Shown: positions 1 to 64,000 of the stretch, one piece after another
How positions within the stretch are numbered: position 1 is the first letter of the stretch
How the letters are laid out: the number at the start of each line of letters is the position of its first letter
NCBI GenBank assembly: GCA_047611725.1
Contig: JBLFWR010000004.1
Span: 10,496-74,495 of the forward strand
Origin: Candidatus Binatia bacterium
GTDB taxonomy: Bacteria; Desulfobacterota; Binatia; UBA1149; CAITLU01
Direction of reading: 5' to 3'
DNA length: 64,000 nucleotides
Made by a program: the position numbers and the translations under genes
The notes under the pieces: model-generated
What the model was told of the DNA's origin: nothing
Databases searched by the model: none
What the model saw: only the letters and a program-made list of their open reading frames with translations

Positions 1-53
1 AATCGCCACAAGAGGGGCGGTTAGGGCTTCAGCCGATGCGAAACGAGGCGTGA

Positions 54-1256
54 CTATTTGTGGGCCGCAGCACCGGCGGCCTCGATCAATATGGCTCGCT
101 CGTAGTCGGCCACATCTTCAAATGTCCCCTTAATTCGACGACGGTTCAGGAACAGGGTGGGGGTCGAACTCAGCTTTAGTTTTTCACCGCTTCGAGCCTC
201 GGCAACGATTTTTTCGAGAGTCTTATGCTCTTCCATGCAGACGCGAAAGGAGTCCTTATCGACTCCAGCGCGTTCGGCGAGGCGAAAGATATTGGTTTCG
301 AAAAGCTGGGGCTGATTGCCGAATAGCTCGGCCGAAACTTCGTGCTGTAGGCCCTGTAGTGATGCACATTGGGCCGCCTCAGCGGCACGACAGGCGTTGC
401 GGTGAACGGTGGAATCTATGGCACCGTTGCACTTCGCATCCAATGGGAAGTTGCGATGAACGACATGGACAAGGTTGCCGCGGCGCTCGAGAACCTCTTC
501 GAGGAGATTCCAATTGCGTCGACAAGAAGGACACTCAAAGTCTGAGTAGTCGATGAGCACGACGGGTTTGCTGCCAAGGTTGGCGGCTTCATCGTCGGAC
601 AAGACCAGCTGGTCGGAATTCTCGATCGGCTGCTCGAAATACCAAGCGTAGAAGTTCGGGTCGCCGGATTGAAGTTCTTGCAGCGTCATACTGCCCGGGT
701 CGAGGCGTTCTCCTTCGCCACCGGAAGAGGCCAGACCGATGGCGGCCGTAACGACCAACGCCGCTCCGGTGGAAGCGATTGCCCCGGCGACGGTCAATGG
801 GCGCGGATGTCCTGGATAGACACGCACGAACTCACGGCAGGCGAACGCAACCACTAAAGCCAGCGTAAAGGAGACGACGTACAACGAGGTACAAAGCAGG
901 CAGATTGTCTTCAGGATAAGGGCCGAGACCAGCGCCATGTACAAAGAAAACACGACCGATCCGATCGTGCCGGCCGCTGCCAGGCCCAGTAAGCGGCTGC
1001 CCGCTCGTCCGCCCTTTCTGGCCATCAAGAATGCTGCCGCCAGCGCTAGATACGCAAGCAGGGCGAGCCAGGCTACGGGTATCCCGGCGACCTTCGAATA
1101 GTCGCTCGATAGTACCGCGTCGCAATTGATCGAGCTGTTGACGTTGCAGAAGCTGGTGTATCGATCGCCGAGCGATGCGATTTGCGAGTGTACCCACGAA
1201 ATCTCAACCGCGATTGCCGCTCCAACGAGCGAAATTAGAGCGGCGGCGAGGAGCAA
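54..1256 (-). CDS. VKOR-family membrane oxidoreductase fused to a DsbA/thioredoxin-like domain (disulfide-bond formation)
   Basis: 400-aa ORF. The N-terminal ~150 aa are hydrophobic helices with a loop Cys pair (FCNVNSSINC) and a membrane CxxC (CLLC), the bacterial VKOR pattern. The C-terminal domain has a thioredoxin-fold CxxC (DFECPSCRR) in a DsbA-like context. Apparent TTG start at the ORF edge, so the start is uncertain. Confidence 0.8.
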   Translation of the reverse strand: MLLAAALISLVGAAIAVEISWVHSQIASLGDRYTSFCNVNSSINCDAVLSSDYSKVAGIPVAWLALLAYLALAAAFLMARKGGRAGSRLLGLAAAGTIGSVVFSLYMALVSALILKTICLLCTSLYVVSFTLALVVAFACREFVRVYPGHPRPLTVAGAIASTGAALVVTAAIGLASSGGEGERLDPGSMTLQELQSGDPNFYAWYFEQPIENSDQLVLSDDEAANLGSKPVVLIDYSDFECPSCRRNWNLLEEVLERRGNLVHVVHRNFPLDAKCNGAIDSTVHRNACRAAEAAQCASLQGLQHEVSAELFGNQPQLFETNIFRLAERAGVDKDSFRVCMEEHKTLEKIVAEARSGEKLKLSSTPTLFLNRRRIKGTFEDVADYERAILIEAAGAAAHK

Positions 1257-1386
1257 GCGCTTAAGGCGCGTTCCTGAATCTTTCGCAGACGTTTTCAGCT
1301 GAATTTCCCCGAGAAAACTGAGTGACGCGGCAACCTATCGGCCGGTTTTCCGGTTTGCAACTCGCCTCTGGCAAGGGCCCGGCTTG

Positions 1387-3183
1387 TCATGGCGTGGAAC
1401 CCGGCACTTGGGCCTCACAGCGTGCGACTGCGGCTTGGATTACGGGCTCGTCGAGGAGGCGAGCGGCTCGGCGATAGTCGTCCAGAGCCGCCGAACAACC
1501 CTGGCTACGCTCGCGAACCATGCCGCGGCCGTACAAAGCTTCAGGCACGTTGGGGGAAGATTCTAGGACGGTGTCGAACTCTTGTTCGGCGCGATCCAGA
1601 CGTCCATATCCCGCAAGGTCCATCGCATAGGCAATTCGCAGACCGATATGGCTGGGGTTGGTGGTTATCGATTCGGCACGAACCGCGAGGGCGCTTTCGC
1701 GGTCACCCGCGATCTCGTGGGTCACCACAAGGTTGTTCCATGCGCGGTCGAAATCGGGCCGCGAGGAAAGCGCGGTTCGAAAAGCGCGCCTGGCTTCGTC
1801 GAGCTTTCCGGCTTTGGCGAGCATGTTCCCCATGTTGTACGCGGCAACGCCGTAATCCGGCTTAATGGCCAGCGCGCTGCGAAACGAAGCTAGGGCCTCT
1901 TCGGTGCGGCCAGCTCGACCTAAGGCTGAGGCCAGTTCCATATGTGCCCGTGCACTGTGTGGCACGGCCTCTGTGGTTTGTTGAAATAGCTCGATGTGAG
2001 AACGCCAGTCACGCGTGCGGTCGATGTCGATGGCAATCCAGGCAAGGGCGACTGCGCCCAATACCACGCCAGCGCGTTTGCGATCGCGGTTTAGGGCGAA
2101 AGATAGCGCTGGCGCTGCCGCGAGGCACAACCCCAGGGTCGGCAGATAGAACAGACGCTCGCCCATGATCGTCCCAATCTGAACGATGCTGTTGGAGACA
2201 ATCGAGTACGAAGCAACAGCCAGCCCGAGGCCGACCGGTACGGCTGCGAGTTGCCGCCAGCGCCAAGCGCTCCACAGGCTACCTCCGCAAGTGGCAAACC
2301 CGATCACGCTCCAGAGGTTGCCGCGGAAGCCTTCGGCAATGCCAAGCGCATTGTAGGAATAGTCGATGCTGAGGGGGAGGGGCCAGACGACAAGTCCGAT
2401 GTAGCGGCCCAGGACAGCCAAAGCTCCGGCCGCGCGTCCAGGCAGATCGAGACCATGCAGCGGGTTGTCGAGGATATCGGCGGCTGTGGTCGCAGGAAGG
2501 AACGGCCCGTCAGCCGCGGCGCGCAAGCCAACGTAGGCTAGGAGTCCGATTCCAAGGGCCGCTGTTTCTTTTGCTGCACGACTGGCCGGCGCCGGTTGGT
2601 TACGATGCACAAAAATCGCGAACAGCGCCGGGGCCACGAGGATCGTCACTGCATTTTCTTTGGCTAGGATGCCAGCGAACAGGCAAAACGCTGCTGCTGT
2701 CAGCGCCATTGGTGACATTCGCGCGCGAAGCAAGGCCAGAGCTGCACCGGCAAAGCCCAGGGCAGCGAGGATTTCGGCTCGACCCACACTCCAAATTACG
2801 GCTTCGGAATGGATGGGCATTGCCACGAAGGCCAGAGCTGCTGCTGCGGCGCCGAGCCGGTCTACGCCCAAAGCTAGCGCCAGAAGCCATAGCAGCTGCC
2901 CGACTAGGGCATGAAGCACGATATTGGTCGCGTGAAAGGGGCCCGGCGCCGATCCGGATACCCAATGTTGGACCGCGTAGGTCAAGGTCGTCAGGGGTCG
3001 GTAGCCGGGAGAATCGGCACGGTCAGCACCCCACCAAGAGTACGTCGTGAAAATTTCCGGCAGATTCAGTTCGCCGACTACGTGCTCGTTGCTGATGATC
3101 GCGTTGACGTCGTCAGACACGAGCGGGGCATTGAATGCGCCCGCGTACGCGATTCCCGCAGCCACGACGAGGGCGGCGAACAT
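1387..3183 (-). CDS. Polytopic GT-C-type (TMTC/PMT-like) membrane glycosyltransferase candidate with C-terminal TPR repeats
   Basis: ORF 1387..3240; likely ATG at 3183 (MFAALVVAAG). The first-loop motif PLVSDDVNAIISNEHV resembles the conserved acidic motif of TMTC/PMT-type O-mannosyltransferases. Many hydrophobic segments follow. The last ~200 aa are TPR-like (e.g. AYNMGNMLAKAGKLDEARRAFRTALSSRPDF). Confidence 0.6.
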   Translation of the reverse strand: MFAALVVAAGIAYAGAFNAPLVSDDVNAIISNEHVVGELNLPEIFTTYSWWGADRADSPGYRPLTTLTYAVQHWVSGSAPGPFHATNIVLHALVGQLLWLLALALGVDRLGAAAAALAFVAMPIHSEAVIWSVGRAEILAALGFAGAALALLRARMSPMALTAAAFCLFAGILAKENAVTILVAPALFAIFVHRNQPAPASRAAKETAALGIGLLAYVGLRAAADGPFLPATTAADILDNPLHGLDLPGRAAGALAVLGRYIGLVVWPLPLSIDYSYNALGIAEGFRGNLWSVIGFATCGGSLWSAWRWRQLAAVPVGLGLAVASYSIVSNSIVQIGTIMGERLFYLPTLGLCLAAAPALSFALNRDRKRAGVVLGAVALAWIAIDIDRTRDWRSHIELFQQTTEAVPHSARAHMELASALGRAGRTEEALASFRSALAIKPDYGVAAYNMGNMLAKAGKLDEARRAFRTALSSRPDFDRAWNNLVVTHEIAGDRESALAVRAESITTNPSHIGLRIAYAMDLAGYGRLDRAEQEFDTVLESSPNVPEALYGRGMVRERSQGCSAALDDYRRAARLLDEPVIQAAVARCEAQVPGSTP

Positions 3184-3236
3184 TTCCGCATGGATTTTCA
3201 CATGGTCACGCCCTTGGATGGCTGACCGGGGCTGCC

Positions 3237-4442
3237 TCAACGGGAAACGACGTTTGTGACTGCCAACACCGGTAGTGGCGAGACTTGCTCGGTCTCAGTG
3301 TCGGCGGCGTCCATGACTCGTACGTTGAAGCTGCCGGGACTCAAGCTTTCGTTGGTCCGGAATGCGCACGTGACCACCGGGCCAGTCTCAGGCATCCCGT
3401 CCAAGTCGATGATTCCGATCTTGGCGGAACGTCCAAGTTTGTTTGCGGCGCCCAGCATGCCCCCCAAGAACAGGCAGTCCAGCTTGGTTGCACCCTGCGA
3501 GACAAAGCCGCCACTATCGCCGAGGTGGTCGATTTCGAACTGAAGGGCGCCGAGTTCATTGCTGCCTTCGACGATGGAGACTGTGATCTCGTATTCCGGA
3601 AGGCCGGGGCTAAATCCTGGAGAGTCGTCGTAGTTGTCAGTGGCGGTTCCGGTTTCTGCCTGGCCGTCGTCGGCCGCCGCTGGTGCAGACGGGCCAGCCT
3701 TATTGCCCAACGGATTGTTGGCGGCGATGCGGTCGCGCACGCGTTGCGCCGATGTTGATGCCGGCTCCACGGGTGCGACCGGCGCGGCGGGCACGGCGGG
3801 TGGGGTGGCCTTCGGTACGCTGGCGGTCGGAGCCTTTGGAGCTGGAGCCGGTTTGGATGCGGGTGTCGGGGCGGGGCTAGGCGGCGGATTGCTGCCTGCC
3901 GGCTTCTTTCCATCCGGCGAAACCTTCTGCTTGTCCGAAACCGCCGCCGGTGGCGTCGGTTTTTTATCGGTCTCCACGGGGGCCGGAACTGGGAGGGGTT
4001 GGATTCTCGCTTGGCGTGGAGAGCGGGGGTCGAGTTCCTTCCCTTCTTCGTCTTGGGCCTTCACGATCCTGGCTTTCATTGCCTTCTGGATTGTAGTCGC
4101 GTTGGTCATCGGGTCTGCCGGGATCATGCGGCAGGCGGCGAGATCGATTGGGCCGGTAAAACCGCGGTTGGAACGCGCGCGCAAAGTTAGGCGTCCCACG
4201 CCGTCGTCGGTGAAATCTCCGCCTACGAAGGGGCTGATGAAAGCGCACTCAAGATCAGAACCATCTCGGGAGATCGTCGCTCCGGCCTGCGAGTAGTCAA
4301 CAAGAATCGTCGCGCTCGCCAGCCTTGCGGTGTCTTGAGACAGGGAAATCACTACCTCGACGGGGGGTGCGCCACTGTTTCCACACGATGCGAGGATCAG
4401 GCCCAGGCCGGAGACGGCCAGAATTCGAGTGAACTTTTTCAC
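3237..4442 (-). CDS. Lipoprotein with two copies of a two-Cys beta-module separated by a long Pro/Ala/Lys-rich linker
   Basis: ORF 3237..4487. Probable GTG start at 4442 (VKKFTRILAVSGLGLILAS|CGN, lipobox) preceded by a GGGGGA Shine-Dalgarno-like run. Module copies lie at about 4032-4364 and 3240-3590 (ALQFEIDH...LDC...GPVVTCAFR). The linker is PAPTPASKPAPAPKAP-like. Confidence 0.75.
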   Translation of the reverse strand: MKKFTRILAVSGLGLILASCGNSGAPPVEVVISLSQDTARLASATILVDYSQAGATISRDGSDLECAFISPFVGGDFTDDGVGRLTLRARSNRGFTGPIDLAACRMIPADPMTNATTIQKAMKARIVKAQDEEGKELDPRSPRQARIQPLPVPAPVETDKKPTPPAAVSDKQKVSPDGKKPAGSNPPPSPAPTPASKPAPAPKAPTASVPKATPPAVPAAPVAPVEPASTSAQRVRDRIAANNPLGNKAGPSAPAAADDGQAETGTATDNYDDSPGFSPGLPEYEITVSIVEGSNELGALQFEIDHLGDSGGFVSQGATKLDCLFLGGMLGAANKLGRSAKIGIIDLDGMPETGPVVTCAFRTNESLSPGSFNVRVMDAADTETEQVSPLPVLAVTNVVSR

Positions 4443-4483
4443 GGATCCCCCTGAAGGCGGACAGCTGTTGAAATCGCTGCCAA

Positions 4484-5050
4484 TCACGGCGCGGTAGTCG
4501 TTGTGGTTGTGGACGAAGAGGTTGTAGTGGTCGAAGGGGAGCCATCGTCAGGCGCGACCGTCGTCGATGTTGATGTTGATGTTGCGCTGGCCGCGCTGAC
4601 GGCGACGGTGATCGTCGCCGTTTCGTCTGCGCCATCTGCGTCCTGCGCGGTTACGGTGCCAATTGTGAAGTTGCCGGATGTCGGAGCCACGGACGATTCG
4701 AAGGTGCACACGGCGACTTCCTCGTCTGCGTCGATGAGCGTGTCTCCGGCAGAAACGGCAATTTCTAGGTCGTCCACGTCGTCATCAACAAAAGAACTCG
4801 TGCCAGTCGCGTTGCCACTGGTTGAACAGTCCACGTTCGATCCCGCTCCCGTAAAGTCGCCTCCACCCGTGTAGGTGACGCCAAAGGTCAGCTGGTCGAT
4901 AGGGTTGGTAGCCGTGGCGACGGTGAATGAAATCAGAAAAGTCTGAATGTCACCCTGGCTGGGGCCGCAGCTGGTGATTAAAGGAAGAAGCAGACTTGCG
5001 AGGGTGACCAGGCGAAGTCGCGTGGAGAAGGAGTGCCATTGACGATTCAT
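4484..5050 (-). CDS. Lipoprotein with one two-Cys module and a Ser/Thr-rich C-terminal tail
   Basis: 188-aa ORF with lipobox LPLITS|CG. The module (LTFGVTYTGGGDF...VDC...EEVAVCTFE) lies at about 4598-4951. The tail is STSTSTTVAPDDGSPSTTTTSSSTTTTTTAP. It overlaps the downstream ORF by 4 nt, which suggests an operon. Confidence 0.75.
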   Translation of the reverse strand: MNRQWHSFSTRLRLVTLASLLLPLITSCGPSQGDIQTFLISFTVATATNPIDQLTFGVTYTGGGDFTGAGSNVDCSTSGNATGTSSFVDDDVDDLEIAVSAGDTLIDADEEVAVCTFESSVAPTSGNFTIGTVTAQDADGADETATITVAVSAASATSTSTSTTVAPDDGSPSTTTTSSSTTTTTTAP

Positions 5051-5143
5051 TGGCTTTGAATTCTAGGTTAAACGCCGCCAGGCGGCCAATCGACGCTTTG
5101 GCTTCGCCGGCCGCTGCAGCGATTGGCCGCAGCGTGAACGAAC

Positions 5144-5178
5144 AAAAGCCCGACCCCTTTTTCGGGGGCCGGGCTTTT
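5144..5178 (-). terminator. Rho-independent terminator candidate after the 625-aa Cys-rich gene
   Basis: GC-rich hairpin aaaagcccgacccc / gggggccgggctttt with a 6-nt loop. On the minus strand a T-rich tract (ttttgtt) follows. It lies 41 nt downstream of the stop at 5219. Confidence 0.7.
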
Positions 5179-5218
5179 GCATTGATCTCAGCCACGAGGG
5201 CTCAAATCGTTGTCGGGC

Positions 5219-7096
5219 CTACTCGGTCTGACAGTTCTCGTCGCAGCCGTCGTCTCCGACGAAGTTGCTGTCGTCGCAGGTTTCGTCGCAACCAATTTCG
5301 CCATCGCCGCAGCGACAGACCTGGATAAACGACTTCAGGCTGATGGCCCCGGGGCCGGTCAAGCCACCCGCGCTGTTAATGGTCGACGACGAGGTCGCCG
5401 GCACACAGAACAGAGCGGCCGTGGTCGGCCGTGAGCTGTCATCAACGCAGGTGTCGTCTCCGGCGCAATCGGCATCGCTTGTACAGGCGTTGGGATTGTC
5501 CGGATCGTTTGCGCAGTAGCTGCCCAACGGTGAGGGGACACCGTCTCGGGTGATCTCAGCCTCGAAGCAGGGCTTGAACTCGAACTGACACACGCCTGCA
5601 CTGTTGGCAGCACAGGTTGAATCGTCGTTGCAGGAGCGGAAGCTCTGCAGCGAGCAAGTGCCCACCAAGTTGTCCGGGCACAGCTCCTTGTCATCCAAGC
5701 CGCAGATGAATTTGAACCCTACACCGCATTCGTTCGGCTGAGACTGCGGAGCGTTGGCGCCCACCGATCCACTTCCAACCGTACAAGTACTGTCACCTGG
5801 ACAGGACTCGTCGTCGAAACACGGCAGCGTCGGATCGTCGTCGCAGAATCCACAGTGGCACCAGTGTCCACAGGTAATGGGCTGAATCGGAGCTGCTGCA
5901 CAGGCACCGCCGCCACAGTCACCGTTGGTGCTGCATACGGTGCGTGGGTCGTCGTCGCAGCGCAGGCAATCCGCGTTGGTGCTGCACGAGTCACCATTGT
6001 CAACGCAGGTCGCAGGTCCGTTCAGCGGGTTGTTGCCCAACAGGAAGTTCGAGCACGGTAGCTTCGCCGTCTTCGTCACTGTGCCCGTAGTCACGTTGTC
6101 GAAGATGATCGACAAGCCAGCACCGGAAATGTTGGCACCCAGAGTCGGGGGACAATCGAACGAAACACCACCGAAATCAGGACTGATCGAATCGATCGTG
6201 CAGTCGGCCCCTGGGAACTGTCCATCGTCGCAAGTGAAGGTGGCTCCGAGCTCTAGGTTCTGGCCCAGACGTCCGCAGCGAGGACAGGGCTGATCGACCG
6301 CGTCGCCCAAGAACACACGCGATTTCAGGTTTACGCCGACCTTGGAATCACCAGTCACCGCGTTGCTGGTGCCGGTGAATTCACTGTCGAAAATCGACAC
6401 TACGCAGACCGGGTTGCCGGCCGACGATAGCGGGAGCGGGGGGCCGAACATGAACTTACATGCCACGCCACTGGGGCAATCGCCGTCGGAATCGCAGGCT
6501 GCAAGCGTTGTTACACAGCGCTTCTGACCAACAGGTCCGGCGATCTCGCAGTCGGTGTCGCCACCTTCATTGCAATCGCAGGTCGGGTTGCAAAGTTCGC
6601 CGCTCGGGCAATCTTCGTCTTCGACGCAGATTTCATCCGAGATGCTACAGCGGCGCAGGGTGCGAATGAGCACCGAACCGCCTTCAATCACTTCGGCGTT
6701 GTGGGCGATGCCTGTCCAGCCGGAATCCAGATCGGATCCACTCAGGACAAAAAGTTCAGCTGAGGTGCACGCGGGGCCGCCGTCTACCGGTGGGCAGTCA
6801 CAATCGAGTGTCACCCCAACTTGGCCGACCGCGTAGCGAAGACACTGCAGGGCGTCACTGGCACGGACGTTGCCGTCGCCGCTGACATCGCAAATGCACT
6901 CCTCGTCGCTGTCTGGGAGGCAAGCCTGGGCGCCTACGGCGACCTTAAGGATGGCCAGGCAGTCGCTGGCTCTCGGGCCCTCGTTATTGGTTGACGGTTG
7001 GCTACAGTCGCCCTGAGCGGCCAAAGCTGCTGCGGGCAAGAAGATTGAGAGGACGAGCGCGCCAGCGGTAAACAGGCGCATTGCGGAATTTCGCAC
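5219..7096 (-). CDS. Secreted, extremely Cys-rich protein (paralogue 1) with an N-terminal dockerin-like repeat pair and a C-terminal Myxococcus-type Cys repeat
   Basis: 625-aa ORF with a GTG start 7-8 nt after AAGGAGGG. Signal peptide ...PAAALAAQ|GD. 60 Cys by my hand count. Dockerin-like CDVSGDGNVRASDALQCLRYAVG. Core motifs SGWTGIAHN, PPLPLSSAGNPVC, PCPRCG, NISGAGLSI and FCVPATSSSTINSAGGLTGPG are shared with the ORFs at 10374..13346 and 13661..15742. The C-terminus CGDGEIGCDETCDDSNFVGDDGCDENC resembles the Myxococcus cysteine-rich repeat. Confidence 0.85.
   Translation of the reverse strand: MRNSAMRLFTAGALVLSIFLPAAALAAQGDCSQPSTNNEGPRASDCLAILKVAVGAQACLPDSDEECICDVSGDGNVRASDALQCLRYAVGQVGVTLDCDCPPVDGGPACTSAELFVLSGSDLDSGWTGIAHNAEVIEGGSVLIRTLRRCSISDEICVEDEDCPSGELCNPTCDCNEGGDTDCEIAGPVGQKRCVTTLAACDSDGDCPSGVACKFMFGPPLPLSSAGNPVCVVSIFDSEFTGTSNAVTGDSKVGVNLKSRVFLGDAVDQPCPRCGRLGQNLELGATFTCDDGQFPGADCTIDSISPDFGGVSFDCPPTLGANISGAGLSIIFDNVTTGTVTKTAKLPCSNFLLGNNPLNGPATCVDNGDSCSTNADCLRCDDDPRTVCSTNGDCGGGACAAAPIQPITCGHWCHCGFCDDDPTLPCFDDESCPGDSTCTVGSGSVGANAPQSQPNECGVGFKFICGLDDKELCPDNLVGTCSLQSFRSCNDDSTCAANSAGVCQFEFKPCFEAEITRDGVPSPLGSYCANDPDNPNACTSDADCAGDDTCVDDSSRPTTAALFCVPATSSSTINSAGGLTGPGAISLKSFIQVCRCGDGEIGCDETCDDSNFVGDDGCDENCQTE
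6821..7009 (-). other. Dockerin-like EF-hand repeat pair (domain of the 625-aa protein)
   Basis: ASDCLAILKVAVG ... CDVSGDGNVRASDALQCLRYAVG. The second segment fits the D-x-[NSD]-x-D-G-x(5)-D-A-L-x-x-L-[KR] calcium-loop plus helix pattern of dockerin repeats. The first segment keeps only the helix. Confidence 0.6.
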
Positions 7097-7241
7097 GGGG
7101 GGATCCCTCCTTGGATTTCAGTTGGGTGATCATGGCCCTTTGGCCGAGCAGACGGAAGGCTAAAACTAAGGGGAGCCCTGCGAACAGGACTCCCCCTAGT
7201 TATAAAGTGCCGTAGGCGTCTAACCTGCGGCCGTTTTCTTG

Positions 7242-8765
7242 CTACAGCGGAACGACAGCTACGGTGACGTCAATGGTATTGAAGTCAAAGCCGTTACCGT
7301 CAGGATCGCCAGCGTCGTCGATTACAACCCCGAAATCACCCGCCGAGGGTGTTCCGTTGAAGCGGCAGCGCGCGATCTCGGTCGGTCCGTCAAACCCGAA
7401 CAGCGCGATGTAGCCGACGTTCAGCAGGCTGTCTCCGGTGATGTCGTTGAACACCGGTAAAACACTACCGCCGATCGAATCGGTACAATCCACATCACCG
7501 TCGATGTCGACAAAGGTGCCAGCCGCGCCACTGTAATCAACACCGAACTGCAAGGCCCCGAAGGTCAGGGCATTGCTGACGCTGAAGACGATCTCGGAAA
7601 CCGGGCCACTAGCTTCGGTGGTTGTGGTCGTGGAGCTCGTCGTCGTCGGAGCGACATTCGTGGTCGTCGTCGTTCCGCCATCAAGCGTGGTGGTCGTCGG
7701 CTCCAACGTGGTGCTGGTAGTCCCAACCACATTGATTTGGCTCGGGATAACCGACGGGGTGAATCCGAACTCATTGCCGTCCGGGTCCGTTGCGTCGGTG
7801 ATCGTGATGTCGAAGTCGTCGGCAACCGGGCAGATAGCCCCGTTGAACGTGCATTCGACGATGTCGGCAGGACCTTGGATCCCGGCGATGCTGATCACGC
7901 CTACGGTCAGGATCTGCAGGCTTTCTTTGTCGTTGGCTGACGGAACCGATTGGCTTACTAGGAAAGCGCATTCAACGTCTGCTCCCATTCCGGCGAAGCC
8001 GCCCGGTGCATCTGCATAGTCGATATCGAACTGCAGAGAACCGAAGAGAGCGGCGTCTTCGACGCGAAAGACAACGTTGCACTGAACTGCCGGGGGCAGT
8101 GTCACGCTGGTTGTCGTCGACGAAGACGTTGTCGTGGTCGGAGGGATGGTGGTCGTAACTGGCGGCAACGTGGTCGTCGTGTCGGAGACCGTCGTCGTCG
8201 TCGAAGTCGTGGTGCTGTTGAAGTTGCAAGGTGCAACGTTCTCACAGACCGGATCTTCACAATCGGTCAGACCATTGCCGTCGTCATCCACGTCGTTGTC
8301 GCAATTTTCGCAAGACAAGGGGTTTGGATCGCGATCGATGCACAGCGGAGGCGTTTCGTCACAGCCAGCAACGGAACACTCGCAAATCGCGGTGGTGGCC
8401 GCTTCGAGGGCGTCGATGTTGAGGCCGCTGTCGAACACGCAGCTAAACAGTGCCGAGATCTCATCGATGGTGCAGCTGTCGATAGTCACGGTCAGCAGAT
8501 TGCCGTCCAGATCGATGTCGGATTGGCAGCCGTCGAGTGAGCTCGCCAAGTCGCAATTGGCGGCGCCGAGATCGTCGGTGTCAATGCTGGCGCCAGCGGC
8601 GTCCAGATCAACAGTCACGACTACACGGCCACAATCGCCGTCACCGACGATGCCGAAGAAAATTCTAATTAGTCCGCTACCACCGCCATCGTCACAACCG
8701 CCAACGGCAAAGCCGAGCGAGAGGACAAGGGCGCCAAGACCTAGCTTGCGCATCCAACCTTTCAT
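7242..8765 (-). CDS. Lipoprotein with a Cys-rich N-terminal region, Thr-rich linkers and two two-Cys modules
   Basis: 507-aa ORF with ATG 7 nt after AAGGAG and lipobox LGFAVGG|CDD. The N-terminal region includes CENCDNDVDDDGNGLTDCEDPVC. Linkers are STTTSTTTTVSDTTTTLPPVTTTIPPTTTTSSSTTTS and similar. Modules lie at about 7725-8087 (GSLQFDIDYADAPGGF...VEC...IVECTFNG) and 7245-7604 (GALQFGVDYSGAAGTF...VDC...IARCRFNG). Confidence 0.85.
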   Translation of the reverse strand: MKGWMRKLGLGALVLSLGFAVGGCDDGGGSGLIRIFFGIVGDGDCGRVVVTVDLDAAGASIDTDDLGAANCDLASSLDGCQSDIDLDGNLLTVTIDSCTIDEISALFSCVFDSGLNIDALEAATTAICECSVAGCDETPPLCIDRDPNPLSCENCDNDVDDDGNGLTDCEDPVCENVAPCNFNSTTTSTTTTVSDTTTTLPPVTTTIPPTTTTSSSTTTSVTLPPAVQCNVVFRVEDAALFGSLQFDIDYADAPGGFAGMGADVECAFLVSQSVPSANDKESLQILTVGVISIAGIQGPADIVECTFNGAICPVADDFDITITDATDPDGNEFGFTPSVIPSQINVVGTTSTTLEPTTTTLDGGTTTTTNVAPTTTSSTTTTTEASGPVSEIVFSVSNALTFGALQFGVDYSGAAGTFVDIDGDVDCTDSIGGSVLPVFNDITGDSLLNVGYIALFGFDGPTEIARCRFNGTPSAGDFGVVIDDAGDPDGNGFDFNTIDVTVAVVPL

Positions 8766-9085
8766 CAGTTAACTCCTTATCTACCTAATTCGACTATTTC
8801 GACTTTGTGCGGATTGGCTTTGCCGACTCACTAGAGCCGGGACCAAACTCTCCAAAAACTGGAGTATTCGCGGGATATTAGAACCAAGGTTTAGCCGTGA
8901 GCTTAGGCGATTGTCAAGCAGGGGTAAGCTGCCCGGCAAGATCACGCGGGTCTGGGCCTTCAGTTGCGTTGAGGGCTTTTTCGGAGCTATACGCGATGAA
9001 CGGTGGCAGGAATACCTGTGCTGCCGGATCTGTATCGGGCGCCGGCAGAATTGAGCGCCCCATTTCCCAGAGTCCAGGAGGACCC

Positions 9086-10210
9086 ATGCAACCGACCGAG
9101 TCGTTGATTGCGGCCAGCCGCAGCCGTAGCCCATTGCGAATCGCAACCGTCGCGACCGCGATAACACTAGCTTTTGCCCCAGCGCAGGCCCCGGCCTTTT
9201 TCCAATCGACCTCGCTTGAGGGCGGTATCGGCCACGATATCAGTGGTGTTTGGCTGGCGATGCATCATGTTTTGCCGGAATTTCGAATCCGCTTCGAAAA
9301 GCCCCAAGATACTGAAATTCCTTCGGAATATGTCCCCTTCAAGGTTGGCCCGGTGCCTGCCGATCTCTCCAAAGCTTTAGGCCCCGGGGCGGCCGGGGTT
9401 GCGGTCACCGAAATCACCGACAGCGCCTTGGCCAATCGCTATGGGATCTATCCCGGAGATGTGATCCGCAAGATTGGCAGCTACAGCGTTAGGGACGTGG
9501 ATAGTTGGCAAGAGGGCCTTGAGAACGCCCCCAAGGTGATTCTGCTCACGGTACGTCGCCCGAGCCTGAAACAGTCGAAGGGGCGGCTATTCAAGCTCAC
9601 GTATGAGGCGAGCAGCGCCACGGAACAGGTGGGCGACGGAAGTGAAACCGTGGTTGCTGAGGAGACCTTCAAAGTCGAAGTTCTCGATGTTGCACTGCCC
9701 GGTGACGCGGTTGCTGAAGAACAGCGCAAGAAGTCGGAGTTCTGGGAGCCTTCGGCGGCCGACATTGAGGCGCTGCGGGCCGAGTGGTTCAAGTTGTCGA
9801 TGGTCAAACCTCTTCGGTTTTTACGGGGCGATACCCGGGTTGTCGCGTCGTCTCACTACGGTGCGGATCTCGCCGGTGACTCCAATACGAAAGACACGCT
9901 TTTCGCGATGGTGCTCAAACTGGAGGCGAATCCCGTCGGCGCGGGCGGGGGGCAGTTGGTCGATATTTACGGTATCCGAGAGATCAACGGCGCAGAGATC
10001 GCAGGTACTTACGTAACCGCGCTCATCGCGCGGGCACCGTTCCCGATCAGTGTTGAGTTCAAAGGAAATTTCACGATGACCCGGCTTGATGATCTTTCTG
10101 ATCGCGATGTTGCTTGGCGGAAGGAAAATTCCAAGAATGCTGCCGACCGGGAAGCGGAAGATCTAGACAAGTTCGAGCTGGCCCCGGATATTCCGACCGA
10201 CCTGCAGTAA
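9086..10210 (+). CDS. Secreted PDZ-domain protein, function unknown
   Basis: ORF 8897..10210. The internal ATG at 9086 follows CAGGAGGA and gives a signal-like N-terminus (LRIATVATAITLAFAPAQA). PDZ-like segment GIYPGDVIRKIGSYSVRDVDSWQEGLENAPKVILLTVRR. Confidence 0.65.
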   Translation: MQPTESLIAASRSRSPLRIATVATAITLAFAPAQAPAFFQSTSLEGGIGHDISGVWLAMHHVLPEFRIRFEKPQDTEIPSEYVPFKVGPVPADLSKALGPGAAGVAVTEITDSALANRYGIYPGDVIRKIGSYSVRDVDSWQEGLENAPKVILLTVRRPSLKQSKGRLFKLTYEASSATEQVGDGSETVVAEETFKVEVLDVALPGDAVAEEQRKKSEFWEPSAADIEALRAEWFKLSMVKPLRFLRGDTRVVASSHYGADLAGDSNTKDTLFAMVLKLEANPVGAGGGQLVDIYGIREINGAEIAGTYVTALIARAPFPISVEFKGNFTMTRLDDLSDRDVAWRKENSKNAADREAEDLDKFELAPDIPTDLQ

Positions 10211-10247
10211 CGACGTTGAATCCCGTGAGGCCTTGAGCTTCACGCAG

Positions 10248-10286
10248 AAGGGCCCGCACCAATCATATTGGTGCGGGCCCTTTTCG
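10248..10286 (+). terminator. Rho-independent terminator after the PDZ gene
   Basis: 13-bp perfect stem aagggcccgcacc / ggtgcgggccctt with a 9-nt loop, followed by ttttcgtt. Confidence 0.75.
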
Positions 10287-10303
10287 TTATTGCCGATAGA
10301 GCG

Positions 10304-10368
10304 ACGTGTCGTCCCGGTGGGCAGGGTTAGGTCGCAACTTGCGACCCCCTTCCGCCGGGACGACACGT
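10304..10368 (-). terminator. Nested (hairpin-within-hairpin) structure immediately after the stop of the 990-aa gene
   Basis: The outer 14-bp perfect arms acgtgtcgtcccgg (10304-10317) and ccgggacgacacgt (10355-10368) enclose an inner 7-bp hairpin ggtcgca-act-tgcgacc (10330-10346). The structure starts 6 nt after the TAG at 10374-10376. No clear U-tract. Confidence 0.45.
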
Positions 10369-10373
10369 ATCAG

Positions 10374-13346
10374 CTATGGTAGCGACGGAACGTTCAGGAC
10401 CGACGTTCCTCCTTGGCGCAACCGACCCATTCCAGGCAAGCCCGCTGTTGAGTTCACTGCTACCGACGTTGTCGCCGGTACGCAGTAGTTCGCAACGGTG
10501 AAGAAGTTAGTCGGATCTGCGTTACCGTTAAGCGTATCTCCACCCTCAACCTGATGGTCTGGCAGGTAGCACAAAGCGACATCAGCCACGCAGATACCGG
10601 CGCCGGGAACGATCTCGTCGCAGTTCTGGGTCGTGTTTTCGTCTTCGGGCTGGCACGGGAGCGACTCAAACTCTCCGCTACAGTGGAATGTCTTGCCAGC
10701 GCCACACACCCCGGCGTCAGGATCTACCACGTCGCAGGGGAATCCAGCGCAGTCGAAGGTGTCACCACAGACCAGGCCATCTTGGCTGCCGCCGTTACAC
10801 TGTCCAGAAGGTAGGCAAAGCGGAACACACCGACCGCTCGGACAAGCGTCGCCACAGACGCCGTCGCCAGGGGTGACAAGGGTGTCGCAATCGGCGTTAA
10901 CCGAACAGCTGTTGAGGCTCTTTTCGGGATCGCCCGCTGTGCAATGCACTGGGGTATCCGTACAGGTGCCTCCAGGGCAATCGCTGTCCTCGTCGCAGGC
11001 AGCGGTGCTGTTACTACAGGTCGTAAAAATCCCACTCCCGGTGTTGCCTGTCACACAGCCCTGGCCGAGTTCCGCGCCAGCATTGCATGAGGCGTTACAC
11101 TTGTTTGGCTTGGTCCGTATTGAGCCAGTACCCAGGACACAGTTGCAGTCAAAGTTCTCGAAACCTTGAGCATCGCAGGCACCAGGGAAGGGCAGTGCTA
11201 CTAGCTCGCTAGTTGTCGGTTGAAATAGGATCTGCAAGCCAGCTCCGGAAATGTTTTTCCCGACCAAGGGCTGACAGTCTACCGAAGTGGTCCCGAAATT
11301 AGTGAATGCCTCGACCCGACACGTGTCTCCTGCATCGATTCCCTGAGCGCAAATCAAGTCAAGCTGACAAGGCCCTCCAGCGCAGCTCGGAGTCGCTGTG
11401 CTGCAGACTTCTTCTGGCCCTGGGCAATCCGAGTCGAAACGACAATCGAGTCCCCAACATTCCCCGCCATCGGTACAATCGCCATTGGCTGTGCAGATAG
11501 TGCCGTCGTTGCTGCCAAAACGGCACTCAAGGGTGTCGCCACAGGTTCCTTCACACCGTTCCTCGTTGCGGTCGCCACCAAGACAGTACCCGCCGCATGT
11601 CGGACAAGGACTTGTCTGCGTGGTGCCGAGGAAAACCTTGGCTCGCAGTTCGTAGTTGATTATGTGCTCACCCGTAACGTGGTTGGCGGTGCCCTCCACG
11701 TCGGAGAAATACTCATTTCTCACGCAAGTCTGGGTTCCACTCGAGGACAGAGGAAGCGGCGCGCCGTTGGTGAGGACCACGCACATTGCCGCGCTGTTAC
11801 AGCGCCCCCGGCACACTTCACTCTCGGCACAATCCGACTGTCTGACGCACGGCCCGGTTGGCGATCCGCCAGTATCGTAGCACTGGGCGTTGCAGTCCGA
11901 CTCGCCGGTACACGACGCTCCGGCATTAGTGGTGAAGGCGTCGCACTGGGCGCAGTCGGCGTCTTCATGCTTGCCATCTACATCACCGAAAGCATCGCAG
12001 CTGGGATCACCAAGATCGAGTCCCCAGTCACAACGCGGCTCTGTTTGCGCGAACACGGTGCAAATCGGGTCGGTTGAAACGCCGATACATGTTGCCGTGT
12101 CGATAGCGTCGAACTCGGTACAGTCACAATTAGTGACCGCGGTGATAAACCCAGCTCGGTCCGGGACACCGGCGTTGTGAGCCAAGCCGGTCCAGCCGCT
12201 GTCAAGCTTTGCTGCAAATCCATCAACAAACCGACGCGCGCGCGGAATATCTCCGCAGGTGCACTCGAACGCATCGCCCGGAGGCAAGCAGTTCCCAACG
12301 CAGGCCGAGTCTTCGGTCCCATCACATTCCTCGCCGATCAGCGCGAACTGGTTTCGAACCGGATTCACGCGATTGTCGCCGCAAAAAGACTTGACGCTAA
12401 GCGGGTAGGCCGCGTTGATGATACTCGTGGGGAGGAATTCCGTTTCCCCGGGGCCTTCGGTCGTTGACCCGGCCTCCATAGCTACGTCTGATAGACATGC
12501 CTGCGCCGCCTCGACCGTCGTGACTCCGCCGACGCCTAGTCCGCATAGATCAAGTACTGTCAGTGTTTCCACGGTGCACTTCTTAGGAATGGCGTCGACG
12601 AGCTTCTGGATCGCTTTCGCTACTTTCTCAGAAGTCTTTTGGTCTGCGACCTGGCAGTTGGTGGTCGTCACCGTAACCGGCTCTCCTGGAACTAGGGCCG
12701 TACGGTTGACCTTGTCTCGACACTTGGCGACGGTTTTGCCGATCGAAGCGGCAGTTTTGCCAACGGTTAAACCCAGAGCGAACATACACTTCTCGGCTTC
12801 TTTGGTGAGCCCGCTTTCGGAGTCGATGCTGCCAGCCACGTTGGCAAGGATCGACTCGGCGATTTGCTCGGCGGCATCAGACACACAATTCCCGATGTCG
12901 GCGGCGTCGGTGATCTCTCCGCAGAGTGACCCCGGGAATCCAATTTTTGAGGCATTCATTGGCTTGGCTTTAGCCCCTGCAGTGCAGATTTCGGGGCTCG
13001 AGCCGTTGGGTGGGCAGGCTTGGCTGTCGATACAGAGCAAACCTGAAACGGAGCAAGTGCTGACGCACTTTTTCCCAGCGAGCTTGACCGCTTTTGCCCG
13101 GGCCTTTGTGATTTTCAACGACGCTTTGGCGTCAGGGCACGACGCAGCCGGATTGGAGAGAAGGCACTTGACGCCATCTTTCGCCGCGTTTTGAACTAGC
13201 TTGGCGGCGCTTTTTGCCATGATGCCAGTACACTTGGCTTCAATCTGGCTGAATGCCTGAGCGTGGGCGTTGCCTGGGGCAACTAGCGCAAACGCCAAGG
13301 CTGTGAGAACCGCCATTGATGTGGCGGCGGTGTGAAAACGTTTCAT
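10374..13346 (-). CDS. Secreted, extremely Cys-rich protein (paralogue 2) with an N-terminal helical Cys-ladder domain
   Basis: 990-aa ORF with ATG shortly after GGAGGAG and signal peptide ...LVAPGNAHAQ|A. The first ~300 aa are Lys/Ala-rich with spaced Cys. Then come an FCGDN...EECDG Myxococcus-repeat-like segment and the shared core motifs DSGWTGLAHN, GAPLPLSSSGTQTC, SPCPTCGG, NISGAGLQI and YCVPATTSVAVNSTAGLPG. Confidence 0.85.
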   Translation of the reverse strand: MKRFHTAATSMAVLTALAFALVAPGNAHAQAFSQIEAKCTGIMAKSAAKLVQNAAKDGVKCLLSNPAASCPDAKASLKITKARAKAVKLAGKKCVSTCSVSGLLCIDSQACPPNGSSPEICTAGAKAKPMNASKIGFPGSLCGEITDAADIGNCVSDAAEQIAESILANVAGSIDSESGLTKEAEKCMFALGLTVGKTAASIGKTVAKCRDKVNRTALVPGEPVTVTTTNCQVADQKTSEKVAKAIQKLVDAIPKKCTVETLTVLDLCGLGVGGVTTVEAAQACLSDVAMEAGSTTEGPGETEFLPTSIINAAYPLSVKSFCGDNRVNPVRNQFALIGEECDGTEDSACVGNCLPPGDAFECTCGDIPRARRFVDGFAAKLDSGWTGLAHNAGVPDRAGFITAVTNCDCTEFDAIDTATCIGVSTDPICTVFAQTEPRCDWGLDLGDPSCDAFGDVDGKHEDADCAQCDAFTTNAGASCTGESDCNAQCYDTGGSPTGPCVRQSDCAESEVCRGRCNSAAMCVVLTNGAPLPLSSSGTQTCVRNEYFSDVEGTANHVTGEHIINYELRAKVFLGTTQTSPCPTCGGYCLGGDRNEERCEGTCGDTLECRFGSNDGTICTANGDCTDGGECWGLDCRFDSDCPGPEEVCSTATPSCAGGPCQLDLICAQGIDAGDTCRVEAFTNFGTTSVDCQPLVGKNISGAGLQILFQPTTSELVALPFPGACDAQGFENFDCNCVLGTGSIRTKPNKCNASCNAGAELGQGCVTGNTGSGIFTTCSNSTAACDEDSDCPGGTCTDTPVHCTAGDPEKSLNSCSVNADCDTLVTPGDGVCGDACPSGRCVPLCLPSGQCNGGSQDGLVCGDTFDCAGFPCDVVDPDAGVCGAGKTFHCSGEFESLPCQPEDENTTQNCDEIVPGAGICVADVALCYLPDHQVEGGDTLNGNADPTNFFTVANYCVPATTSVAVNSTAGLPGMGRLRQGGTSVLNVPSLP

Positions 13347-13410
13347 AATTAGGTTCTCCTCCTAGAGATCAGGGCGCGCAGCGCGAAAGCCCCAAAACCG
13401 ATTTGCAATG

Positions 13411-13431
13411 CCAGCCCTAACTTAGGGCTGG
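13411..13431. promoter_or_regulatory. Perfect 10-bp palindrome upstream of the 990-aa gene (operator or 5-prime-UTR hairpin candidate)
   Basis: ccagccctaa-c-ttagggctgg lies 65-85 nt upstream of the start codon at 13346, inside a 314-bp non-coding gap. Confidence 0.25.
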
Positions 13432-13575
13432 ACTCAGAAGTCTTTGACTGGTCGTCTCCCGCTTTCTCGTCAAGGCACGCCCAAGACACGCCCGACAGCG
13501 ACCCTATACCTAAAGACCCGGACAGGGCCATGTCAAGGTCGAAAGATAGGAACACTGCCTGGCTTGCCTAAATGA

Positions 13576-13610
13576 AGAAGGCCCCCGACGCGATGCGCCG
13601 AGGGCCTTCA
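13576..13610 (-). terminator. Terminator candidate after the 702-aa gene
   Basis: Hairpin gaaggccc...gggccttc (8-bp outer stem with extra internal pairing). On the minus strand ttcattt follows. It lies about 50 nt downstream of the stop at 13661. Confidence 0.5.
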
Positions 13611-13660
13611 GTGGTTCGGTTGGAGTCCGAGGCCGACAAAGCCGGCTTCAGGCTACGTTG

Positions 13661-15742
13661 TTAAAACAACTTTTCGGTTAACATGTCGATGCGAATGGCT
13701 GCTGGACCAGGTGTGCCAGCAGCGAGGTTCACGCCGCCATTGTTGGTCGGGGGCACGCAGAACGTTCCAACGACAATCGGGTTGTCCACGTCCGGTGTGC
13801 CTGAGAGCAGAATTGGATCCAGGAAGCAGGTCCGGGTCTCGATAACCGTACACTCTCCGCAATCGTTGCCCGGACAAACATCACCGGCTCCGCCCTCGAA
13901 AGTCTCGCAGTCTGCGGTGGTGATGCACGCGAGCACGCCTCCTCCGTTGGCACGAGTCAGACCGTCACAGAACTTGTCGAACGGGCCTGCACCGGAGCAT
14001 GAGCCTCGATCAGTCTGGGAGATGTCGTCGTTACACACGGTGTCTCCACACTGGTTGGGAACACGGTCGGCGGCTGCTCCGCCACCGTTCGAGGTGCAGG
14101 TCGTACCGCCGACAGCGACGCATTCGGCGTCGGAGTTACAGGGCTGGGACAATGCCCCAACGCACTGTCCGCAAGCGCAGTCCAGTGTGTTGAGCGCGCC
14201 GTCACACTTCACATCGAAACCGAGTGAGGTGCTGCCGGTGGTCAGCTCAAGGTTGATGACCAAGCCTGTGCCGCTGATGTTTTCAGTGGCTGAGGAGGGA
14301 CAGTCCAAGCTGACATCGCCGAAGCTCGCATCCAGAGCATGGACGTCGCACGGTTGGCCATCTTGCGCACCGCCCGTGCAGGTTCCGTCGCGATTGCCGT
14401 CCTGAGCGGTGGTGTCCCCTTCACAAATCGGACAAGGCTGCTGTTGCACCTCGCCAGTGTGAACCTTCGACAACAGGTTGATGTTGAGTATGCCGGTGCC
14501 GTTGTCCGGATCCGAGGTGCCGGTGATATCTTCACGGAGGCGGTTCTGGGAGCAAGTAAACGTCCCGCCAGCCGAGATGGCCAAAGGTCCGCCGAGGTAG
14601 TAGCCGCATTCCCCGCCAGATGGGCAGGCAGGATCGTTTCCAAACGGGTTGGTACACTCGATCGATGTATCTTGCGCGCAACGTGCGAAGTTCGAATACT
14701 GGTCGCTTCGTGTGCTTAGACCGTCGATCGTACACGAACCGCAGCTGCCCTCGCCCAGTCCCGGGCAAGTGATGTCGGCAGCAATTTCGTAGTCATCCGG
14801 CAAGTCGAGGTTGTGGGCAACTCCCGTCCAGCCAACGTTGAGCACCGTACCGGTGGCTCCGGCTGAGCCTTGCCCAGCGCGGATGGTAGAAACGATCCCG
14901 TTTGGACAGGGGCTGTCGCCGTAGCCGGTTGCGTAAGCGAGATCTTTGGCTGCCAGGAATTCAGCTGCCGCACAAGTCTGGAGGCTGGCGATGTCGGCGC
15001 CGCACACTCCCAGTGTGACCAAATCGGCTGGGGCTCCGCAGAACTTGGTGATGAACCCGTCAGCCTTTTCCAGGGACTTCGCTGCTTTGCCTTTCAGGTC
15101 CACGCCACTGCACAGGGCAATGTCGTTCTCGCCGAGCTTCTTGTCGTTGTCCTTCTGGCACTTCTGTTGGTTCTTCAGGAAGTCGTCGAGATATTTCTGG
15201 TAACCCTTCTGAACGAATTTGGCGCACTTCTGGCTGTCCTTGTCGTCCGTGAAGCTGGCAGGGTCCGGAAGGCCGAGGGCTGCGGCGGAGGCGGTCTCCA
15301 CGGCATTCAAGACTTCGCAGGTCAGGCAGTCGGCGATTTCTTGGTCGTCGGCCAAGGGCGTGCTCAAGCTTTCCGACGTGATGCATTCGGCCGAACAAGT
15401 GAAGAATCGGTCTACCACTGATTGAGCCTTCTCAGCGGGGCAATTCTTGTCGAGTGCCGTTACGATTTTTTCGGTGCCCTTGCCAATCTTGCCTTTGCCA
15501 GCATCGGCTACGATGGTGTCATAACAGTCGTCGGTGGCTTCCCGCTTGCCGGCCAGACGGTCTGCGTAGCACTTGCCAATGGCCTTGCCGGCGGTCTTCA
15601 CCATTTTGCCGACTTCTTTGGCCAGGGCGCCTCGGCACTTTTGTTCATCTTTATTGAACTGGGCTTGTGCCAGTGTGGGCGTGAGAGAGAGGGCGAAGGC
15701 AAAAGCCATTGCCCCTCCGAGAATTCTCGAGCGGTTATTCAT
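13661..15742 (-). CDS. Secreted, extremely Cys-rich protein (paralogue 3) with an N-terminal helical Cys-ladder domain
   Basis: ORF 13661..15769. The ATG at 15742 follows GGAGGAG and gives MNNRSRILGGAMAFAFALSLTPTLAQAQ|F. The N-terminal ~250 aa are homologous to the N-terminus of the 990-aa protein. Core motifs are NVGWTGVAHN, GGPLAISAGGTFTC, QPCPICEG, NISGTGLVI and FCVPPTNNGGVNLAAGTPGP. Confidence 0.85.
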   Translation of the reverse strand: MNNRSRILGGAMAFAFALSLTPTLAQAQFNKDEQKCRGALAKEVGKMVKTAGKAIGKCYADRLAGKREATDDCYDTIVADAGKGKIGKGTEKIVTALDKNCPAEKAQSVVDRFFTCSAECITSESLSTPLADDQEIADCLTCEVLNAVETASAAALGLPDPASFTDDKDSQKCAKFVQKGYQKYLDDFLKNQQKCQKDNDKKLGENDIALCSGVDLKGKAAKSLEKADGFITKFCGAPADLVTLGVCGADIASLQTCAAAEFLAAKDLAYATGYGDSPCPNGIVSTIRAGQGSAGATGTVLNVGWTGVAHNLDLPDDYEIAADITCPGLGEGSCGSCTIDGLSTRSDQYSNFARCAQDTSIECTNPFGNDPACPSGGECGYYLGGPLAISAGGTFTCSQNRLREDITGTSDPDNGTGILNINLLSKVHTGEVQQQPCPICEGDTTAQDGNRDGTCTGGAQDGQPCDVHALDASFGDVSLDCPSSATENISGTGLVINLELTTGSTSLGFDVKCDGALNTLDCACGQCVGALSQPCNSDAECVAVGGTTCTSNGGGAAADRVPNQCGDTVCNDDISQTDRGSCSGAGPFDKFCDGLTRANGGGVLACITTADCETFEGGAGDVCPGNDCGECTVIETRTCFLDPILLSGTPDVDNPIVVGTFCVPPTNNGGVNLAAGTPGPAAIRIDMLTEKLF

Positions 15743-16005
15743 AAATCTCCTCCGGTTATTTCGATACAAATTGGCGGCGAATGTATTTATACGTCTCGCA
15801 CCGTGTTGGGGCGGAGATTAAGATTGCGTCCGTAGCGGTGTCAAGGGAAGTTCTAGGATAACCTAAGCAATAAGCGTTCAACTCGGAGTTTAGGAAGCTC
15901 GCTCGGCAGTCGAAATGTACGATGACGCAGCGAGCCGTTGAGCGGTTTTCCGCGCTGCCAGACCAAGCCGTCGCGAAAGCGATTCCCCACAGGAGACTGA
16001 TTCGA

Positions 16006-16386
16006 ATGAAGAAAACCACTATTTCGTTAGCCCTGCTCGTCGCCACGACCGTCGTCGTGAGCGTGTCCGTTGCTGAAGCCGGTCTGACCTGTCGCAAGGT
16101 TGTTGCCAAAGAGGCAACGGGTGAAGGCCGCAACGCCCTAAAAGGGTCGCGTGTAAAGTGTGGCGAAGGCGAATTCCTGACTGGAGGTGCCTGTTATCCT
16201 GAGGTTCGTCCCGAAGAAGACGGCAGTTGCCAAACCTCGGCGATGGGAATCATCCAAACCTTAGTCGATTATCCCGGCACCACCGAGGCTGCATTTTTCA
16301 CTTGCATGCAGACCGGAGGAACGGATTGTCCGGTCGATGAGCGCACTCGAGCCATGGCGATTTGCTGCAGAATCGTCGACGAATAG
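16006..16386 (+). CDS. Small secreted Cys-rich protein, unknown function
   Basis: ORF 15922..16386. The internal ATG at 16006 follows AGGAGA and gives the signal peptide MKKTTISLALLVATTVVVSVSVAEA. The mature part has 8 Cys. It is divergent from the 702-aa gene. Confidence 0.6.
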   Translation: MKKTTISLALLVATTVVVSVSVAEAGLTCRKVVAKEATGEGRNALKGSRVKCGEGEFLTGGACYPEVRPEEDGSCQTSAMGIIQTLVDYPGTTEAAFFTCMQTGGTDCPVDERTRAMAICCRIVDE

Positions 16387-16428
16387 AGGGCTTGCTCGGA
16401 GCTCGGCTAGAGCCGTCTTGAGAGAGAC

Positions 16429-16467
16429 AAAAAAAGGGGTCGGTGCGTTAGCACCGACCCCTTTTTT
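16429..16467. terminator. Bidirectional rho-independent terminator
   Basis: An A-run, the 11-bp perfect stem ggggtcggtgc / gcaccgacccc with loop gtta, then a T-run. It lies between the convergent genes ending at 16386 (+) and 16487 (-). Confidence 0.85.
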
Positions 16468-16486
16468 GCTCACCCTGCTGGGGTGT

Positions 16487-18454
16487 CTAGAACTGCCAGG
16501 TTGCCTGGAAGCTCGTTTCTGAGCGTCCGCGGCTTCCACCGCCGAGGAACCAAGGCTCGAACAATTCCCCACCGTCGATGTCAGAGTCGTTCTTGTGTCC
16601 CTGGTATGGATCCCAGGGATAACCTACCCAGATCAAGCGTGTGGTGATGTTCAACGCGACATTCGGCGTGATGAACCAATCTACACCGATCGCCACCTCC
16701 TGCGAGTAGCTGTTCACCGGATCCATAATGTAAATGAAGGCCGGAACTAGCGTCCCACCCTTGTAGAAACCGATGGCCGCGAAGGTCGTCAGGATTTCCC
16801 ACTGGTGAATGGTGTCGCGCCCTTTGCCGTTGGGTGAATCGAGCTTGGGTAGATCGAGTCCGCCGATCAAGCCCGTTTGCTCGCCGGGGAGCAAGAAGTT
16901 CCCGTTGTCGTCACCACAGTTCTCACCCGGATCGTTCGTGTAGCCGTTGGCCGGGTCGTCTCCGATGGCACAGCGTCGGCGCTCGTGCTCGATGATGTAG
17001 TGCCAGAACATCTGGCCGGAAAGGAAGAAGGTGGTCTTCTTGTTCAGCCACTTGATCCAAGTCGGACGATCGAAGGCGATCATACCCTTCCACATGTTTT
17101 TCGAAGTGATTCCGGGAAGCAGGATCGGGCCGTTGTCAGGACGATTGAACAGCGCGTTCTGCTTGTCACCATCGTAGAAGGGCAGGTCGAAATCGATCAC
17201 CGACTCAACGCGCCAAACCGTTTGCGTGTACACCCCCTCGAACCAATTGAACGAGAAGCCGACGGTGTGGACGTAAGGGGTGAAGTACTCGGCGCACAGC
17301 TCACCTGCGGCCCACGGCACTGCTGCGGCAACACCTGGGTCGTTCGGGTCCAAAGCCCGCCCTTCGCACCATTGCTGCGCGTTGAACGTGCGCTCGCTCC
17401 CGTTATCGAAGGTGACGTCGAAGGTCTGGTTTTGCGGGACACCTCGGACGAACGCGATCGGAGATCCGTCAGGAGAGAACCGCTGGTAGAGATAGTTGAT
17501 CGTCCACTCGGTCGAACCCGCCAAGAAGTGGAACCGAATTCCAAACTGACTGTTGTCGGCAATGTTCTTTGCGTAGTTGCCTTGATTCAGGAACTGGGTG
17601 CCGTTGAGCAGGCCGCTACAGGTGCCGTCTTTGGCGTTGCGGCAGAACGAACTCTGGAATGCACCGGAGCCTTTGGAATTTTCCAGAGGGTTAAGAATCT
17701 TGGCTCCCCAGGGGCGCGGCAGGAAGCCGACCTTGCCTGGGTTCCAGTCAAAACCGGGATTCCAGTAGGCCTCAATAAAGGTCTGCGAGAGCGGACCAAC
17801 CTTCTTCAGGTCGTATAGCCCCTTGACCATGAAGAAGGGCTGACGAATTTCATCGAATCCGAACCCGGGCGGCGGCAGCTCTTGGAAAAAGTGCCAAGAA
17901 AGATCGAGCGTGTTTGCACGGTCGAGCATGCGGAAGCCGTCGGTCTCGCCCCAAACAATCTGCTGCTTACCAATGCGCAAGGTCAGCGGAATGTGCTTGA
18001 AGTACAAATCGATGTACGCCTCGCGAATATTATTGTTGAACTTGAACGAGTCCCGCTCGTCCGCAGACAGCGAATCAAGCGAGACGTCTTGAGGGGTCAA
18101 CGGGTCGCCCTGGAAATCTTTACGCTCAAGCTGGCCCGGCCTCGTGTCGTAGATGCTGTCGTACATGCCGCGGTACAGCATGTAGATGTCGGAGCGCTTC
18201 AGGAAGGGAACGTTGTACTTCCCGAAAGCCTTGCCCCGTTGCAGCCACTTGTACTCCAGGCGCAGCTTCAGCGTGTTGCGCTGCATAATGAACGCCAAGT
18301 TGTCGATATCCTGATGGCGGATAACGTTCGTAGTGCGAATGTGTCCGCCGATATCGAGGCCGTTTGCGCGGTATAGCGCGTCAGCCGGCATCGGTGCCGC
18401 GATAACCAGACTGAGCGCGAGCGCGAGCCCGAGCGTCCAGGAGACTGCTTTCAT
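16487..18454 (-). CDS. Outer-membrane beta-barrel protein, DUF1302-like
   Basis: 655-aa ORF with signal peptide ...VIAAPMPADA. Rich in Tyr/Trp/Gly/Asn with alternating beta-strand character. The C-terminus ...SFQATWQF ends in Phe (OMP signature). The N-terminal GGHIRTTNVIRHQD...LKLRLEYKW resembles DUF1302; this family call is from memory and was not searched. Confidence 0.65.
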   Translation of the reverse strand: MKAVSWTLGLALALSLVIAAPMPADALYRANGLDIGGHIRTTNVIRHQDIDNLAFIMQRNTLKLRLEYKWLQRGKAFGKYNVPFLKRSDIYMLYRGMYDSIYDTRPGQLERKDFQGDPLTPQDVSLDSLSADERDSFKFNNNIREAYIDLYFKHIPLTLRIGKQQIVWGETDGFRMLDRANTLDLSWHFFQELPPPGFGFDEIRQPFFMVKGLYDLKKVGPLSQTFIEAYWNPGFDWNPGKVGFLPRPWGAKILNPLENSKGSGAFQSSFCRNAKDGTCSGLLNGTQFLNQGNYAKNIADNSQFGIRFHFLAGSTEWTINYLYQRFSPDGSPIAFVRGVPQNQTFDVTFDNGSERTFNAQQWCEGRALDPNDPGVAAAVPWAAGELCAEYFTPYVHTVGFSFNWFEGVYTQTVWRVESVIDFDLPFYDGDKQNALFNRPDNGPILLPGITSKNMWKGMIAFDRPTWIKWLNKKTTFFLSGQMFWHYIIEHERRRCAIGDDPANGYTNDPGENCGDDNGNFLLPGEQTGLIGGLDLPKLDSPNGKGRDTIHQWEILTTFAAIGFYKGGTLVPAFIYIMDPVNSYSQEVAIGVDWFITPNVALNITTRLIWVGYPWDPYQGHKNDSDIDGGELFEPWFLGGGSRGRSETSFQATWQF

Positions 18455-18710
18455 CGAAATTCCCTCACAAATAACGGGGTGCGACCCCGTTCCCTCTCTT
18501 TAATTCCTTGACCCGACGGATCGAAGGCCAGCGATTAAAACACCGCGGTGCGGACCAGGCAACCAAATCCTGTGTTCCGACCGTTAATGTTTTTTGGAAG
18601 CTCGGTCTTGCGCCAACGGTTTGTCACCCCCAGCCAGCACGCGTACAAGGCGCCCGACCTCTGAGGCACGCCACTTTCAGTGCAGGTGCGCCGAATGGCT
18701 GCATCGTTGG

Positions 18711-18806
18711 GGAGAAGGATCGGGTCCGGTGGCCCGGCCGGTCTTCAAAACCGTGACGTCGACCCTTGCGGCCGACGGAGGGTTCGACTCCCTCCCTTCT
18801 CCGCCA
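18711..18806 (+). tRNA. selC: tRNA-Sec (anticodon UCA)
   Basis: Hand-folded. 8-bp perfect acceptor stem GGAGAAGG/CCTTCTCC. 6-bp D stem CGGGTC/GGCCCG with the 4-nt loop CGGT. Anticodon loop CTTCAAA (UCA). Long variable arm (about 18758-18776). 5-bp T stem GAGGG/CCCTC with loop TTCGACT. Discriminator G and an encoded CCA. The 8/5 geometry and the D arm match bacterial tRNA-Sec. The anticodon stem has only 4 clean pairs. Confidence 0.9.
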
Positions 18807-18816
18807 AGTTTTGCGT

Positions 18817-18853
18817 GCAGCGCGTCGATAGAAAAGGCTATTTGACGCGCTGC
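18817..18853. terminator. Stem-loop between tRNA-Sec and the convergent beta-propeller gene
   Basis: 10-bp perfect arms gcagcgcgtc (18817-18826) and gacgcgctgc (18844-18853) with a 17-nt loop. No strong U-tract. Confidence 0.35.
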
Positions 18854-18895
18854 GCTGTCTTGCCACTCGTCAGTGATGACACCGGAATCTCGGGG

Positions 18896-20248
18896 CTAAC
18901 GTCCGAAACTCAAGGTAAACGGCAGGGCGCCGGGAAAGATCGGGTCCTTCGTCAATTCGACGTTGTTGGCGATGTTGAAGACCCTGAGTCCGGCCGTGAC
19001 CGGTTTCGAGTTTTCGCGGAAAGACACCCACAATTCGCCCGCCTCGGTCAGTTCGATGTCGGTGATGGCCTCTGCGCTCGAAAGAAGTTCGGCGCTTACC
19101 CGCCCTTGCTTAAGGTCGATCTCGACCACCCGGCTGCGAGAGTCCGCTCCCGCTACGATGCCATAGGCACGAGACGACCCGACCACGGCCAGGTCGAACA
19201 GGTCGCCTCCCAGAGCGGAACCGTCGATCAGGACTCCGAGCGACGCTCCAGCCTGGAGATCCACCAATTCGACCCCACCGTCGGACTGATCAACGAACAC
19301 TTTGCCGGGCCCGCCTATATATAGAAGCCCGGAGCGCGGCTCTACGATCAGTCCCTTGGTTTCCAGAAACGGGTTCTCAAGCTCCAAGTCGATGGAGCCA
19401 ACGATCTTGTCGGTCTCTACATCGATCACTGCCAGCCGGCCGGGAGCTGCGGGCAGGAAAAATCCGGTGTGATCGAGCATTTGCAGGGAGACGTAGAGAC
19501 GGTTGCCGACGACCGCCATTTGGTCCATCTCGGGGAGCCCATCCTCGTCGGCGAGTGAAGAGAGATCGATTCGCTCTAGGATCAGCCCGTCGCAACTAAC
19601 CGAAAGGCCCGATTGCAGCACCGCGACGTCCAAGACCAGCAGCTCCGCTCCATCGTAGAGAGTGGCGTATGCCTTGTTGCCCACCCGCGCGATGTCGTGA
19701 GGATTGGAGTTAAAGCCATCCGATAGACTGCACTGTTTTACAGTCGGGAGTGCGGGGTCATCGAGATCCAGGCGCTGCACCGAGTTGGCACCGAAGCGGT
19801 TGAGAAAAACCGGTTCGGTGCCGAGCTTGCGGACTACAGAGTCGCGATGAAGCACTCCCGGCCGAAACTGAACAGCGCGTGTGGCCAGATCTACGACCGC
19901 AACCCCGGCCGCATCAAAGCGAGACGAGGCCGTGGCAACCGCGACGAAGCGGTCTTTGAATGCGGCGCAGCGGGGAATGGTATCCGTGACCGCCGCAAGC
20001 AGTATTCCCAAGGCGTCGGATGCCGACAGCCTCCCGTCCGGCTCGTGCTGCGCCGAGTTGTCGCCCCGGTCGTCGTACTGTCCTGCTACCGCCTTCTTCA
20101 GGGCAGCCAGGGCGTCGCTGGCAAAGACAAAGCCGTCGCCTGTGACGTCGCCACACAGTGCAAACCCGGTGCTTGGGAGGCAAAGCAGCAGGGTGATCAA
20201 AGCGGGGAGACATGCGCCGCCCAGGATTCTCGTTTGATTGCGTATCAT
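18896..20248 (-). CDS. Secreted beta-propeller protein (YncE/lactonase-like repeats) with an N-terminal dockerin-like repeat pair
   Basis: 450-aa ORF with signal peptide ...LCLPSTGFA. Dockerin-like CGDVTGDGFVFASDALAALKKAVAG ... DGRLSASDALGILLAAV. The remainder has repeated beta-propeller-like strands (LLVLDV, LAVIDVETDKIVGSIDL, VELVDLQAG, VVEIDLKQGRV). It starts 10 nt after the stop of the TonB-dependent receptor. Confidence 0.75.
   Translation of the reverse strand: MIRNQTRILGGACLPALITLLLCLPSTGFALCGDVTGDGFVFASDALAALKKAVAGQYDDRGDNSAQHEPDGRLSASDALGILLAAVTDTIPRCAAFKDRFVAVATASSRFDAAGVAVVDLATRAVQFRPGVLHRDSVVRKLGTEPVFLNRFGANSVQRLDLDDPALPTVKQCSLSDGFNSNPHDIARVGNKAYATLYDGAELLVLDVAVLQSGLSVSCDGLILERIDLSSLADEDGLPEMDQMAVVGNRLYVSLQMLDHTGFFLPAAPGRLAVIDVETDKIVGSIDLELENPFLETKGLIVEPRSGLLYIGGPGKVFVDQSDGGVELVDLQAGASLGVLIDGSALGGDLFDLAVVGSSRAYGIVAGADSRSRVVEIDLKQGRVSAELLSSAEAITDIELTEAGELWVSFRENSKPVTAGLRVFNIANNVELTKDPIFPGALPFTLSFGR
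19979..20158 (-). other. Dockerin-like EF-hand repeat pair (domain of the beta-propeller protein)
   Basis: GDVTGDGFVFASDALAALKKAV and EPDGRLSASDALGILLAAV, separated by about 15 aa. Confidence 0.6.
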
Positions 20249-20258
20249 CGGGGCACAC

Positions 20259-22325
20259 TCATGAGCCGTTGCTTCCCAGCCAGCTCAATGTGGCAAAGAC
20301 GGATCGACCGGGAAGCGGAAAACCAAGATCGTCGGGCACAAGGCTATCGGTAAGGTTTTCTAGCTCAATCGCCAGCTGCCAATGGCGCCACGGGCCCAAT
20401 ACGAGTGAGACATCGTGCTGGAGCCGAGACGAGATCGCCTGGGCTTCGGTATTTTCGATGTCGCTGAAATGACGGCCTGTGAACTGCGTTTCCCATGCTA
20501 ACAGCCAGCGACTGCGCCCGAAGGCGAGCCGCGTCGAGAACTCTTCCCGAGCAACCCCTGGCAGTTGGCGCCCGAGCTCACTTTCTGGGGCACTCGGGCT
20601 CACATTTCGTGAGTCCTGGTAGGTGTAGTTTGAGCTCAGCGACCAGCCCCTCGGTGCATCCAAGCGCAGCCCGACCTCGTGTCCACGAATTTGGCCAGCT
20701 TCCAGGTTGTTGGCCTTGGGGATTCCAAACGAATCCAGACTGACGACGATGATGTCGTCAGTGTCATTGGCAAACCACGCGTACTCCAAGCCGAGCTTCC
20801 AAGCTTGGTGCGATAGGCTGACGGCTGCACCGACGTCAAAACTTTTTCCGTCCTCGGGTTTCAAGGCGGGGTTCTCTCGAGCGAAGCCGTCGGAGCCGAA
20901 CTGCTCGGATAGGGTCGGAGGGCGAAACCACGTGCTCGCGTTGGCTTTCAAGGTGAGCCATCCGAGCGGCGCCCAACGAAGGCCCAGTCTGGGGTCGGTG
21001 GAATCGGTGCTCACTGAGGAAAGAGCGGCGCCGTCGTTACCGATGGTTTCGCCTTCGAAATGATTCCAGAGCTGCTGGTGTCGCAACTGGAGCGAGACGG
21101 TCAGGTCGAGGGTATCGAACGCGATCTCGTCGCCGACTGCGATCGCGAAAGTGTCTCGCTCCACGTTGCGATCGGGGAACGATGCGTTTTCTTCGGCGAA
21201 CTCCCCCTCGAAATCTTCGTGGGCGCCCTCAACCGATGCTTCCAACAGGTGACGATCGGCAACCACACGCTGCCAGTGCGCGCCCAGGTCGGCCGTCCAG
21301 CTCTTCGTCTCGTTGCCGGCCACGACCTCTTCATCTGCTGAGACATGCAGATTCTTACGCAGCACCAGTATAGAGCCGCCGATCGACCACTGGCGGGCAT
21401 CAATCGTGGCCGAGAACACGTCTTGGAATGTACGAAGGCGGACCCCTTTGAACTCGAAGGGCACCAAGCCCGGTACGCCTTCGTCTCGGTGAAGCAATGT
21501 GTTTCTGAGAACCAGGCGGCGGTTGTTATGGAGTGGGCGGGTCCAGGTCGCGCCAGCATCCAACGATTCTGTGTTGTTGTTCTTTCTGGGCCGAACGCGG
21601 TCGTCGAAAGGATTTTCTCGAGTCCCACCGTCATCCAAGAAATCGAAGTCGCCATCGGTTTGTCGCCAGGCCAGTGAAACCCCGACGGTTCCTGAGGCCC
21701 ACGGTGCTGAAAAGTGCCCGTTGGCGCCTCCGGTACCATAGGACCCGAGGCTCAACGCCGCCCCATAACTGGGCTTGGACGCTGTTCGCGTGATGATGTT
21801 GATCAGGCTCGCCCCGGAGCCGGCTGCGTAGCGCAGCGGGGTAAACCCTCGATGGAGGTCGATGCGCTCGACCATGGAAGCAGGCAGCGTGGCCAGATCC
21901 ACGACCGGATCGTTGGCGCGGCCCAACGGGACACCATCGAGCAGTATTCGCACCTGCCCCGAACGCGCTCCGCGAATGCTCAGCGTGCTGCGCGTCTCGC
22001 GTCCGCCCTGGCTGCGCACTCGAACGCTGGTGCTGCGGTCGAGAATTTCGGCGATGTCTTCGGTTCCACGCCATACCGATCGCATGTCGATACTTTCGAC
22101 GAACCCCGTGCTGTCGTTGGCGACTTCGTTGCTGCGTACGATCGCTCGCGATGCCGAGTCTTCGGCGTCTGCTTCCACGACAACCGGGGGAAGCTCGGTG
22201 AGCTGGTCGCCCAGAGCCAGATTCGGAACGGTTAGTGCGATGGCGAACAGCAGCACCAAGCCACAGCTGGCTGCGGTTTGAGGTTGCCCGGATGGGAAAC
22301 GAAGGTTGCGGTGGCACGGCATCAA
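20259..22325 (-). CDS. TonB-dependent outer-membrane receptor
   Basis: 688-aa ORF. TonB-box/plug region (ELPPVVVEADAEDS; TLSIRGARSGQVRILLDGVPL), a long beta-barrel and the C-terminal motif LENLTDSL...GRSVFATLSW. The start is uncertain because the ORF edge overlaps the divergent dxr upstream region. Confidence 0.85.
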   Translation of the reverse strand: MMPCHRNLRFPSGQPQTAASCGLVLLFAIALTVPNLALGDQLTELPPVVVEADAEDSASRAIVRSNEVANDSTGFVESIDMRSVWRGTEDIAEILDRSTSVRVRSQGGRETRSTLSIRGARSGQVRILLDGVPLGRANDPVVDLATLPASMVERIDLHRGFTPLRYAAGSGASLINIITRTASKPSYGAALSLGSYGTGGANGHFSAPWASGTVGVSLAWRQTDGDFDFLDDGGTRENPFDDRVRPRKNNNTESLDAGATWTRPLHNNRRLVLRNTLLHRDEGVPGLVPFEFKGVRLRTFQDVFSATIDARQWSIGGSILVLRKNLHVSADEEVVAGNETKSWTADLGAHWQRVVADRHLLEASVEGAHEDFEGEFAEENASFPDRNVERDTFAIAVGDEIAFDTLDLTVSLQLRHQQLWNHFEGETIGNDGAALSSVSTDSTDPRLGLRWAPLGWLTLKANASTWFRPPTLSEQFGSDGFARENPALKPEDGKSFDVGAAVSLSHQAWKLGLEYAWFANDTDDIIVVSLDSFGIPKANNLEAGQIRGHEVGLRLDAPRGWSLSSNYTYQDSRNVSPSAPESELGRQLPGVAREEFSTRLAFGRSRWLLAWETQFTGRHFSDIENTEAQAISSRLQHDVSLVLGPWRHWQLAIELENLTDSLVPDDLGFPLPGRSVFATLSWLGSNGS

Positions 22326-22355
22326 AGCGGCGGCACGCTAGGGACCGGAGCCCGA

Positions 22356-22390
22356 GCTGTCAATCGGGCCCCGCGCATCACATTGACAGC
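22356..22390. promoter_or_regulatory. 9-bp inverted repeat in the divergent TonB-receptor / dxr intergenic region
   Basis: GCTGTCAAT (22356-22364) and ATTGACAGC (22382-22390) with a 17-nt spacer, inside the ~90-bp region between the divergent starts. Operator-like geometry; binding has not been shown. Confidence 0.3.
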
Positions 22391-22418
22391 CCGCGAAACG
22401 GGTAATACACCGGCGCGA

Positions 22419-23600
22419 ATGCCAAGTTCGCAAAAAAAGAGAGTGTCGATTCTCGGTTCGACCGGCTCGATCGGAACGACCACCCTTGAGCTTGTCTCGC
22501 GCTTCCCCAATCGCTTCGACATCGTGGCCTTGGCGGCCGGTCGCCGTGTCGCAGATCTAAAAGACCAGATCGCGCGCTTCAACCCTGAACTCGTCTCGAT
22601 CGCCGACCCCGCTGACGCAGCTCATCTCCGTGACGCCCTCGGCGCGGATGGACCCGCCGTGGTAAGCGGCCCGGAAGGCCTTTGTCGCGTTGCGACCGCA
22701 CCGGGAACCGATGTGCTGGTGTCCGCTCTGGTTGGGGCGGTGGGAGTTCCTCCAACTTTGGCTGCGGTCGATGCCGGAATTGATATCGGTCTGGCGAACA
22801 AAGAAGTGATGGTCGTGGCCGGTGAGTTGGTCGGGAGTCGAGCTAGAAAGGCCGGCTGTACGGTGTTGCCGATTGATAGTGAGCACAACGCGATTTTTCA
22901 GGCCCTAGAAGGGCGTCGTCGCGAGCACGTGGCGAAGATTGTCCTGACTGCCTCCGGGGGACCCTTCCGCGCCACCAGCGCTGAAGATCTTCGCAACGTA
23001 ACCCGTGCCCAGGCGCTGGCTCATCCGACCTGGACGATGGGTGAGAAGATCTCGATCGATTCCGCGACTCTTATGAATAAGGGGCTGGAGGTTATCGAGG
23101 CACGTTGGTTCTTCGATGCACCACCGGAAATGATCGACGTGGTTGTCCACCCGCAAAGCATCATCCATTCGATGGTGCGGTACCGTGACGGGTCGGTCAT
23201 CGCAGTCATGGCGATCCCTGACATGACCATCCCGGTTGCTCATGTCTTGGCCTATCCCGATTTGCTTGACCTCGAACATTTGCCCGTTCTGGATTTGCCG
23301 GCAGCCAGGCAGCTCACGTTTGAGCAGCCGGACACCGAGCGTTTCCCCTGCTTACGCCTGGCCTTTGAGGCTTTGCGGGCTGGCGGCACCATGCCGGCGG
23401 TCGTTAATGCGGCCAACGAGATCGCGGTCGAACGTTTTCTGGCCGGCGACATTGCGTTTCTGGAAATTTCATCGACCGTGGCCGCTACAATGGCGGCCCA
23501 CCCCGTACAGAGCTACGTCTGCGTTGAGGATCTCTACGCAGTTGATGCTTGGGCGCGGGATCATGCCGCAAACGTCGCGTCGACGCGGTTCGCGGTCTGA
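22419..23600 (+). CDS. dxr: 1-deoxy-D-xylulose-5-phosphate reductoisomerase
   Basis: ORF 22278..23600. The ATG at 22419 gives MPSSQKKRVSILGSTGSIGTTTLELV (NADPH-binding GSTGSIG). Also LANKE, IDSEHNAIFQ, HPTWTMGEKISIDSATLMNKGLEVIEA and HPQSIIHSMV. Confidence 0.95.
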   Translation: MPSSQKKRVSILGSTGSIGTTTLELVSRFPNRFDIVALAAGRRVADLKDQIARFNPELVSIADPADAAHLRDALGADGPAVVSGPEGLCRVATAPGTDVLVSALVGAVGVPPTLAAVDAGIDIGLANKEVMVVAGELVGSRARKAGCTVLPIDSEHNAIFQALEGRRREHVAKIVLTASGGPFRATSAEDLRNVTRAQALAHPTWTMGEKISIDSATLMNKGLEVIEARWFFDAPPEMIDVVVHPQSIIHSMVRYRDGSVIAVMAIPDMTIPVAHVLAYPDLLDLEHLPVLDLPAARQLTFEQPDTERFPCLRLAFEALRAGGTMPAVVNAANEIAVERFLAGDIAFLEISSTVAATMAAHPVQSYVCVEDLYAVDAWARDHAANVASTRFAV

Positions 23601-23606
23601 GAATTA

Positions 23607-25592
23607 GTGGCGATTTCTCGCCCGGCTAACGCCTTGCTAGACAAAATCCGAAACGCGCTCCCTTGGCTCGCCGTTGTCTCGACGGCGATCTTTGCGCTAC
23701 GCAAAATCGACGACTTCGATACTTGGTGGCACCTGGCGGCCGGCCGCTGGATTGTGCGCAACCTTTCGGTGCCGGCGCACGACGTCCTGTCGTTCACAGT
23801 CCCCGACCACGAGTGGCTCAACCTGCAATGGTTGTATGATGTCGCCCTCTACGCGCTGTGGAGTTTGGGCGGACCCAACCTGCTGATCTTTTCTTCGGTG
23901 GTCTGTTTCGCCGGGGCCATAGCTGTCATGGGTCGTGTGGTCTCGCGGTCAGTCGATCCGGTCACAACTACGATTGTGCTCGCCTGGGCTGCGGCCATGT
24001 CTGCTGAGCGTTTTACGGTTCGCCCGGAGATGGCGACCTTCGTGCTGTTTGCGGTGGTGTGGGAGCTCGTCAGTCGCGCCCGCAGCAATGGCGGGAAACA
24101 TCTTTGGTGTCTGGTCCCAGTTTTGGTTCTCTGGGCCAATCTTCACTCGTTGTTCGTCTTGGGCCTGGCGCTGGTGTTGGCACATATCGTTGCGGCCGAG
24201 CTTGTGCCCTACTTGCCGCTGCCCCGTGGGTGGATCGAAGACAGCCGGTGGGAACCCACGGCGCGCAAGCAACTGCGGCAGTGGGGCGGCGCGGCGGTCT
24301 TGGCCACCTTGATCAATCCCTATGGGGCCAAAGCCTGGCTGTTTCCGCTGGAACTTTTCTCGCGCATCGATGGCAGTTCACGAGAAGTTTTTCAGGTTAT
24401 TGGCGAGTTCAGACCGCCGTGGTCGGGTTACTTCCCAACGTTTTCGATCGGCGCGTACCAGGGCTTCTTTGTTGTGGCTTGTGCCGTGGTGGTGGTTGCG
24501 GGGCTGCTTCGCGCTTGGCCACAACGACCGCGACGACGGCCGCGACGACCACGCCAAGGCGTAATCGAGGGTGCTCGTTTTGACCTTGGATCGGTCGCCA
24601 TCTTTGCAGCGTTGGCTTGGCTATCGCTGTTGGCGCGTCGAAACGTAGGAGTGTTCGCAATCGGATCGCTGCCGGTGGTGGCGGCTTGTCTACGCATCAT
24701 TTGGGAGCGAAGCCCTGAGCTAGTGCGCCGTGGTTTGGCTTCCTTCGGCTTGGTCCTCGTCTTTGTCTTGCCGGTGGGTGCTGTCGGGTTGTCGTACTTC
24801 GTGATCGGCAACCATTGGTATGCGGTAGCCGGAGAGCAGCACGAATTTGGGATCGGTGTGTTCGAGGAAAACTTCCCGATTTATGCGGCCGAGTTTTTCA
24901 AGAAACAAAACTTGCCTGGGCCCCTCTATAACGACATGACCGCGGGCGGCTATCTGACTTGGGCCCAGCCGACGCCAGACGGTGTCTATGTCGATGGACG
25001 CCTTGAGGTCTACGACCCGCCATTTTTCAGCACGTATTTGAACTCTCTGAGGGATCTGAATGTTTTTTCGAGCCAGGTCGAAAAATTCGATATTCAGTCG
25101 GTTTTGCTTTTTCATCGATGGGGCAACCGCGATCGCCTAATCTCAGCACTGACGAACAGTCCTGCGTGGGCGTTGGTTTATCGCGATGAAGTGGCGATCG
25201 TTTTCGTGCGGGTCGAGGGAAATACGGCGGTTGTTGCTGCCGCTCGCGAAGCCAGAGACGCCACTGATCGCATCACGTTGGAACGGCTAACAGCGCCGGT
25301 CGCGAGTTGGCAGCTGCCGTTGGCTCGCACTTACGGGCTGATGGCCTACGGACGTTTGCTGCAGAACCAAGGCGAACGTGATCAGGCTCTCGACATCTAC
25401 AAAGCGATTTTGGCTCTACCGCTTGAGGCTTCGCAGGAGATCTTCGCGCGCTTTCGCTCGGGAGCCCTGTTGGCTTATCGAGGCGACCTTTCTCAAGCTC
25501 GTCTGATGTACGAACGAATCTTGGTTCTTCAGCCCGAGGAATCAGACGCCTCGAGCATGGTCGAGCGAATCGATGCCGCGCTCGCAAACTGA
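23607..25592 (+). CDS. Polytopic membrane protein with C-terminal TPR repeats (GT-C-like, putative)
   Basis: 661-aa ORF with a GTG start. About 12 hydrophobic segments. N-terminal DFDTWWHLAAGRWIV motif. The C-terminal ~120 aa are TPR-like (YGRLLQNQGERDQALDIYKAILAL...). The product call is tentative. Confidence 0.6.
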   Translation: MAISRPANALLDKIRNALPWLAVVSTAIFALRKIDDFDTWWHLAAGRWIVRNLSVPAHDVLSFTVPDHEWLNLQWLYDVALYALWSLGGPNLLIFSSVVCFAGAIAVMGRVVSRSVDPVTTTIVLAWAAAMSAERFTVRPEMATFVLFAVVWELVSRARSNGGKHLWCLVPVLVLWANLHSLFVLGLALVLAHIVAAELVPYLPLPRGWIEDSRWEPTARKQLRQWGGAAVLATLINPYGAKAWLFPLELFSRIDGSSREVFQVIGEFRPPWSGYFPTFSIGAYQGFFVVACAVVVVAGLLRAWPQRPRRRPRRPRQGVIEGARFDLGSVAIFAALAWLSLLARRNVGVFAIGSLPVVAACLRIIWERSPELVRRGLASFGLVLVFVLPVGAVGLSYFVIGNHWYAVAGEQHEFGIGVFEENFPIYAAEFFKKQNLPGPLYNDMTAGGYLTWAQPTPDGVYVDGRLEVYDPPFFSTYLNSLRDLNVFSSQVEKFDIQSVLLFHRWGNRDRLISALTNSPAWALVYRDEVAIVFVRVEGNTAVVAAAREARDATDRITLERLTAPVASWQLPLARTYGLMAYGRLLQNQGERDQALDIYKAILALPLEASQEIFARFRSGALLAYRGDLSQARLMYERILVLQPEESDASSMVERIDAALAN

Positions 25593-27267
25593 CTCGCTTC
25601 GTCCACGGATGCCGGGTTGGGCGCGGCTGGTGCTTGTGGCGCTAGCTGGGATCTTTCTGGCGCAAACACTTTGGGCCGCCAATCGCGACTCGGTGACGAT
25701 CGATGAGTTCGTCCATCTTCCCGTTGGTCTGAACGCTTGGTACCACGGCGATTTCCGCATCGACCCCATCAACCCGCATCTGCCGCGAATGATCGCGGCA
25801 CTCCCCCTGCTGTTACACCCGCCAGCATTTTCACCGGCGCCCGAAGGGGGGCATTGGGGCATGGGCTACGATCTGGCCAATCGCAATAGCGAGCGCTACC
25901 AAGCTTTGTTCGTCGAGGCGCGCGCGATGATCGCATTGATCGGCGTTTTGCTCGTCGCTGTCGTGTTTAGCTGGGGACGCGAACTCTACGGTTGGCGAGC
26001 TGGCCTGGCCTCAGCCGCTTTGTTTGCGGTCGCGCCCTCGATGCTCGCCCACGGACACCTTGTCACTTTGGACATGGCTGGGGCGTTTGGCTTCACGCTG
26101 TCAGTCTACGCTTGCTGGCGCCTGATGATGGCTCCCAGCCGCTCCCGTGCGGTGGCTTTGGGCGTGGCCCTTGGCCTCGCGAATCTATTCAAGCTGTCGT
26201 CTTTCGTCCTGATTATCGTCGTGTTGGGACTGATTGCGTGGCGCGCGGCTACCGCTCGTCACACGGGCACATCTGCGGGGGCGTGGTTCGGTCATCTGAT
26301 TCTGGCCGGGCTGGTCGCGCTGGCGGTGCTGAATCTCGGCTATGGTTTTGACGGCACGTTTGCGCTGCTGGCCGAAGCTCGGTTGGCGGATGGTGGACTG
26401 CTGGCAAACCTGGAACGAGCCGCTCCGTGGCTGCGTTTTCCGCTACCCCTGCCAGTGATCGATGGCATCGACATGATTTTGAATGTGGGCAAGACCAGCG
26501 AGCCTTCCTACTTCTTGGCGGGTGAATTGTCGGCTGAAGGTTGGTGGTACTACCACTTGGCGGCCTTCGCTTTGAAGACGCCATTGCCGCTGTTGGCGCT
26601 ATCGCTGTGGGCGCTGGTTCGATGGCTGGGAGGCTATGATCGAGCGCCGCTTAGCTCGGTGGTGTGGGTCGCCGTGGTTGCGATTTTTGCCGCCAACAGT
26701 GCGTTCAATTCTTTGGCCATTGGAGTGCGCCACGTGCTCGCAGCCGTGCCGTTGCTGCTGATTCCCTGCGGAGGAGTTGTCGCCGCTACGGTTACGCGTT
26801 GGAACGGGGCCCGCGTGAACAGGTCGGCAGTCGGTGCTGGGATCGCCGCGTTGCTATGCCTTTGGCTGGCGGCTGAATCGCTTTCGGTGGCACCGCGCTA
26901 TCTTCAGTACTGCAACCAGATCGCTGGAAGTGCCGACGGCTGTCACGAGTGGTTGGTCGATTCGAATATTGACTGGGGACAAGACCTGTTGCGCTTGCGC
27001 GAGTATATCGACGAGCGTCAACTTGCCGGTGTTCATCTAGCGTACTTCGGCCGTGTGGACCCACTTGTTTACGGCATTCGCTACGCTCCGCTGCACCCAA
27101 CGTCGAGCGGCACAGCGGTCATCTCCGCATCTTTTTTGATGGGGCGTCCTTACTTTTGGTTCGTGAATGGCCGTTATGGTTGGGCGCGCGCTAACACCTA
27201 TGCGTGGATGCGCGACAAGCAACCGGTGGATCGCGTCGGTTCATTGCTCGTGTACGAACTTCCTTAG
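25573..27267 (+). CDS. GT-C family glycosyltransferase (ArnT/PMT, GT39/GT83-like)
   Basis: 564-aa ORF; an alternative ATG at 25609 would avoid the 20-nt overlap. The first-loop motif SVTIDEFVHLPVGL and the polytopic N-terminal half followed by a soluble C-terminal domain are typical of dolichyl/undecaprenyl-phosphate-sugar-dependent transferases. Confidence 0.7.
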   Translation: MPRSQTDSLRPRMPGWARLVLVALAGIFLAQTLWAANRDSVTIDEFVHLPVGLNAWYHGDFRIDPINPHLPRMIAALPLLLHPPAFSPAPEGGHWGMGYDLANRNSERYQALFVEARAMIALIGVLLVAVVFSWGRELYGWRAGLASAALFAVAPSMLAHGHLVTLDMAGAFGFTLSVYACWRLMMAPSRSRAVALGVALGLANLFKLSSFVLIIVVLGLIAWRAATARHTGTSAGAWFGHLILAGLVALAVLNLGYGFDGTFALLAEARLADGGLLANLERAAPWLRFPLPLPVIDGIDMILNVGKTSEPSYFLAGELSAEGWWYYHLAAFALKTPLPLLALSLWALVRWLGGYDRAPLSSVVWVAVVAIFAANSAFNSLAIGVRHVLAAVPLLLIPCGGVVAATVTRWNGARVNRSAVGAGIAALLCLWLAAESLSVAPRYLQYCNQIAGSADGCHEWLVDSNIDWGQDLLRLREYIDERQLAGVHLAYFGRVDPLVYGIRYAPLHPTSSGTAVISASFLMGRPYFWFVNGRYGWARANTYAWMRDKQPVDRVGSLLVYELP

Positions 27268-28016
27268 GAAAGGCTTTTTCGCGGTTTCACGGCAATCGCT
27301 GCTAGCGACAACCCGAAAGGTAGGCCGCATGTTGCCGCTGCCGCGGCCTCCGCGTGATAAACCCCGAGCATAATACGATTCAGAAGAGGCGGGACCGTTC
27401 CGAGGTCAGCAGTTTCGGATTCGTTGCCGGTAACATTTCGAAGCGCACGGACTGCCGCTGCCACCGGTAAGATCACGCAGCTCGACCAACCCACACGCTC
27501 AATTTCCAATGGTGACGAAGCGAGCAGGGCGCGCAGGCCCCGTCGAGTGTAGCGGCGCTTGTGTTCGAGAATCTCGTCGTGACGGCTCCACATCGAAGGC
27601 CAGGCCGGAACGTGGATCGCGACGGTGCCGCCCGGTCGCAGCACGCGCGCGAGTTCAGCGACCATCGCTCGGTCGTCTGCAACATGCTCAAGAATGTCGA
27701 AAGCGGTGACTAGGTCGAAGCTATTGTCGGCGAAGGGTAGTGCGGTCGCGTCAGCTGCCACGGCCTCGCTCACCCCGCGGCGGCGCGCTAGAGCTAGGGC
27801 CGCGGGGCTGAAATCGGTAGCAACCACCGAGCCGTAGCGGCCAAAATCGGTGGCCACCGCTCCGGTCCCGCAGCCAACATCCAAAATGCGCGAACTGGCG
27901 CGGTTGGCTGGGTCGAGGCGCTGGCCGAGCAGACGACGGAAAAGCAGGCGTTTCCCCACAAACCACCAGTGGGTAGTTTCGACTTCGAACATTTCCTGGT
28001 GCTGCTGTTCTTGCAT
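27264..28016 (-). CDS. Class I SAM-dependent methyltransferase
   Basis: 250 aa. Motif I ILDVGCGTGAVA, post-I VVATDFS, and later LRPGGTVAIHVP. It is convergent with the GT-C gene, with a 4-nt overlap. Confidence 0.8.
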   Translation of the reverse strand: MQEQQHQEMFEVETTHWWFVGKRLLFRRLLGQRLDPANRASSRILDVGCGTGAVATDFGRYGSVVATDFSPAALALARRRGVSEAVAADATALPFADNSFDLVTAFDILEHVADDRAMVAELARVLRPGGTVAIHVPAWPSMWSRHDEILEHKRRYTRRGLRALLASSPLEIERVGWSSCVILPVAAAVRALRNVTGNESETADLGTVPPLLNRIMLGVYHAEAAAAATCGLPFGLSLAAIAVKPRKSLS

Positions 28017-28081
28017 GGGCGTTCCGGTCGGGCCGTGTCGCTGCTACTAAGAAAGATCGTGGCGACACCCCAGAGAATGTT

Positions 28082-28420
28082 GTGACCGATCAGAATTCAA
28101 CCGACCCCGTTTCAATACCACCAGCTGCTCCCTTGCCAGCGGGGTCAAACGCGACTCGTCTCCTCCAGGCTGCGGCGATCGCGGTTGTCGTCTTCGGCAT
28201 CGAATGGCGAATGGCCGATCCGTATGCGATCGCGCTCGATCCGCAACTGTGGCCGCTCCCGTACTCGATGCTGTTCATGATGCTGCCGGTGGCGCTCGGG
28301 GCTTGGGCCTTCGAGGCAACCTCGAACGGCAAGCCTGGATTTAGGGTGGATGCACTCAGGGGCATTTTGGCTGGGACTTTGTCCTATGTTGCGCTCAGCG
28401 TCTTTGTTCGGTTCTTTTGA
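28082..28420 (+). CDS. Small membrane protein, hypothetical
   Basis: 112-aa ORF with a GTG start and three hydrophobic segments. No recognisable motif. Confidence 0.4.
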   Translation: MTDQNSTDPVSIPPAAPLPAGSNATRLLQAAAIAVVVFGIEWRMADPYAIALDPQLWPLPYSMLFMMLPVALGAWAFEATSNGKPGFRVDALRGILAGTLSYVALSVFVRFF

Positions 28421-28477
28421 ACGGCGCCTCGCTCGGGCTGGGGCTCGTTCTGGGGCACTGGCTGGGGAAAGTTTCGA

Positions 28478-29383
28478 TTAAACTCCAAGTTCCGTGACCT
28501 TCAAGCCCACACGGCGGGCAACCATGGCTCGATAGCTTTCTTGCAGCTGTTTCGTCAGTGCTCCCACAGCTCCGGACGCCACTTGGCGTCGCCCAACCCT
28601 TACAACCGGAACGATTTCGATGGACGTCGACGTTAGAAAAATCTCGTCGGCATTCCACATGTCTTCGACCTTGAATCGACGTTCGATGACATCGGCACGG
28701 CGGCGAGCGATCCGTAAAACCATCGCTCGGGTCACACCCGGCAGAACGCCATCTAGGACCGGAGTCGTGATGACCTTGCCGTTCTTGACGATAAACACGT
28801 TGCTGGTTGTCCCTTCCAAAACCGTACCGTCGTCGAGTTGATAGATGCCCTCGAAACAACCCCGCTCGCGCGCCGCGGCTTTGCCGAGCACCGCTGGCAG
28901 ATAGTTGATCGTTTTCAACTGCGGCATGTCCGGGCGCCCACCGCTGCTCGGCCGGATCATGTGTACGCCTATCCCTTCGCTGCGGACCTGTTCCAAGCCG
29001 GGTTCAAGGCCACGCAATAGCATGAGCTGGGTTGGACGCTGGGCTCCAGTCGGCAACAGCCAACCTTGGCCGGGGCCACGCGTGATGGTCAGGCGCATGA
29101 TGGCGGCGCTTGTGCCGTAACCGTTGCGCTTCGAAAGTGAGATCGCGCGTCGCTCCCATGGTTGGCTGGGGTCGAAGGGAATGCCCAGGGCTTTGGCTGA
29201 GTGGGCCATTCGCCGCAGGTGCTCAGCGGTCGCGAAGGGGCGGCCACTGTAGGTTCGCCAAGCTTCGAATAGGCCTTCGCCGAACAGAAAGCCTCGATCC
29301 AGAACTGAAATGCCGGCGTCATGAACGTCGAGATAGCGACCATTTAGATAGCAAATTGAAGGAGTCATTGCGTTCGCGCTCAT
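28478..29383 (-). CDS. pabC: Class IV aminotransferase-fold enzyme, probable aminodeoxychorismate lyase
   Basis: ORF 28478..29560. The ATG at 29383 overlaps the pabB stop (ATGA). N-terminal YLNGRYLDVHDAGISVLDRGFLFGEGLFE and later LEGTTSNVFIVKNGKVITTP are class IV (PabC/IlvE/Dat) motifs. The PabC assignment rests on translational coupling to pabB. Confidence 0.65.
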   Translation of the reverse strand: MSANAMTPSICYLNGRYLDVHDAGISVLDRGFLFGEGLFEAWRTYSGRPFATAEHLRRMAHSAKALGIPFDPSQPWERRAISLSKRNGYGTSAAIMRLTITRGPGQGWLLPTGAQRPTQLMLLRGLEPGLEQVRSEGIGVHMIRPSSGGRPDMPQLKTINYLPAVLGKAAARERGCFEGIYQLDDGTVLEGTTSNVFIVKNGKVITTPVLDGVLPGVTRAMVLRIARRRADVIERRFKVEDMWNADEIFLTSTSIEIVPVVRVGRRQVASGAVGALTKQLQESYRAMVARRVGLKVTELGV

Positions 29384-30861
29384 ATTTCCTCGAGAGCACG
29401 AAGGAAGGCCTGCGCCTTGACGCAGGTCTCGTCCCACTCTCGATCGGCCTGGGAGTCGGCGACAATACCGCCCCCGCTCCAGTAATGTATCCTGCCCGCG
29501 CTCGCGACCGCGGTGCGAATCGCTACAGCGAGATCGGCTTGGCGGCCACCGTTCCAGCATCCCAGCGCTCCAGTATAGACGCCACGAGTGACCCCTTCGA
29601 CCTCGGCAATGATGTCCATGGCGCGAATCTTTGGAGCGCCCGTAATCGACCCGCAGGGGAACGTTGCCCGAAGAATTTCGTACACTCCGACATCCGGACG
29701 CAGGCGGGCAGCGACTTCCGATTCCAAGTGATGGACCGTTGCGAACGATCGCAACCGGGCGAAATCTCGAACCGCTACCGACCCGACAACTGCGATGCGT
29801 CCGAGGTCATTGCGTTCAAGGTCCACGATCATCACATGTTCGGCTGCCTCTTTTGCGTCGCTCTTTAGTTCCGCTTGAGCCTGTGCGTTGCCGCGGTCGT
29901 TCGACCCTGTAGCAGCCCTTGTCCCCTTGATCGGAAAAACCGAAATGTGCTCGCCGTCAACTCGCAGGAACGTCTCCGGCGAGTTGCTGATGATTTGAAA
30001 GCCTCCGTAGTCGAAAAGAGCACCGTGAGGGACCGGCTGAACACTTCGCAGGCGCTGCATGATCTCCAGGGCAGGCGCTGTTACGGGTAGTGTCTGAACC
30101 CTTGCCAGGTTGGCCTGGTAGATCTCGCCGAGGCCGATAGCCTGTTTTATGCGGTCGAATGCTTGCTGATACTTTTCACGCCCGGTTGAGTTCCAGTTTG
30201 AACCCGAAAGCTCACCAAGTGCTTGGATCTGGGCTGGCTTCTCGTCGTCGAAAATGACCTCGCCGCAAGACGCGACTCCAGGCTGCCATACACGAACGCG
30301 CGGGTAGGTCGCCAGGACTGCCAAAGGCATGGAGAGCGGATCGGTTGCGGCGCGCGAGACCCGCTTCTCAATGAAAGGAGCGAGTTCGTAGCCCAAGTAT
30401 CCCACCGTTCTCGGAAGGATGGTCTGTTCGCTGAGCCAGGGCGGTTGGTAGCGGGGAGTCGAGTGCGAGCCCTCAATGAAATCGGCGATCGCAGTGTGCG
30501 GTTGGGTGGAGACGACGTGGCTTCCGCGATGATCGTACAAGACCGAGTTGCCGCTGGCGTCAACGATTAAAACCGTTGTGGGGGAGGAGCCGGCGAACGA
30601 CGGACGCGAACCGTCACACGCGTCAAGAATGAACGGAAACACAGAACCGGGCACGGGTGCGAAAAGCTCGGCGAGAGGCGCCGCCGCTGGCAGGGCCATA
30701 GGCACGCGGTCTGAGTAGGAGCAGGTCGGTTCGCGGTCAAGTGGTTTGGCATCGCACGACATTGCCACGGGCGCACCCCATGCGTAGGTTCCGCCCGTGG
30801 AAGGCGCTCTCGACATTCTCCATCGCGTGGCAGCGGCAACTGTTACGATCGAAGCTGACAT
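29380..30861 (-). CDS. pabB: Aminodeoxychorismate (or anthranilate) synthase component I
   Basis: Chorismate-binding family motifs: EIYQANLAR, FLRVDGEHISVFPIKGTRA, MIVDLERNDLGR, FPCGSITGAPKIRAMDII, RGVYTGALG and GGGIVADSQADREWDE. The start is uncertain: the ORF edge overlaps the divergent gene, and an ATG at 30699 (MALPAAAPL) is plausible. Confidence 0.8.
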   Translation of the reverse strand: MSASIVTVAAATRWRMSRAPSTGGTYAWGAPVAMSCDAKPLDREPTCSYSDRVPMALPAAAPLAELFAPVPGSVFPFILDACDGSRPSFAGSSPTTVLIVDASGNSVLYDHRGSHVVSTQPHTAIADFIEGSHSTPRYQPPWLSEQTILPRTVGYLGYELAPFIEKRVSRAATDPLSMPLAVLATYPRVRVWQPGVASCGEVIFDDEKPAQIQALGELSGSNWNSTGREKYQQAFDRIKQAIGLGEIYQANLARVQTLPVTAPALEIMQRLRSVQPVPHGALFDYGGFQIISNSPETFLRVDGEHISVFPIKGTRAATGSNDRGNAQAQAELKSDAKEAAEHVMIVDLERNDLGRIAVVGSVAVRDFARLRSFATVHHLESEVAARLRPDVGVYEILRATFPCGSITGAPKIRAMDIIAEVEGVTRGVYTGALGCWNGGRQADLAVAIRTAVASAGRIHYWSGGGIVADSQADREWDETCVKAQAFLRALEEI

Positions 30862-31705
30862 CCCTCCTAACCATCCTTCGGTTCCGGTTTTGGGGGTTCA
30901 GCGCTACGGAACGGGTGCCGTCGTGGACGACGCCGGTTACATCCTCAGCGTCCACTATGTTGTGCTCGGGGCGAGCCGGATTAGCGTCACCGACGTCAGT
31001 GGCAACGAATATGAAGCCGAAATCGTTGCCCAGGATTTCGCAACGGGAATCGCGACTCTATCGATTAGCGCCGGCGCGTTACCGGCATTGCCGCGTGGCG
31101 ACTCCCGTTCTCTTACGCCGGGTCGCGACGTTTTCACGGTGTCCAGTGTTGGCGGCTCAGAGCGCCGTTCGGCTTCCGGTTTTGTTGCTGCTGTGGATCC
31201 GTTTGATGCCTACTGGGAGTACTGGCTCGAGCGTGCCCTGTGGGTGAGCTACCCAAACCCAGGTCTTGGCGGGGCTCCGGTTTGTTCGGCAGATGGTGCT
31301 TTGTGTGGGCTGGTTTCGTTGAACCTCGGCGGGGTCGGTCGCTCAACTTTGGCGATTCCGTCGGAGCACTACTACGACCACGTTGAAGAACTACTTCGTC
31401 ATGGACGGCGTGTTTCACGCGACACTCGTGCGTGGCTAGGCCTGTTTTGCTATGCGACCGAAGAGCGTCCCGTCGTGGCGGGCCTGATTCCTGATGGGCC
31501 GGGTGAAGCCGCAGGATTGACCGTCGGCGACATCGTCATGCGGATTGGAGAGGAGGCGGTCGAGAACCGCGCCGCGCTCTATCATGCCCTTTGGCGTAGT
31601 AAGCCAGGCGAGACGATCGCGCTTCGTGTCCTGCGTTCGGGCGCGGAGACCGACGTTGCCGTGCAAGCTGGCGATGCCGAAGAATTCTTCTCTATTGGCG
31701 AATGA
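30797..31705 (+). CDS. Trypsin-fold (S1C/HtrA-like) domain plus PDZ protein, catalytic Ser apparently absent
   Basis: 302 aa with a GTG start. GTGAVVDDAGYILSVHYVV and DFATGIATLSI resemble the HtrA His and Asp regions. At the GNSGGP position the sequence is NPGLGGAPV. The PDZ-like C-terminus is GLIPDGPGEAAGLTVGDIVMRIGEEAV. Confidence 0.65.
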   Translation: MEGALDILHRVAAATVTIEADIPPNHPSVPVLGVQRYGTGAVVDDAGYILSVHYVVLGASRISVTDVSGNEYEAEIVAQDFATGIATLSISAGALPALPRGDSRSLTPGRDVFTVSSVGGSERRSASGFVAAVDPFDAYWEYWLERALWVSYPNPGLGGAPVCSADGALCGLVSLNLGGVGRSTLAIPSEHYYDHVEELLRHGRRVSRDTRAWLGLFCYATEERPVVAGLIPDGPGEAAGLTVGDIVMRIGEEAVENRAALYHALWRSKPGETIALRVLRSGAETDVAVQAGDAEEFFSIGE

Positions 31706-31710
31706 TTTTC

Positions 31711-31741
31711 GCCGCTCGCCGCTCGCCGCTCGCCGCTCGCC
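31711..31741. repeat. Tandem heptamer (gccgctc) x4.4
   Basis: gccgctc repeated four times plus gcc, in the 72-bp gap between convergent genes. Confidence 0.9.
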
Positions 31742-31777
31742 CATGCGATACGGAGGCGGGGCGGTGCGGCTTCGGTT

Positions 31778-32959
31778 TCAGGCGATTGGAGTTTCCGGGT
31801 CGCGGTGTGAAGGCAGGTCGCGCGGTCCGGTAGCGAAGATCACCATACCCACAAGTGTGATCGCCAAAGCTGTCAGGAACATCGCCTGATAGCCGTGGTT
31901 CTCGACGATCGTACCGAAAAAGAAGGCACAACTGGCGATGCCCAAACTGTAAGAACCGCTGAAAAGGCTCTGGGTTCGGCCGATGTTGCGCGGGTTGCTC
32001 CAGTCGGCAACCAGGGCGTTCATGGTTGGGTAAAGCAGCCCCTGGGCTAGGCCGAACACGCCGCCCATTGCGACAATCCCGGCATAGCTTCGAACGAAAG
32101 CCAGTCCGGTGACTGCCGCCGACATCACTGCCATTGCGGGTAAGATGACCGCCCGGCGCCCGTACCGATCGGAAGCACTGCCCAAAAGCAGCCGCACCGA
32201 AACAGCCGCGACACTCCAAGCAATAAAGAACCCACCGACTCTGCCCACATCGAAGCGTTCCATCATCGCGGGCACGAAGGTTTGCGTGGCACCGAAGCCA
32301 AACCCATAGGCCGTCATGGCCACGACGGCCGTCGCAACTGCGCGTCGGGCGACGCCCGGGTCGATTTTTGTGGCGCGGGGGTCAATATCCAGATCAGGCG
32401 GACGCGGGATGAAGCAGGCGATGGCAAAGGCCATGAAAGCAAGGCCCGTCCCCACTGCGAACATGGCCTCAAATCCCCAACGCACGATGATCTCCTCACC
32501 GATTGCGGGGCTGATGGCGTGCGTGAGAATGGTGGAAATGCCGAACCAGCCGATCGCCTCGGCACGACGTGAGACCGGAGAGAAGAGTACGGCTAAGGTT
32601 TGCGCCCCGGTAAAGGCGCAGGTGAAAGCGACACCCTGAATGGCGCGAAGCGCGTAGAGCCATCCGTCGATCTGCTCGACGAAGATGAACCCCGCGGAAC
32701 AGGCAGCGGAAACCAAACCACCAAAGATCATGAAACGACGGCAGCCGAAGCGGTCGAGCAGCCAACCCACGGCGGGCAGGACTGCCAGGCCAGCGAACCC
32801 CTGAATCCCCATCAGTCGCCCGGCGATTTCCTCTCCCCCTCCCTTCTCGAAAACCCACAATGGCAGCAGAAAGAAGAACGCGAGATTCAGAAAGAATAAG
32901 AAGTTCGCCACCGCTACGAGGAAGAACGCTCGCGGGATCGGTGGCTTGGACGGAGGCAT
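31778..32959 (-). CDS. MFS transporter
   Basis: 393 aa with 12 hydrophobic segments and the MFS loop 2-3 motif GWLLDRFGCRRFM. A second-half repeat shows DRYGRRAV. Confidence 0.8.
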   Translation of the reverse strand: MPPSKPPIPRAFFLVAVANFLFFLNLAFFFLLPLWVFEKGGGEEIAGRLMGIQGFAGLAVLPAVGWLLDRFGCRRFMIFGGLVSAACSAGFIFVEQIDGWLYALRAIQGVAFTCAFTGAQTLAVLFSPVSRRAEAIGWFGISTILTHAISPAIGEEIIVRWGFEAMFAVGTGLAFMAFAIACFIPRPPDLDIDPRATKIDPGVARRAVATAVVAMTAYGFGFGATQTFVPAMMERFDVGRVGGFFIAWSVAAVSVRLLLGSASDRYGRRAVILPAMAVMSAAVTGLAFVRSYAGIVAMGGVFGLAQGLLYPTMNALVADWSNPRNIGRTQSLFSGSYSLGIASCAFFFGTIVENHGYQAMFLTALAITLVGMVIFATGPRDLPSHRDPETPIA

Positions 32960-33033
32960 CGATGATCTGTACCGAGGCCGATACCCGCAGGCAATGAGGT
33001 GCGTCTTTCCTTGATTTGGAGCCGGGCCGTGGG

Positions 33034-35019
33034 ATGCTCACCGGTTCGATGTACGAGGCTTTCTTCGGACTAAAGGATCAGCCCTTCCGGCTGACTCCCG
33101 ATCCTGACTACCTCTTCATGAGCGCCAAGCACCGCGAAGCCTTCGCGCATCTGCTGTATGGCGTCAATGAGGGGAGTGGGTTCGTTGCTATCACCGGCGA
33201 AGTCGGTGCTGGCAAGACGACGCTCGTTCGCGCTTTGCTGCGAGAAGCCGAGTCCAATGTCACCGTCATTTACATCGTCAACCCGGTTCTGACCTCGACC
33301 GAGCTTCTCCAAACGATCAATAGCGAGCTGGGCTTGCCGTCTTCAAGCACGAGTCGCAAAGAACTCGTTGAAGCGTTGGCCAGGTTTCTACGTGACAATC
33401 AGGCCAAAGGCGGCCGTACCGTCATCATTGTCGATGAGGCCCAGAACCTCGACCCAGTCGTGCTGGAGCAGCTTCGTTTACTTTCCAATCTAGAGACGGA
33501 AACCGAAAAGCTTATCCAGATCGTCCTGGTCGGGCAGCCCGAACTGCGCACGTTGTTGGAACGGCACGATCTACGACAGCTCAATCAGCGTGTCACCGTG
33601 CGTTGGCACCTCGACAAGCTCGATCGCGCCGAAACCTTTGAGTACGTGCGCCACCGCATGGGCGTTGCTGGCGCAACAACCGACCTTTTCGAACCGCGTG
33701 CGGTCGATTTGATCTATCGCTACTCCGACGGCGTGCCCCGCCTGATCAACATCCTTGGTCACCGTGCGTTGCTTGTCGCCTTCACTCGCAGCAAAGGGAA
33801 AGTTGGCCCCGCCGAGATCGCTGGTGCAGCCAAGGAGCTTGGTCATGGCAGCGGACCGGTTCGTACGAGAGGTGGTCGCCAGATTTACCAGGTAGCCACG
33901 GTTGTCGCGTTGGCAGTGACGGTGGGATTCGCAGCTTTTTACATGGTTACACCCGCCGGTTTCGCGCCGGTCTCGCCTGCGGCCAAACCGTTGATGCCAG
34001 CCCGGTTGGCAACCCAAACAGCGGCCGTGGATTCCGAGGCGTCGGCCCCAGAGCAGCCCGTCGCTGAACCACCGACGGTTCGACCAAGCGAGTTGGCGGC
34101 AGCGGCGCCAGCAGTGATCGTCGCAACGCCGACGCCAGTTGCTTCAGTTGAGGTTCCCGCGCCTGAGATGCCCACAGTCGCGGATGCCGCCACACCTGTG
34201 GGCGAGGTCGAGTTTCCATCAGCCCCGGCAGTCCCTGCCGACCCGGTTGCGGGGACACCTACGGTGGTCGAGGCACCGGCAGCGGAGGTGGACACGCCAG
34301 AGGTAGTGCCAGAGGTAGTGGTCGCCGAGCCGACAACTCCGCCGTTGTTGACGGCGTCGCAGGGAGCGACGGCGTTGGCATCGCGCAGCGCTTTCGAGTT
34401 GGCCGCCGATAGCCTCTCGCGGTTGCTTTACCTTTGGGAAGCGCCAGCGCTCGGGCCCCTTGAGCTGCGTGCGGATGCGCTGGACCTTGCGGCCATCGCA
34501 GACTCTCGAAGCCTTCGGTATATGTCCGCCCAGATGACGCCCGCCTTTCTTGCCGCTTTGGATCTTCCAGCGGTTTTGGAAATAGACATTCCTGCCAGAG
34601 GCGAGTCGGCCTACGTTCTGCTAGAACGCTATGATCGTGAAGCGAACGAGATGACTCTGGTTGGCGGGCGGCGGTTGGCCGCCGATACTGTGTTGGAATG
34701 GTGGACCGGTCGTACCCACATTGTTTGGCATGACACCCATCAGCTGGGCGCAAACCTTGGACCAGGAAGTGGCGGCCCGCGAGTGCGGACGCTGCAAACG
34801 CTCCTACGTGAGATTGGAATTTACGATGGCCCGTCAAACGCCAAGTTCGATGCCTTGACTGAAAACTCGGTGCGGCGCTTCCAGGAAACGCGCCATGTGG
34901 TGGCTGACGGAATTGCTGGTCCTGTGACTCAGATCCTCCTTTACAACTCGCTCAGCTCTACAAAGCGCCCTAGACTTAGCGGCGAAGACGGCGCGGGCAC
35001 GCCTGGCTTAGTTCAATGA
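33034..35019 (+). CDS. ExeA/GspA-like AAA ATPase with a C-terminal peptidoglycan-binding domain
   Basis: ORF 33016..35019; ATG at 33034. N-terminal YEAFFGLKDQPFRLTPDPDYLF, Walker A GEVGAGKTT and Walker B IVDEAQNL. One TM segment, a Pro/Ala-rich spacer and C-terminal PG_binding_1-like LQTLLREIGIYDGPSNAKFDALTENSVRRFQ. Confidence 0.8.
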   Translation: MLTGSMYEAFFGLKDQPFRLTPDPDYLFMSAKHREAFAHLLYGVNEGSGFVAITGEVGAGKTTLVRALLREAESNVTVIYIVNPVLTSTELLQTINSELGLPSSSTSRKELVEALARFLRDNQAKGGRTVIIVDEAQNLDPVVLEQLRLLSNLETETEKLIQIVLVGQPELRTLLERHDLRQLNQRVTVRWHLDKLDRAETFEYVRHRMGVAGATTDLFEPRAVDLIYRYSDGVPRLINILGHRALLVAFTRSKGKVGPAEIAGAAKELGHGSGPVRTRGGRQIYQVATVVALAVTVGFAAFYMVTPAGFAPVSPAAKPLMPARLATQTAAVDSEASAPEQPVAEPPTVRPSELAAAAPAVIVATPTPVASVEVPAPEMPTVADAATPVGEVEFPSAPAVPADPVAGTPTVVEAPAAEVDTPEVVPEVVVAEPTTPPLLTASQGATALASRSAFELAADSLSRLLYLWEAPALGPLELRADALDLAAIADSRSLRYMSAQMTPAFLAALDLPAVLEIDIPARGESAYVLLERYDREANEMTLVGGRRLAADTVLEWWTGRTHIVWHDTHQLGANLGPGSGGPRVRTLQTLLREIGIYDGPSNAKFDALTENSVRRFQETRHVVADGIAGPVTQILLYNSLSSTKRPRLSGEDGAGTPGLVQ

Positions 35020-36122
35020 GCAGTATTCTTGACGCGGTAAACAAGGACCCGGAGCGCACATCGGGTTCCGGCTTTGGTCCCCTGCCGGATGGCTTTGAGG
35101 GGCCGCCGACTGGCGGTGGTCCGAGTCCGAATCGCAACCGTTTTCTTGCGGTTGTTGCCGTTGTTGTCGGTGGTTTTGCGTTGGGTGCAGTTGCAGCGAG
35201 CCTGTTGGGGAACGAATCCGATCTCGATGAAGGCGCGGTTCAAGTGGCCGCAGTAAGTGAACCCGCGGTGGAGCCTGTTGGGGATGCTGTACCGCCTCGC
35301 GAGGCAGCCCAAGACAAGAAGAAGTCGGCTAATAAGCCGCATCTGAACAAGCGTCGGCCCAAGGGCGATCCAGTCCCCCCCGAAGGGATGAAGGCGGCGA
35401 AGGCGCAGGCCAAAGGCAAGTTGAAAGTGAAGCAGCTGCCCGAGCCGATTCCGGCCAAGCCGGAGCAAGCTCCCCCGCTGCACATCAATGCTGCGCCCAA
35501 ACCTGCACCGCAACCAGCCCAACCCACACCCGCAGCCACACCCGCGCCAGTAATTCCTTCGCTTCCCGTCCCTTCGACGCCGACGCCGACCCCGACCCCG
35601 AAGGCGGCACCTGCGCGGGTGATCGAAGCGATCCCAGCGCCGGACGAAATGAAGCCATCGGAGCCGGAAGCGCCGGTTGTAAAGCCGACAATAAAGCGCC
35701 CGCCCATCGTGATCGGGGAGCCGTCCACGGAAAAGAAGCTAGACCTTGCTGCGCCGCCGAAGCCGACGGCACAACCCTTTGCGACTCCACCGGTTGCCAA
35801 ACCCGTTGCACCGCAGCCGCTGCAGCCAATGGTCAAACCTGTACCGCTGGCTGTACCGCCGGCTGCACTGCCGGTTCGGGATCGTTTAGCCGTTCTCACG
35901 GAAGCCCCAGCCGGGGCACCCGAAATTCAATTACTTTTCGTGATGTGGGCACGGGATGCCGGCAAACGAATGGTCTCCATGCGGATCGGTGACGGCGGTG
36001 TGCAAATCGCCCACGAGGGCGATGTTGTGGGGCATCAGCTGAACGTCGCTTCGATTCATCGCGACGCCATCGACGTGACATGGACGGGGCGAACGTTTCG
36101 CGTCGACGTCCCCCGCTTCTAG
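35016..36122 (+). CDS. GspB/ExeB-like Pro-rich membrane-anchored protein
   Basis: 368 aa with an ATGA overlap with the ExeA-like gene. One TM segment (FLAVVAVVVGGFALGAVAASLL), a very long Pro/Ala-rich region and a conserved-looking C-terminal ~70 aa. The assignment rests mainly on the pairing with ExeA. Confidence 0.55.
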   Translation: MSSILDAVNKDPERTSGSGFGPLPDGFEGPPTGGGPSPNRNRFLAVVAVVVGGFALGAVAASLLGNESDLDEGAVQVAAVSEPAVEPVGDAVPPREAAQDKKKSANKPHLNKRRPKGDPVPPEGMKAAKAQAKGKLKVKQLPEPIPAKPEQAPPLHINAAPKPAPQPAQPTPAATPAPVIPSLPVPSTPTPTPTPKAAPARVIEAIPAPDEMKPSEPEAPVVKPTIKRPPIVIGEPSTEKKLDLAAPPKPTAQPFATPPVAKPVAPQPLQPMVKPVPLAVPPAALPVRDRLAVLTEAPAGAPEIQLLFVMWARDAGKRMVSMRIGDGGVQIAHEGDVVGHQLNVASIHRDAIDVTWTGRTFRVDVPRF

Positions 36123-36140
36123 CGTTGACACTTGGGCGGT

Positions 36141-37550
36141 CTAAGGCCGTCCATCATCAAGATAGCCGAGCGCTTCGAGGTCTTGGCGGGTTTGCTCGTC
36201 GAGCTGGAAGGTGGCGAGGCTATGCGGTCGAATATCCTGCATTTCGCGTTCCCAGTCTTGTAGGTTCTTGAGTAGCCGGATGAACTTCTGCGCGGGCCAA
36301 AGGTTGTTGAGTTCGGCAGGGTCTGTTCCCAAGTCATAGGCCTCAAACGTTGCGTGCTCGGAGCCAGGGATCTTGATCAGTTTTAGATTTCCCTGTCGCG
36401 CGGCACGCCATCGTCCGGCAAGCCCGGGAACTTCCAGACGATGCCAGCGATCATAGCGAGGACGCCACGGGGCGGAAGCCGCGAAAAGCGTTCGCTTGGT
36501 GTCACCTTGGCCGCGAAGCGGCAACGCTACCCCATCCATCTTGTGTCGGCAGTCAAGGTCGAGCCAACCGCAGACGCTGGGCATGACATCGATGAGCGAT
36601 ACCGGTTCGCGCACGTGGTGCCCTTCTATGCCGGGCGCGCGCACGGCCAGAGCGACGTGGATAAGTTCTTCGTAGAGCGTGAAATCGTGGGCGAACCACA
36701 ACTGATGCTCCCCCATCGATTCCCCGTGGTCAGAGACCAGAATTACGACGGTGTCCTTGTCACGTCCGCGTTCGGCCAAGCCATCGAGAAGTCGGTCAAT
36801 CTCGCGGTCAACCCGGCGGATCTCGGCTTCATAGAGCAATCGGGTCGTGGCGAGAATTCCTTCGCGGTACGGAGCCTTGAAAATGATCGTCTGCTTGTCG
36901 TGCTTGTGGTCAGTGAAATCTCGAATCACTGCCGAGGTTGCGTAGCGTAGTCCAAGCGCCTGGGCATCTTCGAGGAGCGGCCTGTAGGGCATGTGAGGGT
37001 CGAGGTAGTGACCCCACATCATGAAAGGGGCATCGCCGATTTCATCGAGTTGCCCGAGCAGGCCAGTGGTTACCGCTTTGGCATCTGGCTTGGGCGTCCT
37101 CTTCGGTACTTTGCCCCCAAACGCGTCGAAGCCGCGGCTGAAGCCCATCATCTTGTTCGTCAGCCACGGGTTGGTGACGACACCCGCCGTTCGGCGCCCA
37201 CTTTTGCGAGCCAGCTCCGCCATTGTAGGCGCTTCGCAATAGGTCAGGGAGCTGTCGCCGGAGTGATTCACGACCCCGGTGCGGTCGGGGTACTGACCAG
37301 TCATTAGGGCTGCCACCGAAGGCATCGTGAATGGCGCCGGTGCCATGGCGGCATCGAACACGACCCAGTTGTGGGCCCTGGTATCCAGATTTGGCGAGCT
37401 CGGTCGCGTATGTCCGTAAAAGCCGAGGCGGTCAGCGCGAACTGTGTCGATCACCAGCAGCAAGACAGACAGGGGGCCGTCGCTCGGGATCTCCGGTTCA
37501 GTGGTTGGCGTGCAGGCAGCGGTGAGACAAAGCGCCAAGCAACATGCCAT
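36141..37550 (-). CDS. Sulfatase-family (alkaline-phosphatase superfamily) protein, probable lipoprotein
   Basis: ORF 36141..37748. The ATG at 37550 gives MACCLALCLTAA|C. LLLVIDTVRADRLGFYGH is the metal-binding N-terminal motif. The nucleophile region reads PFTMPSVAALMTGQYP instead of C/S-x-P-x-R. A later motif is VSDHGESMGEH. Confidence 0.75.
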   Translation of the reverse strand: MACCLALCLTAACTPTTEPEIPSDGPLSVLLLVIDTVRADRLGFYGHTRPSSPNLDTRAHNWVVFDAAMAPAPFTMPSVAALMTGQYPDRTGVVNHSGDSSLTYCEAPTMAELARKSGRRTAGVVTNPWLTNKMMGFSRGFDAFGGKVPKRTPKPDAKAVTTGLLGQLDEIGDAPFMMWGHYLDPHMPYRPLLEDAQALGLRYATSAVIRDFTDHKHDKQTIIFKAPYREGILATTRLLYEAEIRRVDREIDRLLDGLAERGRDKDTVVILVSDHGESMGEHQLWFAHDFTLYEELIHVALAVRAPGIEGHHVREPVSLIDVMPSVCGWLDLDCRHKMDGVALPLRGQGDTKRTLFAASAPWRPRYDRWHRLEVPGLAGRWRAARQGNLKLIKIPGSEHATFEAYDLGTDPAELNNLWPAQKFIRLLKNLQDWEREMQDIRPHSLATFQLDEQTRQDLEALGYLDDGRP

Positions 37551-37919
37551 AGCTACGGCTTGGCCTTGCCGCGGTGCGGGTGCCCCCCCCTGGTAGCCAG
37601 AGCGGCGAAGACATGGCTGGTTGTCTCTTGTGCGGCCGCTGCGCAGGGCTGTGTTTGTGTAACTAGCTGATATCAAAGTGTTTTCCGTCCTAGGCACGTG
37701 TCCCCGCATACCGGACGCCGAAAGGCAAGCAAATTCCTTGACTCGCACTTAGGCCGCTCGTAGCGTCCCGCTGGCTTCTCATACAAGAGCGACAATTTGC
37801 CTCAACGGCTGGGGCCGGCTCCCCGAAAGAAAAATTCGAGTCAACGGCGGACGTGTCCCCAAAGGCTTAGCGGAAATCGCGCATCGTGCGGCGAATGATT
37901 CCGTGACCCACGAGTTCGA

Positions 37920-39815
37920 ATGGAGAAAAATATCAGCAAGGCGGTTTACGAGAAAAACCTCGCCCAGCTCCTCGAGCTAGGCAAGGATCGCGGCTACGTC
38001 GGCTATGAGGACATCAATCGTCTGTTTCCTCAGGATGACACCACGCCAGAAGAGCTCAAGGAAGTTGTCAACTTTCTCACAGAGAACGACGTCGAAATCG
38101 TCGAGAAATTTGAGGAGGAAGAAGAGGAAGACGAGACTACCGATTCCTCGGACGCCGACCCAGACTCACTGTTTGGAGATGACGAAGAGTGGACCCTAGA
38201 TGGTGCCGGTGATGACGACAGCGCCCCGACCAAGCCTGCGGCTGCTGACCCCGAGCCGCTGCCCGAGAAAGGCCCTAAGGCGGCCGCCGCTCCCGGGCGC
38301 GATTACGGCACGGACAGTACCGATCCGGTGCGAATGTACCTCCAGGAAATGGGCAGTGTGCCGCTGCTTTCCAGAGAGGAAGAGGTTCGTATCGCCAAGG
38401 AGATTGAAAGCGGTCTCCACGAAGTGCGCGACTGCATTTACGGGTTGCCGGTCACCTGCGAGTACATCATCGGGACAGCCGAGATGCTGCGCAACGGCGA
38501 GATCGACCCTCGCGAAGTATTCGGTGATGACGGAGACGAAGAACGCAGCTCGGTGGAGCGCGATGAGCGTAAGGTCAAGGCTTTCCTTAAGGAAGTCTCG
38601 ACGCTGAAGCGGCTGTATACCGCCTACCAGGCGAATATCCCTTCCCGGCTCGCGCCGGTTTTGGTGGCCGCGAACAAGCCCAAGCGCAAGCCGACTGCCA
38701 AGGAACTGCGGTTCGAAACTGCTCGCGAGAAAGTTCGCGAGCATCTGATCGGCCTGAAGCTGGGCGAGAAACACACCACTGCGATCGTCAGCAAGGTTAA
38801 AGAGGCTCGTTCGCTGGCGCGCGAGGGCGAACGCGTGATTCGCCGCGCGGAGAAGCGCACCAAGCGTGATTCCAAGCAGATTCTTGAACTGGCTCGCCAG
38901 ATTTCCACCGGCGACGCCAATGCAAAGCGAAAGGCGGCTGGAAACCTGCGAATGAGTGCCGAACGAGCCACCAAGCTCGCGGCCGACATTCGAGAGGCCC
39001 GGCGAAAGATCCACGAAATCGAGAAAGCCGTGCACATGGCTTTCAGCGATCTCGACTACTTCAGTAAGCGAATTCGTCAGGGCGAAGATCGGGCGATGAT
39101 GGGCAAGAAGGCGCTGATCGAAGCGAATTTACGCCTCGTTGTTTCGATTGCCAAGCGTTACACGAACCGCGGCCTGGGCTTCCTGGATCTCATCCAGGAG
39201 GGCAACATCGGTTTGATGCGTGCCGTGGACAAGTTCGAGTACCAGCGTGGCTACAAGTTCTCGACGTATGCGACGTGGTGGATTCGTCAGTCAGTAAGCC
39301 GGGCGATCGCGGATCAGGCCAGAACGATTCGAATCCCGGTTCACATGATCGAAACCATCAACAAGGTGCTGCGTACGTCACGCTACCTGGTGCAACAGCT
39401 CGGTCGCGAGCCCGCTCCTGAGGAAATCGCCGAGCAGATGGAGATGCCGCCGGACAAGATCCGGAAGGTTCTGAAGATCGTCAAAGAGCCGGTTTCGCTG
39501 GAAACCCCGATCGGCGACGACGAAGAAAGCTCGCTTGGAGATTTCGTCGAAGACCGCCAGTCGGTTTCCCCTGCGGATGCAGCGGTGGCTCTTAGCCTGG
39601 AGGAGCAAACTCGAAAGGTTTTGGCGACCCTGACTCCGCGCGAGGAGCAGATTCTGCGGATGCGCTTCGGGATCGGCGAAAAGACCGATTACACTCTCGA
39701 GGAAGTTGGCCAGAAGTTTGCGGTTACACGCGAGCGAATTCGTCAGATTGAGGCCAAGGCTCTGCGCAAACTGCGAAATCCGCAGCGCTCACGGGGTACC
39801 GAATCCTTCGGCTGA
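37920..39815 (+). CDS. rpoD: RNA polymerase sigma factor RpoD (sigma-70)
   Basis: 631 aa. Acidic region 1 ([17 protein letters not shown]). Region 2 [59 protein letters not shown]. Region 4 [28 protein letters not shown]. Confidence 0.97.
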
Positions 39816-39846
39816 GTCTCTCCGCTTAAGTCAGACGTAGATGATT

Positions 39847-39878
39847 GAGAGGCGACAGTTGGAAAACTGTCGCCTCTC
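39847..39878 (+). terminator. Terminator hairpin after rpoD
   Basis: 12-bp perfect stem gagaggcgacag / ctgtcgcctctc with an 8-nt loop, 32 nt after the rpoD stop. A weak T tract follows. Confidence 0.65.
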
Positions 39879-39894
39879 TTGCGAGGATCCGCGC

Positions 39895-40977
39895 GTGTCG
39901 AGCACTCCGGACCTCTACGAACCAGACCGCAAACTGCGCTCACGACTGCTGCGTGGGACCGCGGGGGTCGCGCTGGTTCTGGTTCTTGCCTACTCGATCA
40001 TGCTCGTCGTGACCGGGCGCTCCAGCATACTGGAGTCATTGGCGAATCTTGATCCACGCCTGGCGCTGCTGCCGTTTATCGCCACCTTCCTTAGTTACGG
40101 GACGATGTCGCTTTCTTACGAAGGAATCGTTCGCGCCGCCGGTGCCACGATTCGATCGCGAGATATGCTGCGCATCACGTTTATCGCCAATACCGCCAAC
40201 TACGTGTTGCCCAGTGGGGGATTGACCGGGTTTGCCTTGCGGCTGGTGTTTTTCACCCGACGCGGCATTTCGGCTGGCCGCGCGGTGTCGATCTCGTTCA
40301 CTCAAACCATGCTGACCAACCTCATGCTCGTGGTTTTTGTGGTGTTTGGTCTGTTGAACCTGCTGGCGTCTCGGACCATCGGAGGGTTTAGCCTCGTGGC
40401 TGCCCTCATCATGGCTTTCGGGTTGATCATGATGCTGCTGGTTTGCCTGGCCATGATTTATCGGCCGTCGGTGCGTGCCCCAATTCTCGAGTTCGTTGCA
40501 CGGGTCAGTGATCGGATCCTCGAACTGACTCGTCAGCACGAACGTTTCGGGCCGAGGGTGCGGCGGCTACTTGCGCATGTCGGCGAAGGAATGGATCTCG
40601 TCGCCAAGCAGCCTGCCGCGATGATTGTGCCGTCTTTGTGGATCTTCCTAGACTGGCTGTTCATGATCGGCACGCTGTATCTGGGTTTCTACGCCACCGG
40701 TTACCCGATCACATTCAGCGCGGTGACGATCGCATTTTCCGTCTCGATCATTCTTGCGATTGTGTCGTTCGTCCCCGGCGGAGCAGGGGTTCTCGAAGGC
40801 GCATTGGCAGCAACGTTTCTTGGTCTCGGAGTACCACTGCAAGATTCGTTGCTCCCTATTTTTATCTATCGGATTAGCTATTTTGGGTTTCCAGCTCTGG
40901 TTGCACTCGTTGTTCTCCGCGGGGCCTTTCGCGACATGACGCCAGCTGAAGCCGAAATGGCCGAGGAGGCGATGTGA
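39895..40977 (+). CDS. Flippase-like / lysylphosphatidylglycerol-synthase TM-region family (UPF0104) membrane protein
   Basis: ORF 39841..40977. I moved the start to the GTG at 39895 because the first codons coincide with the rpoD terminator hairpin. About 8 TM segments; the C-terminal PGGAGVLEGALAATF is typical of the family. Confidence 0.6.
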   Translation: MSSTPDLYEPDRKLRSRLLRGTAGVALVLVLAYSIMLVVTGRSSILESLANLDPRLALLPFIATFLSYGTMSLSYEGIVRAAGATIRSRDMLRITFIANTANYVLPSGGLTGFALRLVFFTRRGISAGRAVSISFTQTMLTNLMLVVFVVFGLLNLLASRTIGGFSLVAALIMAFGLIMMLLVCLAMIYRPSVRAPILEFVARVSDRILELTRQHERFGPRVRRLLAHVGEGMDLVAKQPAAMIVPSLWIFLDWLFMIGTLYLGFYATGYPITFSAVTIAFSVSIILAIVSFVPGGAGVLEGALAATFLGLGVPLQDSLLPIFIYRISYFGFPALVALVVLRGAFRDMTPAEAEMAEEAM

Positions 40978-41630
40978 TTAGACTGCGCAATCTGTTCATC
41001 GCGGGGTTGATCGTTCTTGTGCCGGTGGTGCTCACGGCCTCGATTCTGCAGTTCCTTTTCGGCTTGCTTGACGGGATTTCGCAGCCGCTGGTGAAGGGCT
41101 ATCTGGGCCGCGAAGTGTCTGGCGTTGGTGCCATGCTGACGGCGGTCATTATTCTTCTGCTCGGCTACTTTTCGACTCTGTTTGTCGGGCAACGAATCGT
41201 CGAAGCGTTTGAGTACTGGGTTGCGCGGATTCCCATCGTGCGCAGCGTATATTCCACCACCCGTCAGGTCGTGCGCGGCTTTTCCAGCAACGAAGGCATG
41301 AACTTCCAGCGCACGGTGTTGGTGGCTCGAGAAGACGACATCTTGATGTTCGGCTTCGTGACCGGGGATTTTTCGCTGACCAAGGCTGGCGAAGAGCAGC
41401 GCATGTGTACAGTCTATGTTCCTACCAACCATCTGTATCTGGGCGATGTCTTCGTGGTTCCCGCCGAGCTGATTATTGAAGTCGACATGACGTTGGAAGA
41501 GGGAATTTCGGCCGTCCTCTCCTGTGGTGGTTCGCTGCCGGACGACGTTCGCCTCGGAGCGAGAACGGTCACCGATCAGGCCGACGAAACGATAGAAGTC
41601 GGCGCCGGGCCAGACTCAATTCCGAGCTGA
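40974..41630 (+). CDS. DUF502-family membrane protein
   Basis: 218 aa with N-terminal LRNLFIAGLIVLVPVVLTASILQFLFGLLDG and a conserved RIPIVRSVYSTTRQV segment. The start overlaps the upstream stop. Confidence 0.65.
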   Translation: MIRLRNLFIAGLIVLVPVVLTASILQFLFGLLDGISQPLVKGYLGREVSGVGAMLTAVIILLLGYFSTLFVGQRIVEAFEYWVARIPIVRSVYSTTRQVVRGFSSNEGMNFQRTVLVAREDDILMFGFVTGDFSLTKAGEEQRMCTVYVPTNHLYLGDVFVVPAELIIEVDMTLEEGISAVLSCGGSLPDDVRLGARTVTDQADETIEVGAGPDSIPS

Positions 41631-41635
41631 CCGCG

Positions 41636-42661
41636 TTGAGCTCGATGGGCAATACCATTGGCTTCGATGTTGGCGGCCGGTCGGTGAAAGGGGTCCTGGT
41701 CGATTCGGACGGGGCTGTGCTTGCGACGACGAAGCAGCCGACCGGATTCTCGACGAATCTCGAATCCTTGGCCGATGCCCTGCGCATCTCAATGACGGAG
41801 TTGGGCCAAACACGGATCGCCGACGGCTCGTTGGCGAAAGACTCCGTAGCAATTCCATTTGGCCTTGGCATCGCCGGATCTAGAACCAAAGAACAGCTCC
41901 TGCGAGGCAGTCCCAATTTGCCAGCCCTGTGTGGGCATGACGTTGGCGCTGTGGTCGGTGCGGTGCTGGGCCGCCCTGCGATCGTTGAAAACGATGCCAA
42001 CTGCGCGGCAACGGCCGAGCATTGGATCGGTGCGGCTGGAGGTTGCCCGGATTTTCTGATGGTCGCGCTTGGTACCGGAGTCGGCTCGGGCCTGTTTCTC
42101 GGGAATCAGCTTTTCCAAGGCTCTACCGGTCGCGGGTGCGAACTCGGCCACACGATCGTAGAGCGAGGCGGCCGACTCTGCGGTTGCGGCAACCGGGGAT
42201 GCTTAGAGGCCTATATTTCTGAGACTGCCGTCAGGGCGCGGGTTCGCGAATCTACGGAACAGCTCGAGAGTGTGGTTTCTGTCCGAGCTCGTGCCCAGGC
42301 CCAGAGTCAGAGTCAGGGTCAGGGTCAGGGGCAGGGTCAGACAGATGGCTGGGCCCGTGCTTTGTTCGACTTGGCGGCCGAGGGTGAGCCGCGTGCCGAG
42401 GCCTTGGCTTGCGAGATGGTGGAAGTTCTCGGTGGAGCCATCGCTTGTGCCGTGAACTTGTTCGATCTGCCAACCGTTGTTTTGGGCGGAGGGCTTGCCC
42501 GGGGTGTGCTCGGTCGGCTGGACGATCTTAACAGGGGCCTGGCGTCGGCATTGTTTGCTCGTCGTACTGGCGATGTTCGCATCGTTGGCGCTGCACTGGG
42601 CCCACTGGCAGGAGCGATCGGCGCTGCACGAATCGCGATGCCAAAACGGTCGCCTGATTGA
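41636..42661 (+). CDS. ROK-family sugar kinase (glucokinase-like) with an internal Gln-rich repeat insertion
   Basis: GFDVGGRSVKGVLVD (ATP-binding), ENDANCAA, GTGVGSG and the ROK zinc motif GHTIVERGGRLCGCGNRGCLE. The insertion is AQAQSQSQGQGQGQGQ. Confidence 0.8.
   Translation: MSSMGNTIGFDVGGRSVKGVLVDSDGAVLATTKQPTGFSTNLESLADALRISMTELGQTRIADGSLAKDSVAIPFGLGIAGSRTKEQLLRGSPNLPALCGHDVGAVVGAVLGRPAIVENDANCAATAEHWIGAAGGCPDFLMVALGTGVGSGLFLGNQLFQGSTGRGCELGHTIVERGGRLCGCGNRGCLEAYISETAVRARVRESTEQLESVVSVRARAQAQSQSQGQGQGQGQTDGWARALFDLAAEGEPRAEALACEMVEVLGGAIACAVNLFDLPTVVLGGGLARGVLGRLDDLNRGLASALFARRTGDVRIVGAALGPLAGAIGAARIAMPKRSPD
42293..42340 (+). repeat. In-frame hexanucleotide repeat (xxx-CAG)x8 inside the ROK kinase gene
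   Basis: gcc cag gcc cag agt cag agt cag ggt cag ggt cag ggg cag ggt cag encodes AQAQSQSQGQGQGQGQ. I checked the frame against the ORF start. Confidence 0.9.
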
Positions 42662-42721
42662 TTCGCTCCGGCAGCGTTTTTCCGTCTAAAATCGCGTTTG
42701 CCAACAGGAGGCCGCGCGTTC

Positions 42722-43201
42722 ATGCATCAGCACTCTAAGATACAATCCACCGTTCTCCCCTTCTTACTCGCAACCCTCTTGGCTGCCTGCACGGGCGGCA
42801 CTGGCGAAGAAAAGAAAGTAGCTGCACCGGCCGCTCCGGACGAAGATCGAGTCTTCACTCTGGCCATTGAGCTGGCCGATGAGATCGAACTCGGTGCGCT
42901 CCAGGTCGATTTTGACTACAGCGATTCGGTTGGCGGCTTCGTCGGCGATGCCGACGCGGTTGAATGCGAGACCGTCGTCGAAGGCGCGTTGAGCAGCTAC
43001 AACAATCAGACTGCCGAAAGGATCCTGAAAGCGGCGTTTGTCGCCGTCGACGGAATGTCGGGCCCCATCCGCATTGCTGAATGCAAATGGAAGGGAGTGT
43101 TCGATCCAGCAACGCTCGGCGTCGAGGTTCGTGACGCGTCGGCACCGGACTTAAGCAATATCGCCCCACTTCCCGAGCTGCGGCTCGTCATCGAGGATTA
43201 A
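42722..43201 (+). CDS. Small lipoprotein consisting of a single two-Cys module
   Basis: ORF 42698..43201. The ATG at 42722 gives MHQHSKIQSTVLPFLLATLLAA|CTGG (lipobox). The module LGALQVDFDYSDSVGGFVGDADAVEC...GPIRIAECKWKG lies at about 42845-43198. Confidence 0.7.
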   Translation: MHQHSKIQSTVLPFLLATLLAACTGGTGEEKKVAAPAAPDEDRVFTLAIELADEIELGALQVDFDYSDSVGGFVGDADAVECETVVEGALSSYNNQTAERILKAAFVAVDGMSGPIRIAECKWKGVFDPATLGVEVRDASAPDLSNIAPLPELRLVIED

Positions 43202-43270
43202 CAGGCACCGCACGCCGTCGGTCTCGCTTTTGTGAGCCCGTGGCGCGCGGGCCCTGTTTGAGGCCCCAGC

Positions 43271-44995
43271 TTGCGTTACACTCGACTTCTCGCCCCCACA
43301 CTCAAAGAAGAACCCTCCGACGCCGAGGTGGCGAGCCATCGCCTTCTCGTTCGCGCCGGCATGATCCGCCAGGTTGCGCGCGGTATTTACGACTTTCTTC
43401 CGCTCGGGTTGCGGGTCGTTAAGAAGGTTGAGCGCATCGTTCGTGATGAACTCGACCGGTCGGGTTGTCAGGAAGTTCTGCTGCCCTTGGTCTCCCCTGC
43501 CGAACTCTGGCGGGAAAGCGGTCGCTGGGATTTTTACGGCAAAGAACTACTGCGCATCAAAGATCGCCACGATCGCGAGTTCTGTCTCGGACCGACTCAC
43601 GAAGAGGTTATGACCGACCTGGTGCGACGCGATGTGCGCTCCTACAAGCAGCTTCCGCTGAATCTCTACCAGATCGCGACGAAGTTTCGTGACGAAATTC
43701 GTCCGCGCTTTGGACTCATGCGTGGACGCGAATTCGTGATGAAAGACGGCTACTCGTTTCATGCCGGAATCGAGGACGCCGAGCGTGAATACTTCAACAT
43801 GCACGCGACCTACACGAGGATTTTTCGCCGCTGCGGTTTGGAGTTCCGTGCTGTTGAAGCCGATACCGGCAACATTGGGGGCTCTCTTTCTCACGAGTTC
43901 CAGGTCCTGGCTACTTCGGGCGAAGATCTCATCGTCGCGTGTGATTCCTGCGAGTACGCGGCCAACGTTGAAAAAGCAGAGATGCAGGCGAACGCTGATT
44001 GTAGCTTCGGTTCGATCCCCTTGGAGACCGTTGACACCCCCGATGTCCGCACGATTGATGAAGTTTCGGCCTTCCTCAACGAGAGCCCCGAGCATTTCAT
44101 CAAGACACTTATCTGTGTTGCCGACGACGTTGTGATCGCTGCGTTGGTTCGTGGCGACGATCAATTGAGCGAGCCTAAGCTGAAGACTCTGCTTGGTGCC
44201 CAAGACCTACGCATGGCCGAGGAAGCCGAGATTGTGGCGGCCACTGGTGCTCCTCAAGGCTTTGCCGGGCCGGTGGAATTGTCGGGGATCTCCATTGTCG
44301 CCGACGAGCGCCTTCGCTCGTCAACGGGTATGGCCACTGGTGCCAACCAGGCCGACCGCCATTTTCGTGGTGTTGATCAAGAGCGCGATTGGCCCGAAGT
44401 TCGGTTCGCCGATTTGCGCGAGGCACGCACCGGCGATGCCTGCGCCCGGTGTGAAAGCGGTCATTTTAAGGAGCATCGCGGCATCGAGGTCGGCCACATC
44501 TTCGTCCTCGGGACCAAGTATTCCGAAAAACTCGGCGCCACCTACCTCGATGCTGACGGCAACGAACAAGTCATGGAGATGGGAACCTACGGCATCGGTG
44601 TGACACGGACGATGGCAGCGGCCATCGAACAAAATCACGACGACGCGGGAATTATTTGGCCGGTGGCGATCGCTCCCTACGAAGTCCTGTTGGTTCCGGT
44701 GAAGTGGAGCGACGAAGAATCGCAGATCGCCACCGAGGCTTTGTACACCGAACTCATCGAGGCCGGTGTCGAGGTACTTCTCGACGATCGTGATGAGCGT
44801 GCAGGTGTGAAGTTCAATGATGCCGATCTCATCGGGATTCCGTTTCGCGTTACGATCGGGCCGCGCGGTCTAAAGACCGGTGTGGTTGAGCTCAAGCGCC
44901 GTGGGCAAGACGAAGCTTCCGAGCTTAAGCTGGCCGAAGCGGCGTCCGCGATTGCCGGCCTTGTGCGTGAGGCAAAGCAGGAGCAAGCAGCGTGA
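43271..44995 (+). CDS. proS: Prolyl-tRNA synthetase
   Basis: 574 aa with a TTG start. N-terminal RYTRLLAPTLKEEPSDAEVASHRLLVRAGMIRQVARGIYDFLPLG. Class II motifs FRDEIRPRFGLMRGREFVMKDGYSFH and MGTYGIGVTR. An editing-domain insert is present. Confidence 0.95.
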   Translation: MRYTRLLAPTLKEEPSDAEVASHRLLVRAGMIRQVARGIYDFLPLGLRVVKKVERIVRDELDRSGCQEVLLPLVSPAELWRESGRWDFYGKELLRIKDRHDREFCLGPTHEEVMTDLVRRDVRSYKQLPLNLYQIATKFRDEIRPRFGLMRGREFVMKDGYSFHAGIEDAEREYFNMHATYTRIFRRCGLEFRAVEADTGNIGGSLSHEFQVLATSGEDLIVACDSCEYAANVEKAEMQANADCSFGSIPLETVDTPDVRTIDEVSAFLNESPEHFIKTLICVADDVVIAALVRGDDQLSEPKLKTLLGAQDLRMAEEAEIVAATGAPQGFAGPVELSGISIVADERLRSSTGMATGANQADRHFRGVDQERDWPEVRFADLREARTGDACARCESGHFKEHRGIEVGHIFVLGTKYSEKLGATYLDADGNEQVMEMGTYGIGVTRTMAAAIEQNHDDAGIIWPVAIAPYEVLLVPVKWSDEESQIATEALYTELIEAGVEVLLDDRDERAGVKFNDADLIGIPFRVTIGPRGLKTGVVELKRRGQDEASELKLAEAASAIAGLVREAKQEQAA

Positions 44996-45759
44996 CTGTG
45001 AGCGTGACAGCAGCGGCTCGAGCTCGTGCCCGTGAGCGTCTGATTTTCGCTCTCGATGTTAGTTCGCTGCGTGAGGCGGGTGCGCTTGTTCGCACCCTGC
45101 AGGGCAGCGTAGGCAGCTTTAAAGTTGGCAAGCAGCTGTTCTTGGCCAATGGCCCGCGCGTCGTCAACTACCTCAGGGAGCGCGGCGCCGAGGTCTTTCT
45201 CGATCTAAAATTCCACGACATCCCACAGACTGTCGCCCGGGCTTCGGTTGAAGCCACTCGGTTGGGTGTGGCGATGTTTAACGTCCACGCTTCGGGTAGC
45301 GCGGCGATGATGAATGAAACCCAGGCCCAGGTTCGTCGTGTGTGCCGGGCCGAAAAGCTACGCCGCCCGCGCATGTTGGCGGTAACCGTGCTGACCAGCT
45401 TGTCGGTCGGCGATCTCGAAACAATAGGCGTCAACGGTGAGGTTGAAGATCAGGTGGTTCGCCTGGCGGTGCTGGCCAAGGAATCCGGCATGGACGGAGT
45501 CGTTGCGTCGCCTCGAGAGATCGTCAGCATTCGTGCCGCCTGCGGTCCACGTTTTCTCATTGTGACTCCGGGAATCCGCCGCTCGTCGGATGCAATGGGA
45601 GATCAGCATCGCACCAGCGGTCCGGCCCAGGCGATTGAAGACGGTGCAGATTTCATTGTCGTCGGTCGGCCTATTCGCGATGCTCCCGATCCCTGTGCGG
45701 AAGCCGACAAGATCGTAGACGAAATAGCTGAGGCTTTGGCTGCTCGTCGCCGACGCTGA
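44992..45759 (+). CDS. pyrF: Orotidine-5-prime-phosphate decarboxylase
   Basis: LIFALDV, FKVGKQLF, FLDLKFHDIPQTV, and C-terminal IVTPGIR and IVVGRPI. 4-nt overlap with proS. Confidence 0.9.
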   Translation: MTVSVTAAARARARERLIFALDVSSLREAGALVRTLQGSVGSFKVGKQLFLANGPRVVNYLRERGAEVFLDLKFHDIPQTVARASVEATRLGVAMFNVHASGSAAMMNETQAQVRRVCRAEKLRRPRMLAVTVLTSLSVGDLETIGVNGEVEDQVVRLAVLAKESGMDGVVASPREIVSIRAACGPRFLIVTPGIRRSSDAMGDQHRTSGPAQAIEDGADFIVVGRPIRDAPDPCAEADKIVDEIAEALAARRRR

Positions 45760-45777
45760 TCGCTTTCCCTGCCGGCT

Positions 45778-45807
45778 CTTTCCCCGCAGACACTTTCCCC
45801 GCAGACA
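45778..45807. repeat. Tandem 15-mer x2 (ctttccccgcagaca)
   Basis: Perfect direct duplication in the 62-bp gap between convergent pyrF and the moeA-like gene. Confidence 0.9.
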
Positions 45808-45821
45808 CGGCTGCGCGTCGC

Positions 45822-47345
45822 TTACTGGCGGCGCCCGAGAATCAAATCAAAGTTAGGCAACGTTGCTGCGAATGGAGCAACGACCATCACGCTGTTTTCG
45901 TTGAGATCTCGGCGCTCGATTTCGGGTAGCCGCTGGGCGACCCGCATCAGCGCCGGGTCATCGACACCGAATACCGCAGCGTGCGCTTCCCCAGCCACGA
46001 GTGCTTCGACCGCGTCGTCTTGGCTGTTGCCGAGCCACACCATACGCAGCACGTGTCCGTTTGCGCGTAAATCATCTTCAAGTGCAGCACTGTCGCGGTC
46101 TGGCGCTCCAGCGATTACGACGGTCGTCAACGCTTCTGCGCTGCTGCGGATCAAGTCGATTGTAACTTCAGCATCCGCATCGACCCCCTCGCTCGTCGGT
46201 CCGATTCGCAACCAGCCATGAGCTCTGGCGGCGGTGCTAACAGCACCCGCACCGCGCGGCAGCGGTGCTACGACAAAACCCGACTCGTGACGGCATAGAC
46301 ACACCCGGCGGAACTCTTCGACGCCAAGGCGTGACGGAATCTTGCGACCGATGCGTGCTTGGACCCGCTCGGGGCCGGTCTCCAATACCCCTGCGAGTTT
46401 GGCCAGCAGCGGCGCCAGTAGCTGCTCGGCAGCGACGATGGCCGAGACCGGGTATCCGGGAATTCCAACGATCGGAGTATTTCCAATACGGGCGATCGAT
46501 ACCGGTTTCCCCGGCATCATATCGACCCCGTGGGCCAGAACGTCACCGAGCTTGGCGAGCACATCGACGGTCAAGTCGCGGCGCCCCACGGAGCTGCCTG
46601 CGATCACCGCTACAGCGTCGTAGTTGGCGGCGGCGTCGGCAACGGCGCGTTCCAGCTTCGATTGGTCATCGGCCACAATCGCCAGGCGCGTAACCTGGAT
46701 GCCAACAGCGACAGCCGCGGCTTCAATCATCCTACCGTTGTACTCGAGTACCTGTCCGGGAGCCGGGTCGGCGATTGGTTCGGTCACTTCGCTTCCGGTT
46801 GGCAGAATCGCGAGCCGCGGCCGAGCGACGACGTTGATATTTACGATGCCAGCGGCGATCAGGGCGCCGAGGTCCCAAGGTGTGATGCGCGCGCCACGCG
46901 GAAGGAGTCGCGAACCCTTATCTATGTCTTCGCCAGCGCGGCGGACATCGTGACCGGGGGCGACAGCGCATCGCAACGAAAAGCCGTCTGGTTCGCGACG
47001 AACGTCTTCGATCCGGACCACGGCGTCAGCCCAATCCGGCAATACGCCTCCCGTGTCGATCTCCGCGCAGCCGGGCCCCGAAGCCGGGGGCAGGCCCAAC
47101 GTGACGGGCTGCTCGGGTGTAGCTTCAAACGTATCGGCCGCTCGTACTGCAATGCCGTCCATGGCGGAAGCGCGGTAGTGAGGGGCGTCGTGAATGGCAT
47201 AGATCGCCGCGGCGGTGATGCGACCACAGGCCGCGTCGATACTGATGCTTTCGCAGGGCAGTGGTCCTACGTCTTCAAGCAGGCGCCGACGCGCTTCGTC
47301 TGGAGAAACGCGGGCGAGGAACTTGCCGGGCTTCGGTGCGGTCAT
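45822..47345 (-). CDS. MoeA-family molybdopterin molybdenumtransferase paralogue with a ~100-aa C-terminal extension
   Basis: 507 aa with a MoeA-like N-terminus (SIDAACGRITAAAIYAIHDAPHYRASAMDGIAV) and the central MoCF-binding domain (AILPTGSEV...AGSSVGRRD). The extra C-terminal segment looks like part of a periplasmic-binding-type fold; that part is tentative. Confidence 0.75.
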   Translation of the reverse strand: MTAPKPGKFLARVSPDEARRRLLEDVGPLPCESISIDAACGRITAAAIYAIHDAPHYRASAMDGIAVRAADTFEATPEQPVTLGLPPASGPGCAEIDTGGVLPDWADAVVRIEDVRREPDGFSLRCAVAPGHDVRRAGEDIDKGSRLLPRGARITPWDLGALIAAGIVNINVVARPRLAILPTGSEVTEPIADPAPGQVLEYNGRMIEAAAVAVGIQVTRLAIVADDQSKLERAVADAAANYDAVAVIAGSSVGRRDLTVDVLAKLGDVLAHGVDMMPGKPVSIARIGNTPIVGIPGYPVSAIVAAEQLLAPLLAKLAGVLETGPERVQARIGRKIPSRLGVEEFRRVCLCRHESGFVVAPLPRGAGAVSTAARAHGWLRIGPTSEGVDADAEVTIDLIRSSAEALTTVVIAGAPDRDSAALEDDLRANGHVLRMVWLGNSQDDAVEALVAGEAHAAVFGVDDPALMRVAQRLPEIERRDLNENSVMVVAPFAATLPNFDLILGRRQ

Positions 47346-48583
47346 AGGAGCACGACCTCGACTTCGCTGCCGGCGGCCAGGCCTTCGGTGGAAGCCGGGA
47401 CCGCCAACAAACCGTCGGCGCGGGCGATGGTTGAGATCGCCACAGACTTTCCGCGCACTGGTCGGGCGATTGGCAGATCCAGACCCAGCCCGGGCTCAAG
47501 CCGAACTCTGAGGTAGTCCTCTCGGCCCGCCGGCGAAGCGACGTCTTCATCAAGGCGGGCACGGACTCGTGGGCGGCGCAGCAATATTCGTTCGACCGGC
47601 TCTCCTTCCAATGACCCCACCAACGCGCTGCCGAAAAGATGCATCACGACCGCGGCTGCCGCCGGATTTCCCGGCAGGCCCATCACGTGTAAGCCGCCAG
47701 CGCGCGCGAGCAAAGTCGGTTTCCCCGGCGCGATTGCCAAGCCGTGGAAAAGCACCTCTGCGCTTTCCATTGCGCTGACCGAGCCGACGGTCAGATCTCG
47801 CGCACCGCGCGAGCTGCCACCGGAAATGAACAGGACGTCGCAGTCCTCGACAGCTCGCTCCAAAGTGCGAGAGAACGCGTCTTCGTCATCGCCGATCACC
47901 CCGAAGTCTTCGACGTGATTTCCGAAAGAGAGTGCAACAGCGCGCATGAGATACTGGTTGACGTTGCGAACGCTGCCCGGTGGCAGCGGTGCGTCGGGTT
48001 CTACGATCTCGTCACCGGTGGCAACGACACCGATGCGAACCGGACGGCGCACGCGCACTTGGATGACGCCGACTCCCGATAACACCCCGGCATCGACGGG
48101 TCGCAGCCGATGCCCGGCTTCGAAAACGAGATCTCCAGCCCGCATGTCTTCACCGATGGCCACCGTGTTTTGGCGGGGCAGCACCTTGGCCCGAACCAGG
48201 ATTTCGTCGGGAACGGGCTCTTCTGTGTTTTCGATGATCACCACGGCGTCGGAATCCGGCGGCATCATCGAACCAGTGGAGACCCGGATCGCCATACCGG
48301 GCGGCAGCGGCTGCGTGGCTTCGGCGCCCATCGCCACAGTGCCGGCGATGCTCATGCGGACCGCGCTATTGTCGCCAGCCGTGAAGGTGTCTTCGGCCCG
48401 CACGGCGAACCCGTCCATGTTCGAGCGAAAAAAATGTGGAATGTCGTCGCCAGCCCGAACCTCGTCGGCCAGAACCATACCGATCGCATCGATGGCCGCG
48501 CAGACGATGATTTCCGTCGGCTCCGCTGCATCGATCATGCGGTAGGCTTGCGAGGCGCTTAGCAGTTCCAGAAACGGTTTCAT
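47342..48583 (-). CDS. moeA: Molybdopterin molybdenumtransferase MoeA
   Basis: 413 aa: FFRSNMDGFAVRAED, VATGDEIVEP, ISGGSSRGARD, PGKPT and LPGNPAAA. 4-nt overlaps with both neighbours. Confidence 0.85.
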   Translation of the reverse strand: MKPFLELLSASQAYRMIDAAEPTEIIVCAAIDAIGMVLADEVRAGDDIPHFFRSNMDGFAVRAEDTFTAGDNSAVRMSIAGTVAMGAEATQPLPPGMAIRVSTGSMMPPDSDAVVIIENTEEPVPDEILVRAKVLPRQNTVAIGEDMRAGDLVFEAGHRLRPVDAGVLSGVGVIQVRVRRPVRIGVVATGDEIVEPDAPLPPGSVRNVNQYLMRAVALSFGNHVEDFGVIGDDEDAFSRTLERAVEDCDVLFISGGSSRGARDLTVGSVSAMESAEVLFHGLAIAPGKPTLLARAGGLHVMGLPGNPAAAAVVMHLFGSALVGSLEGEPVERILLRRPRVRARLDEDVASPAGREDYLRVRLEPGLGLDLPIARPVRGKSVAISTIARADGLLAVPASTEGLAAGSEVEVVLL

Positions 48584-49413
48584 GTGGGCAATCTCCGATG
48601 CTCCAGGCTGGGCAGGTCGCGGCGAACTTTTGCGAGTAACGCGGCATCGAGGTCAGCCACAATCACAGCCGGTGTATCCTCGGGGGCCTCGGCGAGGATA
48701 CTGCCCCACGGGTCAACGATTAACGAGTGCCCGTACTCGGCCAAGCCGGTTGGTGAAGCCGAATCATGCGCGGCGCTGCCGAATTGGTTGGGTGCGAGAA
48801 AGTAACATTGATTCTCGATCGCGCGCGCCCGGATCAATGGATGCCAATGCGCGCGGCCGGTCGGGAGAGTAAATGCCGAGGGCATGACGACGACCTCGGC
48901 TCCGGCGTCGGCTAAGCGTCGGAACAGTTCCGGAAAGCGTAGGTCGTAGCACACGGCCAGGCCGATCCGCCCAAACGGTGTTTCGACGCAGATTGTTTCA
49001 GAGCCAGCGCGTCTGGTGTCCGACTCACGAACCGAAACTTGGCCGGGGATGTCGATGTCGAAAAGGTGGATCTTGCGGTAGCTCGCGACCAGGTCTCCGT
49101 CCGGAGCGAATAGGGTCGCGGTATTGTAGCAGCGGTCGTCACCGTCCAAGCGTTCCAAGAACGACCCGCCCACGATCCATACCCTAGCCTCAGCGGCGAC
49201 GGCGGATAGCGCCTGGACGGTCGGGCCCTGCAGGGTCTCGCCCTGCGCGACCTCTTGGTCTTTTGGGCCTCGCCAGGCCACCACTTCGGGAAGGGCAACC
49301 AGTTCGGCTCCCTGTTTGGCGGCCTGCAGGACCAGCTCGCGGGCGGTACGAAGATTGGCACTTCGATCGGCACCAGAACGCATCTGAATAACGGCTGCTC
49401 TTAGGTCCTTCAT
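48580..49413 (-). CDS. Carbon-nitrogen hydrolase family protein (nitrilase / omega-amidase-like)
   Basis: ORF 48580..49452; ATG at 49413 (MKDLRAAVIQMRSG). Catalytic-triad contexts LPE (Glu), YRKIHLFD (Lys) and GLAVCYDLRFPE (Cys). Confidence 0.8.
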   Translation of the reverse strand: MKDLRAAVIQMRSGADRSANLRTARELVLQAAKQGAELVALPEVVAWRGPKDQEVAQGETLQGPTVQALSAVAAEARVWIVGGSFLERLDGDDRCYNTATLFAPDGDLVASYRKIHLFDIDIPGQVSVRESDTRRAGSETICVETPFGRIGLAVCYDLRFPELFRRLADAGAEVVVMPSAFTLPTGRAHWHPLIRARAIENQCYFLAPNQFGSAAHDSASPTGLAEYGHSLIVDPWGSILAEAPEDTPAVIVADLDAALLAKVRRDLPSLEHRRLPT

Positions 49414-49653
49414 AGCCGGCCGGAAGCTATGCGCGCCCCCTGGGGGCGTCAACCGGGGTGCTATCTGCTCTCCCGTGGCCCTTAGGAAGTGGCTGGATTA
49501 GCGGCCGAAAGAGAGAAGACAGGCCCCTGAAGCCCGTGATATTAGCTACTTACACGCGCGTTAAGGAGACCGCTGAGGGGAAAACGTGACTGCGGCGCAA
49601 CTTGCAGCTGAGCTAGAGCGGTGATAACTCACTGCGTTATCGAGGTGAATGAC

Positions 49654-50358
49654 ATGTCCACTCAACGAATTATTAAGCGCTACACGAACCGCAAACTCTA
49701 CGACACTGACCAGTCGCGGTACGTAACTCTAGAAGATATCGCCAAGCTTGTTCGCGCTGGCGAGGACGTTCGCGTCATCGACAACGAGGCTGGCGAAGAT
49801 CTAACAGCGATCACGTTTGCGCAGATCATCCTTGAAGAAGAGAAGCGCAAGACGAACCTCGTGTCGGTTCCCTTCCTTCGAAAGTTGATCCGCTCAGGAG
49901 AGTCCGCTGTACAGGACATCGGCGATGCTGCGACGCGTAGCATCGAGCGTCTTGGCGAGTTGACCGAAAAGGCTGGCGAACGGGTTCTCGATGCAGCGCG
50001 CGGCGGATCGCGCGCGATCGACGGTCTGGTCAACCTTCCACAACGACAACTCGAAGAGCTTCGCGACGCAACGCGTGGTGCGTTGGACCGCTTGCGCGAA
50101 TCCTCCACCGTCCAACGCGAAGTCGATCGTATCGAGAAGAGCCTCAAGGCGATCGAAGAGCTACTTGCGAATCTTAAGGTCGAGGAACGCGAATCGGCCA
50201 CTGCTTCCGAGGGAGATGCCTCGACGCCAGAGGCGACAGCCGCCACGCCAGATCCGGCCCAAGCCCAGCCGGAAGCCGGGAGCCAAGGGGTCGAAGAAGG
50301 GGGTGACGCGAACGCGGACCCCGACTCCGACGATTCCAGCGCTGAGCGAAGCGCTTAA
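49654..50358 (+). CDS. phaR: Polyhydroxyalkanoate synthesis repressor PhaR
   Basis: ORF 49621..50358; ATG at 49654 after GAGGTG. RIIKRYTNRKLYDTDQSRYVTLEDIAKLVRAGEDVRVID...DLTAITFAQIILEEE is the PhaR N-terminal DNA-binding signature. The C-terminal tail is acidic and low-complexity. Confidence 0.8.
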   Translation: MSTQRIIKRYTNRKLYDTDQSRYVTLEDIAKLVRAGEDVRVIDNEAGEDLTAITFAQIILEEEKRKTNLVSVPFLRKLIRSGESAVQDIGDAATRSIERLGELTEKAGERVLDAARGGSRAIDGLVNLPQRQLEELRDATRGALDRLRESSTVQREVDRIEKSLKAIEELLANLKVEERESATASEGDASTPEATAATPDPAQAQPEAGSQGVEEGGDANADPDSDDSSAERSA

Positions 50359-50430
50359 GCGAGCTTCGCAAATCGCGGGTCCGCACTGGCGGTAACCCGA
50401 GGCTATGAACAGTCGAAGCTAAGTATGTAA

Positions 50431-50465
50431 GAAGCCCGGGAGGTTGCGCCTCCCGGGCTTCTTTA
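50431..50465 (+). terminator. Rho-independent terminator after phaR
   Basis: 13-bp perfect stem gaagcccgggagg / cctcccgggcttc with a 5-nt loop, followed by tttacatt. Confidence 0.8.
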
Positions 50466-50500
50466 CATTCGGGGCCCGGCCAGTTACTCCAGTCCCACCC

Positions 50501-50869
50501 ATGGCCAAGGTATTACGTGTGCGAAGACAGACCCGGAAACCTCCTGAGCGGAACGAAACGCTGGAGCGTCTCAAAGAAATTGCGGCTGGCATAGGCCTCG
50601 ATGTTCGCGAAGAGAGGCTCCATCGCGAGGTTGGTTACAGCGTGCGCAGCGGGATCTGCACCAAGGATGGCGAGGAACTCGTACTCCTGGATCGCAACGC
50701 TGCCCCGGCCGAACGAATCGAGGTTCTTTGCCAAGTGTTGGCCGATCACGATTTAGATGGCATTTGGATCGAGCCCGAGTTGCGTAGTCGCATCGGCACT
50801 GACGTCTCCGCTGACCTGTCGGCTGACCTGTCGGCGGCCGACGAAACTCCACCTTCCTCGGGTGACTGA
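50501..50869 (+). CDS. Hypothetical small protein translationally coupled to fur
   Basis: ORF 50444..50869. I moved the start to the ATG at 50501 because the upstream codons lie in the phaR terminator. Codon usage looks gene-like. The stop overlaps the fur ATG (TGATG). It contains the in-frame 12-mer duplication SADLSADLSA. No Shine-Dalgarno sequence was seen. Confidence 0.45.
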   Translation: MAKVLRVRRQTRKPPERNETLERLKEIAAGIGLDVREERLHREVGYSVRSGICTKDGEELVLLDRNAAPAERIEVLCQVLADHDLDGIWIEPELRSRIGTDVSADLSADLSAADETPPSSGD

Positions 50870-51345
50870 TGACCGATCTTTCCCACGACAAATCGGACAA
50901 GCCGGACAACCCGGACAAGCTCGAGCGCTTCCGCCGCTTCATCCATGACCGAGGTCTCAAATCGACCCGGCAACGTGATGAAATTGCGTCCTGGTTCTTT
51001 GCTATCCGAGATCACCTGAGCGCGGATCAGATCTACCGAGAGATTCAGAAAGTTTCTCCAGGGATCGGCTTCTCTACGGTGTATCGCACGATGAAACTTC
51101 TGTGCGAGGCTGGCCTAGTTTCGGAGCGGCACTTCGGGAACGCTGAAGCGCTTTACGAAAATGTCTCTACGCATCACGACCACTGCATCTGTACAGCCTG
51201 TGGACGCATCATCGAGTTCGAGAACGACGAGATCGAGCAGTTGCAACAAGGGGTCGCAGCCCGTTTCGGTTTCGAACTGTCGAACCACAAAATGGAACTA
51301 TACGGTCGATGTGCCGAATGCTGTCGGGCCTCGAATCAAACCTGA
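50869..51345 (+). CDS. fur: Ferric uptake regulator family protein
   Basis: 158 aa: STRQRDEIASWFF, FSTVYRTMKLLCEAGLV and HHDHCICTACGRIIEF...LYGRCAECC. These match the Fur HHDH and CxxC zinc sites. The N-terminal extension is DKSDKPDNPDK. Confidence 0.85.
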   Translation: MTDLSHDKSDKPDNPDKLERFRRFIHDRGLKSTRQRDEIASWFFAIRDHLSADQIYREIQKVSPGIGFSTVYRTMKLLCEAGLVSERHFGNAEALYENVSTHHDHCICTACGRIIEFENDEIEQLQQGVAARFGFELSNHKMELYGRCAECCRASNQT

Positions 51346-51357
51346 CCTCTTCGTCAC

Positions 51358-51375
51358 GATCCCGATCCCGATCCC
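51358..51375. repeat. Tandem hexamer (gatccc) x3
   Basis: Directly downstream of the fur stop. Confidence 0.9.
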
Positions 51376-51429
51376 GTTTACATGGCAGGCCGGTCTCCGG
51401 CCGAGTTCTATTTGGTACTTCGTGAAGGT

Positions 51430-51465
51430 CATCGTGACGACCATCGTGACGACCATCGTGACGGT
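51430..51465. repeat. Tandem 12-mer (catcgtgacgac) x3
   Basis: Two perfect copies and one near-perfect copy in the 453-bp gap after fur. Confidence 0.9.
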
Positions 51466-51798
51466 CTTCTTGACGGTGGAATGCCGCCTTGGGGCGATGC
51501 GCTTGGAGAAACGGCGTTGTGGGATCAGATCGCTCTTGCGTGGACGCGTCGCATGCCGAGTCCCCCTCCTGAAATGGCAAGGTGTCGAGGTTGTCACACG
51601 CCCGACCCAGATCTCATGTCGGCTTCCGATCTAGTTTCGCCCGCGTCTCTGATCTTCCGGTCAGATGACGAATTAGCGGCGGCGGTTTCCGCGCTCACCA
51701 CCCTCACCACCCACCCAGGGCATGACGACCTTGCTCGTACAGCCTTGCTGGCTCGCTGGTTGGCCTACGAAACCCCGCGCAGCGATTAGGCGCAGCGT

Positions 51799-53517
51799 CT
51801 AGTCGGCACGCGACTCCAAAGTTGGTTGCGGAATCACAGCAGTGCCTTCTGAATCCAAGGCCTCGATGAGGTCGATGGCGAAGTCGTCGTCGCCAACCGT
51901 ATCGCGGGGAGTGAATCCGCAACGAACGATGTCGGTGCTGCCGGCTGGCGCCTGATCAAGAATCACAGCGAGCCCGACACCGTCGATCAACGGTTCCGCA
52001 CTAAGCTCGCCTTCAACGAGAAGGGAACACTCGGGAGCGCCGGGTAGGCCCCCGAATCTTCCGGCGTTTCCCGAATCAAACCACTGCAGTTCCAGACTCT
52101 GCAATGGCTGGTCGGTTTCGACACTCAAAATCACTGCGCCCACGGCTGGGCATGTGGTGCCCGTACGCATGAATACGGCTAGGCGAAGGGTGGCCAGAGC
52201 GTCGCTCGCAGTGATGGCGCCGTTGCCGTTTACGTCGCAGACAAAAGCCGGACACCGAATGTCTTGACCGACGGCGGATCTGAGCACCAGCAGTGCATCA
52301 GTCGCGAGGATACGACCGGAGTCGTCCGCGTCACCGCAAAGTCGCGACACCGAACAACCCGAAGAGCACCCGTCTCCGTCGTCGGTATTCCCATCGTCAC
52401 ATTCCTCAACGCTTAGTCGCTCGATTCCGTCGCCACACGCGGCAGCGATGCATCCATCCAGGCACGCGTCGCTATTGTCGGCGTTGGCGTCGTCACAGTC
52501 CTCATCGGCTTGGACGACTCCGTCACCGCAGAAGGGTATTGTGGTGGTCGTTACCGATGAACTGCAGTCTAGTTTCGTGATCGCGACGCCAGGTGGCGGA
52601 TCGAGTTCTTCACCGGCCTCGTTGCTGGCCACTTCCACAGCGATCGGAAAGTCGGCTCCGCTGGGTACGCTGCTGCCTGCCCAAGCGCAGCGCACCAGTG
52701 GGCTCGGCGAGTGGAAGGGGTCTAGAGCTATGTGGGCCGCTTCAAGGCGCGCCGCAACGTCGCGGTCGTTGATCGAAGTCAGGGTTCCCGCAAGGAGGAT
52801 CTCGCATTGAACGGCGGAACCGACGCCTAAGAAGTCACCCAGAGCCGGGTCATAATCCAAGTGCCACTGAAGCGCCGTCAATGGTTCCGTGCCGAGCACC
52901 GAAACTTCAACTTGGCAATGAACGGGAGCAATCGTTGAGGTGGTCACCGAAGAGGTAGTCACCGAAGAGGTAGTCGTTGATGTCGTAGAGCTGGTGCTGC
53001 TGTTGGGATCACAGCCTCGTGGAACGGGGACCACCGTGGGCAAGGGCTCAAGGGGTTCGCCATCCGTGGTCGCCGCGTCGTTTACGGTTACGGCAAAGTC
53101 ACTGGCCACAACAACTGCCGTTTGGTCAAAGTTGCATGTGGCGATCACATTCGGTCCTTGAAAACCGAACAGAGAGATCAAACTGGTCGTCAGTTTTCGC
53201 GATGACCGATTGTCCTGGAACGAGCCGAGTACACCGCCAATCTGCTCACTGCAGTCGGGCGTGACCATGCCCGGGGTCACTGCGAACGAACCCGGCGCGT
53301 CTTGATAGTCTACTTCGAAACCCAGGGATCCGAGTTCGAACGGTTGAACGAGCTGCATCTCGACCACACAGCGCGCTTCGGTTTGCCACGCGGATCCAAG
53401 CACGAGGCCAACAGCTATTGCAAAAGGCATTGCCAAGAGCGCTGCCCACCCACGGGCCTTCCGGAACTTTGGGAACTTTGGGAACTTTGCGAATCTTCGA
53501 ACTTTCACGAGTTCCAC
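51799..53517 (-). CDS. Secreted multi-modular protein: three two-Cys modules, two Myxococcus-type Cys repeats and a dockerin-like repeat pair
   Basis: 572 aa with N-terminal KFPKFPKF and a hydrophobic signal segment. Modules lie at about 53023-53370, 52570-52923 and 51802-52146. The linker is SSTSSTTSTTTSSVTTSSVTTST. FCGDGVVQADEDCDDANADNSDAC...CGDGIERLSVEECDDGNTDDGDGCSSGC. Dockerin-like CGDADDSGRILATDALLVLRSAVG ... CDVNGNGAITASDALATLRLAVF. Confidence 0.85.
   Translation of the reverse strand: MELVKVRRFAKFPKFPKFRKARGWAALLAMPFAIAVGLVLGSAWQTEARCVVEMQLVQPFELGSLGFEVDYQDAPGSFAVTPGMVTPDCSEQIGGVLGSFQDNRSSRKLTTSLISLFGFQGPNVIATCNFDQTAVVVASDFAVTVNDAATTDGEPLEPLPTVVPVPRGCDPNSSTSSTTSTTTSSVTTSSVTTSTIAPVHCQVEVSVLGTEPLTALQWHLDYDPALGDFLGVGSAVQCEILLAGTLTSINDRDVAARLEAAHIALDPFHSPSPLVRCAWAGSSVPSGADFPIAVEVASNEAGEELDPPPGVAITKLDCSSSVTTTTIPFCGDGVVQADEDCDDANADNSDACLDGCIAAACGDGIERLSVEECDDGNTDDGDGCSSGCSVSRLCGDADDSGRILATDALLVLRSAVGQDIRCPAFVCDVNGNGAITASDALATLRLAVFMRTGTTCPAVGAVILSVETDQPLQSLELQWFDSGNAGRFGGLPGAPECSLLVEGELSAEPLIDGVGLAVILDQAPAGSTDIVRCGFTPRDTVGDDDFAIDLIEALDSEGTAVIPQPTLESRAD
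52171..52338 (-). other. Dockerin-like EF-hand repeat pair (domain of the 572-aa protein)
   Basis: DADDSGRILATDALLVLRSAVG and DVNGNGAITASDALATLRLAVF, separated by about 8 aa. Confidence 0.65.
52342..52533 (-). other. Two Myxococcus-type cysteine-rich repeats (CGDG...EECDDGN...DGC, DUF4215/TIGR02232-like)
   Basis: CGDGVVQADEDCDDANADNSDACLDGC and CGDGIERLSVEECDDGNTDDGDGCSSGC match the remembered consensus closely. Confidence 0.75.
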
Positions 53518-53569
53518 TTTGGCAGAACCAGCGAGTTAGCGCACCGTAGTTTGCGCGCTGCGGGGCCGA

Positions 53570-54355
53570 TTAGGAGAAAAACAGGGCTTCGGCGTTGGCG
53601 GTTGTGGCCTCTTCGACCCGGGCCAAGCTGACACCGTGGAGTTCGGCGAGCGCGGCGGCAACTTTGACCACGTAAGCTGGCTCATTGCGCTTGCCTCGAT
53701 AGGGCATGGGCGCGAGATAGGGCGAGTCGGTCTCTACCATCATGCGGTCGAGCGGCAGGCGGCGCGCGGTGTCGCGAAGCTCGTCGGCATTCTTGAACGT
53801 GATCATCCCGGTAAAGGAGATGAGCAGGCCGTGGTCGAGGTAGCGTCGCGCATCGTCGTAGCCGCCTGTGAAGCAATGGACCACGCCACGAATGCCGTCT
53901 GGGGTTTCGCTGGCGAGCACCTCGTGAAGGTCAGCTTCGGATTCGCGACAGTGCAGGACAACCGGTTTGTCGAAGCGTTTGGCCAAACCGAGATGCCGGG
54001 CCAGCGCGTTTCGCTGCGCCGGGCGTGGGCTGTGCTCGTAGAAGTAGTCCAGGCCCGTTTCTCCAACGGCAGCGATCGCGTTGGACTCAAGCAGAGCCAC
54101 GATGCGCGATTCAATAGCGTCGTCGTAGGAGTCTGCGTCGTGGGGATGGATTCCGGCGGTTGCAGCGATGAAGTCGTGTTGCGCAGCCAGGCGCGCTGAT
54201 TCCTCACTGTCTTCGATTGGACCCCCACCGCCCACGGCCACGATTCGGTGCACACCGGCATCACGCGCACGTTGGATCACTGCGTCGCGATCATCGGCGA
54301 AGCGCTTGTCCAAGATGTGACAGTGCGAATCGACAAGACCGGGCCCCGAACTCAC
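53570..54355 (-). CDS. tatD: TatD-family metal-dependent hydrolase
   Basis: 261 aa: LVDSHCHI, GETGLDY, PVVLHCRE, VVHCFTG and VETDSPYL. Confidence 0.85.
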   Translation of the reverse strand: MSSGPGLVDSHCHILDKRFADDRDAVIQRARDAGVHRIVAVGGGGPIEDSEESARLAAQHDFIAATAGIHPHDADSYDDAIESRIVALLESNAIAAVGETGLDYFYEHSPRPAQRNALARHLGLAKRFDKPVVLHCRESEADLHEVLASETPDGIRGVVHCFTGGYDDARRYLDHGLLISFTGMITFKNADELRDTARRLPLDRMMVETDSPYLAPMPYRGKRNEPAYVVKVAAALAELHGVSLARVEEATTANAEALFFS

Positions 54356-55887
54356 GATGGAACCTCGATGCGCGGAAACAATGGTTCAGGTGCTGACAGC
54401 TGATGGTTGTTTGCGTAGAACGCTCCCCACTGTGGAGCCGGGTCGGCCAGCCGCTCGGGAGCGGTGTTGAGCAGCTCCGAGATTTTCGCCGAAGTTTCCG
54501 GCATGAATGGCGCGATCAGGCGAGCGGTATGGCGAAGCGCGTCGCAAAGCACGTGCAGGATCATCCCTACGCGCGGTCGCTCGGCTTCGTCCTTCCACAG
54601 CTTGAAGGGCGCGGTATCGACAATGTACTTGTCGCAACTCGCGAGTGCCTTCCAGATTTCCTCCAGAGCCATGTGGAACGCGGAGTTTTCCAGATGGGCG
54701 ATCGCCTTTTCTTCGGCCACCAAGAAGGCTTGCTCGATGGCGCGCTCGGGTTCCCCTAGTCCGACAGGCTCCTGAACGCAGCCTTCAAAGTACTTTTTCT
54801 GCATGGCCAGAACACGGCTCACCAAGTTGCCGAGTCCGTTGCAAAGGTCGCCGTTGAATCGTTGGATAAACGCATCTTCGGTGAACGCCGCGTCCGAGCC
54901 GAAAGCCATTTCGCGCAGTAGAAAATAGCGGAAGCCGTCGAGTCCGTATCGCTCTTTCATCTCAAGCGGCCGAATGACGTTGCCGAGCGACTTCGACATC
55001 TTCGACTCGCCCATATTCCAGTAGCCGTGTACATGCAGGCCATTGTACACGGGCAAGTCGGCCGCCATGAGGATGGTCGGCCAGAAAACGGCGTGCGGTT
55101 TCACGATGTCTTTTGCGATGAAGTGGTGAGAATTGGCCCAAAACGACTCCGCGTCGTTCGGGTGCGCTTGGTGCAGAGCGCTGACGTAATTGAGTAGGGC
55201 GTCGAACCAGACATAGCAGACGTAGTTGCTGTCGAAGGGAAGATCGATGCCCCATTCCAAGCGACTCTTCGGACGCGAGATGCACAGATCTTCGAGTGGT
55301 TCGCGCAGCAGGCCCAGAACTTCGTTGCGGTAACCGGGCGGTGCTACGAAGTCAGGGTTCTTTTCCAGATGATCCAGCAGGCGATCCTGGTAGCGGCTCA
55401 TCCGAAAGAAATAATTCTCTTCGGCGATCCACTCGGGCGGGGTTTCGTGGTCGGGACAGTTCCCGTTGACAAGCTCGCGTTCCTGGAAAAATCGCTCACA
55501 CCCTTTGCAGTACAGCCCACCATACTCACCGAAGTAGATGTCGCCCTTCTCATGGACGCGGGCGAGTACTTCGGAGACGAACTTGCGATGGTGTTCGTCG
55601 GTGGTGCGAATGAAGTGATCGTAGGAAATACCACACTCGTCCCAGGTCGAGCGGAACAAGCCGGAAACGTGGTCTGCGTAGGTTTTTGGGTCAACGTTGT
55701 CGGCTGCGGCAGCCTCGGCAATTTTGTCGCCGTGCTCGTCGGTGCCGGTCAGAAAAAACACATCGCGGCCCATCGAGCGATGAAAGCGAGCCAGAGTGTC
55801 TACAACCACCGTCGTATAGGTGTGGCCGAGGTGGGGCTCGGCGTTTACGTAATACAGAGGGGTCGTGAGCTGGATCTTCTCGGCCAT
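54352..55887 (-). CDS. metG: Methionyl-tRNA synthetase (short form)
   Basis: 511 aa: PLYYVNAEPHLGHTY (HIGH), FLTGTDEHG, a CxxC...CP zinc knuckle and KMSKSLGN (KMSKS). Confidence 0.95.
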   Translation of the reverse strand: MAEKIQLTTPLYYVNAEPHLGHTYTTVVVDTLARFHRSMGRDVFFLTGTDEHGDKIAEAAAADNVDPKTYADHVSGLFRSTWDECGISYDHFIRTTDEHHRKFVSEVLARVHEKGDIYFGEYGGLYCKGCERFFQERELVNGNCPDHETPPEWIAEENYFFRMSRYQDRLLDHLEKNPDFVAPPGYRNEVLGLLREPLEDLCISRPKSRLEWGIDLPFDSNYVCYVWFDALLNYVSALHQAHPNDAESFWANSHHFIAKDIVKPHAVFWPTILMAADLPVYNGLHVHGYWNMGESKMSKSLGNVIRPLEMKERYGLDGFRYFLLREMAFGSDAAFTEDAFIQRFNGDLCNGLGNLVSRVLAMQKKYFEGCVQEPVGLGEPERAIEQAFLVAEEKAIAHLENSAFHMALEEIWKALASCDKYIVDTAPFKLWKDEAERPRVGMILHVLCDALRHTARLIAPFMPETSAKISELLNTAPERLADPAPQWGAFYANNHQLSAPEPLFPRIEVPS

Positions 55888-55991
55888 GATTGCGCTAGCG
55901 TTGGTTCCGCGCGCGTCGGCCGCGCTTGTTCGGCTGCCACCCGTGCGATCGGCCAGCCGTGTTTAACAGTGAAAGAAGAGTGAAAGTCGGG

Positions 55992-56999
55992 TCAACCTCG
56001 CACATGAAGGAGCAGGTCGCGAATGGCTATCTTAGCATTCGCGTTGCGCTCCAAGGCCGATGCAGTGCGCAGCATGCGTTCCCCGGTTTGGGCCAACTCA
56101 AACGGCTCCGACTGGTGGGCGGCTTCAAGCGCGTCGCGTACTTGGGGCGCAAGCGTCGGGTCATCCGGGCTATCTACCCCCAGTCGGACACGTAGCTTTC
56201 GCAGCTGCCAGGCCAGCAGTTCCTCGAGAGCGTATCCGCTGGTTTTGCGAGCGATCATCGCGTCCAGCAGGCCGTCCATGTCGCCGTCGTCGGTGCCAAC
56301 TTGTTCAAGCGCTGCGTGCAGCGCGTCCAAGTTGTCGAGCCCTTCAGGGTCCAGGGCCAACGCTCGGCCAGCACTGCCCCGTCCGGCCGCAGCCATCCGC
56401 GCGGCGTCGGCGCCTTCGAAACCGTGTTTGTTGAGGACCGTCAGTAGATCGGCCTCGGGTAACGCTCCGAACCGAATTACCTGGCACCGGGATCGAATTG
56501 TCGGCAGCAGCCCGGCGGGGTTGTCGGCTACAAGGATGAGAACGGCGAAGCCCGGCGGCTCTTCAAGCAATTTGAGCAGCGAGTTCTGGGCAGCGGGCAA
56601 AATACTATCAGCCTCGCGAACGATCGCTATATTGGGCCCGTCGCATGTCGGCCGTCTGGCCATGGTGCTGAGTAGCGAGCGAGTCTGATCGATTTTAATC
56701 TTTGCCCCTTCAGATTCGGGGTTGAGAATATGAACGTCACGATGAGTCCCAGCGCTAATTTGGCTGCAGGTCGGGCAACCAGAGCCGCGCGAGCATTGCC
56801 CGGCTAGTTGGCACTTTAGTAGGCTCGCCCACCACAGCGCCGTCGCGAACTTGCCGATGCCCGTCGGGCCCGCAAAGACGTAGGCGTGATGCAGGCCTCG
56901 CCGATCTTCACCGCGCGCCAGATCGGCGAGGCGATCAAGCCGCTCCAGCAAAGGTTCGTGCCCCAGTGGCCGCTCGAATATCTCGGAGTCGCCGCTCAT
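55992..56999 (-). CDS. holB: DNA polymerase III delta-prime subunit
   Basis: 335 aa: HAYVFAGPTGIGK, a Cys cluster (CSRGSGCPTCSQI), LLKLLEEPP and TIRSRCQ. Confidence 0.85.
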   Translation of the reverse strand: MSGDSEIFERPLGHEPLLERLDRLADLARGEDRRGLHHAYVFAGPTGIGKFATALWWASLLKCQLAGQCSRGSGCPTCSQISAGTHRDVHILNPESEGAKIKIDQTRSLLSTMARRPTCDGPNIAIVREADSILPAAQNSLLKLLEEPPGFAVLILVADNPAGLLPTIRSRCQVIRFGALPEADLLTVLNKHGFEGADAARMAAAGRGSAGRALALDPEGLDNLDALHAALEQVGTDDGDMDGLLDAMIARKTSGYALEELLAWQLRKLRVRLGVDSPDDPTLAPQVRDALEAAHQSEPFELAQTGERMLRTASALERNANAKIAIRDLLLHVRG

Positions 57000-57616
57000 G
57001 ACAGGTGACTGTGGACGGCCGCAATAACGTCAACGGTGACGGCGTCTAACTCGCGATTGCCGTCAATACGCACGAAGCGACCTGGTTCGGCGGCTGCAAG
57101 AGCAGTGAACCCGGTGTGAATGGCGCTGTGAAAGGCGAGCGGCTCAGCTTCGAAACGGTCGCCGGGGCCACCGTCACCACCGCGCGCCCGATGCAGGCCG
57201 ACTTCGATGTCTACGTCGATCCAAATCGTGAGATCCGGGTCCAGATCGCGCGATGCCCAAGCACTGAGTTCGCGCAGCATCGGGAGCTTGTGCCCGCGGC
57301 CATAGCCTTGGTAGGCCATCGTTGAATCAGCGTAGCGATCGCAGACCACGATGGCGCCCCGTTCCAACGCCGGCCGAATTACGGTGGCGACGTGTTGGGC
57401 ACGATCGGCCAGGAACAGCAGAAGCTCCGCGCGCGAATCGAGGATTGATTCAGGATCTGCGAGCAGACGACGAATCGCCAGGGTGACGTCGGTACCGCCG
57501 GGCTCGTGGGTCAGTACCACTTCGCGCCCTGCTGCGCGCAGATTCTCGGCCAGCAGTGCGGCCTGGGTGCTCTTACCGGATCCCTCGGTGCCTTCGAAAG
57601 TTATAAATGTTGCCAC
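56996..57616 (-). CDS. tmk: Thymidylate kinase
   Basis: 206 aa: FITFEGTEGSGKSTQ (P-loop), THEPGGT and DRYADSTMAYQG. Confidence 0.92.
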   Translation of the reverse strand: MATFITFEGTEGSGKSTQAALLAENLRAAGREVVLTHEPGGTDVTLAIRRLLADPESILDSRAELLLFLADRAQHVATVIRPALERGAIVVCDRYADSTMAYQGYGRGHKLPMLRELSAWASRDLDPDLTIWIDVDIEVGLHRARGGDGGPGDRFEAEPLAFHSAIHTGFTALAAAEPGRFVRIDGNRELDAVTVDVIAAVHSHLS

Positions 57617-57671
57617 GGCGCGCGCAGAGTGTCGCCACTCATCGACAAGCGCAACCGACTTGCAGGGCTTG

Positions 57672-58076
57672 TTACGGAGGCGGTGTGCAGGCGCTCAAAT
57701 CCTCGGCCTGCCGTACGAAGGTCCGGCTCGCCGCGCCGCAGCGAGCATGAGCGGTGACGAGGCAAACCCCATCTCGAATCTGTGCGCTGACATCGAGTCG
57801 GGTGGCACCTGGAATCCAGTCTGCCACGGAAGAGCCGAGTCCTGGAGCGGGCAGGATTACGCCCGAGAGTGCCGCGAAACGAGCGCAAGCAACTTCGACG
57901 CGAGCTCGTGATTCTTGCGCCAGAGCGATCACGCTTCGGCTGGCCGCCATGCTTGTCATAGCTAGCGCGGCGACCACGAGGACTGCCGCGACAAGAGCCG
58001 CGCCCTGATTTGCCGGCTGCCCGGTGCGAGGAAATCGCGGATTACATCCCTGTCGCGCCGTTACTGCTGGGCTCAT
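57672..58076 (-). CDS. Small pseudopilin-associated protein (GspK-like N-terminus only)
   Basis: 134 aa. The N-terminal GAALVAAVLVVAALAMTS resembles the GspK/PilX-type hydrophobic segment. 4-nt overlap with the upstream gene. Far shorter than GspK. Confidence 0.4.
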   Translation of the reverse strand: MSPAVTARQGCNPRFPRTGQPANQGAALVAAVLVVAALAMTSMAASRSVIALAQESRARVEVACARFAALSGVILPAPGLGSSVADWIPGATRLDVSAQIRDGVCLVTAHARCGAASRTFVRQAEDLSACTPPP

Positions 58077-58561
58077 TGGCCGATGCCCGAATACAATCGT
58101 CGGCCGTTGATCTCGACCAAAACCACCTGGGCATCTGATAGCAGCAAAGTCGGATTCCCATCGGCATCCAGGGCGGCCAGTTCAGTGGAGGCAGGCAGAT
58201 TGTCAGCCACCGTCATCGATTGACGGCCAAGGCTATGAAGCAGGCGCACAGGTTGGGAGCCGTTGCGTCGCAGACGAAAGCCGATTCGTTCACTACCCGA
58301 CGTATTGATCACCCCGTCGCCGTTGAGGTCTGCACCCAGGGCTAGCTCGTCTGTCGCGATGCGAACCATGTCGACCCGAGGTTGGCGTACTGTCGCAAAA
58401 TCGAGCATCTGCTCGATGTGGGTTACGGTGGCCAATCGATCGCCAGCGCGCTGGACGGCAGCGCCTAGCGAAACGGCCGACGCGAGCGATCCCACGAGAA
58501 ACGCGAGCACCGCAGCTTCGGCGACCAAGGTCGCAGCGACCTCCAACAGTGAGAGGTTCAT
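58073..58561 (-). CDS. Pseudopilin-like protein (GspJ-like position)
   Basis: ORF 58073..58759. I chose the ATG at 58561 (MNLSLLEVAATLVAEAAVLAFLV), 16 nt after the upstream stop. Degenerate prepilin-type N-terminal segment with Glu. Confidence 0.45.
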   Translation of the reverse strand: MNLSLLEVAATLVAEAAVLAFLVGSLASAVSLGAAVQRAGDRLATVTHIEQMLDFATVRQPRVDMVRIATDELALGADLNGDGVINTSGSERIGFRLRRNGSQPVRLLHSLGRQSMTVADNLPASTELAALDADGNPTLLLSDAQVVLVEINGRRLYSGIGQ

Positions 58562-58577
58562 CGAGCCCCGTTCGCTG

Positions 58578-58937
58578 TCATGTGCACTCGGGTATGCGTC
58601 GTAGAAGCCCGAGCTCCAACTGCGACGCGCCGTGTTCATCGGACTCGATCGTGACTCGTACTGATTCGATATTGGCGTGTGGCCCAGCCTGGATACGGGT
58701 TGCACAGCGCAGGCCTGCGGGACACGCAGGGGCTGCGGCGCAGGGCAACCGACGCGCATAAATCAAGTGAGCGCGGCCAGTATCGAGCATGGACTCAGCC
58801 CTGACGATTCGCGCAACCGCGGTTGCGCCGAACGACAAAGCGTTTGCCGAAGTTGCCCCGGCGGAGGCAGCCATGGCCAAGGCGATCATTGCTTCAAGCA
58901 GCGAGCCGCCACGTAGGGCGATTCGAGATACCGTCAC
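58578..58937 (-). CDS. Pseudopilin-like protein (GspI-like position)
   Basis: 119 aa with a GTG start. The N-terminal RGGSLLEAMIALAMAASA fits the G|xxxxE prepilin cleavage/methylation pattern. Confidence 0.5.
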   Translation of the reverse strand: MTVSRIALRGGSLLEAMIALAMAASAGATSANALSFGATAVARIVRAESMLDTGRAHLIYARRLPCAAAPACPAGLRCATRIQAGPHANIESVRVTIESDEHGASQLELGLLRRIPECT

Positions 58938-58969
58938 CCGTGACTGCCCCGTGACTGCCCCGTGACTGA
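58937..58969. repeat. Tandem 11-mer (cccgtgactgc) x3
   Basis: It fills most of the 40-nt gap between two pseudopilin-like genes and abuts the GTG start at 58937. Confidence 0.9.
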
Positions 58970-58977
58970 CGACGTAG

Positions 58978-59451
58978 TCATCGGATGCGACCTCGTTGGT
59001 TGACCACGATTCTGCGCTGCGGACCGGCGGTCGCTCGTCCTAGGACGATGGTCGCGTTCTCGGCCCGAGCGCCAGCAAAGAAGGCAACGTCGCCATCGGC
59101 CGGGGCGGCCTGGATAAGAATTCCACGCGGCAGCGCTAGACGCAGCCGAACACTGTCGTCATCGCTCAACACAATCGTGCTAGCCAAGATATCGACACGG
59201 GCTCGCACCGTTCGATTTTCGAGAAACGCCAATCTGCGAGCCGTAGAAAACGCCGCCACCGTGCTGCGTCGTCCTTCTTCCAAGGCGATCGCATCGAAGG
59301 TTGCGGCCGCTGCGCGAACGCCCGCCGTGGCAGTCAACGCCGATAGCGACAGCGCCACCGCGGCTTCGGGAAGACTAAATCCGCAATTCGAGTCGTGGAC
59401 TCCTTTCTGTGTGGATCTACGTCTCACGGGTTGTGGTTTCGCACGGATCAA
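58978..59451 (-). CDS. GspH/FimT-like minor pseudopilin
   Basis: 157 aa. NCGFSLPEAAVALSLSALTA matches the prepilin-peptidase motif G|F-S-L-P-E followed by a hydrophobic helix. Size and C-terminal beta character fit GspH/FimT. Confidence 0.6.
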   Translation of the reverse strand: MIRAKPQPVRRRSTQKGVHDSNCGFSLPEAAVALSLSALTATAGVRAAAATFDAIALEEGRRSTVAAFSTARRLAFLENRTVRARVDILASTIVLSDDDSVRLRLALPRGILIQAAPADGDVAFFAGARAENATIVLGRATAGPQRRIVVNQRGRIR

Positions 59452-59526
59452 AGAGGTCGGGCAACGACCATAATGTTATGAGATGCTGTTATGAGATCGC
59501 CACGAGCGACGTGCTATGGTCGCAGC

Positions 59527-60390
59527 ATGCGCGACCGTATTCAGTCCTTACTCTCGCCGAGCTCGATCTCCCTGACGACCGGTGTTTTCGACCCTCTCAG
59601 TGCCATGATCGCCGAACGTGCCGGTTTCGAAGCCGTCATGCTCAGCGGCTACTCGGTGGCCGGTAGCTATCTTGGAAAACCTGATTTTGGACTTCTCACG
59701 CAAAGCGAAATGATCGACGTGGCGCGTCGCACGGTCGCTGCCACGAAGATGGCGGTCTTGGTTGACGGGGATACCGGCGGGGGTGGCGCTTTGAACGTCA
59801 TGCGTCTGGTCGAAGAGCTGGCGTCAATGGGCGCGGCTGGCGTGTTCCTCGAAGATCAGAAGTGGCCGAAGCGCTGCGGTCATATGCGCGACAAGGTCGT
59901 GGTGTCGGCCGAGGAGCATGCGGAGAAAATCAGCGCAGCGAAGCAGGCGCGGTCTGACCGGCCCTTTGTAATCGTGGGGCGTACCGATGCGCGGGCGCCG
60001 TTGGGTTTAGAGGAGGCGATTCGTCGCGGTAACGCCTACCGCGAAGCCGGTGCGGACATCGTGTTCATCGAGGCGCCGCAAAGTATTGACGAACTTCGCA
60101 CGATTCGCTCCGAGATCTCCGGACCATTGCTTGCCAACATGGTTGAAGGGGGCAAGACCCCACTACTATCGGCATCCGAGCTTGCCGAGTTAGGATTCGA
60201 AATCGTCGTGTTCCCCGTAACCGGGATCCTGGCCGTCGCCCGCGCTCTTGAAACAGCCTTTACGCGGCTTCGCTCCGACGGCACGAGTGCCGCGGTGAGC
60301 GACGCGTTGATGGGTTTCGACGAGTTCGGAACCCTGGTCGGACTCAACGAAGCGTACACTGTTGATGAGCGCTTTGGTCGCACGCGCTAG
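59527..60390 (+). CDS. Isocitrate lyase / PEP mutase superfamily enzyme (2-methylisocitrate lyase or carboxyvinyl-carboxyphosphonate phosphorylmutase-like)
   Basis: ORF 59491..60390; ATG at 59527. GVFDPLSAMIAERAGFEAVMLSGYSVA, DGDTGGG, EDQKWPKRCGHM and RTDA are the family signatures. Confidence 0.8.
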   Translation: MRDRIQSLLSPSSISLTTGVFDPLSAMIAERAGFEAVMLSGYSVAGSYLGKPDFGLLTQSEMIDVARRTVAATKMAVLVDGDTGGGGALNVMRLVEELASMGAAGVFLEDQKWPKRCGHMRDKVVVSAEEHAEKISAAKQARSDRPFVIVGRTDARAPLGLEEAIRRGNAYREAGADIVFIEAPQSIDELRTIRSEISGPLLANMVEGGKTPLLSASELAELGFEIVVFPVTGILAVARALETAFTRLRSDGTSAAVSDALMGFDEFGTLVGLNEAYTVDERFGRTR

Positions 60391-60452
60391 CGGCAGTCAT
60401 CGACCAGGCCATCGTCGCGGGCGCGCATTGAGGAAGTAGAGAGGGACTAGAG

Positions 60453-62783
60453 ATGGACATCGTTGGCGACCACGAAGCGGCGCAAGCCACCAGCACTGAT
60501 CCTGTTTGCGGGATGAGTGTTGCGATCGAAAGTACACGTACTTTTGAACACGAAGGCACGGTTTATCGGTTCTGTGGTGACCGCTGCAAGCAGCGTTTCA
60601 GCGAAGCCCCTGAAAGCTTTCTTGCCGGGACTCAGGAAGTCCCCGTAGCCGTACCCGTAAGCGTTGCGGGTGCTCAGTGGACCTGCCCGATGGACCCGGA
60701 AATCGTCCGCGAAGAGCCCGGTCCTTGCCCGATCTGCGGAATGGCATTGGAGCCTATGATGCCGTCGTTGGACGACGATGATGACGGCGAACTCGCAGCA
60801 ATGACCCGCCGCTTAATCGTTGCCGTGGGTCTGTCCGTTCCGCTTATGGTTGTTGCCATGGGCGAGATGGTCGGGCTTCCAATTGGCAACTGGCTGTCGT
60901 CGCAATCATCGGGGTTGCTACAGCTGGCACTGGCGACACCAGTGGTTGCTTGGTGTGGATGGCCTTTTTTTACACGTGCGTGGATGTCGCTTGTTACCCG
61001 GCGTCCCAACATGTTCACGCTAATCGCGCTCGGCACGGGTGTGGCGTGGACCTACAGCCTCGTCGCTTTACTGGCGCCAGGCTTGTTCCCGCCGTCGCTG
61101 CGCGGACACCACGGCTCCATCGACCTCTATTTTGAATCCGCAGCCGTGATCATCGCGCTTGTTTTGCTGGGCCAGGTTCTGGAACTGCGGGCTCGCAAGC
61201 GAACCGGTGCGGCCGTGCGTGCGCTGCTCGGGCTAACCCCGCCGAATGCACGGCGCATCGATAGTGACGGTGAGGAGCGCGACGTCCCGATTGCTGAAAT
61301 CAAAGTGGGCGATCGTCTTCGCGTTCGTCCCGGTGAAACCATGCCGATCGACGGGGTGATCGAAGAAGGCGCGGGCTCGATTGACGAGGCGATGGTAACC
61401 GGGGAACCGGCGCCGGTCACCAAGCGTCGTGGTGATCCAGTGACCGCCGGTACTCTTACCGGCAACACCTCGTTCATCGTTCGCGCCGAGGCCATAGGTG
61501 ACGACACGTTGCTGGCGAAAATCGTTCGCATGGTTGTCGAGGCGCAGCGAACTCGTGCGCCCGTTGAGCGAGTCGTCGATGTTGTGGCCGCCTGGTTTGT
61601 CCCTGTCGTTGTCGCGAGTGCAGTTCTGGCGTTTGGCGTCTGGTTGACGGTTGGCCCCGAGCCACGTTTGGCTCACGCCATCGTCGCCGCGGTCGGGGTT
61701 CTGATCATCGCGTGTCCTTGCGCTCTGGGGTTGGCCACACCGATGTCAATCATGGTCGCGACGGGCCGTGGTGCTGGCGTGGGTGTTCTGTTTCGCAACG
61801 CCCAAGCCATCCAACGCCTTCGCGACATCGATACTCTGGTCTTCGACAAGACCGGCACGCTGACCGAGGGGAAGCCGCGCTTAGTAGCGATTCATAGCTG
61901 CCAAGGTTTCGAAGACGACGAGGTCCTACAAATTGCGGCCAGCTTGGAGGCCGGTAGTGAGCATCCGTTGGCTGCGGCAATTATCGCAGGTTCATCTCTG
62001 CGCTCTTTTTCTCTGGTCGAGGCGGAACAGTTCGATGTCCACCCTGGGCTTGGTGTCAGCGGCGTCATCGAAGGGCGCCGAGTATTGCTCGGCAATGCGG
62101 CACTCCTGGCGGGCGAAGGCGTTGTACTGGGCGCGCTTGAGGTCGATGCAGAAACCCAGCGCAAGGGCGGGCGAACGGTCGTATTTCTGGCCGTTGAAGG
62201 GGTTGCTGCGGGGTCGCTGGTTGTCGCGGACCCGATCAAATCTTCGACCCGTGAAGCCATTGCGTCGCTTCGAGCCGACGGCCTACGGCTGGTGATGCTA
62301 ACCGGCGACGCGCAGGGAACAGCGCAAGCGGTCGCGACTGAACTGGGCCTGGACGAGGTCGTGGCCGGTGTCTTGCCCGAGGGCAAGGCCGAGCTCATCA
62401 AACGACTGCAGGGCGAAGGATCTGTTGTGGCCATGGCCGGCGATGGCATTAACGACGCCCCCGCCTTGGCACTTGCCGATGTCGGAATAGCAATGGGCAC
62501 CGGCACCGATGTTGCAATGGAAAGCGCCGACATCACTTTGGTAAAAGGTGACTTGCGGGGCATTGCTCGCGCGCGTCAGTTGAGTCGCGCAACCATGCGA
62601 AACATTCGCCAGAATCTTTTCTTCGCGTTCTTCTACAACGCGGCGGGAATCCCGATTGCAGCCGGCATTTTGTACCCCGTGTTCGGCGTATTGCTCAGCC
62701 CGATGATCGCGGCAGCCGCGATGAGCCTTAGTTCGGTATCGGTGATCGCGAACGCCTTGCGACTGCGGCGAGCGGTGGTGTGA
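60453..62783 (+). CDS. copA: Copper(I)/silver-type P1B ATPase with N-terminal YHS/TRASH and CPxC...CPxCGM metal-binding modules
   Basis: 776 aa: DPVCGMSV...YRFCGDRCKQRF (YHS/TRASH-like), WTCPMDPEIVREEPGPCPICGMALEP, TGEP, the membrane CPC (IIACPCALGLATP), DKTGTLT and GDGINDAPAL. Confidence 0.9.
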   Translation: MDIVGDHEAAQATSTDPVCGMSVAIESTRTFEHEGTVYRFCGDRCKQRFSEAPESFLAGTQEVPVAVPVSVAGAQWTCPMDPEIVREEPGPCPICGMALEPMMPSLDDDDDGELAAMTRRLIVAVGLSVPLMVVAMGEMVGLPIGNWLSSQSSGLLQLALATPVVAWCGWPFFTRAWMSLVTRRPNMFTLIALGTGVAWTYSLVALLAPGLFPPSLRGHHGSIDLYFESAAVIIALVLLGQVLELRARKRTGAAVRALLGLTPPNARRIDSDGEERDVPIAEIKVGDRLRVRPGETMPIDGVIEEGAGSIDEAMVTGEPAPVTKRRGDPVTAGTLTGNTSFIVRAEAIGDDTLLAKIVRMVVEAQRTRAPVERVVDVVAAWFVPVVVASAVLAFGVWLTVGPEPRLAHAIVAAVGVLIIACPCALGLATPMSIMVATGRGAGVGVLFRNAQAIQRLRDIDTLVFDKTGTLTEGKPRLVAIHSCQGFEDDEVLQIAASLEAGSEHPLAAAIIAGSSLRSFSLVEAEQFDVHPGLGVSGVIEGRRVLLGNAALLAGEGVVLGALEVDAETQRKGGRTVVFLAVEGVAAGSLVVADPIKSSTREAIASLRADGLRLVMLTGDAQGTAQAVATELGLDEVVAGVLPEGKAELIKRLQGEGSVVAMAGDGINDAPALALADVGIAMGTGTDVAMESADITLVKGDLRGIARARQLSRATMRNIRQNLFFAFFYNAAGIPIAAGILYPVFGVLLSPMIAAAAMSLSSVSVIANALRLRRAVV

Positions 62784-62923
62784 GAGATCGAACGACCCCT
62801 GGCGCGAGAGCCACAGACAGTAGGAAGACAATGAGCGCGCAGTCTCAGAAACTGAATTCATCCACGGCGCTCTGGCGGCTTTCCCTACGCAGCCCGCTCG
62901 GCTGGAGCGATGCGGGGTTGCCG

Positions 62924-63095
62924 CTTCTTGCCTGCCTGCCTTCCATAAATAGTAGGTTACCTGCATCCGGAGCCATACTTCGGCGCTGTTATCGAGCCAC
63001 TTCGCGAGCCTAATGGCCATATCGGGACTGATGGCCGCCTTGCCGTTCACGACACGCGACAGCGCAACGCGCGTGACGCGAAGCTGCCGCGCAGT
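62924..63095 (-). pseudogene. HigA/VapI-type antitoxin (XRE HTH) fragment lacking its N-terminus and native stop
   Basis: The translation TARQLRVTRVALSRVVNGKAAISPDMAIRLAKWLDNSAEVWLRMQVTYYLW closely resembles HigA/VapI antitoxins. The usual N-terminal HPGEIL segment is missing. The frame runs on without a stop, antisense into copA. Confidence 0.45.
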
Positions 63096-63357
63096 TTGGC
63101 TGCGCGATATCGGGTGTTGCAGATTCGAAGACGACAACGGGCATCGGTGTCGCGCGACACGCAACCTCGAGTACCATCACAAAGTCCCGTTCGCCCAAGG
63201 CGGGCAGCACGAAATCGAAAACATAGAACTGCGCTGTCATGGCCACAACCAGTATCAAGCGGATCTCGATTTCGGTCGAAGCTTTATGCGAGCCAAACGC
63301 AGGCATGGCCACAGTTGCCAACAGTTGCCAACAGTCGGCGCAGACTGTTGGCGGTAG
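63091..63357 (+). pseudogene. HNH endonuclease C-terminal fragment
   Basis: VWLRDIGCCRFEDDNGHRCRATRNLEYHHKVPFAQGGQHEIENIELRCHGHNQYQADLDFG carries the Cys...Cys, LE-HH, N and HN signature of HNH nucleases. The ORF sequence upstream of it is simply the antisense of the HigA-like fragment. Confidence 0.5.
63311..63351. repeat. Tandem 10-mer (acagttgcca x2.5) merging into a 9-bp-stem hairpin
   Basis: acagttgcca acagttgcca acagt, then ccaacagtc-ggcgca-gactgttgg (63328-63351). Confidence 0.85.
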
Positions 63358-63624
63358 TTAACCCAAGCACCCCATCAACAGTCAGCGCCGAGTGTTGAAA
63401 ACTTCTACTCCCCAAGTGTCCGGTCACCCGCTCCGCACCTTTCGCATCTTCAAAGACCGCGCGAAGGTGTCGGGGGCGAGGCAGTGCTCGGAGAACGATT
63501 CCGCAGCGCAAAGCGCGAGGACCAAGTGAAACGAGCATTGCCTCGCCCCCGGCGCCCTAGCAGAAGCCGTGGCTGAACGTTCCTTCTTAGAAACCCTCAG
63601 CCACGATTCAAGCTACTTGCCTAC

Positions 63625-64000
63625 TTACTTGCCCTGCCAGTTAGGCTTGCGCTTCTCAGCGAAAGCGCGTGGCCCTTCGACGAAATCTTCTGAGTGAAAT
63701 AGATCGTGAAGCGCCGGGTACTTCACACTCATTGATTCTTCGAGGCCGTAGTCGAGACTTTGCATTGCCACCTGCTTGGTTGCGCGTACCGAAAGCGGAG
63801 CGCATTCCAGGATCTCGTCGGCCAGTGCGTTGGCGCGCGCCATGAGCTGGTCAGCCGGAACGACTTCCTGAGCGATGCCGAGTTGCTTGGCTTCCGCTGC
63901 GCCGACCATACGACCGGTTAGCATCATGTGCATGGCGTTCTTGAGACCAATTTGGCGGGGCAAACGTTGCATGCCGCCGGCCAAGGCCGCCAGTCCAACC
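63625..64000 (-). CDS. Enoyl-CoA hydratase/isomerase (crotonase) family protein, 5-prime part beyond the window
   Basis: GGMQRLPRQIGLKNAMHMMLTGRMVGAAEAKQLGIAQEVVP and C-terminal DFVEGPRAFAEKRKPNWQGK are typical of crotonases. The reading frame stays open to the window edge. Confidence 0.85.
   Translation of the reverse strand, partial: VGLAALAGGMQRLPRQIGLKNAMHMMLTGRMVGAAEAKQLGIAQEVVPADQLMARANALADEILECAPLSVRATKQVAMQSLDYGLEESMSVKYPALHDLFHSEDFVEGPRAFAEKRKPNWQGK

Follow-up and report, generated by a model that had tools for sequence, protein, structure and literature searches.

A conserved Binatota envelope locus with a candidate cohesin/dockerin-like scaffolded assembly and adjacent putative maturation enzymes

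In a 64,000-nucleotide stretch of a Candidatus Binatia genome (the window), genes for secreted Cys-rich and modular proteins lie beside genes for a disulfide-forming fusion protein and a glycosyltransferase-like membrane protein, raising the question of what the secreted proteins form and whether the adjacent enzymes serve them. An earlier note had read these genes as a self-contained accessory module. We propose, with about even confidence, that they constitute a conserved, Binatota-specific envelope locus for a non-cellulosomal cohesin/dockerin-like scaffolded assembly and its maturation enzymes, with a co-encoded maturation that is oxidative and probably also glycosylating.

Gene content and conservation of the locus

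All of the previously noted open reading frames were found in the window at the coordinates listed here, including three secreted Cys-rich proteins, three module lipoproteins and a small 8-Cys protein.

54..1256, minus strand: VKOR-DsbA fusion, quinone-linked disulfide oxidase, 400 aa (Pfam and active-site motifs)
1387..3240, minus strand: TMTC-like GT-C membrane domain with C-terminal TPR domain, 617 aa (604 aa in the public call)
3237..4487, minus strand: lipoprotein, 416 aa, two cohesin-like two-Cys modules with a Pro/Ala-rich linker between them (lipobox LASC; module HMM)
4484..5050, minus strand: lipoprotein, 188 aa, one cohesin-like module and a Ser/Thr tail (lipobox ITSC; module HMM E 7.9e-31)
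5219..7096, minus strand: Cys_625, secreted Cys-rich protein, 625 aa, 60 Cys (AF2, Foldseek, Pfam; Sec signal ALA-AQ)
6785-7015, minus strand: dockerin-like domain of Cys_625, aa 28-104 (AF2 and Foldseek)
7242..8765, minus strand: Lipo_507, scaffoldin-like lipoprotein, 507 aa (lipobox VGGC; AF2 model and Foldseek)
9086..10210, plus strand: secreted PDZ-like protein, 0 Cys, 374 aa (public call), divergently transcribed (weak PDZ_6 match, E 3e-4)
10374..13346, minus strand: secreted Cys-rich protein, 990 aa, 84 Cys (body HMM E 2.7e-16; Sec signal AHA-QA)
13577..13609, minus strand: terminator-like hairpin, 15-bp stem then T-run, between the 702-aa and 990-aa genes
13661..15769, minus strand: secreted Cys-rich protein, 702 aa (682 aa in public calls), 46 Cys when mature (body HMM E 4e-37; Sec signal AQA-QF)
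16006..16386, plus strand: small secreted 8-Cys protein, 126 aa (Sec signal AEA-GL; conservation)
16487..18454, minus strand: DUF1302 outer-membrane protein, conserved flanking neighbour (Pfam DUF1302 E 1.3e-22)

The expected secretion signals were read as three lipoboxes and four Sec signal peptides with AxA sites, and the TM+TPR glycosyltransferase-like protein and VKOR-DsbA fusion are encoded next on the same strand, as had been described. All seven secreted proteins are real; the count of seven had left out an eighth, the PDZ-like protein, which lies within the cluster and shares its conservation (position and orientation kept in 13 loci). The 126-aa gene is on the plus strand, a correction to the earlier note; its product shows the highest conservation in the cluster (73-81% identity across loci) and had no match in Pfam, NCBIfam or PDB. 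A TTGACA promoter-like box lies downstream of the hairpin, and the upstream gene ends in a TAA stop codon. The DUF1302 gene occupies the same position in loci L005, L011, L026 and L030 (63-80% identity); whether its product is a member of the system is uncertain. A 128-aa open reading frame at 8781-9167 was set aside as probably spurious, as it carries no public call on two contigs with an identical 625-aa protein and neighbours.

All 12 related loci that extend far enough downstream show the order Cys_625, module lipoprotein(s), TM+TPR enzyme and VKOR-DsbA, and none of the 12 dispersed paralogue loci does, supporting a conserved unit. At least 14 Binatota assemblies share the gene order, at protein identities of 31-58%, and it persists in L032, the most divergent locus, whose lipoprotein is only ~32% identical. 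The genes are tightly spaced, with intergenic gaps of 3-130 nt in relatives and two start/stop overlaps in the window, GTGA between the 188-aa and 416-aa genes and TTGA between the 416-aa lipoprotein gene and the TMTC-like gene. Since gene order is kept in this many assemblies and the GC content of the locus is uniform with the rest of the window, the description as accessory was dropped; the locus is lineage-core.

Cohesin-like modules and dockerin-like domains

None of the secreted proteins had been recognised as belonging to a characterised family, a statement that holds for sequence searches only; predicted structures point to cohesin-like modules in the lipoproteins and a dockerin-like domain in the 625-aa protein. 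Lipo_507 consists of an N-terminal beta-sandwich, an acidic Cys-rich segment and two cohesin-like modules split by disordered Thr-rich linkers. Its AF2 model contains three beta-sandwich domains, each with pLDDT >90, and the second module is nine-stranded. Foldseek ranked the type II cohesin dyad 3l8q first (E 9.4e-6, probability 1.0) and many single cohesins after it, among them 2jh2, 2xdh, 2y3n, 7urp and 2ccl (target-normalised TM-scores 0.43-0.62). As had been claimed for the repeated module, 15 modules aligned with exactly two invariant Cys; the 416-aa lipoprotein contains two (module HMM E 3.8e-33 and 1.1e-33), and is also in alignment A1. Collectively, the lipoprotein modules look like cohesin-like, nine-stranded beta-sandwiches on predicted structure, beta-sandwiches being common folds. 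Lipo_507 has 66 homologues, and those with a named source are labelled Binatia or Deltaproteobacteria.

The 625-aa protein comprises a dockerin-like N-terminus, a ~480-aa body and a C-terminal DUF4215-like repeat, and was modelled by AF2 with pLDDT 91.4 and pTM 0.82. Its only high-probability Foldseek matches in PDB were dockerins (4uyq_B, 4fl4 and 4dh2_D), and its N-terminal three-helix domain matched dockerins from cohesin-dockerin complexes with probability 0.6-1.0, TM-score 0.65-0.74 and rmsd 2.5-3.8 A. Pfam Dockerin_1 is matched by 10/46 members of the family; the domain of Cys_625 itself scores 14.2 bits, below threshold, and its first Ca-loop is degenerate. An HMM built from this N-terminus matched the dockerin of a 572-aa protein encoded elsewhere in the window (E 1.6e-15), a dockerin that passes the Pfam gathering score. 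Thus, the N-terminus of Cys_625 looks like a dockerin-like domain in its predicted structure. The body had no fold match in PDB (Foldseek) or BFVD.

Paralogy of the three large proteins, as previously claimed, was supported by BLASTP (E 2e-19 to 4e-19 between the 702-aa and 625-aa proteins, and 2e-13 to 4e-13) and by the body HMM. The 702-aa protein combines a helical Cys-pair domain with the body; in the 990-aa protein, which is conserved in related loci, the homologous N-terminal domain is duplicated. Both are without a dockerin, leaving Cys_625 as the only one of the three to bear it. Some paralogues contain Disintegrin insertions.

The description as self-contained is not supported, since further module and dockerin proteins are encoded in the window:

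18896..20248, minus strand: secreted protein, 450 aa, N-terminal dockerin-like domain (dockerin HMM of the Cys_625 family, E 3.9e-7)
42698..43201, plus strand: lipoprotein, 167 aa, single cohesin-like module (module HMM E 3.3e-21; lipobox LAAC)
51799..53517, minus strand: adaptor-scaffoldin-like protein, 572 aa (three module HMM matches; dockerin HMM E 1.6e-15)

The 450-aa protein gave a BLASTP match to the Cys_625 N-terminus and a Dockerin_1 match below threshold (E 0.0055). The 572-aa protein is ordered as signal peptide, module, Ser/Thr linker, module, two DUF4215 repeats, dockerin and module, with Pfam scores of 25.8 bits for Dockerin_1 (cut-off 22.9) and 40.2 bits for DUF4215 (cut-off 27).

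These findings bear on a simpler reading, much as the earlier note proposed, in which the proteins are secreted independently and do not dock, and their clustering reflects common regulation or a common need for maturation. The lipoproteins would then be ordinary beta-sandwich spacers or adhesins, the dockerin-like domain only a Ca2+-stabilised fold, and the Cys-rich proteins would work singly, perhaps as adhesins or toxins. Consistent with this reading, sequence homology to cohesins was not found: Pfam gave no cohesin match among the window proteins or 41 homologues, a module profile retrieved nothing relevant from PDB sequences, and hhalign of the module with CipA cohesins gave a probability of 0.2%. 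The dockerin-less 990-aa and 702-aa proteins fit it as well, as do the dispersed paralogues, which function without lipoprotein neighbours, and the Disintegrin insertions, which hint at adhesion. However, the top Foldseek list for Lipo_507 is made up almost entirely of cohesins rather than generic Ig or FN3 folds, and homologues fuse module and dockerin in one polypeptide repeatedly, in nine different architectures. Further, the dockerin shifts between the N-terminus (81 homologues) and the C-terminus (9 homologues), and a module lipoprotein adjoins the dockerin-bearing orthologue in every locus compared. We consider secretion without docking unlikely, and favour docking of dockerin-like domains on cohesin-like modules.

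The oxidase and the TMTC-like enzyme

The identity of the VKOR-DsbA fusion was confirmed by Pfam matches above gathering thresholds (VKOR 80.3, Thioredoxin_4 51.3 and DSBA 38.3 bits) and by intact active-site motifs (CLLC 119-122, loop Cys 37 and 45, and CPSC 242-245). It occupies its locus position in 12/12 loci. Cys content reaches 9.6, 8.5, 6.6, 5.2 and 4.1% in the Cys-rich proteins, compared with 0.3-1.3% in neighbouring outer-membrane and TonB-receptor genes. Cys number is even in all seven mature proteins, in 78/88 Cys_625 homologues and in 27/27 Lipo_507 homologues, which fits full disulfide pairing.

The TMTC-like protein has ~10-11 hydrophobic segments by hydropathy and matches TPR families in Pfam. 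Its designation as TMTC/PMT-like stands on indirect grounds: among the 31,233 homologues of its N-terminal domain, PF08409 (TMTC_DUF1736) was matched by 31 of 38 sampled, and an acidic DD motif (D43, D44) is invariant, although its own membrane domain had no match in Pfam or PDB. Richness in Thr is a conserved property of the linkers, at 35% Thr over 62 linkers.

Whether these enzymes are dedicated to their neighbours depends on how the adjacency is read. It may be coincidental, the VKOR-DsbA fusion being a general DsbA/DsbB replacement and the TMTC-like protein a general envelope glycosyltransferase in a conserved envelope-biogenesis neighbourhood (S41 protease, PPIase), an explanation that concerns the maturation link and is compatible with docking. 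Synteny does reach past the cluster and takes in a GerE-type HTH gene, a PDZ-S41 peptidase, a rotamase, DUF1302 and tRNA-Sec/SelB; because genes of housekeeping type at the flanks (S41 protease, rotamase and DUF1302) keep their order as well, the conservation may in part be plain collinearity. VKOR homologues reportedly stand in for DsbB genome-wide in several phyla (Dutton et al. 2008), and this fusion may be the cell's general oxidase; the TMTC-like family is also enormous. Against coincidence stand the short gaps and overlapping genes, the order kept in the most divergent locus and the extreme disulfide load that the adjacent genes place on the oxidase. Coincidence is thus improbable in our judgement, and a maturation role for both enzymes is preferred.

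The acceptor of the TMTC-like enzyme could instead be a lipid or polysaccharide, as for ArnT, since TMTC membrane domains have their nearest structural relative in this lipid-modifying enzyme (PMC7801869). In line with this, the membrane domain of the window protein reaches no Pfam model, and a literature search found no characterised bacterial TMTC-like enzyme. However, the C-terminal TPR array is typical of protein-substrate recognition, the gene is translationally coupled to lipoprotein genes with Thr-rich linkers, and eukaryotic TMTCs act on beta-sandwich cadherin domains (PMC11292533). A non-protein acceptor is judged very unlikely.

Proposed assembly and related systems

For the assembly as a whole, we infer docking, glycosylation and cellular location. 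All components carry signals for export from the cytoplasm via Sec, and three would be lipid-anchored; as the signals are of the Sec and lipoprotein types only, a periplasmic location is as possible as the cell surface. VKOR-DsbA would then oxidise their Cys, forming one disulfide per lipoprotein module and ~30, 42 and 23 in the three large proteins, a pairing of enzyme and substrates suggested by conserved adjacency. The TMTC-like enzyme might bind the lipoproteins, which are encoded by genes translationally coupled to its own, through its periplasmic TPR domain; it would then O-glycosylate their beta-sandwich modules or Thr/Ser-rich linkers, with a polyprenyl-phosphate sugar as the donor. 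As suggested by folds, architectures and co-occurrence, the lipoproteins would act as scaffoldins, their modules binding the Ca2+-type dockerin-like domain of Cys_625 and other dockerin-bearing proteins encoded elsewhere, with proteins of both domain types as adaptors. More speculatively, the dockerin-less 990-aa and 702-aa paralogues might join via the shared body or helical Cys-pair domain. As a guess at the role of the assembly, a structural or adhesive layer of the envelope is the most economical.

The cluster would thus resemble, in an uncultured phylum, a non-cellulolytic relative of the cellulosome. Like clostridial cellulosomes of the CipA/ScaA type, it combines tandem modules of predicted cohesin fold, Thr/Pro-rich linkers and cell anchoring with separate dockerin-fold proteins whose genes are scattered round the genome, and some Binatota proteins carry both domain types, as in cellulosomal adaptor scaffoldins. 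Unlike cellulosomal cohesins, the Binatota modules have no detected cohesin sequence similarity and each has a predicted, conserved disulfide. Lipoprotein acylation takes the place of SLH domains or sortase as the means of anchoring, and the bacterium has outer-membrane genes; Cys-rich proteins of unmatched fold, not carbohydrate-active enzymes, form the proposed cargo; and probably dedicated oxidase and GT-C genes lie adjacent.

The 'planctosome' of freshwater Planctomycetes (PMC6461901) is likewise a non-cellulosomal cohesin/dockerin complex proposed from genomes in an outer-membrane bacterium. Its modules are recognised by standard domain models and its cargo is peptidases, whereas the Binatota cohesin-like family is cryptic, its cargo is non-enzymatic as far as visible and its locus includes maturation enzymes. 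Non-cellulosomal cohesins of Clostridium perfringens (2jh2, 2w1n, 2vo8) and Archaeoglobus fulgidus (2xdh) were among the best module matches (target-normalised TM 0.49-0.62), indicating that cohesin folds are in use outside cellulose degradation; they differ in belonging to other phyla and in having neither a lipoprotein scaffold nor the Cys pair.

The repeats of the 572-aa protein and the one at the C-terminus of Cys_625 belong to the Myxococcus-type cysteine-rich acidic repeats (TIGR02232 / DUF4215, TIGR04201), which cover only ~35 residues; the 480-aa body is matched by no model. Eukaryotic TMTC1-4 protein O-mannosyltransferases share with the TMTC-like protein its architecture (a multi-spanning GT-C domain, then TPRs), its invariant DD and, through its homologues, PF08409, but the bacterial protein itself falls below Pfam detection and its glycosyltransferase activity is predicted. 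Finally, like bacterial VKOR-thioredoxin-fold fusions such as Synechococcus VKOR-Trx, the oxidase has a VKOR CxxC, a loop Cys pair and a fused periplasmic thioredoxin-fold CxxC domain; unlike those fusions, its gene lies in an operon-like cluster whose products have up to 42 predicted disulfides each.

Layout and composition of the cluster

The minus-strand genes of the cluster spanned positions 54-15769 of the window.

Genes of the cluster, with minus-strand genes in order of transcription (window coordinates)
13661-15769, minus strand: 702-aa secreted protein, first in the direction of transcription
10374-13346, minus strand: 990-aa secreted protein
7242-8765, minus strand: 507-aa lipoprotein
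5219-7096, minus strand: 625-aa secreted protein
4484-5050, minus strand: 188-aa lipoprotein
3237-4487, minus strand: 416-aa lipoprotein
1387-3240, minus strand: 617-aa membrane protein with tetratricopeptide repeats (TPR)
54-1256, minus strand: VKOR-DsbA fusion of 400 aa, last in the direction of transcription
9086-10210, plus strand: secreted PDZ-like protein
16006-16386, plus strand: 126-aa protein with eight Cys

Sec signal peptides and lipoboxes were legible in the N-termini of the cluster proteins by direct reading of the sequence. The lipobox [LVI][ASTVIG][GAS]C was present as LASC, ITSC and VGGC in the three cluster lipoproteins, and as LAAC in a 167-aa protein encoded elsewhere in the window. 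Cys content was 4-10% in the Cys-rich proteins of the cluster, compared with ~1% or less in flanking genes. The earlier note had described the three large proteins as paralogues and the lipoproteins as built from a repeated module, and both descriptions held: BLASTP related the large proteins to one another (E 2e-19 to 4e-19; 2e-13 to 4e-13), as did a family HMM, and 15 modules from the window and three related loci aligned over ~115 residues with exactly two invariant Cys. A homology search with this 15-module alignment returned nothing. A 128-aa ORF between the lipoprotein and PDZ-like genes (8781-9167, minus strand) looks spurious; it was absent from the public gene calls of two contigs carrying an identical 625-aa protein and neighbors.

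The 188-aa and 416-aa genes overlapped by GTGA, and the 416-aa and 617-aa genes by TTGA. A GC-rich hairpin with a 15-bp stem and a trailing T-run was found 3' of the 702-aa gene, between it and the 990-aa gene (13577-13609, minus strand), and a TTGACA box with a strong AGGAGGA ribosome-binding site was found 5' of the 990-aa gene (~13530-13545). Because the 702-aa gene ends in TAA, the hairpin lies 52 nt downstream of this stop and a T-run follows, the hairpin was read as terminator-like; its interpretation as a SECIS element, an idea raised by the nearby tRNA-Sec and SelB genes, was rejected on the same grounds. Thus, with a terminator-like hairpin and a TTGACA box between the 702-aa and 990-aa genes, the cluster consists of at least three transcription units.

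The tRNA-Sec gene was located just past the cluster (18711-18806, plus strand). In related contigs, SelB and an AIRS/AIRS_C gene (SelD- or ThiL-like) were found beyond the equivalent of the window's left edge (loci L001, 21394-21878, and L005, 20894-21823). Selenocysteine machinery therefore brackets the locus.

Dockerin-like domains and cohesin-like modules

A dockerin is a duplicated segment of ~22 residues, each copy a Ca2+-binding loop followed by a helix, and adopts a three-helix fold. The N-terminus of the 625-aa protein scored 14.2 bits against Pfam Dockerin_1 (PF00404), under the gathering cut-off of 22.9 bits, and 10 of 46 members of its family matched Dockerin_1 at E <= 0.1. The second segment of this domain, DVSGDGNVRASDALQCLRYAVG, was a canonical Ca2+-loop/helix repeat; the first retained its helix (A.DCL.IL..AVG) with a degenerate, Cys-containing loop. 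An HMM built from the N-termini of the family detected the domain twice more in the window, in proteins of 450 aa and 572 aa.

Dockerin and module proteins elsewhere in the window
18896-20248, minus strand: secreted protein of 450 aa, dockerin-like at its N-terminus and with an unassigned domain besides, directly downstream of a TonB-dependent receptor gene in the same orientation (20259-22325, minus strand)
42698-43201, plus strand: 167-aa lipoprotein, the fifth module protein, with one cohesin-like module; its gene is flanked by proS and a ROK-family kinase gene
51799-53517, minus strand: 572-aa secreted protein, among housekeeping genes (TatD-like, metG)

The match to the 572-aa protein (E 1.6e-15) fell on a bona fide dockerin, in which both Ca2+-loops were canonical and which exceeded the PF00404 cut-off (25.8 bits), as did that of its orthologue P0157 (24.3 bits). 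An AF2 model of the 625-aa protein (81 sequences; pLDDT 91.4, pTM 0.82) placed helices at residues 43-53, 66-69 and 79-89, and the N-terminus is thereby predicted to adopt the three-helix dockerin fold. The only credible matches of the 625-aa protein in a Foldseek search of the PDB were dockerin modules from cohesin-dockerin complexes, all falling on this domain (4uyq_B, 4fl4_A/G/J/D and 4dh2_D; TM-scores 0.65-0.74, probabilities 0.6-1.0). Among the retrieved homologues, 81 had the dockerin before the body and 9 had it C-terminally. One dispersed paralogue (locus L008, 10001-13685) combined a Cys-rich body, a Disintegrin match and a C-terminal dockerin, and adjoined a gene of the DUF1329/TP_0789-like family, the usual partner of DUF1302.

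The 507-aa lipoprotein was modeled by AF2 from a 41-sequence alignment as three beta-sandwich domains (each with pLDDT above 90) with disordered Thr-rich linkers between them; its second module is predicted to form a nine-stranded beta-sandwich (jelly-roll). The top Foldseek match in the PDB was 3l8q, a type II cohesin dyad from ScaA (E 9.4e-6, probability 1.0); more than 20 cohesin chains came next (probabilities 0.97-1.0), and other beta-sandwich proteins had low probabilities. No match to PF00963 was found in the three cluster lipoproteins or 41 homologues, even at E <= 10; a search of PDB sequences with the module profile found no cohesin, and hhalign of the module against CipA cohesins gave a probability of 0.2%. 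Since every sequence-level test for cohesin was negative, the modules were not filed as PF00963 members and are termed cohesin-like by their predicted fold only.

Modules were found in tandem in anchored proteins, and together with a dockerin in adaptor-like proteins, the two elements being combined in nine different orders among the retrieved homologues. In the 572-aa protein, a signal peptide was followed by a module, a Ser/Thr linker, a second module, two DUF4215 repeats, the dockerin and a third module, an adaptor-scaffoldin-like architecture. At a related locus (L033, 5784-11475), an adaptor of the order module-module-dockerin was encoded beside a 279-aa dockerin protein and a PQQ-dependent dehydrogenase, and also adjoined a gene for the helical Cys-pair domain on its own, a domain otherwise N-terminal in the 990-aa and 702-aa proteins. 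Pfam searches of the neighbors of this adaptor gene gave no hint of function. The helical N-terminal domain of the 990-aa protein had no match in a PDB sequence search.

Proposed disulfide formation and glycosylation

The remaining ~480 residues of the 625-aa protein had no match in fold searches of the PDB or BFVD; this body, modeled with high confidence, is a candidate new disulfide-rich fold. The mature Cys counts of seven cluster proteins were 60, 84, 46, 8, 20, 4 and 2, all even when the lipid-modified Cys was excluded. Counts were likewise even for 78 of 88 relatives of the 625-aa protein and all 27 of the 507-aa protein, and most Cys columns were invariant or nearly so. Even and conserved Cys are consistent with pairing of every Cys in a disulfide and with a high load on the neighboring VKOR-DsbA. 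Given these even counts, the strict Cys conservation and the oxidase encoded next door, the Cys-rich proteins are unlikely to bind metal in the manner of metallothioneins.

The assignment of this oxidase as a VKOR-DsbA fusion, made from the sequence alone, was borne out by domain searches: VKOR, DSBA and Thioredoxin_4 all exceeded their Pfam thresholds and all catalytic Cys were present. The VKOR domain (PF07884, 80.3 bits against a cut-off of 27.5) contained C119-LL-C122 and the loop pair C37/C45, and the fused thioredoxin fold (PF13462, 51.3 bits; PF01323, 38.3 bits; both over their cut-offs) contained CPSC at 242-245. The DsbA half also weakly resembled, below cut-off, the thioredoxin-like (seleno)lipoprotein family NF041057.

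The 617-aa protein had been called TMTC/PMT-like, a call that found no direct support in its membrane half and drew support instead from its homologues. The membrane domain alone matched nothing in Pfam or the PDB, PF08409 (TMTC_DUF1736, covering the DUF1736 loop between TM7 and TM8) did not match the window protein, and TPR proteins dominated PDB sequence searches with the full protein and with an alignment of 38 sampled homologues (phmmer E <= 3e-34). A phmmer search of 1.8 billion representatives with the membrane domain recovered 31,233 relatives, and PF08409 was matched by 31 of the 38 sampled (best 5e-12). The acidic motif of the first extracytoplasmic loop (DD/DE in the family; here D43 and D44) was invariant in the 38-sequence alignment. 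The family features used for comparison were taken from PMC7801869, which describes 11 transmembrane segments in TMTCs, with a TPR array on the non-cytoplasmic side; in the 617-aa protein, a crude hydropathy scan gave ~10 N-terminal hydrophobic segments, and TPR families covered aa 410-600. The PF08409 matches, the invariant DD and the hydropathy profile support, by transitive homology, its identification as a putative TMTC-like GT-C. Two overlapping membrane protein genes at 23607-27267 were considered as paralogues of this gene and rejected, as neither was paralogous. They encode a TM protein with a weak TPR match (23607-25592, plus strand) and, after a 20-nt overlap, a PMT/PMT_2-type GT-C glycosyltransferase (25573-27267, plus strand).

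Thr made up 35% and Ser 10% of the linkers in the family of the 507-aa lipoprotein; the median linker was 63 residues long. The linkers of cellulosomal scaffoldins are O-glycosylated. Eukaryotic TMTCs act on beta-sandwich cadherin domains (PMC11292533). By analogy with these two systems, the lipoproteins would be plausible acceptors of the enzyme encoded by the overlapping gene. There are tens of thousands of bacterial TMTC-like GT-C/TPR proteins, and a literature search found no paper describing a characterized bacterial enzyme of this type. Translational coupling of one such gene to its candidate substrates makes its function directly testable here.

Conservation and relation to known assemblies

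At least 14 assemblies shared the full gene order, with identities of 31-58%; a divergent variant (locus L032) was among them. It ran DUF1302, small Cys protein, ~700-aa protein, ~1000-aa protein, PDZ-like protein, scaffoldin-like lipoprotein, dockerin-bearing ~625-aa protein (duplicated in some genomes), module lipoprotein or lipoproteins, membrane-TPR protein, VKOR-DsbA, GerE-type HTH protein, PDZ-S41 peptidase and rotamase. The order lipoprotein, membrane-TPR protein, VKOR-DsbA was present in 12 of 12 loci with enough downstream sequence, whereas it occurred in none of 12 dispersed paralogue loci; the locus is thus lineage-core rather than accessory. The earlier description of it as accessory was not sustained, and a horizontally acquired or accessory island was rejected, since GC content was uniform (0.57-0.63) with no difference between the cluster and the rest of the window and synteny was kept among related loci. 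Flanking genes were also syntenic, so general collinearity contributes to the conservation of the cluster. The 126-aa protein, which had no match in a PDB sequence search, was 73-81% identical across loci, and the DUF1302 outer-membrane protein (16487-18454, minus strand) 63-80%; at 31-58%, the other cluster proteins were under much weaker constraint.

Named homologues of the 625-aa and 507-aa proteins were labeled Binatia or Binatota, with other metagenome-assembled genomes (MAGs) labeled Limnocylindrales, Deltaproteobacteria, Dadabacteria and Myxococcales. One contig (CAXQPB010000119.1, locus L026) carried the label of the archaeon Nitrosopumilus, yet contained the whole bacterial locus including the outer-membrane DUF1302; this label is probably a binning error in a public MAG.

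Among known systems, the nearest are the scaffoldin/dockerin assemblies of cellulosomes and the 'planctosome' of Planctomycetes, itself inferred from genomes (PMC6461901). Like cellulosomes, the Binatota homologues had a dockerin that moves between the N- and C-terminus, an anchored protein whose modules are arrayed in tandem and joined by Thr-rich linkers, and some proteins holding both module and dockerin, as adaptors do. Unlike cellulosomes or the planctosome, the cohesin-like family was cryptic in sequence and carried a predicted disulfide, the anchor was a lipoprotein, the putative cargo appeared non-enzymatic and disulfide-knotted with an unmatched fold, and oxidase and putative GT-C genes were co-encoded in the locus. 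A literature search found no paper linking Binatota with dockerins or cysteine-rich proteins.

We give roughly even odds to module-dockerin docking being the organizing principle of the locus, with the neighboring enzymes serving maturation. Given that only Sec and lipoprotein signals were present and that positions +2 and +3 of the lipoproteins were N or D, a periplasmic assembly appears as possible as a surface one. More doubtful is a phylum-wide cohesin-dockerin network in Binatota, with cohesins too divergent for sequence models, an envelope superstructure made from a previously unseen ~30-disulfide fold, and a TMTC-type enzyme that adds sugar to the beta-sandwich modules of the scaffoldins or to their linkers. 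Such a network, if real, would give the very large bacterial TMTC-like family its first set of natural substrates and would explain dockerin-like modules without a recognized cohesin partner. Dockerin-like modules are reportedly widespread outside cellulolytic Firmicutes, with partners that are usually unknown. A Pfam-invisible cohesin-fold family, both adjacent to dockerins and fused with them, would show where to look for such partners. As Binatota are uncultured, there are few ways into their cell biology, and a conserved envelope system is one of them.

Outside the cluster, the window also encodes a 667-aa protein (33016-35019, plus strand) that has an AAA_22/STAND-like ATPase domain and, at its C-terminus, a peptidoglycan-binding domain (PG_binding_1).

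Follow-up and report, generated by a model that had tools for sequence, protein, structure and literature searches.

A previously unannotated two-cysteine module with a predicted cohesin-like fold, encoded alongside dockerins in a Candidatus Binatia bacterium

The 64-kb stretch of Candidatus Binatia DNA analysed here (64,000 nucleotides, referred to as the window) encodes nine copies of a two-Cys module of ~115 residues, in five ORFs at three loci, and this module is a previously unannotated domain family. Structure prediction groups it with the cohesins, and dockerins are encoded beside it. On balance, we favour the reading that the modules are disulfide-stabilised cohesin-like receptors on lipoprotein anchors, docking dockerin-bearing secreted proteins.

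Module copies and the genes that carry them

Protein A (3237-4487, minus strand), a 416-aa lipoprotein, carries copy A1 (4023..4364) and, C-terminally, copy A2 (3252..3593). Copy B1 (4595..4942) lies in protein B (4484-5050, minus strand), a 188-aa lipoprotein with a Ser/Thr-rich tail, and protein D (7242-8765, minus strand), a 507-aa lipoprotein, has D1 (7737..8084, aa ~229-344; from the HMM envelope and alignment) and a C-terminal D2 (7251..7601). Protein E (42698-43201, plus strand), a 159/167-aa lipoprotein, contains the single module E1 (42851..43189), and protein F (51799-53517, minus strand; 572 aa) contains F1 (53023..53373), F2 (52573..52920) and F3 (51808..52143), which is C-terminal and the most divergent. 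Apart from D1, these boundaries were likewise set by alignment and HMM.

All nine intervals, as first annotated, translate in frame without stops. The aligned copies span ~118 columns, with C40, C79 and A99 invariant in the nine-copy alignment, and have the consensus LGxLQFxxDYxxAxGxFxGxGxxVxC ... GxxGPxxIAxCxF ... DFxxxxxDA. BLASTP gives E<1e-3 in 26 of the 36 pairwise comparisons. As every copy of the tested protein was excluded before each leave-one-protein-out HMM was built, recovery by these HMMs is not circular, and each excluded copy was retrieved with an i-E between 8.6e-7 and 5.7e-27 (A1, 5.7e-7; A2, 3.1e-14; B1, 2.2e-9; D2, 3.5e-23; E1, 1.2e-20; F3, 8.6e-7), F1 and F2 included. The nine-copy HMM found no further significant copies in the six-frame translation of the window. 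The motifs are conserved by position and not by composition, and the nine copies in five proteins at three loci listed in the first-pass annotation all stand, as do the two conserved Cys it described, present in 9/9 window copies and in 252/252 homologous instances.

Lipoboxes (ILAS-C, LITS-C, AVGG-C and LLAA-C) follow hydrophobic N-termini in proteins A, B, D and E, and so in four of the five window module proteins; they were read directly from the translations, the pattern sought being a signal peptide that ends in [LVI][ASTVI][GAS]C, and a regex survey detects a lipobox in 49 of 124 complete homologues. Long Thr/Ser/Pro linkers are present in the module proteins. Protein F also has Cys-rich acidic repeats (52348..52548, minus strand) recognised by both DUF4215 (PF13948, E=4.1e-10, 40.2 bits, cut-off 27) and TIGR02232 myxo_disulf_rpt (E=9.7e-12, 44.5 bits, cut-off 20.8).

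The gene order D-C-B-A-TPR, in which C encodes a secreted protein described below, is kept in a Candidatus Binatota MAG (L007) with 37-52% identity. The last conserved gene of this cluster encodes a 617-aa multi-pass membrane protein (1387..3240, minus strand) with C-terminal TPR repeats identified by TPR family matches, no Pfam match in its N-terminal 400 aa, and a syntenic counterpart in L007 with 46% identity. The cluster is followed 130 bp downstream, on the same strand, by a gene for a VKOR fused to a thioredoxin/DsbA-like domain (54..1256, minus strand; Pfam VKOR E=1.9e-22, Thioredoxin_4 E=2e-13, DSBA E=1.6e-9). VKOR-DsbA fusions are a class of disulfide-bond-forming enzymes, and this one might conceivably serve the module cluster.

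Family, predicted fold and cysteine pairs

Pfam and NCBIfam models leave the module uncovered in the window proteins and in the homologues searched, and a sequence-profile search of the PDB with the module returned no matches, which bears out the initial description of a new or highly divergent family. At E<=1e-3 the family has 925 representatives (clusters at 50% identity), of which 141 match at E<=1e-30, and its members mostly carry 2-4 modules per protein. Of the best 149 family matches, 82 are plain two-module proteins whose chain carries no dockerin. DUF4215 repeats are present in 40 of 97 homologues, and some homologues are publicly named 'cysteine-rich repeat protein'. The genes surrounding distant homologues are unrelated housekeeping genes.

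The AF2 model of copy D1 is a nine-strand beta-sandwich (pLDDT 96.2, pTM 0.88). In a Foldseek comparison of this model with the PDB, ranks 1-32 are essentially all cohesins (3kcp_B, 3fnk, 4fl4_B, 1tyj, 2jh2, 2xdh, 1ohz_A and others), covering cohesin types I and II, Clostridium perfringens cohesin-like modules and the A. fulgidus cohesin, 2XDH, at rank 19. Probabilities for the cohesin matches are 0.9-1.0 and TMq values 0.5-0.61, with weak E-values, the best being 6e-3 and none <=1e-3. The first non-cohesin is at rank 33; YcnI structures 8um6 and 7me6 occupy ranks 33-35 and later positions with probabilities of 0.4-0.8, and the CBM structure 4c8x appears at rank 50 with low probability. By sequence, PF00963 (Cohesin) has no match in the five window proteins at E<=1 or in any of 97 full-length homologues at E<=0.01, and matches one of 66 isolated family modules at E=0.02, short of its gathering score. 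Alignment by hhalign of the 66-sequence module profile with a shallow 7-sequence type I cohesin alignment (Neff 1.7) gives a probability of 0.2%. The beta-sandwich resembling cohesins that had been suggested from one strand motif is thus found in the confident model of D1 and, with weak E-values, at the head of its Foldseek list; the PF00963 HMM misses all nine copies. The module is predicted to fold like cohesins, and the models argue for homology at the level of the fold only, without a sequence link; given the weak Foldseek E-values and TM values of only 0.5-0.6, convergence onto a common jelly-roll may be the alternative.

The Cys-rich N-terminal domain of protein D (aa 24-151; 8313..8696, minus strand) had been proposed as a tenth, divergent copy. 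The nine-copy HMM is not significant for this region (score -1.9). However, hhalign aligns it with the module profile at P=0.006 and matches up the two Cys, the AF2 model (pLDDT 92.1) has the strand order of the module, and Foldseek ranks the non-cellulosomal cohesin 2xdh first and type III cohesins next, with CBM2, CBM3, collagen-binding and adhesin domains lower, the CBM structure 6qfs being a low-probability match at rank 4. On profile alignment and modelling, although not by the plain HMM, this domain is probably a tenth cohesin-like copy.

The Cys at columns 40 and 79, present in all 252 homologous instances, form the pair that the first-pass annotation considered foreign to cohesins, and their invariance agrees with that view. 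A second, optional pair, with one Cys in the N-terminal strand and the other just after the last strand, occurs in ~60% of instances; both Cys are present in 100, neither in 63 and only one in 12 (Fisher p=8e-35, instances counted as phylogenetically independent), so that by sequence this pair has the pattern typical of a structural disulfide that is optional. In the cohesin topology, strand 4 neighbours strand 7 and strand 1 neighbours strand 9, the two sheets being reportedly 8-3-6-5 and 9-1-2-7-4 in the 1997 work attributed to Tavares and to Shimon. These neighbouring strands match both Cys pairs, and the invariant pair would form a disulfide linking strands 4 and 7. In the family consensus, the Cys are not accompanied by a conserved cluster of His, Met or Asp.

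Dockerins and candidate cargo

Protein F contains a dockerin (52162..52341, minus strand) in which Cys flank the two Ca-loop repeats, identified by the family HMM and by Pfam Dockerin_1 (PF00404; 25.8 bits, cut-off 22.9). A profile of ten such segments matches PDB dockerins (4uyp_B, 3.9e-6; 2ccl_B, 3.7e-5; 1daq, 1.6e-4), and Dockerin_1 is present in the same chain in 28 of 97 module homologues. Chains with the order module-module-module-dockerin-module also occur in a Myxococcales MAG and in another lineage, and modules and dockerins co-occur in loci L007, L008 and L014.

Protein C (5219..7096, minus strand), a 625-aa secreted Cys-rich protein, is encoded by an ORF between the module lipoprotein genes. 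Its dockerin-like N-terminal module (6821..6973, minus strand), detected by the family dockerin HMM (E=6.9e-11) and by regex, has a degenerate first repeat and loop and a canonical second (DVSGDGNVRASDAL); Pfam Dockerin_1 does not match protein C at E<=1, and DUF4215 matches its C-terminus below threshold (17.6 bits). The syntenic ortholog in L007 has 52% identity and keeps the dockerin (E=3.3e-10). The gene that directly follows a TonB-dependent receptor gene on its downstream side encodes a 450-aa protein (18896-20248, minus strand), also with a dockerin-like N-terminal module (19982..20158, minus strand; family dockerin HMM E=4.8e-10), which Pfam Dockerin_1 scores under its cut-off (E=0.0055). 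By regex and family HMM, proteins C and F and this 450-aa protein are the only proteins encoded in the 64-kb window with dockerin modules, and protein C is a candidate dockerin-bearing cargo, with the 450-aa protein a second candidate. The dockerin modules in the same proteins and operon went unmentioned in the first reading. With genuine dockerins beside the modules, the resemblance in fold becomes a functional hypothesis.

Proposed function, alternatives and known systems

In cellulosomes, proteins are joined by a cohesin-dockerin "plug and socket" in which cohesin is the receptor. By analogy, the modules would act as receptors in a non-cellulosomal cohesin-dockerin system, provided that they bind dockerins and that the dockerins of the window are their matching partners. 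The modules are exported, with proteins A, B, D and E tethered to a membrane by an N-terminal lipid anchor, presumably on the face that displays them at the cell surface, and with the Thr/Ser/Pro linkers keeping the modules clear of the membrane. These four lipoproteins would then act as cell-bound anchoring scaffoldins, protein F, which combines three modules with Cys-rich repeats and a dockerin of its own, as an adaptor or self-polymerising scaffoldin, and protein C and the 450-aa protein as cargo docked at the cell surface via their dockerins. A broader proposal, which we put forward tentatively, is that diderms of the Binatota/Myxococcota type have their own lipid-anchored, disulfide-stapled cohesin-dockerin system, diverged past sequence recognition from Firmicute and archaeal cohesins, that builds multi-protein surface scaffolds (with A, B, D and E as anchors and F as adaptor) displaying Cys-rich secreted proteins and TonB-dependent uptake accessories. 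It would amount to a surface 'some' that is not cellulolytic, whatever its substrate, in uncultured phyla with a global distribution.

Somewhat doubtful, although a serious competitor, is the view that the modules are beta-sandwiches with a general structural or adhesive role, serving as spacers, stalks or binders of polysaccharide, matrix or other cells, with the dockerins binding elsewhere. The fold resembles cohesins to a modest degree (TM 0.5-0.6, E>=6e-3) and CBMs are also jelly-rolls; CBM2, CBM3, collagen-binding and adhesin domains do appear in the Foldseek list for the N-terminus of protein D, two-module proteins without a dockerin are most of the homologues, and the alternation of conserved and variable positions (F-x-V-x-V) suggests a core, leaving no conserved ligand surface. 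Such a role, however, does not predict that ranks 1-32 are cohesins rather than CBMs or Ig-like adhesins, finds no CBM or adhesin Pfam match, and leaves the dockerins in 28/97 family proteins and in the operon partner, protein C, hard to explain. That the modules are instead periplasmic metal or redox domains like the copper-binding YcnI/DUF1775, with the Cys as ligands or a redox pair, seems very improbable. YcnI is in the Foldseek list and the Cys pair is invariant, and the neighbourhood includes a Fur gene, 450 bp away from protein F, and the VKOR-thioredoxin gene near the cluster, but YcnI ranks below more than 30 cohesins with lower TM, the His/Met/Asp cluster is missing, the second Cys pair resembles an optional structural disulfide, and the multi-copy build, mucin-like linkers and dockerins are typical of scaffoldins and not of metallochaperones. 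Least credible of all would be shared motifs arising from composition or chance in high-GC, Ala/Gly/Asp-rich ORFs, with no real domain; high GC and low-complexity linkers are its sole possible basis, no support for it was found, and it is refuted by the leave-one-protein-out HMMs, the 925 homologous clusters and the confident AF2 model.

Set beside classical cohesins (PF00963; types I-III, 1ANU, 1OHZ_A, 3KCP_B), the putative receptor module shares the nine-strand sandwich, of about 115-140 residues, and also the tandem arrangement with Thr/Pro-rich linkers, cell anchoring, dockerins alongside and adaptor-like mixed chains. Unlike cohesins, it is shorter (~115 aa), has no detectable sequence similarity to them, has the invariant and the optional Cys pair, and is anchored by a lipobox, presumably in diderm hosts, in place of SLH domains or sortase. 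The non-cellulosomal cohesins (A. fulgidus AF2375, 2XDH; C. perfringens 2JH2, 2VO8 and 2W1N) likewise lie outside cellulose degradation, and dockerins often accompany them within one genome or one protein, but they are recognised by PF00963 or CDD models, whereas the module family is not, and the disulfides and lipoprotein context are found in the module family only. Such cohesins were surveyed by Peer et al. 2009 (FEMS Microbiol Lett 291:1, cited in PMC6030884 and PMC9012536), and archaeal cases are reported to be without multi-cohesin scaffoldins (PMC9012536, citing Peer 2009); the 2-5 modules usual in each chain set the family apart from them. CBM2 and CBM3 belong to the same beta-sandwich class as the module but gave isolated, low-probability Foldseek matches far below the cohesins, with no Pfam CBM match and no glycoside hydrolases nearby; neither glycoside hydrolases nor CBMs accompany the module.

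As ~900 sequence clusters are missed by current domain databases, surveys based on PF00963 would undercount cohesin-like receptors in diderm bacteria, and the family deserves its own Pfam or InterPro entry. To our knowledge, cohesin-dockerin biology outside cellulosomes is largely unknown. If the modules bind the dockerins found with them, they would reveal how the cell surface of uncultured Binatota and Myxococcota is organised and offer an initial way into what the widespread DUF4215 Cys-rich proteins do. Synthetic biology makes wide use of cohesin-dockerin pairs, which rank with the strongest non-covalent interactions known between proteins, and on the same condition the family could provide compact (~115 aa), disulfide-stabilised orthogonal pairs for engineering.

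The TIGR02232 myxo_disulf_rpt/DUF4215 repeat is a companion of the module, in protein F and in the DUF4215-containing homologues noted above, but at 38-47 residues it is unrelated to the 115-residue module and does not identify it. The family and the DUF4215 repeats share lineages, as in the Myxococcales MAG (L008).

The repeated module and its family

All nine intervals that the first-pass annotation had assigned to copies of a two-cysteine module are in frame and stop-free on translation, and the motif that it described is reproduced in their consensus, LGxLQFxxDY..GxF..C ... GxxGPxxIAxCxF ... DFxxxxxDA. The copies align over ~118 columns, with C40, C79 and A99 invariant (numbering of the copy at 7725-8087), and are distributed, as had been noted, over five ORFs at three loci. 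These encode protein A (3237-4487(-), 416 aa, two copies), protein B (4484-5050(-), 188 aa, one copy), protein D (7242-8765(-), 507 aa, two copies), protein E (42698-43201(+), 167 aa, one copy) and protein F (51799-53517(-), 572 aa, three copies). Every left-out copy was recovered, with i-E values of 8.6e-7 to 5.7e-27, by HMMs constructed without any copy from its own protein, and BLASTP gave E<1e-3 for 26 of the 36 pairs among the nine copies. The likeness is therefore neither circular nor compositional, and the explanation of the shared motifs as a compositional artefact is rejected. When the window was translated in all six frames, the nine-copy HMM scored no further copy as significant.

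The module is covered by no Pfam or NCBIfam family, as established by scans of the six proteins A to F, 97 homologues and 66 isolated modules. For the isolated modules this holds even at E<=10, the sole contact with PF00963 (Cohesin) being one module at E=0.02, and profiles of 9 and of 66 modules had zero matches at E<=10 among PDB sequences. Word-indexed searches with the module profile returned 4 and 8 matches; when HMMER was run exhaustively against 1.84 billion cluster representatives, 925 proteins matched at E<=1e-3, 631 at E<=1e-10 and 141 at E<=1e-30. The top 153 contain 344 domain instances, mostly two but up to four per protein, and cysteines at columns 40 and 79 are present in all 252 full-length instances. 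Public sources that name homologues call them no more than 'hypothetical protein' or 'cysteine-rich repeat protein'. The module family is large and unannotated.

Scanning GTDB species genomes for a degenerate DNA motif gave six loci. Two are genuine, L007 in a Candidatus Binatota MAG and L008, with an 834-aa ORF encoding four modules, in an uncultured Myxococcales MAG; the four Actinomycetota-type loci, in MAGs of actinobacteria and Acidimicrobiia, match by chance. Gene order at L007 is the same as in the window, with identities of 43% for D, 52% for C (the protein encoded between D and B), 37% for B, 44% for A and 46% for a 617-aa TPR membrane protein. Judged by this synteny alone, the window is probably from a bacterium related to Binatota. 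The gene neighbourhoods of two distant homologues, P0009 and P0008, have no conserved functional partners.

Fold, cysteine pairs and export

AlphaFold2 modelled the copy of protein D at 7737-8084(-), here designated D1, from an 11-sequence alignment as nine beta strands (pLDDT 96.2, pTM 0.88). In a Foldseek comparison of this model with the PDB, cohesins fill ranks 1 to 32, with probabilities up to 1.00 and query TM-scores of 0.5-0.61. They include type II (3kcp_B, 3fnk, 1tyj, 2y3n, 5k39, 2bm3) and type I cohesins (1ohz_A, 2ccl_A, 6kgf_A), cohesin-like modules of C. perfringens (2jh2, 2vo8, 2w1n) and the non-cellulosomal cohesin of A. fulgidus (2xdh). The likeness to cohesins first proposed from a single hydrophobic strand is therefore upheld at the level of the fold predicted by this confident model. 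As the E-values are weak (best 6e-3, none reaching 1e-3), we describe the module as having a cohesin-like fold rather than as a proven homologue of cohesins. Alignment of the module profile with a cohesin alignment by hhalign was negative, with an uninformative template: it was built from the CipA cohesin and gathered only close type I relatives (Neff 1.7). In contrast to PF00963 cohesins, to which it has no detectable sequence similarity, the module is smaller, has one or more invariant, inferred disulfides and is associated with lipoprotein anchoring.

The N-terminal domain of protein D (aa 24-151, 8313-8696(-)), suspected in the first-pass annotation to be a tenth, divergent copy, is probably a divergent cohesin-like domain with extra cysteines, although it is not significant by the plain module HMM. 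With 25 orthologous D N-termini as a profile, hhalign against the module profile gave P=0.006, in a register that places VVVTVDLD over LQFxVDY and matches both invariant cysteines (ANCDL, LFSCVF). The AlphaFold2 model of the domain (pLDDT 92.1) has the same strand order as the module. Foldseek ranks 2xdh, the cohesin of A. fulgidus, first for this model (rmsd 2.4 Å over 86 columns, probability 1.0), ahead of type III cohesins from R. flavefaciens. Between this domain and the Thr-rich linker there is a short acidic, cysteine-rich segment, CENCDNDVDDDGNGLTDCEDPVC (aa ~153-180, 8196-8310(-)), with a weak, below cut-off match (E=6.5e-5) to the NCBIfam 'acidic double-disulfide repeat'.

As read from the sequences, each of the six proteins begins with an export signal; those of A, B, D and E end in the lipoboxes ILASC, LITSC, AVGGC and LLAAC, respectively. 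The invariant cysteines are located in predicted strands 4 and 7 of D1. Cohesin strands are reportedly arranged in sheets 8-3-6-5 and 9-1-2-7-4 (Tavares 1997; Shimon 1997); strands 4 and 7 are adjacent in this topology, as are strands 1 and 9. Cross-strand disulfide formation between the invariant cysteines is therefore plausible. There is a second pair, one member in strand 1 (column 3) and the other just past strand 9, with both cysteines present in 100, neither in 63 and only 12 discordant among 175 evaluable instances (Fisher p=8e-35, uncorrected for phylogeny), and by this co-occurrence it behaves as a facultative disulfide would. D1 retains the N-terminal cysteine of this pair (VQCNVVF) and lacks the usual partner after strand 9, having instead an extra cysteine in a loop (NGAICPV), whereas P0024, an ortholog 66% identical to D1, has the normal C-terminal cysteine and no loop cysteine, which suggests that the disulfide partner has been swapped. 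On the same strand, 130 bp downstream of the module cluster, a 400-aa protein is encoded (54-1256(-)) in which a VKOR membrane domain is fused to a thioredoxin/DsbA-like one. Such fusions belong to a class of enzymes that form disulfide bonds, and this one may serve to oxidise the numerous cysteines of the exported module-cluster proteins.

Dockerins and candidate partners

Protein F has a Pfam-significant Dockerin_1 domain (52162-52341(-), 25.8 bits, cut-off 22.9) that is located, together with DUF4215/myxo_disulf_rpt repeats, between its second and third modules. Dockerin_1 is present in 28, and DUF4215 in 40, of the 97 homologues, and the order module-module-module-dockerin-module recurs in the Myxococcales locus L008 and in a further locus, L014. 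An HMM of eight dockerin segments, all taken from homologues that carry the module, has three matches in the window: F itself, where the match is partly circular because the training segment P0010 has the same sequence as the dockerin of F; protein C at its N-terminus (6821-6973(-), E=6.9e-11); and a 450-aa protein (18896-20248(-)), again at its N-terminus (19982-20158(-), E=4.8e-10, with E=0.0055 for Pfam Dockerin_1). Since a ten-segment profile also matches solved cellulosomal dockerins (4uyp_B, 3.9e-6; 2ccl_B, 3.7e-5; 1daq, 1.6e-4), the module-associated dockerins are, judged by sequence comparison, true dockerin homologues, with additional flanking cysteines. Protein C is a secreted, cysteine-rich protein of 625 aa whose gene is flanked by those of lipoproteins D and B, and its ortholog at L007 retains the dockerin. 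The gene for the 450-aa protein, which also has an uncharacterised domain of ~350 aa, directly follows the gene of a TonB-dependent receptor (20259-22325) in a same-strand run (16487-22325(-)) that also includes a DUF1302 protein gene (16487-18454), an arrangement that suggests a surface-docked accessory of an uptake system.

By its cohesin-like fold and its accompanying dockerins, the module family can be assigned to a type of system already known. We propose that A, B, D and E are lipid-anchored cohesin-like receptors, held out on long linkers of Thr, Ser and Pro. F would serve as an adaptor or as a scaffoldin that polymerises with itself, and the cargo, docked through its dockerins, would comprise C and the TonB-linked 450-aa protein. 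Cellulosomes use anchoring and adaptor scaffoldins by the same logic, which would operate here in a non-cellulolytic and presumably diderm organism. Passages in PMC9012536 and PMC6030884, citing Peer et al. 2009, describe non-cellulosomal cohesin-dockerin systems in bacteria and archaea as of unclear function. That the modules bind dockerins is, in our judgement, slightly favoured; the specificity of module-dockerin pairing and the membrane face occupied by the modules we infer.

The modules might otherwise be generic beta-sandwiches with a structural or adhesive role and another ligand. The modest TM-scores to cohesins, the majority of homologues being two-module proteins without a dockerin, and the unrelated gene neighbourhoods around distant homologues are all consistent with this reading, to which we attach a limited, though appreciable, probability. 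A metal-binding or redox domain resembling YcnI is very improbable, given that YcnI, the earliest non-cohesin in the Foldseek list for D1, first occurs at rank 33.

Other genes and elements in the window

The 617-aa protein (1387-3240(-)) has a multi-pass membrane N-terminal domain of ~400 aa followed by C-terminal TPR repeats. As the membrane domain has no Pfam match even at E<=10, the suggestion that it is a GT-C/PMT-like O-glycosyltransferase with the Thr-rich linkers as substrate is unsupported, and that the protein modifies or exports the Thr-rich lipoproteins is a guess. Two large ORFs adjoining the module cluster, 10374-13346(-) (990 aa) and 13661-15769(-) (702 aa), are matched by no Pfam or NCBIfam family at the thresholds applied. 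The only tRNA gene, and only Rfam match, within the window encodes a selenocysteine tRNA (18711-18806(+), anticodon TCA, RF01852, 67.5 bits), so the organism probably uses selenoproteins. There is an intergenic 12-bp tandem repeat, TCGTGACGGTCA (4.8 copies, 51420-51477), between a Fur-family regulator gene (50869-51345) and F. Two repeats are within genes, one of 6 bp (6.5 copies, 42302-42340) in a ROK-family gene and one of 9 bp (3.4 copies, 53463-53493) that encodes the FPKFPKFRK N-terminus of F.

Follow-up and report, generated by a model that had tools for sequence, protein, structure and literature searches.

We propose that a 64-kb stretch of DNA from a Candidatus Binatia bacterium (64,000 nucleotides, analysed as a whole and called the window below) encodes an undescribed, lipoprotein-anchored and cellulose-unrelated cohesin-dockerin-like system, in which cargo proteins bearing dockerins would dock onto lipoproteins bearing cohesin-like modules. 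We give this reading a probability of roughly 55%. Two kinds of domain carry the argument: a dockerin-type repeat pair, present on three otherwise unrelated proteins, and a small module with two invariant cysteines whose predicted fold resembles that of cohesins.

Dockerin-type repeat pairs on three proteins

A first-pass annotation of the window had placed paired dockerin-like segments on three otherwise unrelated proteins of 625, 450 and 572 amino acids, and the segments lie where it put them. A regular expression for the helix part, run over a six-frame translation of the 64 kb, gave exactly six matches, all at these places, against none in 120 shuffled sequences; the only amendment to the intervals is that all three genes are read from the minus strand. 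The six segments, each of the calcium loop plus helix type, form three pairs, with a spacing between repeats of 33-36 residues in all three proteins. As the criterion for a dockerin we took two tandem repeats of ~22 residues, in which a loop with Asp, Asn or Ser at positions 1, 3 and 5 and Asp at position 12 is followed by a helix. Each of the six segments has Asp at loop position 12 (the criterion for a canonical EF-hand, such as PF13499, is a helix-loop-helix with Glu there). The pairs described in the annotation stand, but the 12-residue loop consensus, which it had attributed to every repeat, is fully satisfied by both repeats in the 572-aa protein only. Pfam Dockerin_1 (PF00404, gathering threshold 22.9 bits), the search that it had recommended, recognises two of the three dockerins, the 450-aa one qualifying through its family only, and in PDB sequence searches each of the three proteins has dockerins as its best matches. 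The cargo proteins gave no CAZyme or CBM match in Pfam and NCBIfam scans.

In the 572-aa protein (gene 51799-53517), the dockerin module spans 52150-52341 on the minus strand (CGDADDSGRILATDALLVLRSAVG then CDVNGNGAITASDALATLRLAV); both repeats are canonical and the module has four cysteines. The protein scores 25.8 bits with Dockerin_1, above the cut-off, and its top PDB sequence matches are the dockerins 8x39 (E 3e-4), then 4uyp, 1daq and 1ohz. As delimited here it has no database record, probably owing to a start codon called differently.

The dockerin of the 625-aa Cys-rich protein (gene 5219-7096), located by minus-strand translation, the regular expression and Pfam, forms the mature N-terminus (6797-7012, minus strand) and consists of NNEGPRASDCLAILKVAVG then CDVSGDGNVRASDALQCLRYAVG. 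Its first loop is degenerate and is kept so in orthologues as C-G-Q-P-x-S-x-G-x-x-P-x-x-S-D, its second is canonical (CDVSGDGNVRASDAL), and cysteines both flank the module and lie within it. The Pfam scan of the full-length protein gave no dockerin match, an artefact of whole-protein scoring in our view, because the isolated segment does match at 25.4 bits. The best PDB sequence match of the whole protein is the dockerin 4fl4_A, with a weak E of 0.22. Since the dockerin is found at the N-terminus or at the C-terminus in different homologues of this family, it behaves as a mobile module. The Cys-rich proteins have no NCBIfam model, and all that a genome scan for relatives of the 625-aa protein yielded was DUF4215 tails of other phyla, which are unrelated.

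The 450-aa YncE-like beta-propeller (gene 18896-20248) also carries its dockerin at the mature N-terminus (19958-20167, minus strand). The segments are CGDVTGDGFVFASDALAALKKAVAG then EPDGRLSASDALGILLAAV, the second loop is extended, and two invariant cysteines (C5 and C67) bracket the module. Dockerin_1 stays below its cut-off here (17.3 bits for the whole protein, 19.8 bits for the isolated segment), though it matches 33 of the 43 orthologous segments, with a best E of 3.5e-6; in the 625-aa family it matches 18 of 36. A few orthologues of both families also match EF-hand families weakly (about three at most). The pair in more distant propeller homologues differs, being of EF-hand type and having Glu as residue 12 of the loop. 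The conserved 'ALC-GD' with which the 450-aa family starts might be taken for a lipobox; we rejected this reading because Leu at -1 is atypical and because its Cys pairs with an invariant C-terminal one.

The loop aspartates, expected from the annotation to be conserved, are indeed retained in orthologues. Across 43 orthologues of the 450-aa protein at 47-71% identity, C5, D7, G12, D18, D36, D51 and C67 show no variation, and D44 is kept in at least 90%; in the 625-aa family (36 orthologues), the invariant columns are of Cys, Asp and Leu and include D17 and D53, and D2 and D42 are kept in at least 90%. An AlphaFold2 (AF2) model of the 450-aa dockerin (pLDDT 94.2) has, according to DSSP, two helices (H16-27 and H49-61), each preceded by a loop, and no entering helix ahead of loop 1. 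A Foldseek search of the PDB with this model yields dockerins, not calmodulin-type EF-hands: all of the top 22 matches are dockerin chains, as is nearly the full list, with TM scores of 0.56-0.67, TMq of 0.45-0.66 over those 22, and weak E values (best 0.025). Pfam, PDB sequence matches and predicted fold thus agree on the type I dockerin identity that the annotation had assigned. On these grounds of sequence and modelling, the three segment pairs are genuine dockerin-type modules (F-hand pairs), each apparently clasped by conserved cysteines predicted to form disulfides.

A two-Cys module with a predicted cohesin-like fold

The same annotation had pointed to many copies of a candidate partner module on lipoproteins. 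With hmmsearch we find nine copies of this ~115-aa module, which has two invariant cysteines, in five window proteins (one to three copies each), and four of the five have lipoboxes (LASC, ITSC, VGGC and LAAC). The remaining one, the 572-aa protein with its dockerin, lacks a lipobox; the co-occurrence of dockerins with partner modules on lipoproteins is therefore as annotated, with the addition that one dockerin protein itself has three modules. These lie on the minus strand at 53020-53370 (E 1.6e-39), 52573-52917 (E 1.1e-39) and 51814-52134 (E 8e-30). The third, a divergent subtype that forms its own cluster, comes right after the dockerin, which abuts it directly, and Cys-rich acidic repeats at 52348-52548 (minus strand; Pfam DUF4215 E 4e-10; myxo_disulf_rpt, TIGR02232 E 1e-11) link cohesin-like modules to the dockerin.

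The gene for the 507-aa lipoprotein (7242-8765, minus strand; lipobox VGG-C, read from the sequence; modules 7737-8081 and 7257-7595) is directly upstream of the 625-aa dockerin gene, a position kept in L003 and L004, and its product is rich in Cys in the N-terminal region and has Thr-rich linkers. Directly downstream of that dockerin gene is the one for the 188-aa lipoprotein (4484-5050, minus strand; ITS-C), with one divergent module at 4592-4918. The 416-aa lipoprotein (3237-4487, minus strand; LAS-C) has two modules (4023-4358 and 3249-3593), with a long linker rich in Pro and Ala between them. The order lipoprotein, dockerin gene 5219-7096, lipoproteins is retained in genomes whose orthologues are 58-71% identical. 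The 167-aa lipoprotein (42698-43201, plus strand; LAA-C) contains the single module (42857-43195) that we modelled. Thr- and Pro-rich linkers between modules are as in scaffoldins, and an adjacent VKOR-DsbA gene fits disulfide-rich exported proteins.

The module belongs to a family of about 950 representative clusters at 50% identity. Homologues that bear a name are for the most part assigned to Candidatus Binatia or 'Deltaproteobacteria'. Among the 97 best members scanned, 30 are fused to Pfam Dockerin_1, and any given catalytic Pfam domain is seen in one member at most. The recurrent architectures are MMDM, MMD and MMMD (M, two-Cys module; D, dockerin), and in MMDM proteins the dockerin is followed by a module without a linker, at a constant spacing of 66-70 aa. 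The modules, up to four per family protein, are thus tandem copies on non-catalytic proteins, some lipobox-anchored and some with a dockerin, as are scaffoldin-borne cohesins. Lipobox and dockerin are nearly exclusive (45 versus 54 proteins, and 1 with both; Fisher p 1.7e-10, from counts drawn from related proteins and not from independent events), a split that resembles, by analogy, the one between anchoring and adaptor scaffoldins. DUF4215 Cys-repeats co-occur with both the two-Cys modules and the dockerins. When 328 modules were clustered, lipoprotein-borne and scaffold-borne copies separated only partly, and a specificity code based on module subtypes found no support.

The AF2 model of the module from the 167-aa lipoprotein (pLDDT 96.1) is all-beta, with about 10 strands. 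In a Foldseek search of the PDB, about 36 of its top 38 matches are cohesins, of type I, of type II and from C. perfringens and A. fulgidus, with probabilities up to 1.0; antibody and other sandwiches rank lower, at a TM of about 0.3. The superpositions on cohesins have TMq 0.45-0.57, rmsd 4.5-7 Å and E of at least 0.009, the module being 25-50 residues shorter, and for the module and dockerin models alike no E value is 1e-3 or lower. Sequence comparison gave no such relationship: Pfam Cohesin (PF00963) has no match at E<=1 in the five module-bearing window proteins or at E<=0.01 among 97 family members, Pfam as a whole has none at E<=1 for the module, and NCBIfam has no model for it. The module profile found no cohesin among PDB sequences by hmmsearch, its sole match, to synaptotagmin, being spurious, and an hhalign comparison with type I cohesins of C. 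thermocellum (three sequences, hence a thin profile) gave a probability of 0.3%. We therefore regard the module as a predicted miniaturised, sequence-cryptic cohesin-like beta-sandwich, which could also be a convergent small beta-sandwich, because the Foldseek E values are weak and the cohesin TM is only about 0.5. The predicted fold, together with the fusion to Pfam dockerins in 30 of 97 members, strengthens the idea of a candidate partner and supports the docking network read by the first-pass annotation, in which the binding itself is what we infer.

Proposed organisation and its alternatives

Based on the above data, we propose that the lipid-anchored proteins with cohesin-like modules alone would be anchoring scaffolds in the cell envelope, onto which dockerin-bearing cargo would dock in a calcium-dependent manner. 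Proteins of the 572-aa type, with cohesin-like modules plus one dockerin and without a lipobox, would serve as adaptor scaffolds that extend the network, a role that may be likened to that of CipA on SdbA/OlpB in Clostridium thermocellum. Dockerin-module binding, its calcium dependence and its compartment, be it the periplasmic face or the cell surface, are presumed. Such an anchor-cargo system predicts both the lipobox/dockerin split and the lipoprotein/dockerin/lipoprotein gene order, neither of which is required by mere co-secretion. More tentatively, and at slightly under even odds, an uncultured diderm lineage may have built, from unrecognised, lipid-anchored mini cohesins with disulfide bonds, a hierarchical non-degradative network with dockerins, which would position accessory proteins of TonB-dependent uptake, namely a YncE-like propeller, and large Cys-rich proteins at the outer membrane. 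Such a lipoprotein-based 'envelope scaffoldin' system would have escaped cohesin searches that rely on sequence.

Dockerin-like modules without a known cohesin partner are common in genomes, and an alternative that we consider rather unlikely, though the strongest of the rivals, accepts the dockerins as real and assigns them another envelope partner (a TonB-dependent receptor, a DUF1302 barrel, exopolysaccharide or peptidoglycan), with a role as calcium-stabilised adhesion or folding modules. The two-Cys modules would then be generic beta-sandwich spacers or ligand binders, which co-occur with dockerins as building blocks of the secretome of this lineage. The gene of the 450-aa dockerin protein does stand beside those of a TonB-dependent receptor and a DUF1302 protein, not beside a lipoprotein, in a conserved arrangement; sequence comparison detects no relation between the module and cohesins, and its Foldseek E values are weak; and the presence of DUF4215 repeats with both modules suggests promiscuous domain shuffling in the secretome. 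This explanation is at odds, however, with a Foldseek list that is overwhelmingly cohesin-specific among the beta-sandwiches of the PDB, with the near-exclusive lipobox/dockerin split, and with the conserved lipoprotein/dockerin/lipoprotein order.

The abutting of dockerin and next module in MMDM proteins could mean an intramolecular partnership of the X-module kind, not intermolecular docking. The dockerin and the module after it would form a fixed didomain, analogous to X-module-dockerin dyads; in scaffold-type proteins the module would mainly stabilise or cap its own dockerin, and the lipoprotein copies would have an unrelated role. The linkerless junction with its constant spacing, which includes the 572-aa protein, agrees with this, as does the post-dockerin module of that protein, a divergent subtype found only after dockerins. 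Most post-dockerin modules nevertheless fall into clusters of the general type, no module adjoins the dockerin in the 625-aa and 450-aa proteins or in many of the MMD and MMMD ones, and the lipoprotein-only class is left unexplained, so that we judge the didomain improbable. If the segments had no part in docking and were generic EF-hand-like calcium-binding motifs, or low-complexity matches that arose by chance in high-GC proteins rich in Ala and Asp, this might account for the sub-threshold score of the 450-aa protein, the few weak EF-hand matches and the EF-hand-type pair of distant propeller homologues, but this very improbable reading is largely refuted by six matches where none is expected, always paired, by their placement at mature N-termini or as discrete modules, by conservation down to 47% identity, and by Dockerin_1 as by far the commonest Pfam match and dockerins as the outcome of the fold search. 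We retain docking of dockerin cargo on cohesin-like lipoproteins as the preferred reading.

Relation to known cohesin-dockerin systems

The binding of dockerins by cohesins ranks with the tightest modular protein-protein interactions and has found wide use in synthetic biology, but little is understood of its biology outside cellulosomes. Should the two-Cys module function as a cohesin, surveys with Pfam Cohesin underestimate the spread of such systems, diderm bacteria can anchor them through lipoproteins, and they can organise non-degradative cargo, in this case Cys-rich proteins and a propeller associated with a TonB receptor. Engineering would likewise gain a compact, disulfide-stabilised binding pair (~115 aa plus ~65 aa). 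The nine modules and three dockerins in a single 64-kb window make the hypothesis directly testable.

As in the present case, cohesin-dockerin logic has been inferred from genomes for Ca. Stygibacter (Cloacimonadota), where a cellulosome-like system was proposed (PMC8542988), for Saccharophagus degradans, a Gram-negative bacterium with lipobox-anchored surface enzymes and with dockerin-like and cohesin-like ORFs (PMC2386152), and for the amylosome of Ruminococcus bromii, a system outside classical cellulosomes (PMC4611034). In these three cases the dockerins are on degradative enzymes (glycoside hydrolases, peptidases, amylases) and the cohesins match InterPro/Pfam, unlike here. For S. degradans, lipoprotein anchoring and cohesin-like modules are discussed separately, whereas here the modules sit on the lipoproteins themselves. 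A literature search for Binatia or Binatota with dockerin or cohesin found nothing.

The linkerless fusion of a predicted beta-sandwich to a dockerin in the 572-aa and other MMDM proteins is similar to the X-module-dockerin dyads of type II/III (2b59, 4iu3), but the sandwich here follows the dockerin and shares its family with the putative receptor modules.

Non-cellulosomal cohesin and dockerin modules have reportedly been described (Peer et al. 2009, FEMS Microbiol Lett 291:1, as cited in PMC8542988). The present system shares with them a presumed pairing outside cellulose degradation and the occurrence of both modules in some proteins. The cohesins of Archaeoglobus fulgidus (2xdh) and Clostridium perfringens (2jh2, 2vo8 and 2o4e, from toxin/glycosidase complexes), which we take to be examples of this group, are from the two species whose cohesins are among the best fold matches of our module (TMq 0.51-0.57). 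The known non-cellulosomal cohesins were found by sequence similarity, whereas our module is undetectable in that way, and in the literature searched neither lipoprotein anchoring nor association with TonB-receptor loci is described for them.

The closest parallel in organisation is the clostridial cellulosome, whose structures (1ohz, 2ccl, 3kcp and 2b59) are the top fold matches of both models here. In C. thermocellum, CipA combines type I cohesins with a type II dockerin and is anchored by SdbA/OlpB. In contrast to the cellulosome, a scan of 27 window proteins turned up neither a glycoside hydrolase nor a CBM, in line with the first-pass annotation as regards glycoside hydrolases, and the cargo consists of a Cys-rich protein and a YncE-like propeller. 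Cohesins have 140-170 aa, and the module here has ~115 aa, two invariant cysteines and no visibility to Pfam Cohesin; its dockerin counterparts are disulfide-clasped; anchoring is by lipobox in place of SLH domains or sortase; and the host appears to be a diderm of an uncultured lineage, not a clostridium. In common with the cellulosome, a duplicated calcium loop plus helix dockerin is carried by diverse cargo, predicted beta-sandwich modules are repeated along non-catalytic proteins with Thr/Pro-rich linkers, and two tiers can be distinguished, one of putative anchoring proteins with receptor modules alone and one of adaptors in which the modules are combined with a single dockerin.

Dockerin modules on three secreted proteins

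The first-pass annotation had proposed paired dockerin-like segments on three otherwise unrelated secreted proteins, and both the pairing and the dockerin-like nature are borne out. The carriers are a 625-aa protein (5219-7096, minus strand) that contains 60 Cys and has a DUF4215 fragment at its C-terminus, a 450-aa protein whose homologues are annotated by their sources as YncE-like β-propellers (18896-20248, minus strand), and a modular 572-aa protein (51799-53517, minus strand). Translation places all three segment intervals in minus-strand coding sequence, their plus-strand reading being meaningless. Each protein holds a pair of the type D-x-S/T/N-G-D/N-G-x-V/I-x-A-S/T-D-A-L-x-x-L-x-x-A-V; a search of all six reading frames of the 64-kb window with the helix half as a regular expression gives six matches and no more, each at a position noted in the first pass, and 120 shuffles give none. 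Both repeats of the 572-aa protein fit the full loop consensus; in the 625-aa protein the second repeat alone does so and in the 450-aa protein the first alone, the partner loops of these two being degenerate or extended. The window's only other D-x-N-G-D-G loop (DLNGDGVIN) belongs to a 228-aa ORF (58073-58759, minus strand) with a hydrophobic pseudopilin-like N-terminus (SLLEVAATLV...), no dockerin helix after the loop and no Pfam match. Short peptide repeats also occur: KFPKFPKF at the N-terminal end of the 572-aa ORF (53430-53480, minus strand), suggesting a true start further downstream; DHRDDHRDDHRD in an ORF with low GC3 that is doubtfully coding (51382-51789, plus strand); and SQSQGQGQGQGQ inside a 341-aa protein (41636-42661, plus strand).

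Pfam Dockerin_1 (PF00404, cut-off 22.9 bits) recognizes the 572-aa protein (25.8 bits) and a 72-residue segment of the 625-aa protein scanned alone (25.4 bits; the full-length protein has no match), but not the 450-aa protein (17.3 bits whole, 19.8 bits for the segment alone). Among orthologous segments, 33 of 43 in the 450-aa family and 18 of 36 in the 625-aa family match Dockerin_1, and at most about three match any EF-hand family. The best matches in a PDB sequence search are dockerins in every case, with modest to weak E-values (8x39, 4uyp, 1daq and 1ohz for the 572-aa protein; 1daq and 2mte for the 450-aa protein; 4fl4_A for the 625-aa protein). An AlphaFold2 model of the weakest-scoring module, the N-terminus of the 450-aa protein, built with 43 sequences (pLDDT 94.2), has two helices with a loop before each and retrieves from the PDB by Foldseek almost exclusively dockerin chains of cohesin-dockerin complexes, at TM-scores of 0.56-0.67 and a best E-value of only 0.025. 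The loop aspartates are conserved: D7, D18, D36 and D51, with G12 and two bracketing Cys, are invariant in 43 orthologues of the 450-aa protein (47-71% identity), as are D17, D53 and five Cys in the 625-aa family. Loop position 12 is Asp rather than Glu in every segment and no helix precedes loop 1, which are features of dockerins rather than of calmodulin-type EF-hands. On these combined grounds we treat the three modules as established dockerins, probably clasped by disulfides between the conserved Cys. The dockerin is kept by 79 of 82 closer propeller homologues; in the 625-aa family it is N-terminal in most members and C-terminal in about ten, and therefore behaves as a mobile module. In distant propeller homologues (P0095-P0130) the 'SDAL' dockerin is replaced by another N-terminal pair, C-x-G-D-C-N-G-D-G-x-V-x-x-x-E-L ... 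D-x-N-x-D-G-x-V-x-V-D-E-L, in which loop position 12 is Glu; one of these proteins has a Pfam EF-hand match. The family therefore keeps a calcium-loop pair while swapping its type.

A cohesin-like module as candidate partner

With a profile made from the copies in the window, nine modules of ~115 aa are detected that share two invariant Cys and are spaced by Thr- or Pro-rich linkers. Three are on the 572-aa protein; the other six, in agreement with the earlier claim of many copies on lipoproteins, are on four lipobox proteins of 507 aa (7242-8765, minus strand; two modules, VGG-C), 416 aa (3237-4487, minus strand; two, LAS-C), 188 aa (4484-5050, minus strand; one, ITS-C) and 167 aa (42698-43201, plus strand; one, LAA-C). 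Residues about 40-190 of the 507-aa lipoprotein form an additional Cys-rich N-terminal region, in which one stretch resembles a degenerate module and an acidic double-disulfide repeat is matched below threshold (NF033662, E 6.5e-5).

The module has no Pfam or NCBIfam match, membership of Pfam Cohesin failing on sequence, and its profile finds nothing among PDB sequences. The AlphaFold2 model from the 167-aa lipoprotein is all-beta (pLDDT 96.1), and about 36 of its 38 top Foldseek matches in the PDB are cohesins: cellulosomal types I and II, C. perfringens cohesin-like and non-cellulosomal A. fulgidus (probability up to 1.0, query-normalised TM 0.45-0.57). Antibody-type sandwiches rank lower, at TM about 0.3. 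The E-values are weak (at least 0.009), cohesins are 25-50 residues longer than the module, and an hhalign comparison with three type I cohesins gives no relationship; the likeness thus appears specific in predicted fold, and homology is no more than putative.

An exhaustive profile search finds the module in 946 representative proteins (50% clusters), mostly in two to four copies. In a Pfam scan of the 97 best members, 30 carry Dockerin_1, 42 DUF4215 and none Cohesin; local profiles detect a dockerin in 55 of the top 149, in recurrent architectures MMDM (that of the 572-aa protein; M, module; D, dockerin), MMD and MMMD. These 149 divide into 45 with a lipobox only, 54 with a dockerin only, one with both and 49 with neither (Fisher p 1.7e-10, which overstates independence, the members being related). 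The main alternative, in which dockerins bind another partner and the modules are generic sandwiches merely sharing a secretome, seems less likely than docking between the two modules. An intramolecular, X-module-like role for the module that immediately follows the dockerin in MMDM proteins, at a constant spacing of 66-70 aa, is a minor contender.

Gene neighborhoods

Lipoprotein genes of the same strand flank the 625-aa dockerin gene, that of the 507-aa protein on one side and those of the 188- and 416-aa proteins on the other. Two related loci (L003, L004), from genomes with 58-71% identical orthologues, keep this arrangement together with the genes for a TPR membrane protein and a VKOR-DsbA protein that come next. 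The VKOR-DsbA/thioredoxin fusion (54-1256, minus strand) closes the cluster there as here and fits the disulfide need of the many conserved Cys in the exported proteins. At a second locus, the order TonB-dependent receptor (20259-22325, minus strand; 10 bp upstream of the propeller gene), dockerin-propeller, DUF1302 protein (16487-18454, minus strand) is kept in L001 and recalls E. coli yncD/yncE, where a TonB-dependent receptor is paired with the YncE propeller. In a more distant genome, a Binatia-labelled MAG, one contig bears a lipoprotein of the 167-aa type and, 16 locus tags away, a dockerin-propeller (VEL28_03545, VEL28_03625).

Two further Cys-rich proteins, of 990 aa (84 Cys; 10374-13346, minus strand) and 702 aa (46 Cys; 13661-15769, minus strand), have core motifs SGWTG-AHN and GPPLPLS in common with the 625-aa protein, the dockerin being replaced by a Lys/Ala-rich, Cys-containing N-terminal domain that by eye is probably helical. 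They have no Pfam or NCBIfam match, some homologues match Disintegrin (PF00200) weakly, and their synteny is kept in L001, L003 and L004. Of three large polytopic membrane proteins (1387-3240, minus strand; 23607-25592 and 25573-27267, plus strand), two have TPR repeats, the first matches TPR_Slam (surface lipoprotein assembly modifier) below threshold, and the L001 counterpart of the last matches PMT/PMT_2 (protein O-mannosyltransferase-like). These proteins and the Thr/Ser-rich lipoprotein linkers raise the possibility that the linkers are O-glycosylated, as in scaffoldins. The AAA_22 ATPase encoded at 33016-35019 (plus strand) has a peptidoglycan-binding domain at its C-terminus, an ExeA/GspA-like architecture. 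Together with the unannotated 368-aa protein that comes next (35016-36122, plus strand) it may form an accessory pair for type II secretion, of interest for a possible route of the dockerin proteins to the surface.

Proposed docking scheme and known systems

Based on the above data, we propose that lipoproteins bearing only cohesin-like modules would serve as membrane anchors on which dockerin-tagged proteins (the Cys-rich 625-aa protein, the YncE-like propeller and the 572-aa adaptor) would dock in a calcium-dependent manner, with MMDM-type adaptors supplying further docking sites. This would move the CipA plus SdbA/OlpB logic of C. thermocellum to lipid anchoring. The data show the dockerin identities, the predicted cohesin-like fold, the fusions, the two-class split and the synteny. 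The two-Cys module plausibly works like a cohesin; its binding to dockerins, the calcium dependence, the pair specificity and the compartment are what we infer. The computational evidence speaks for the docking network first suggested, which would tether cargo to the cell envelope. The finding would gain weight if binding were demonstrated, since a large and so far hidden family of cohesins would come to light, along with a scaffold system of diderm bacteria built on lipoproteins.

Cohesin and dockerin modules outside cellulosomes were reportedly treated by Peer et al. in 2009, and non-cellulosomal cohesin structures are available from A. fulgidus and C. perfringens. Our literature search found no paper on Binatia/Binatota with dockerin or cohesin. 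The R. bromii amylosome is a non-cellulosomal cohesin/dockerin case (PMC4611034), such modules have been proposed for Cloacimonadota (PMC8542988), and the genome paper on S. degradans, a Gram-negative that anchors enzymes by lipoboxes, notes ORFs resembling dockerins and cohesins (PMC2386152). Compared with known non-cellulosomal systems, the window's receptor module is undetectable with cohesin sequence models and is itself on lipoproteins, the dockerins are probably disulfide-clasped, and the cargo in the window includes no recognizable carbohydrate-active enzyme. Such a system is not a cellulosome.
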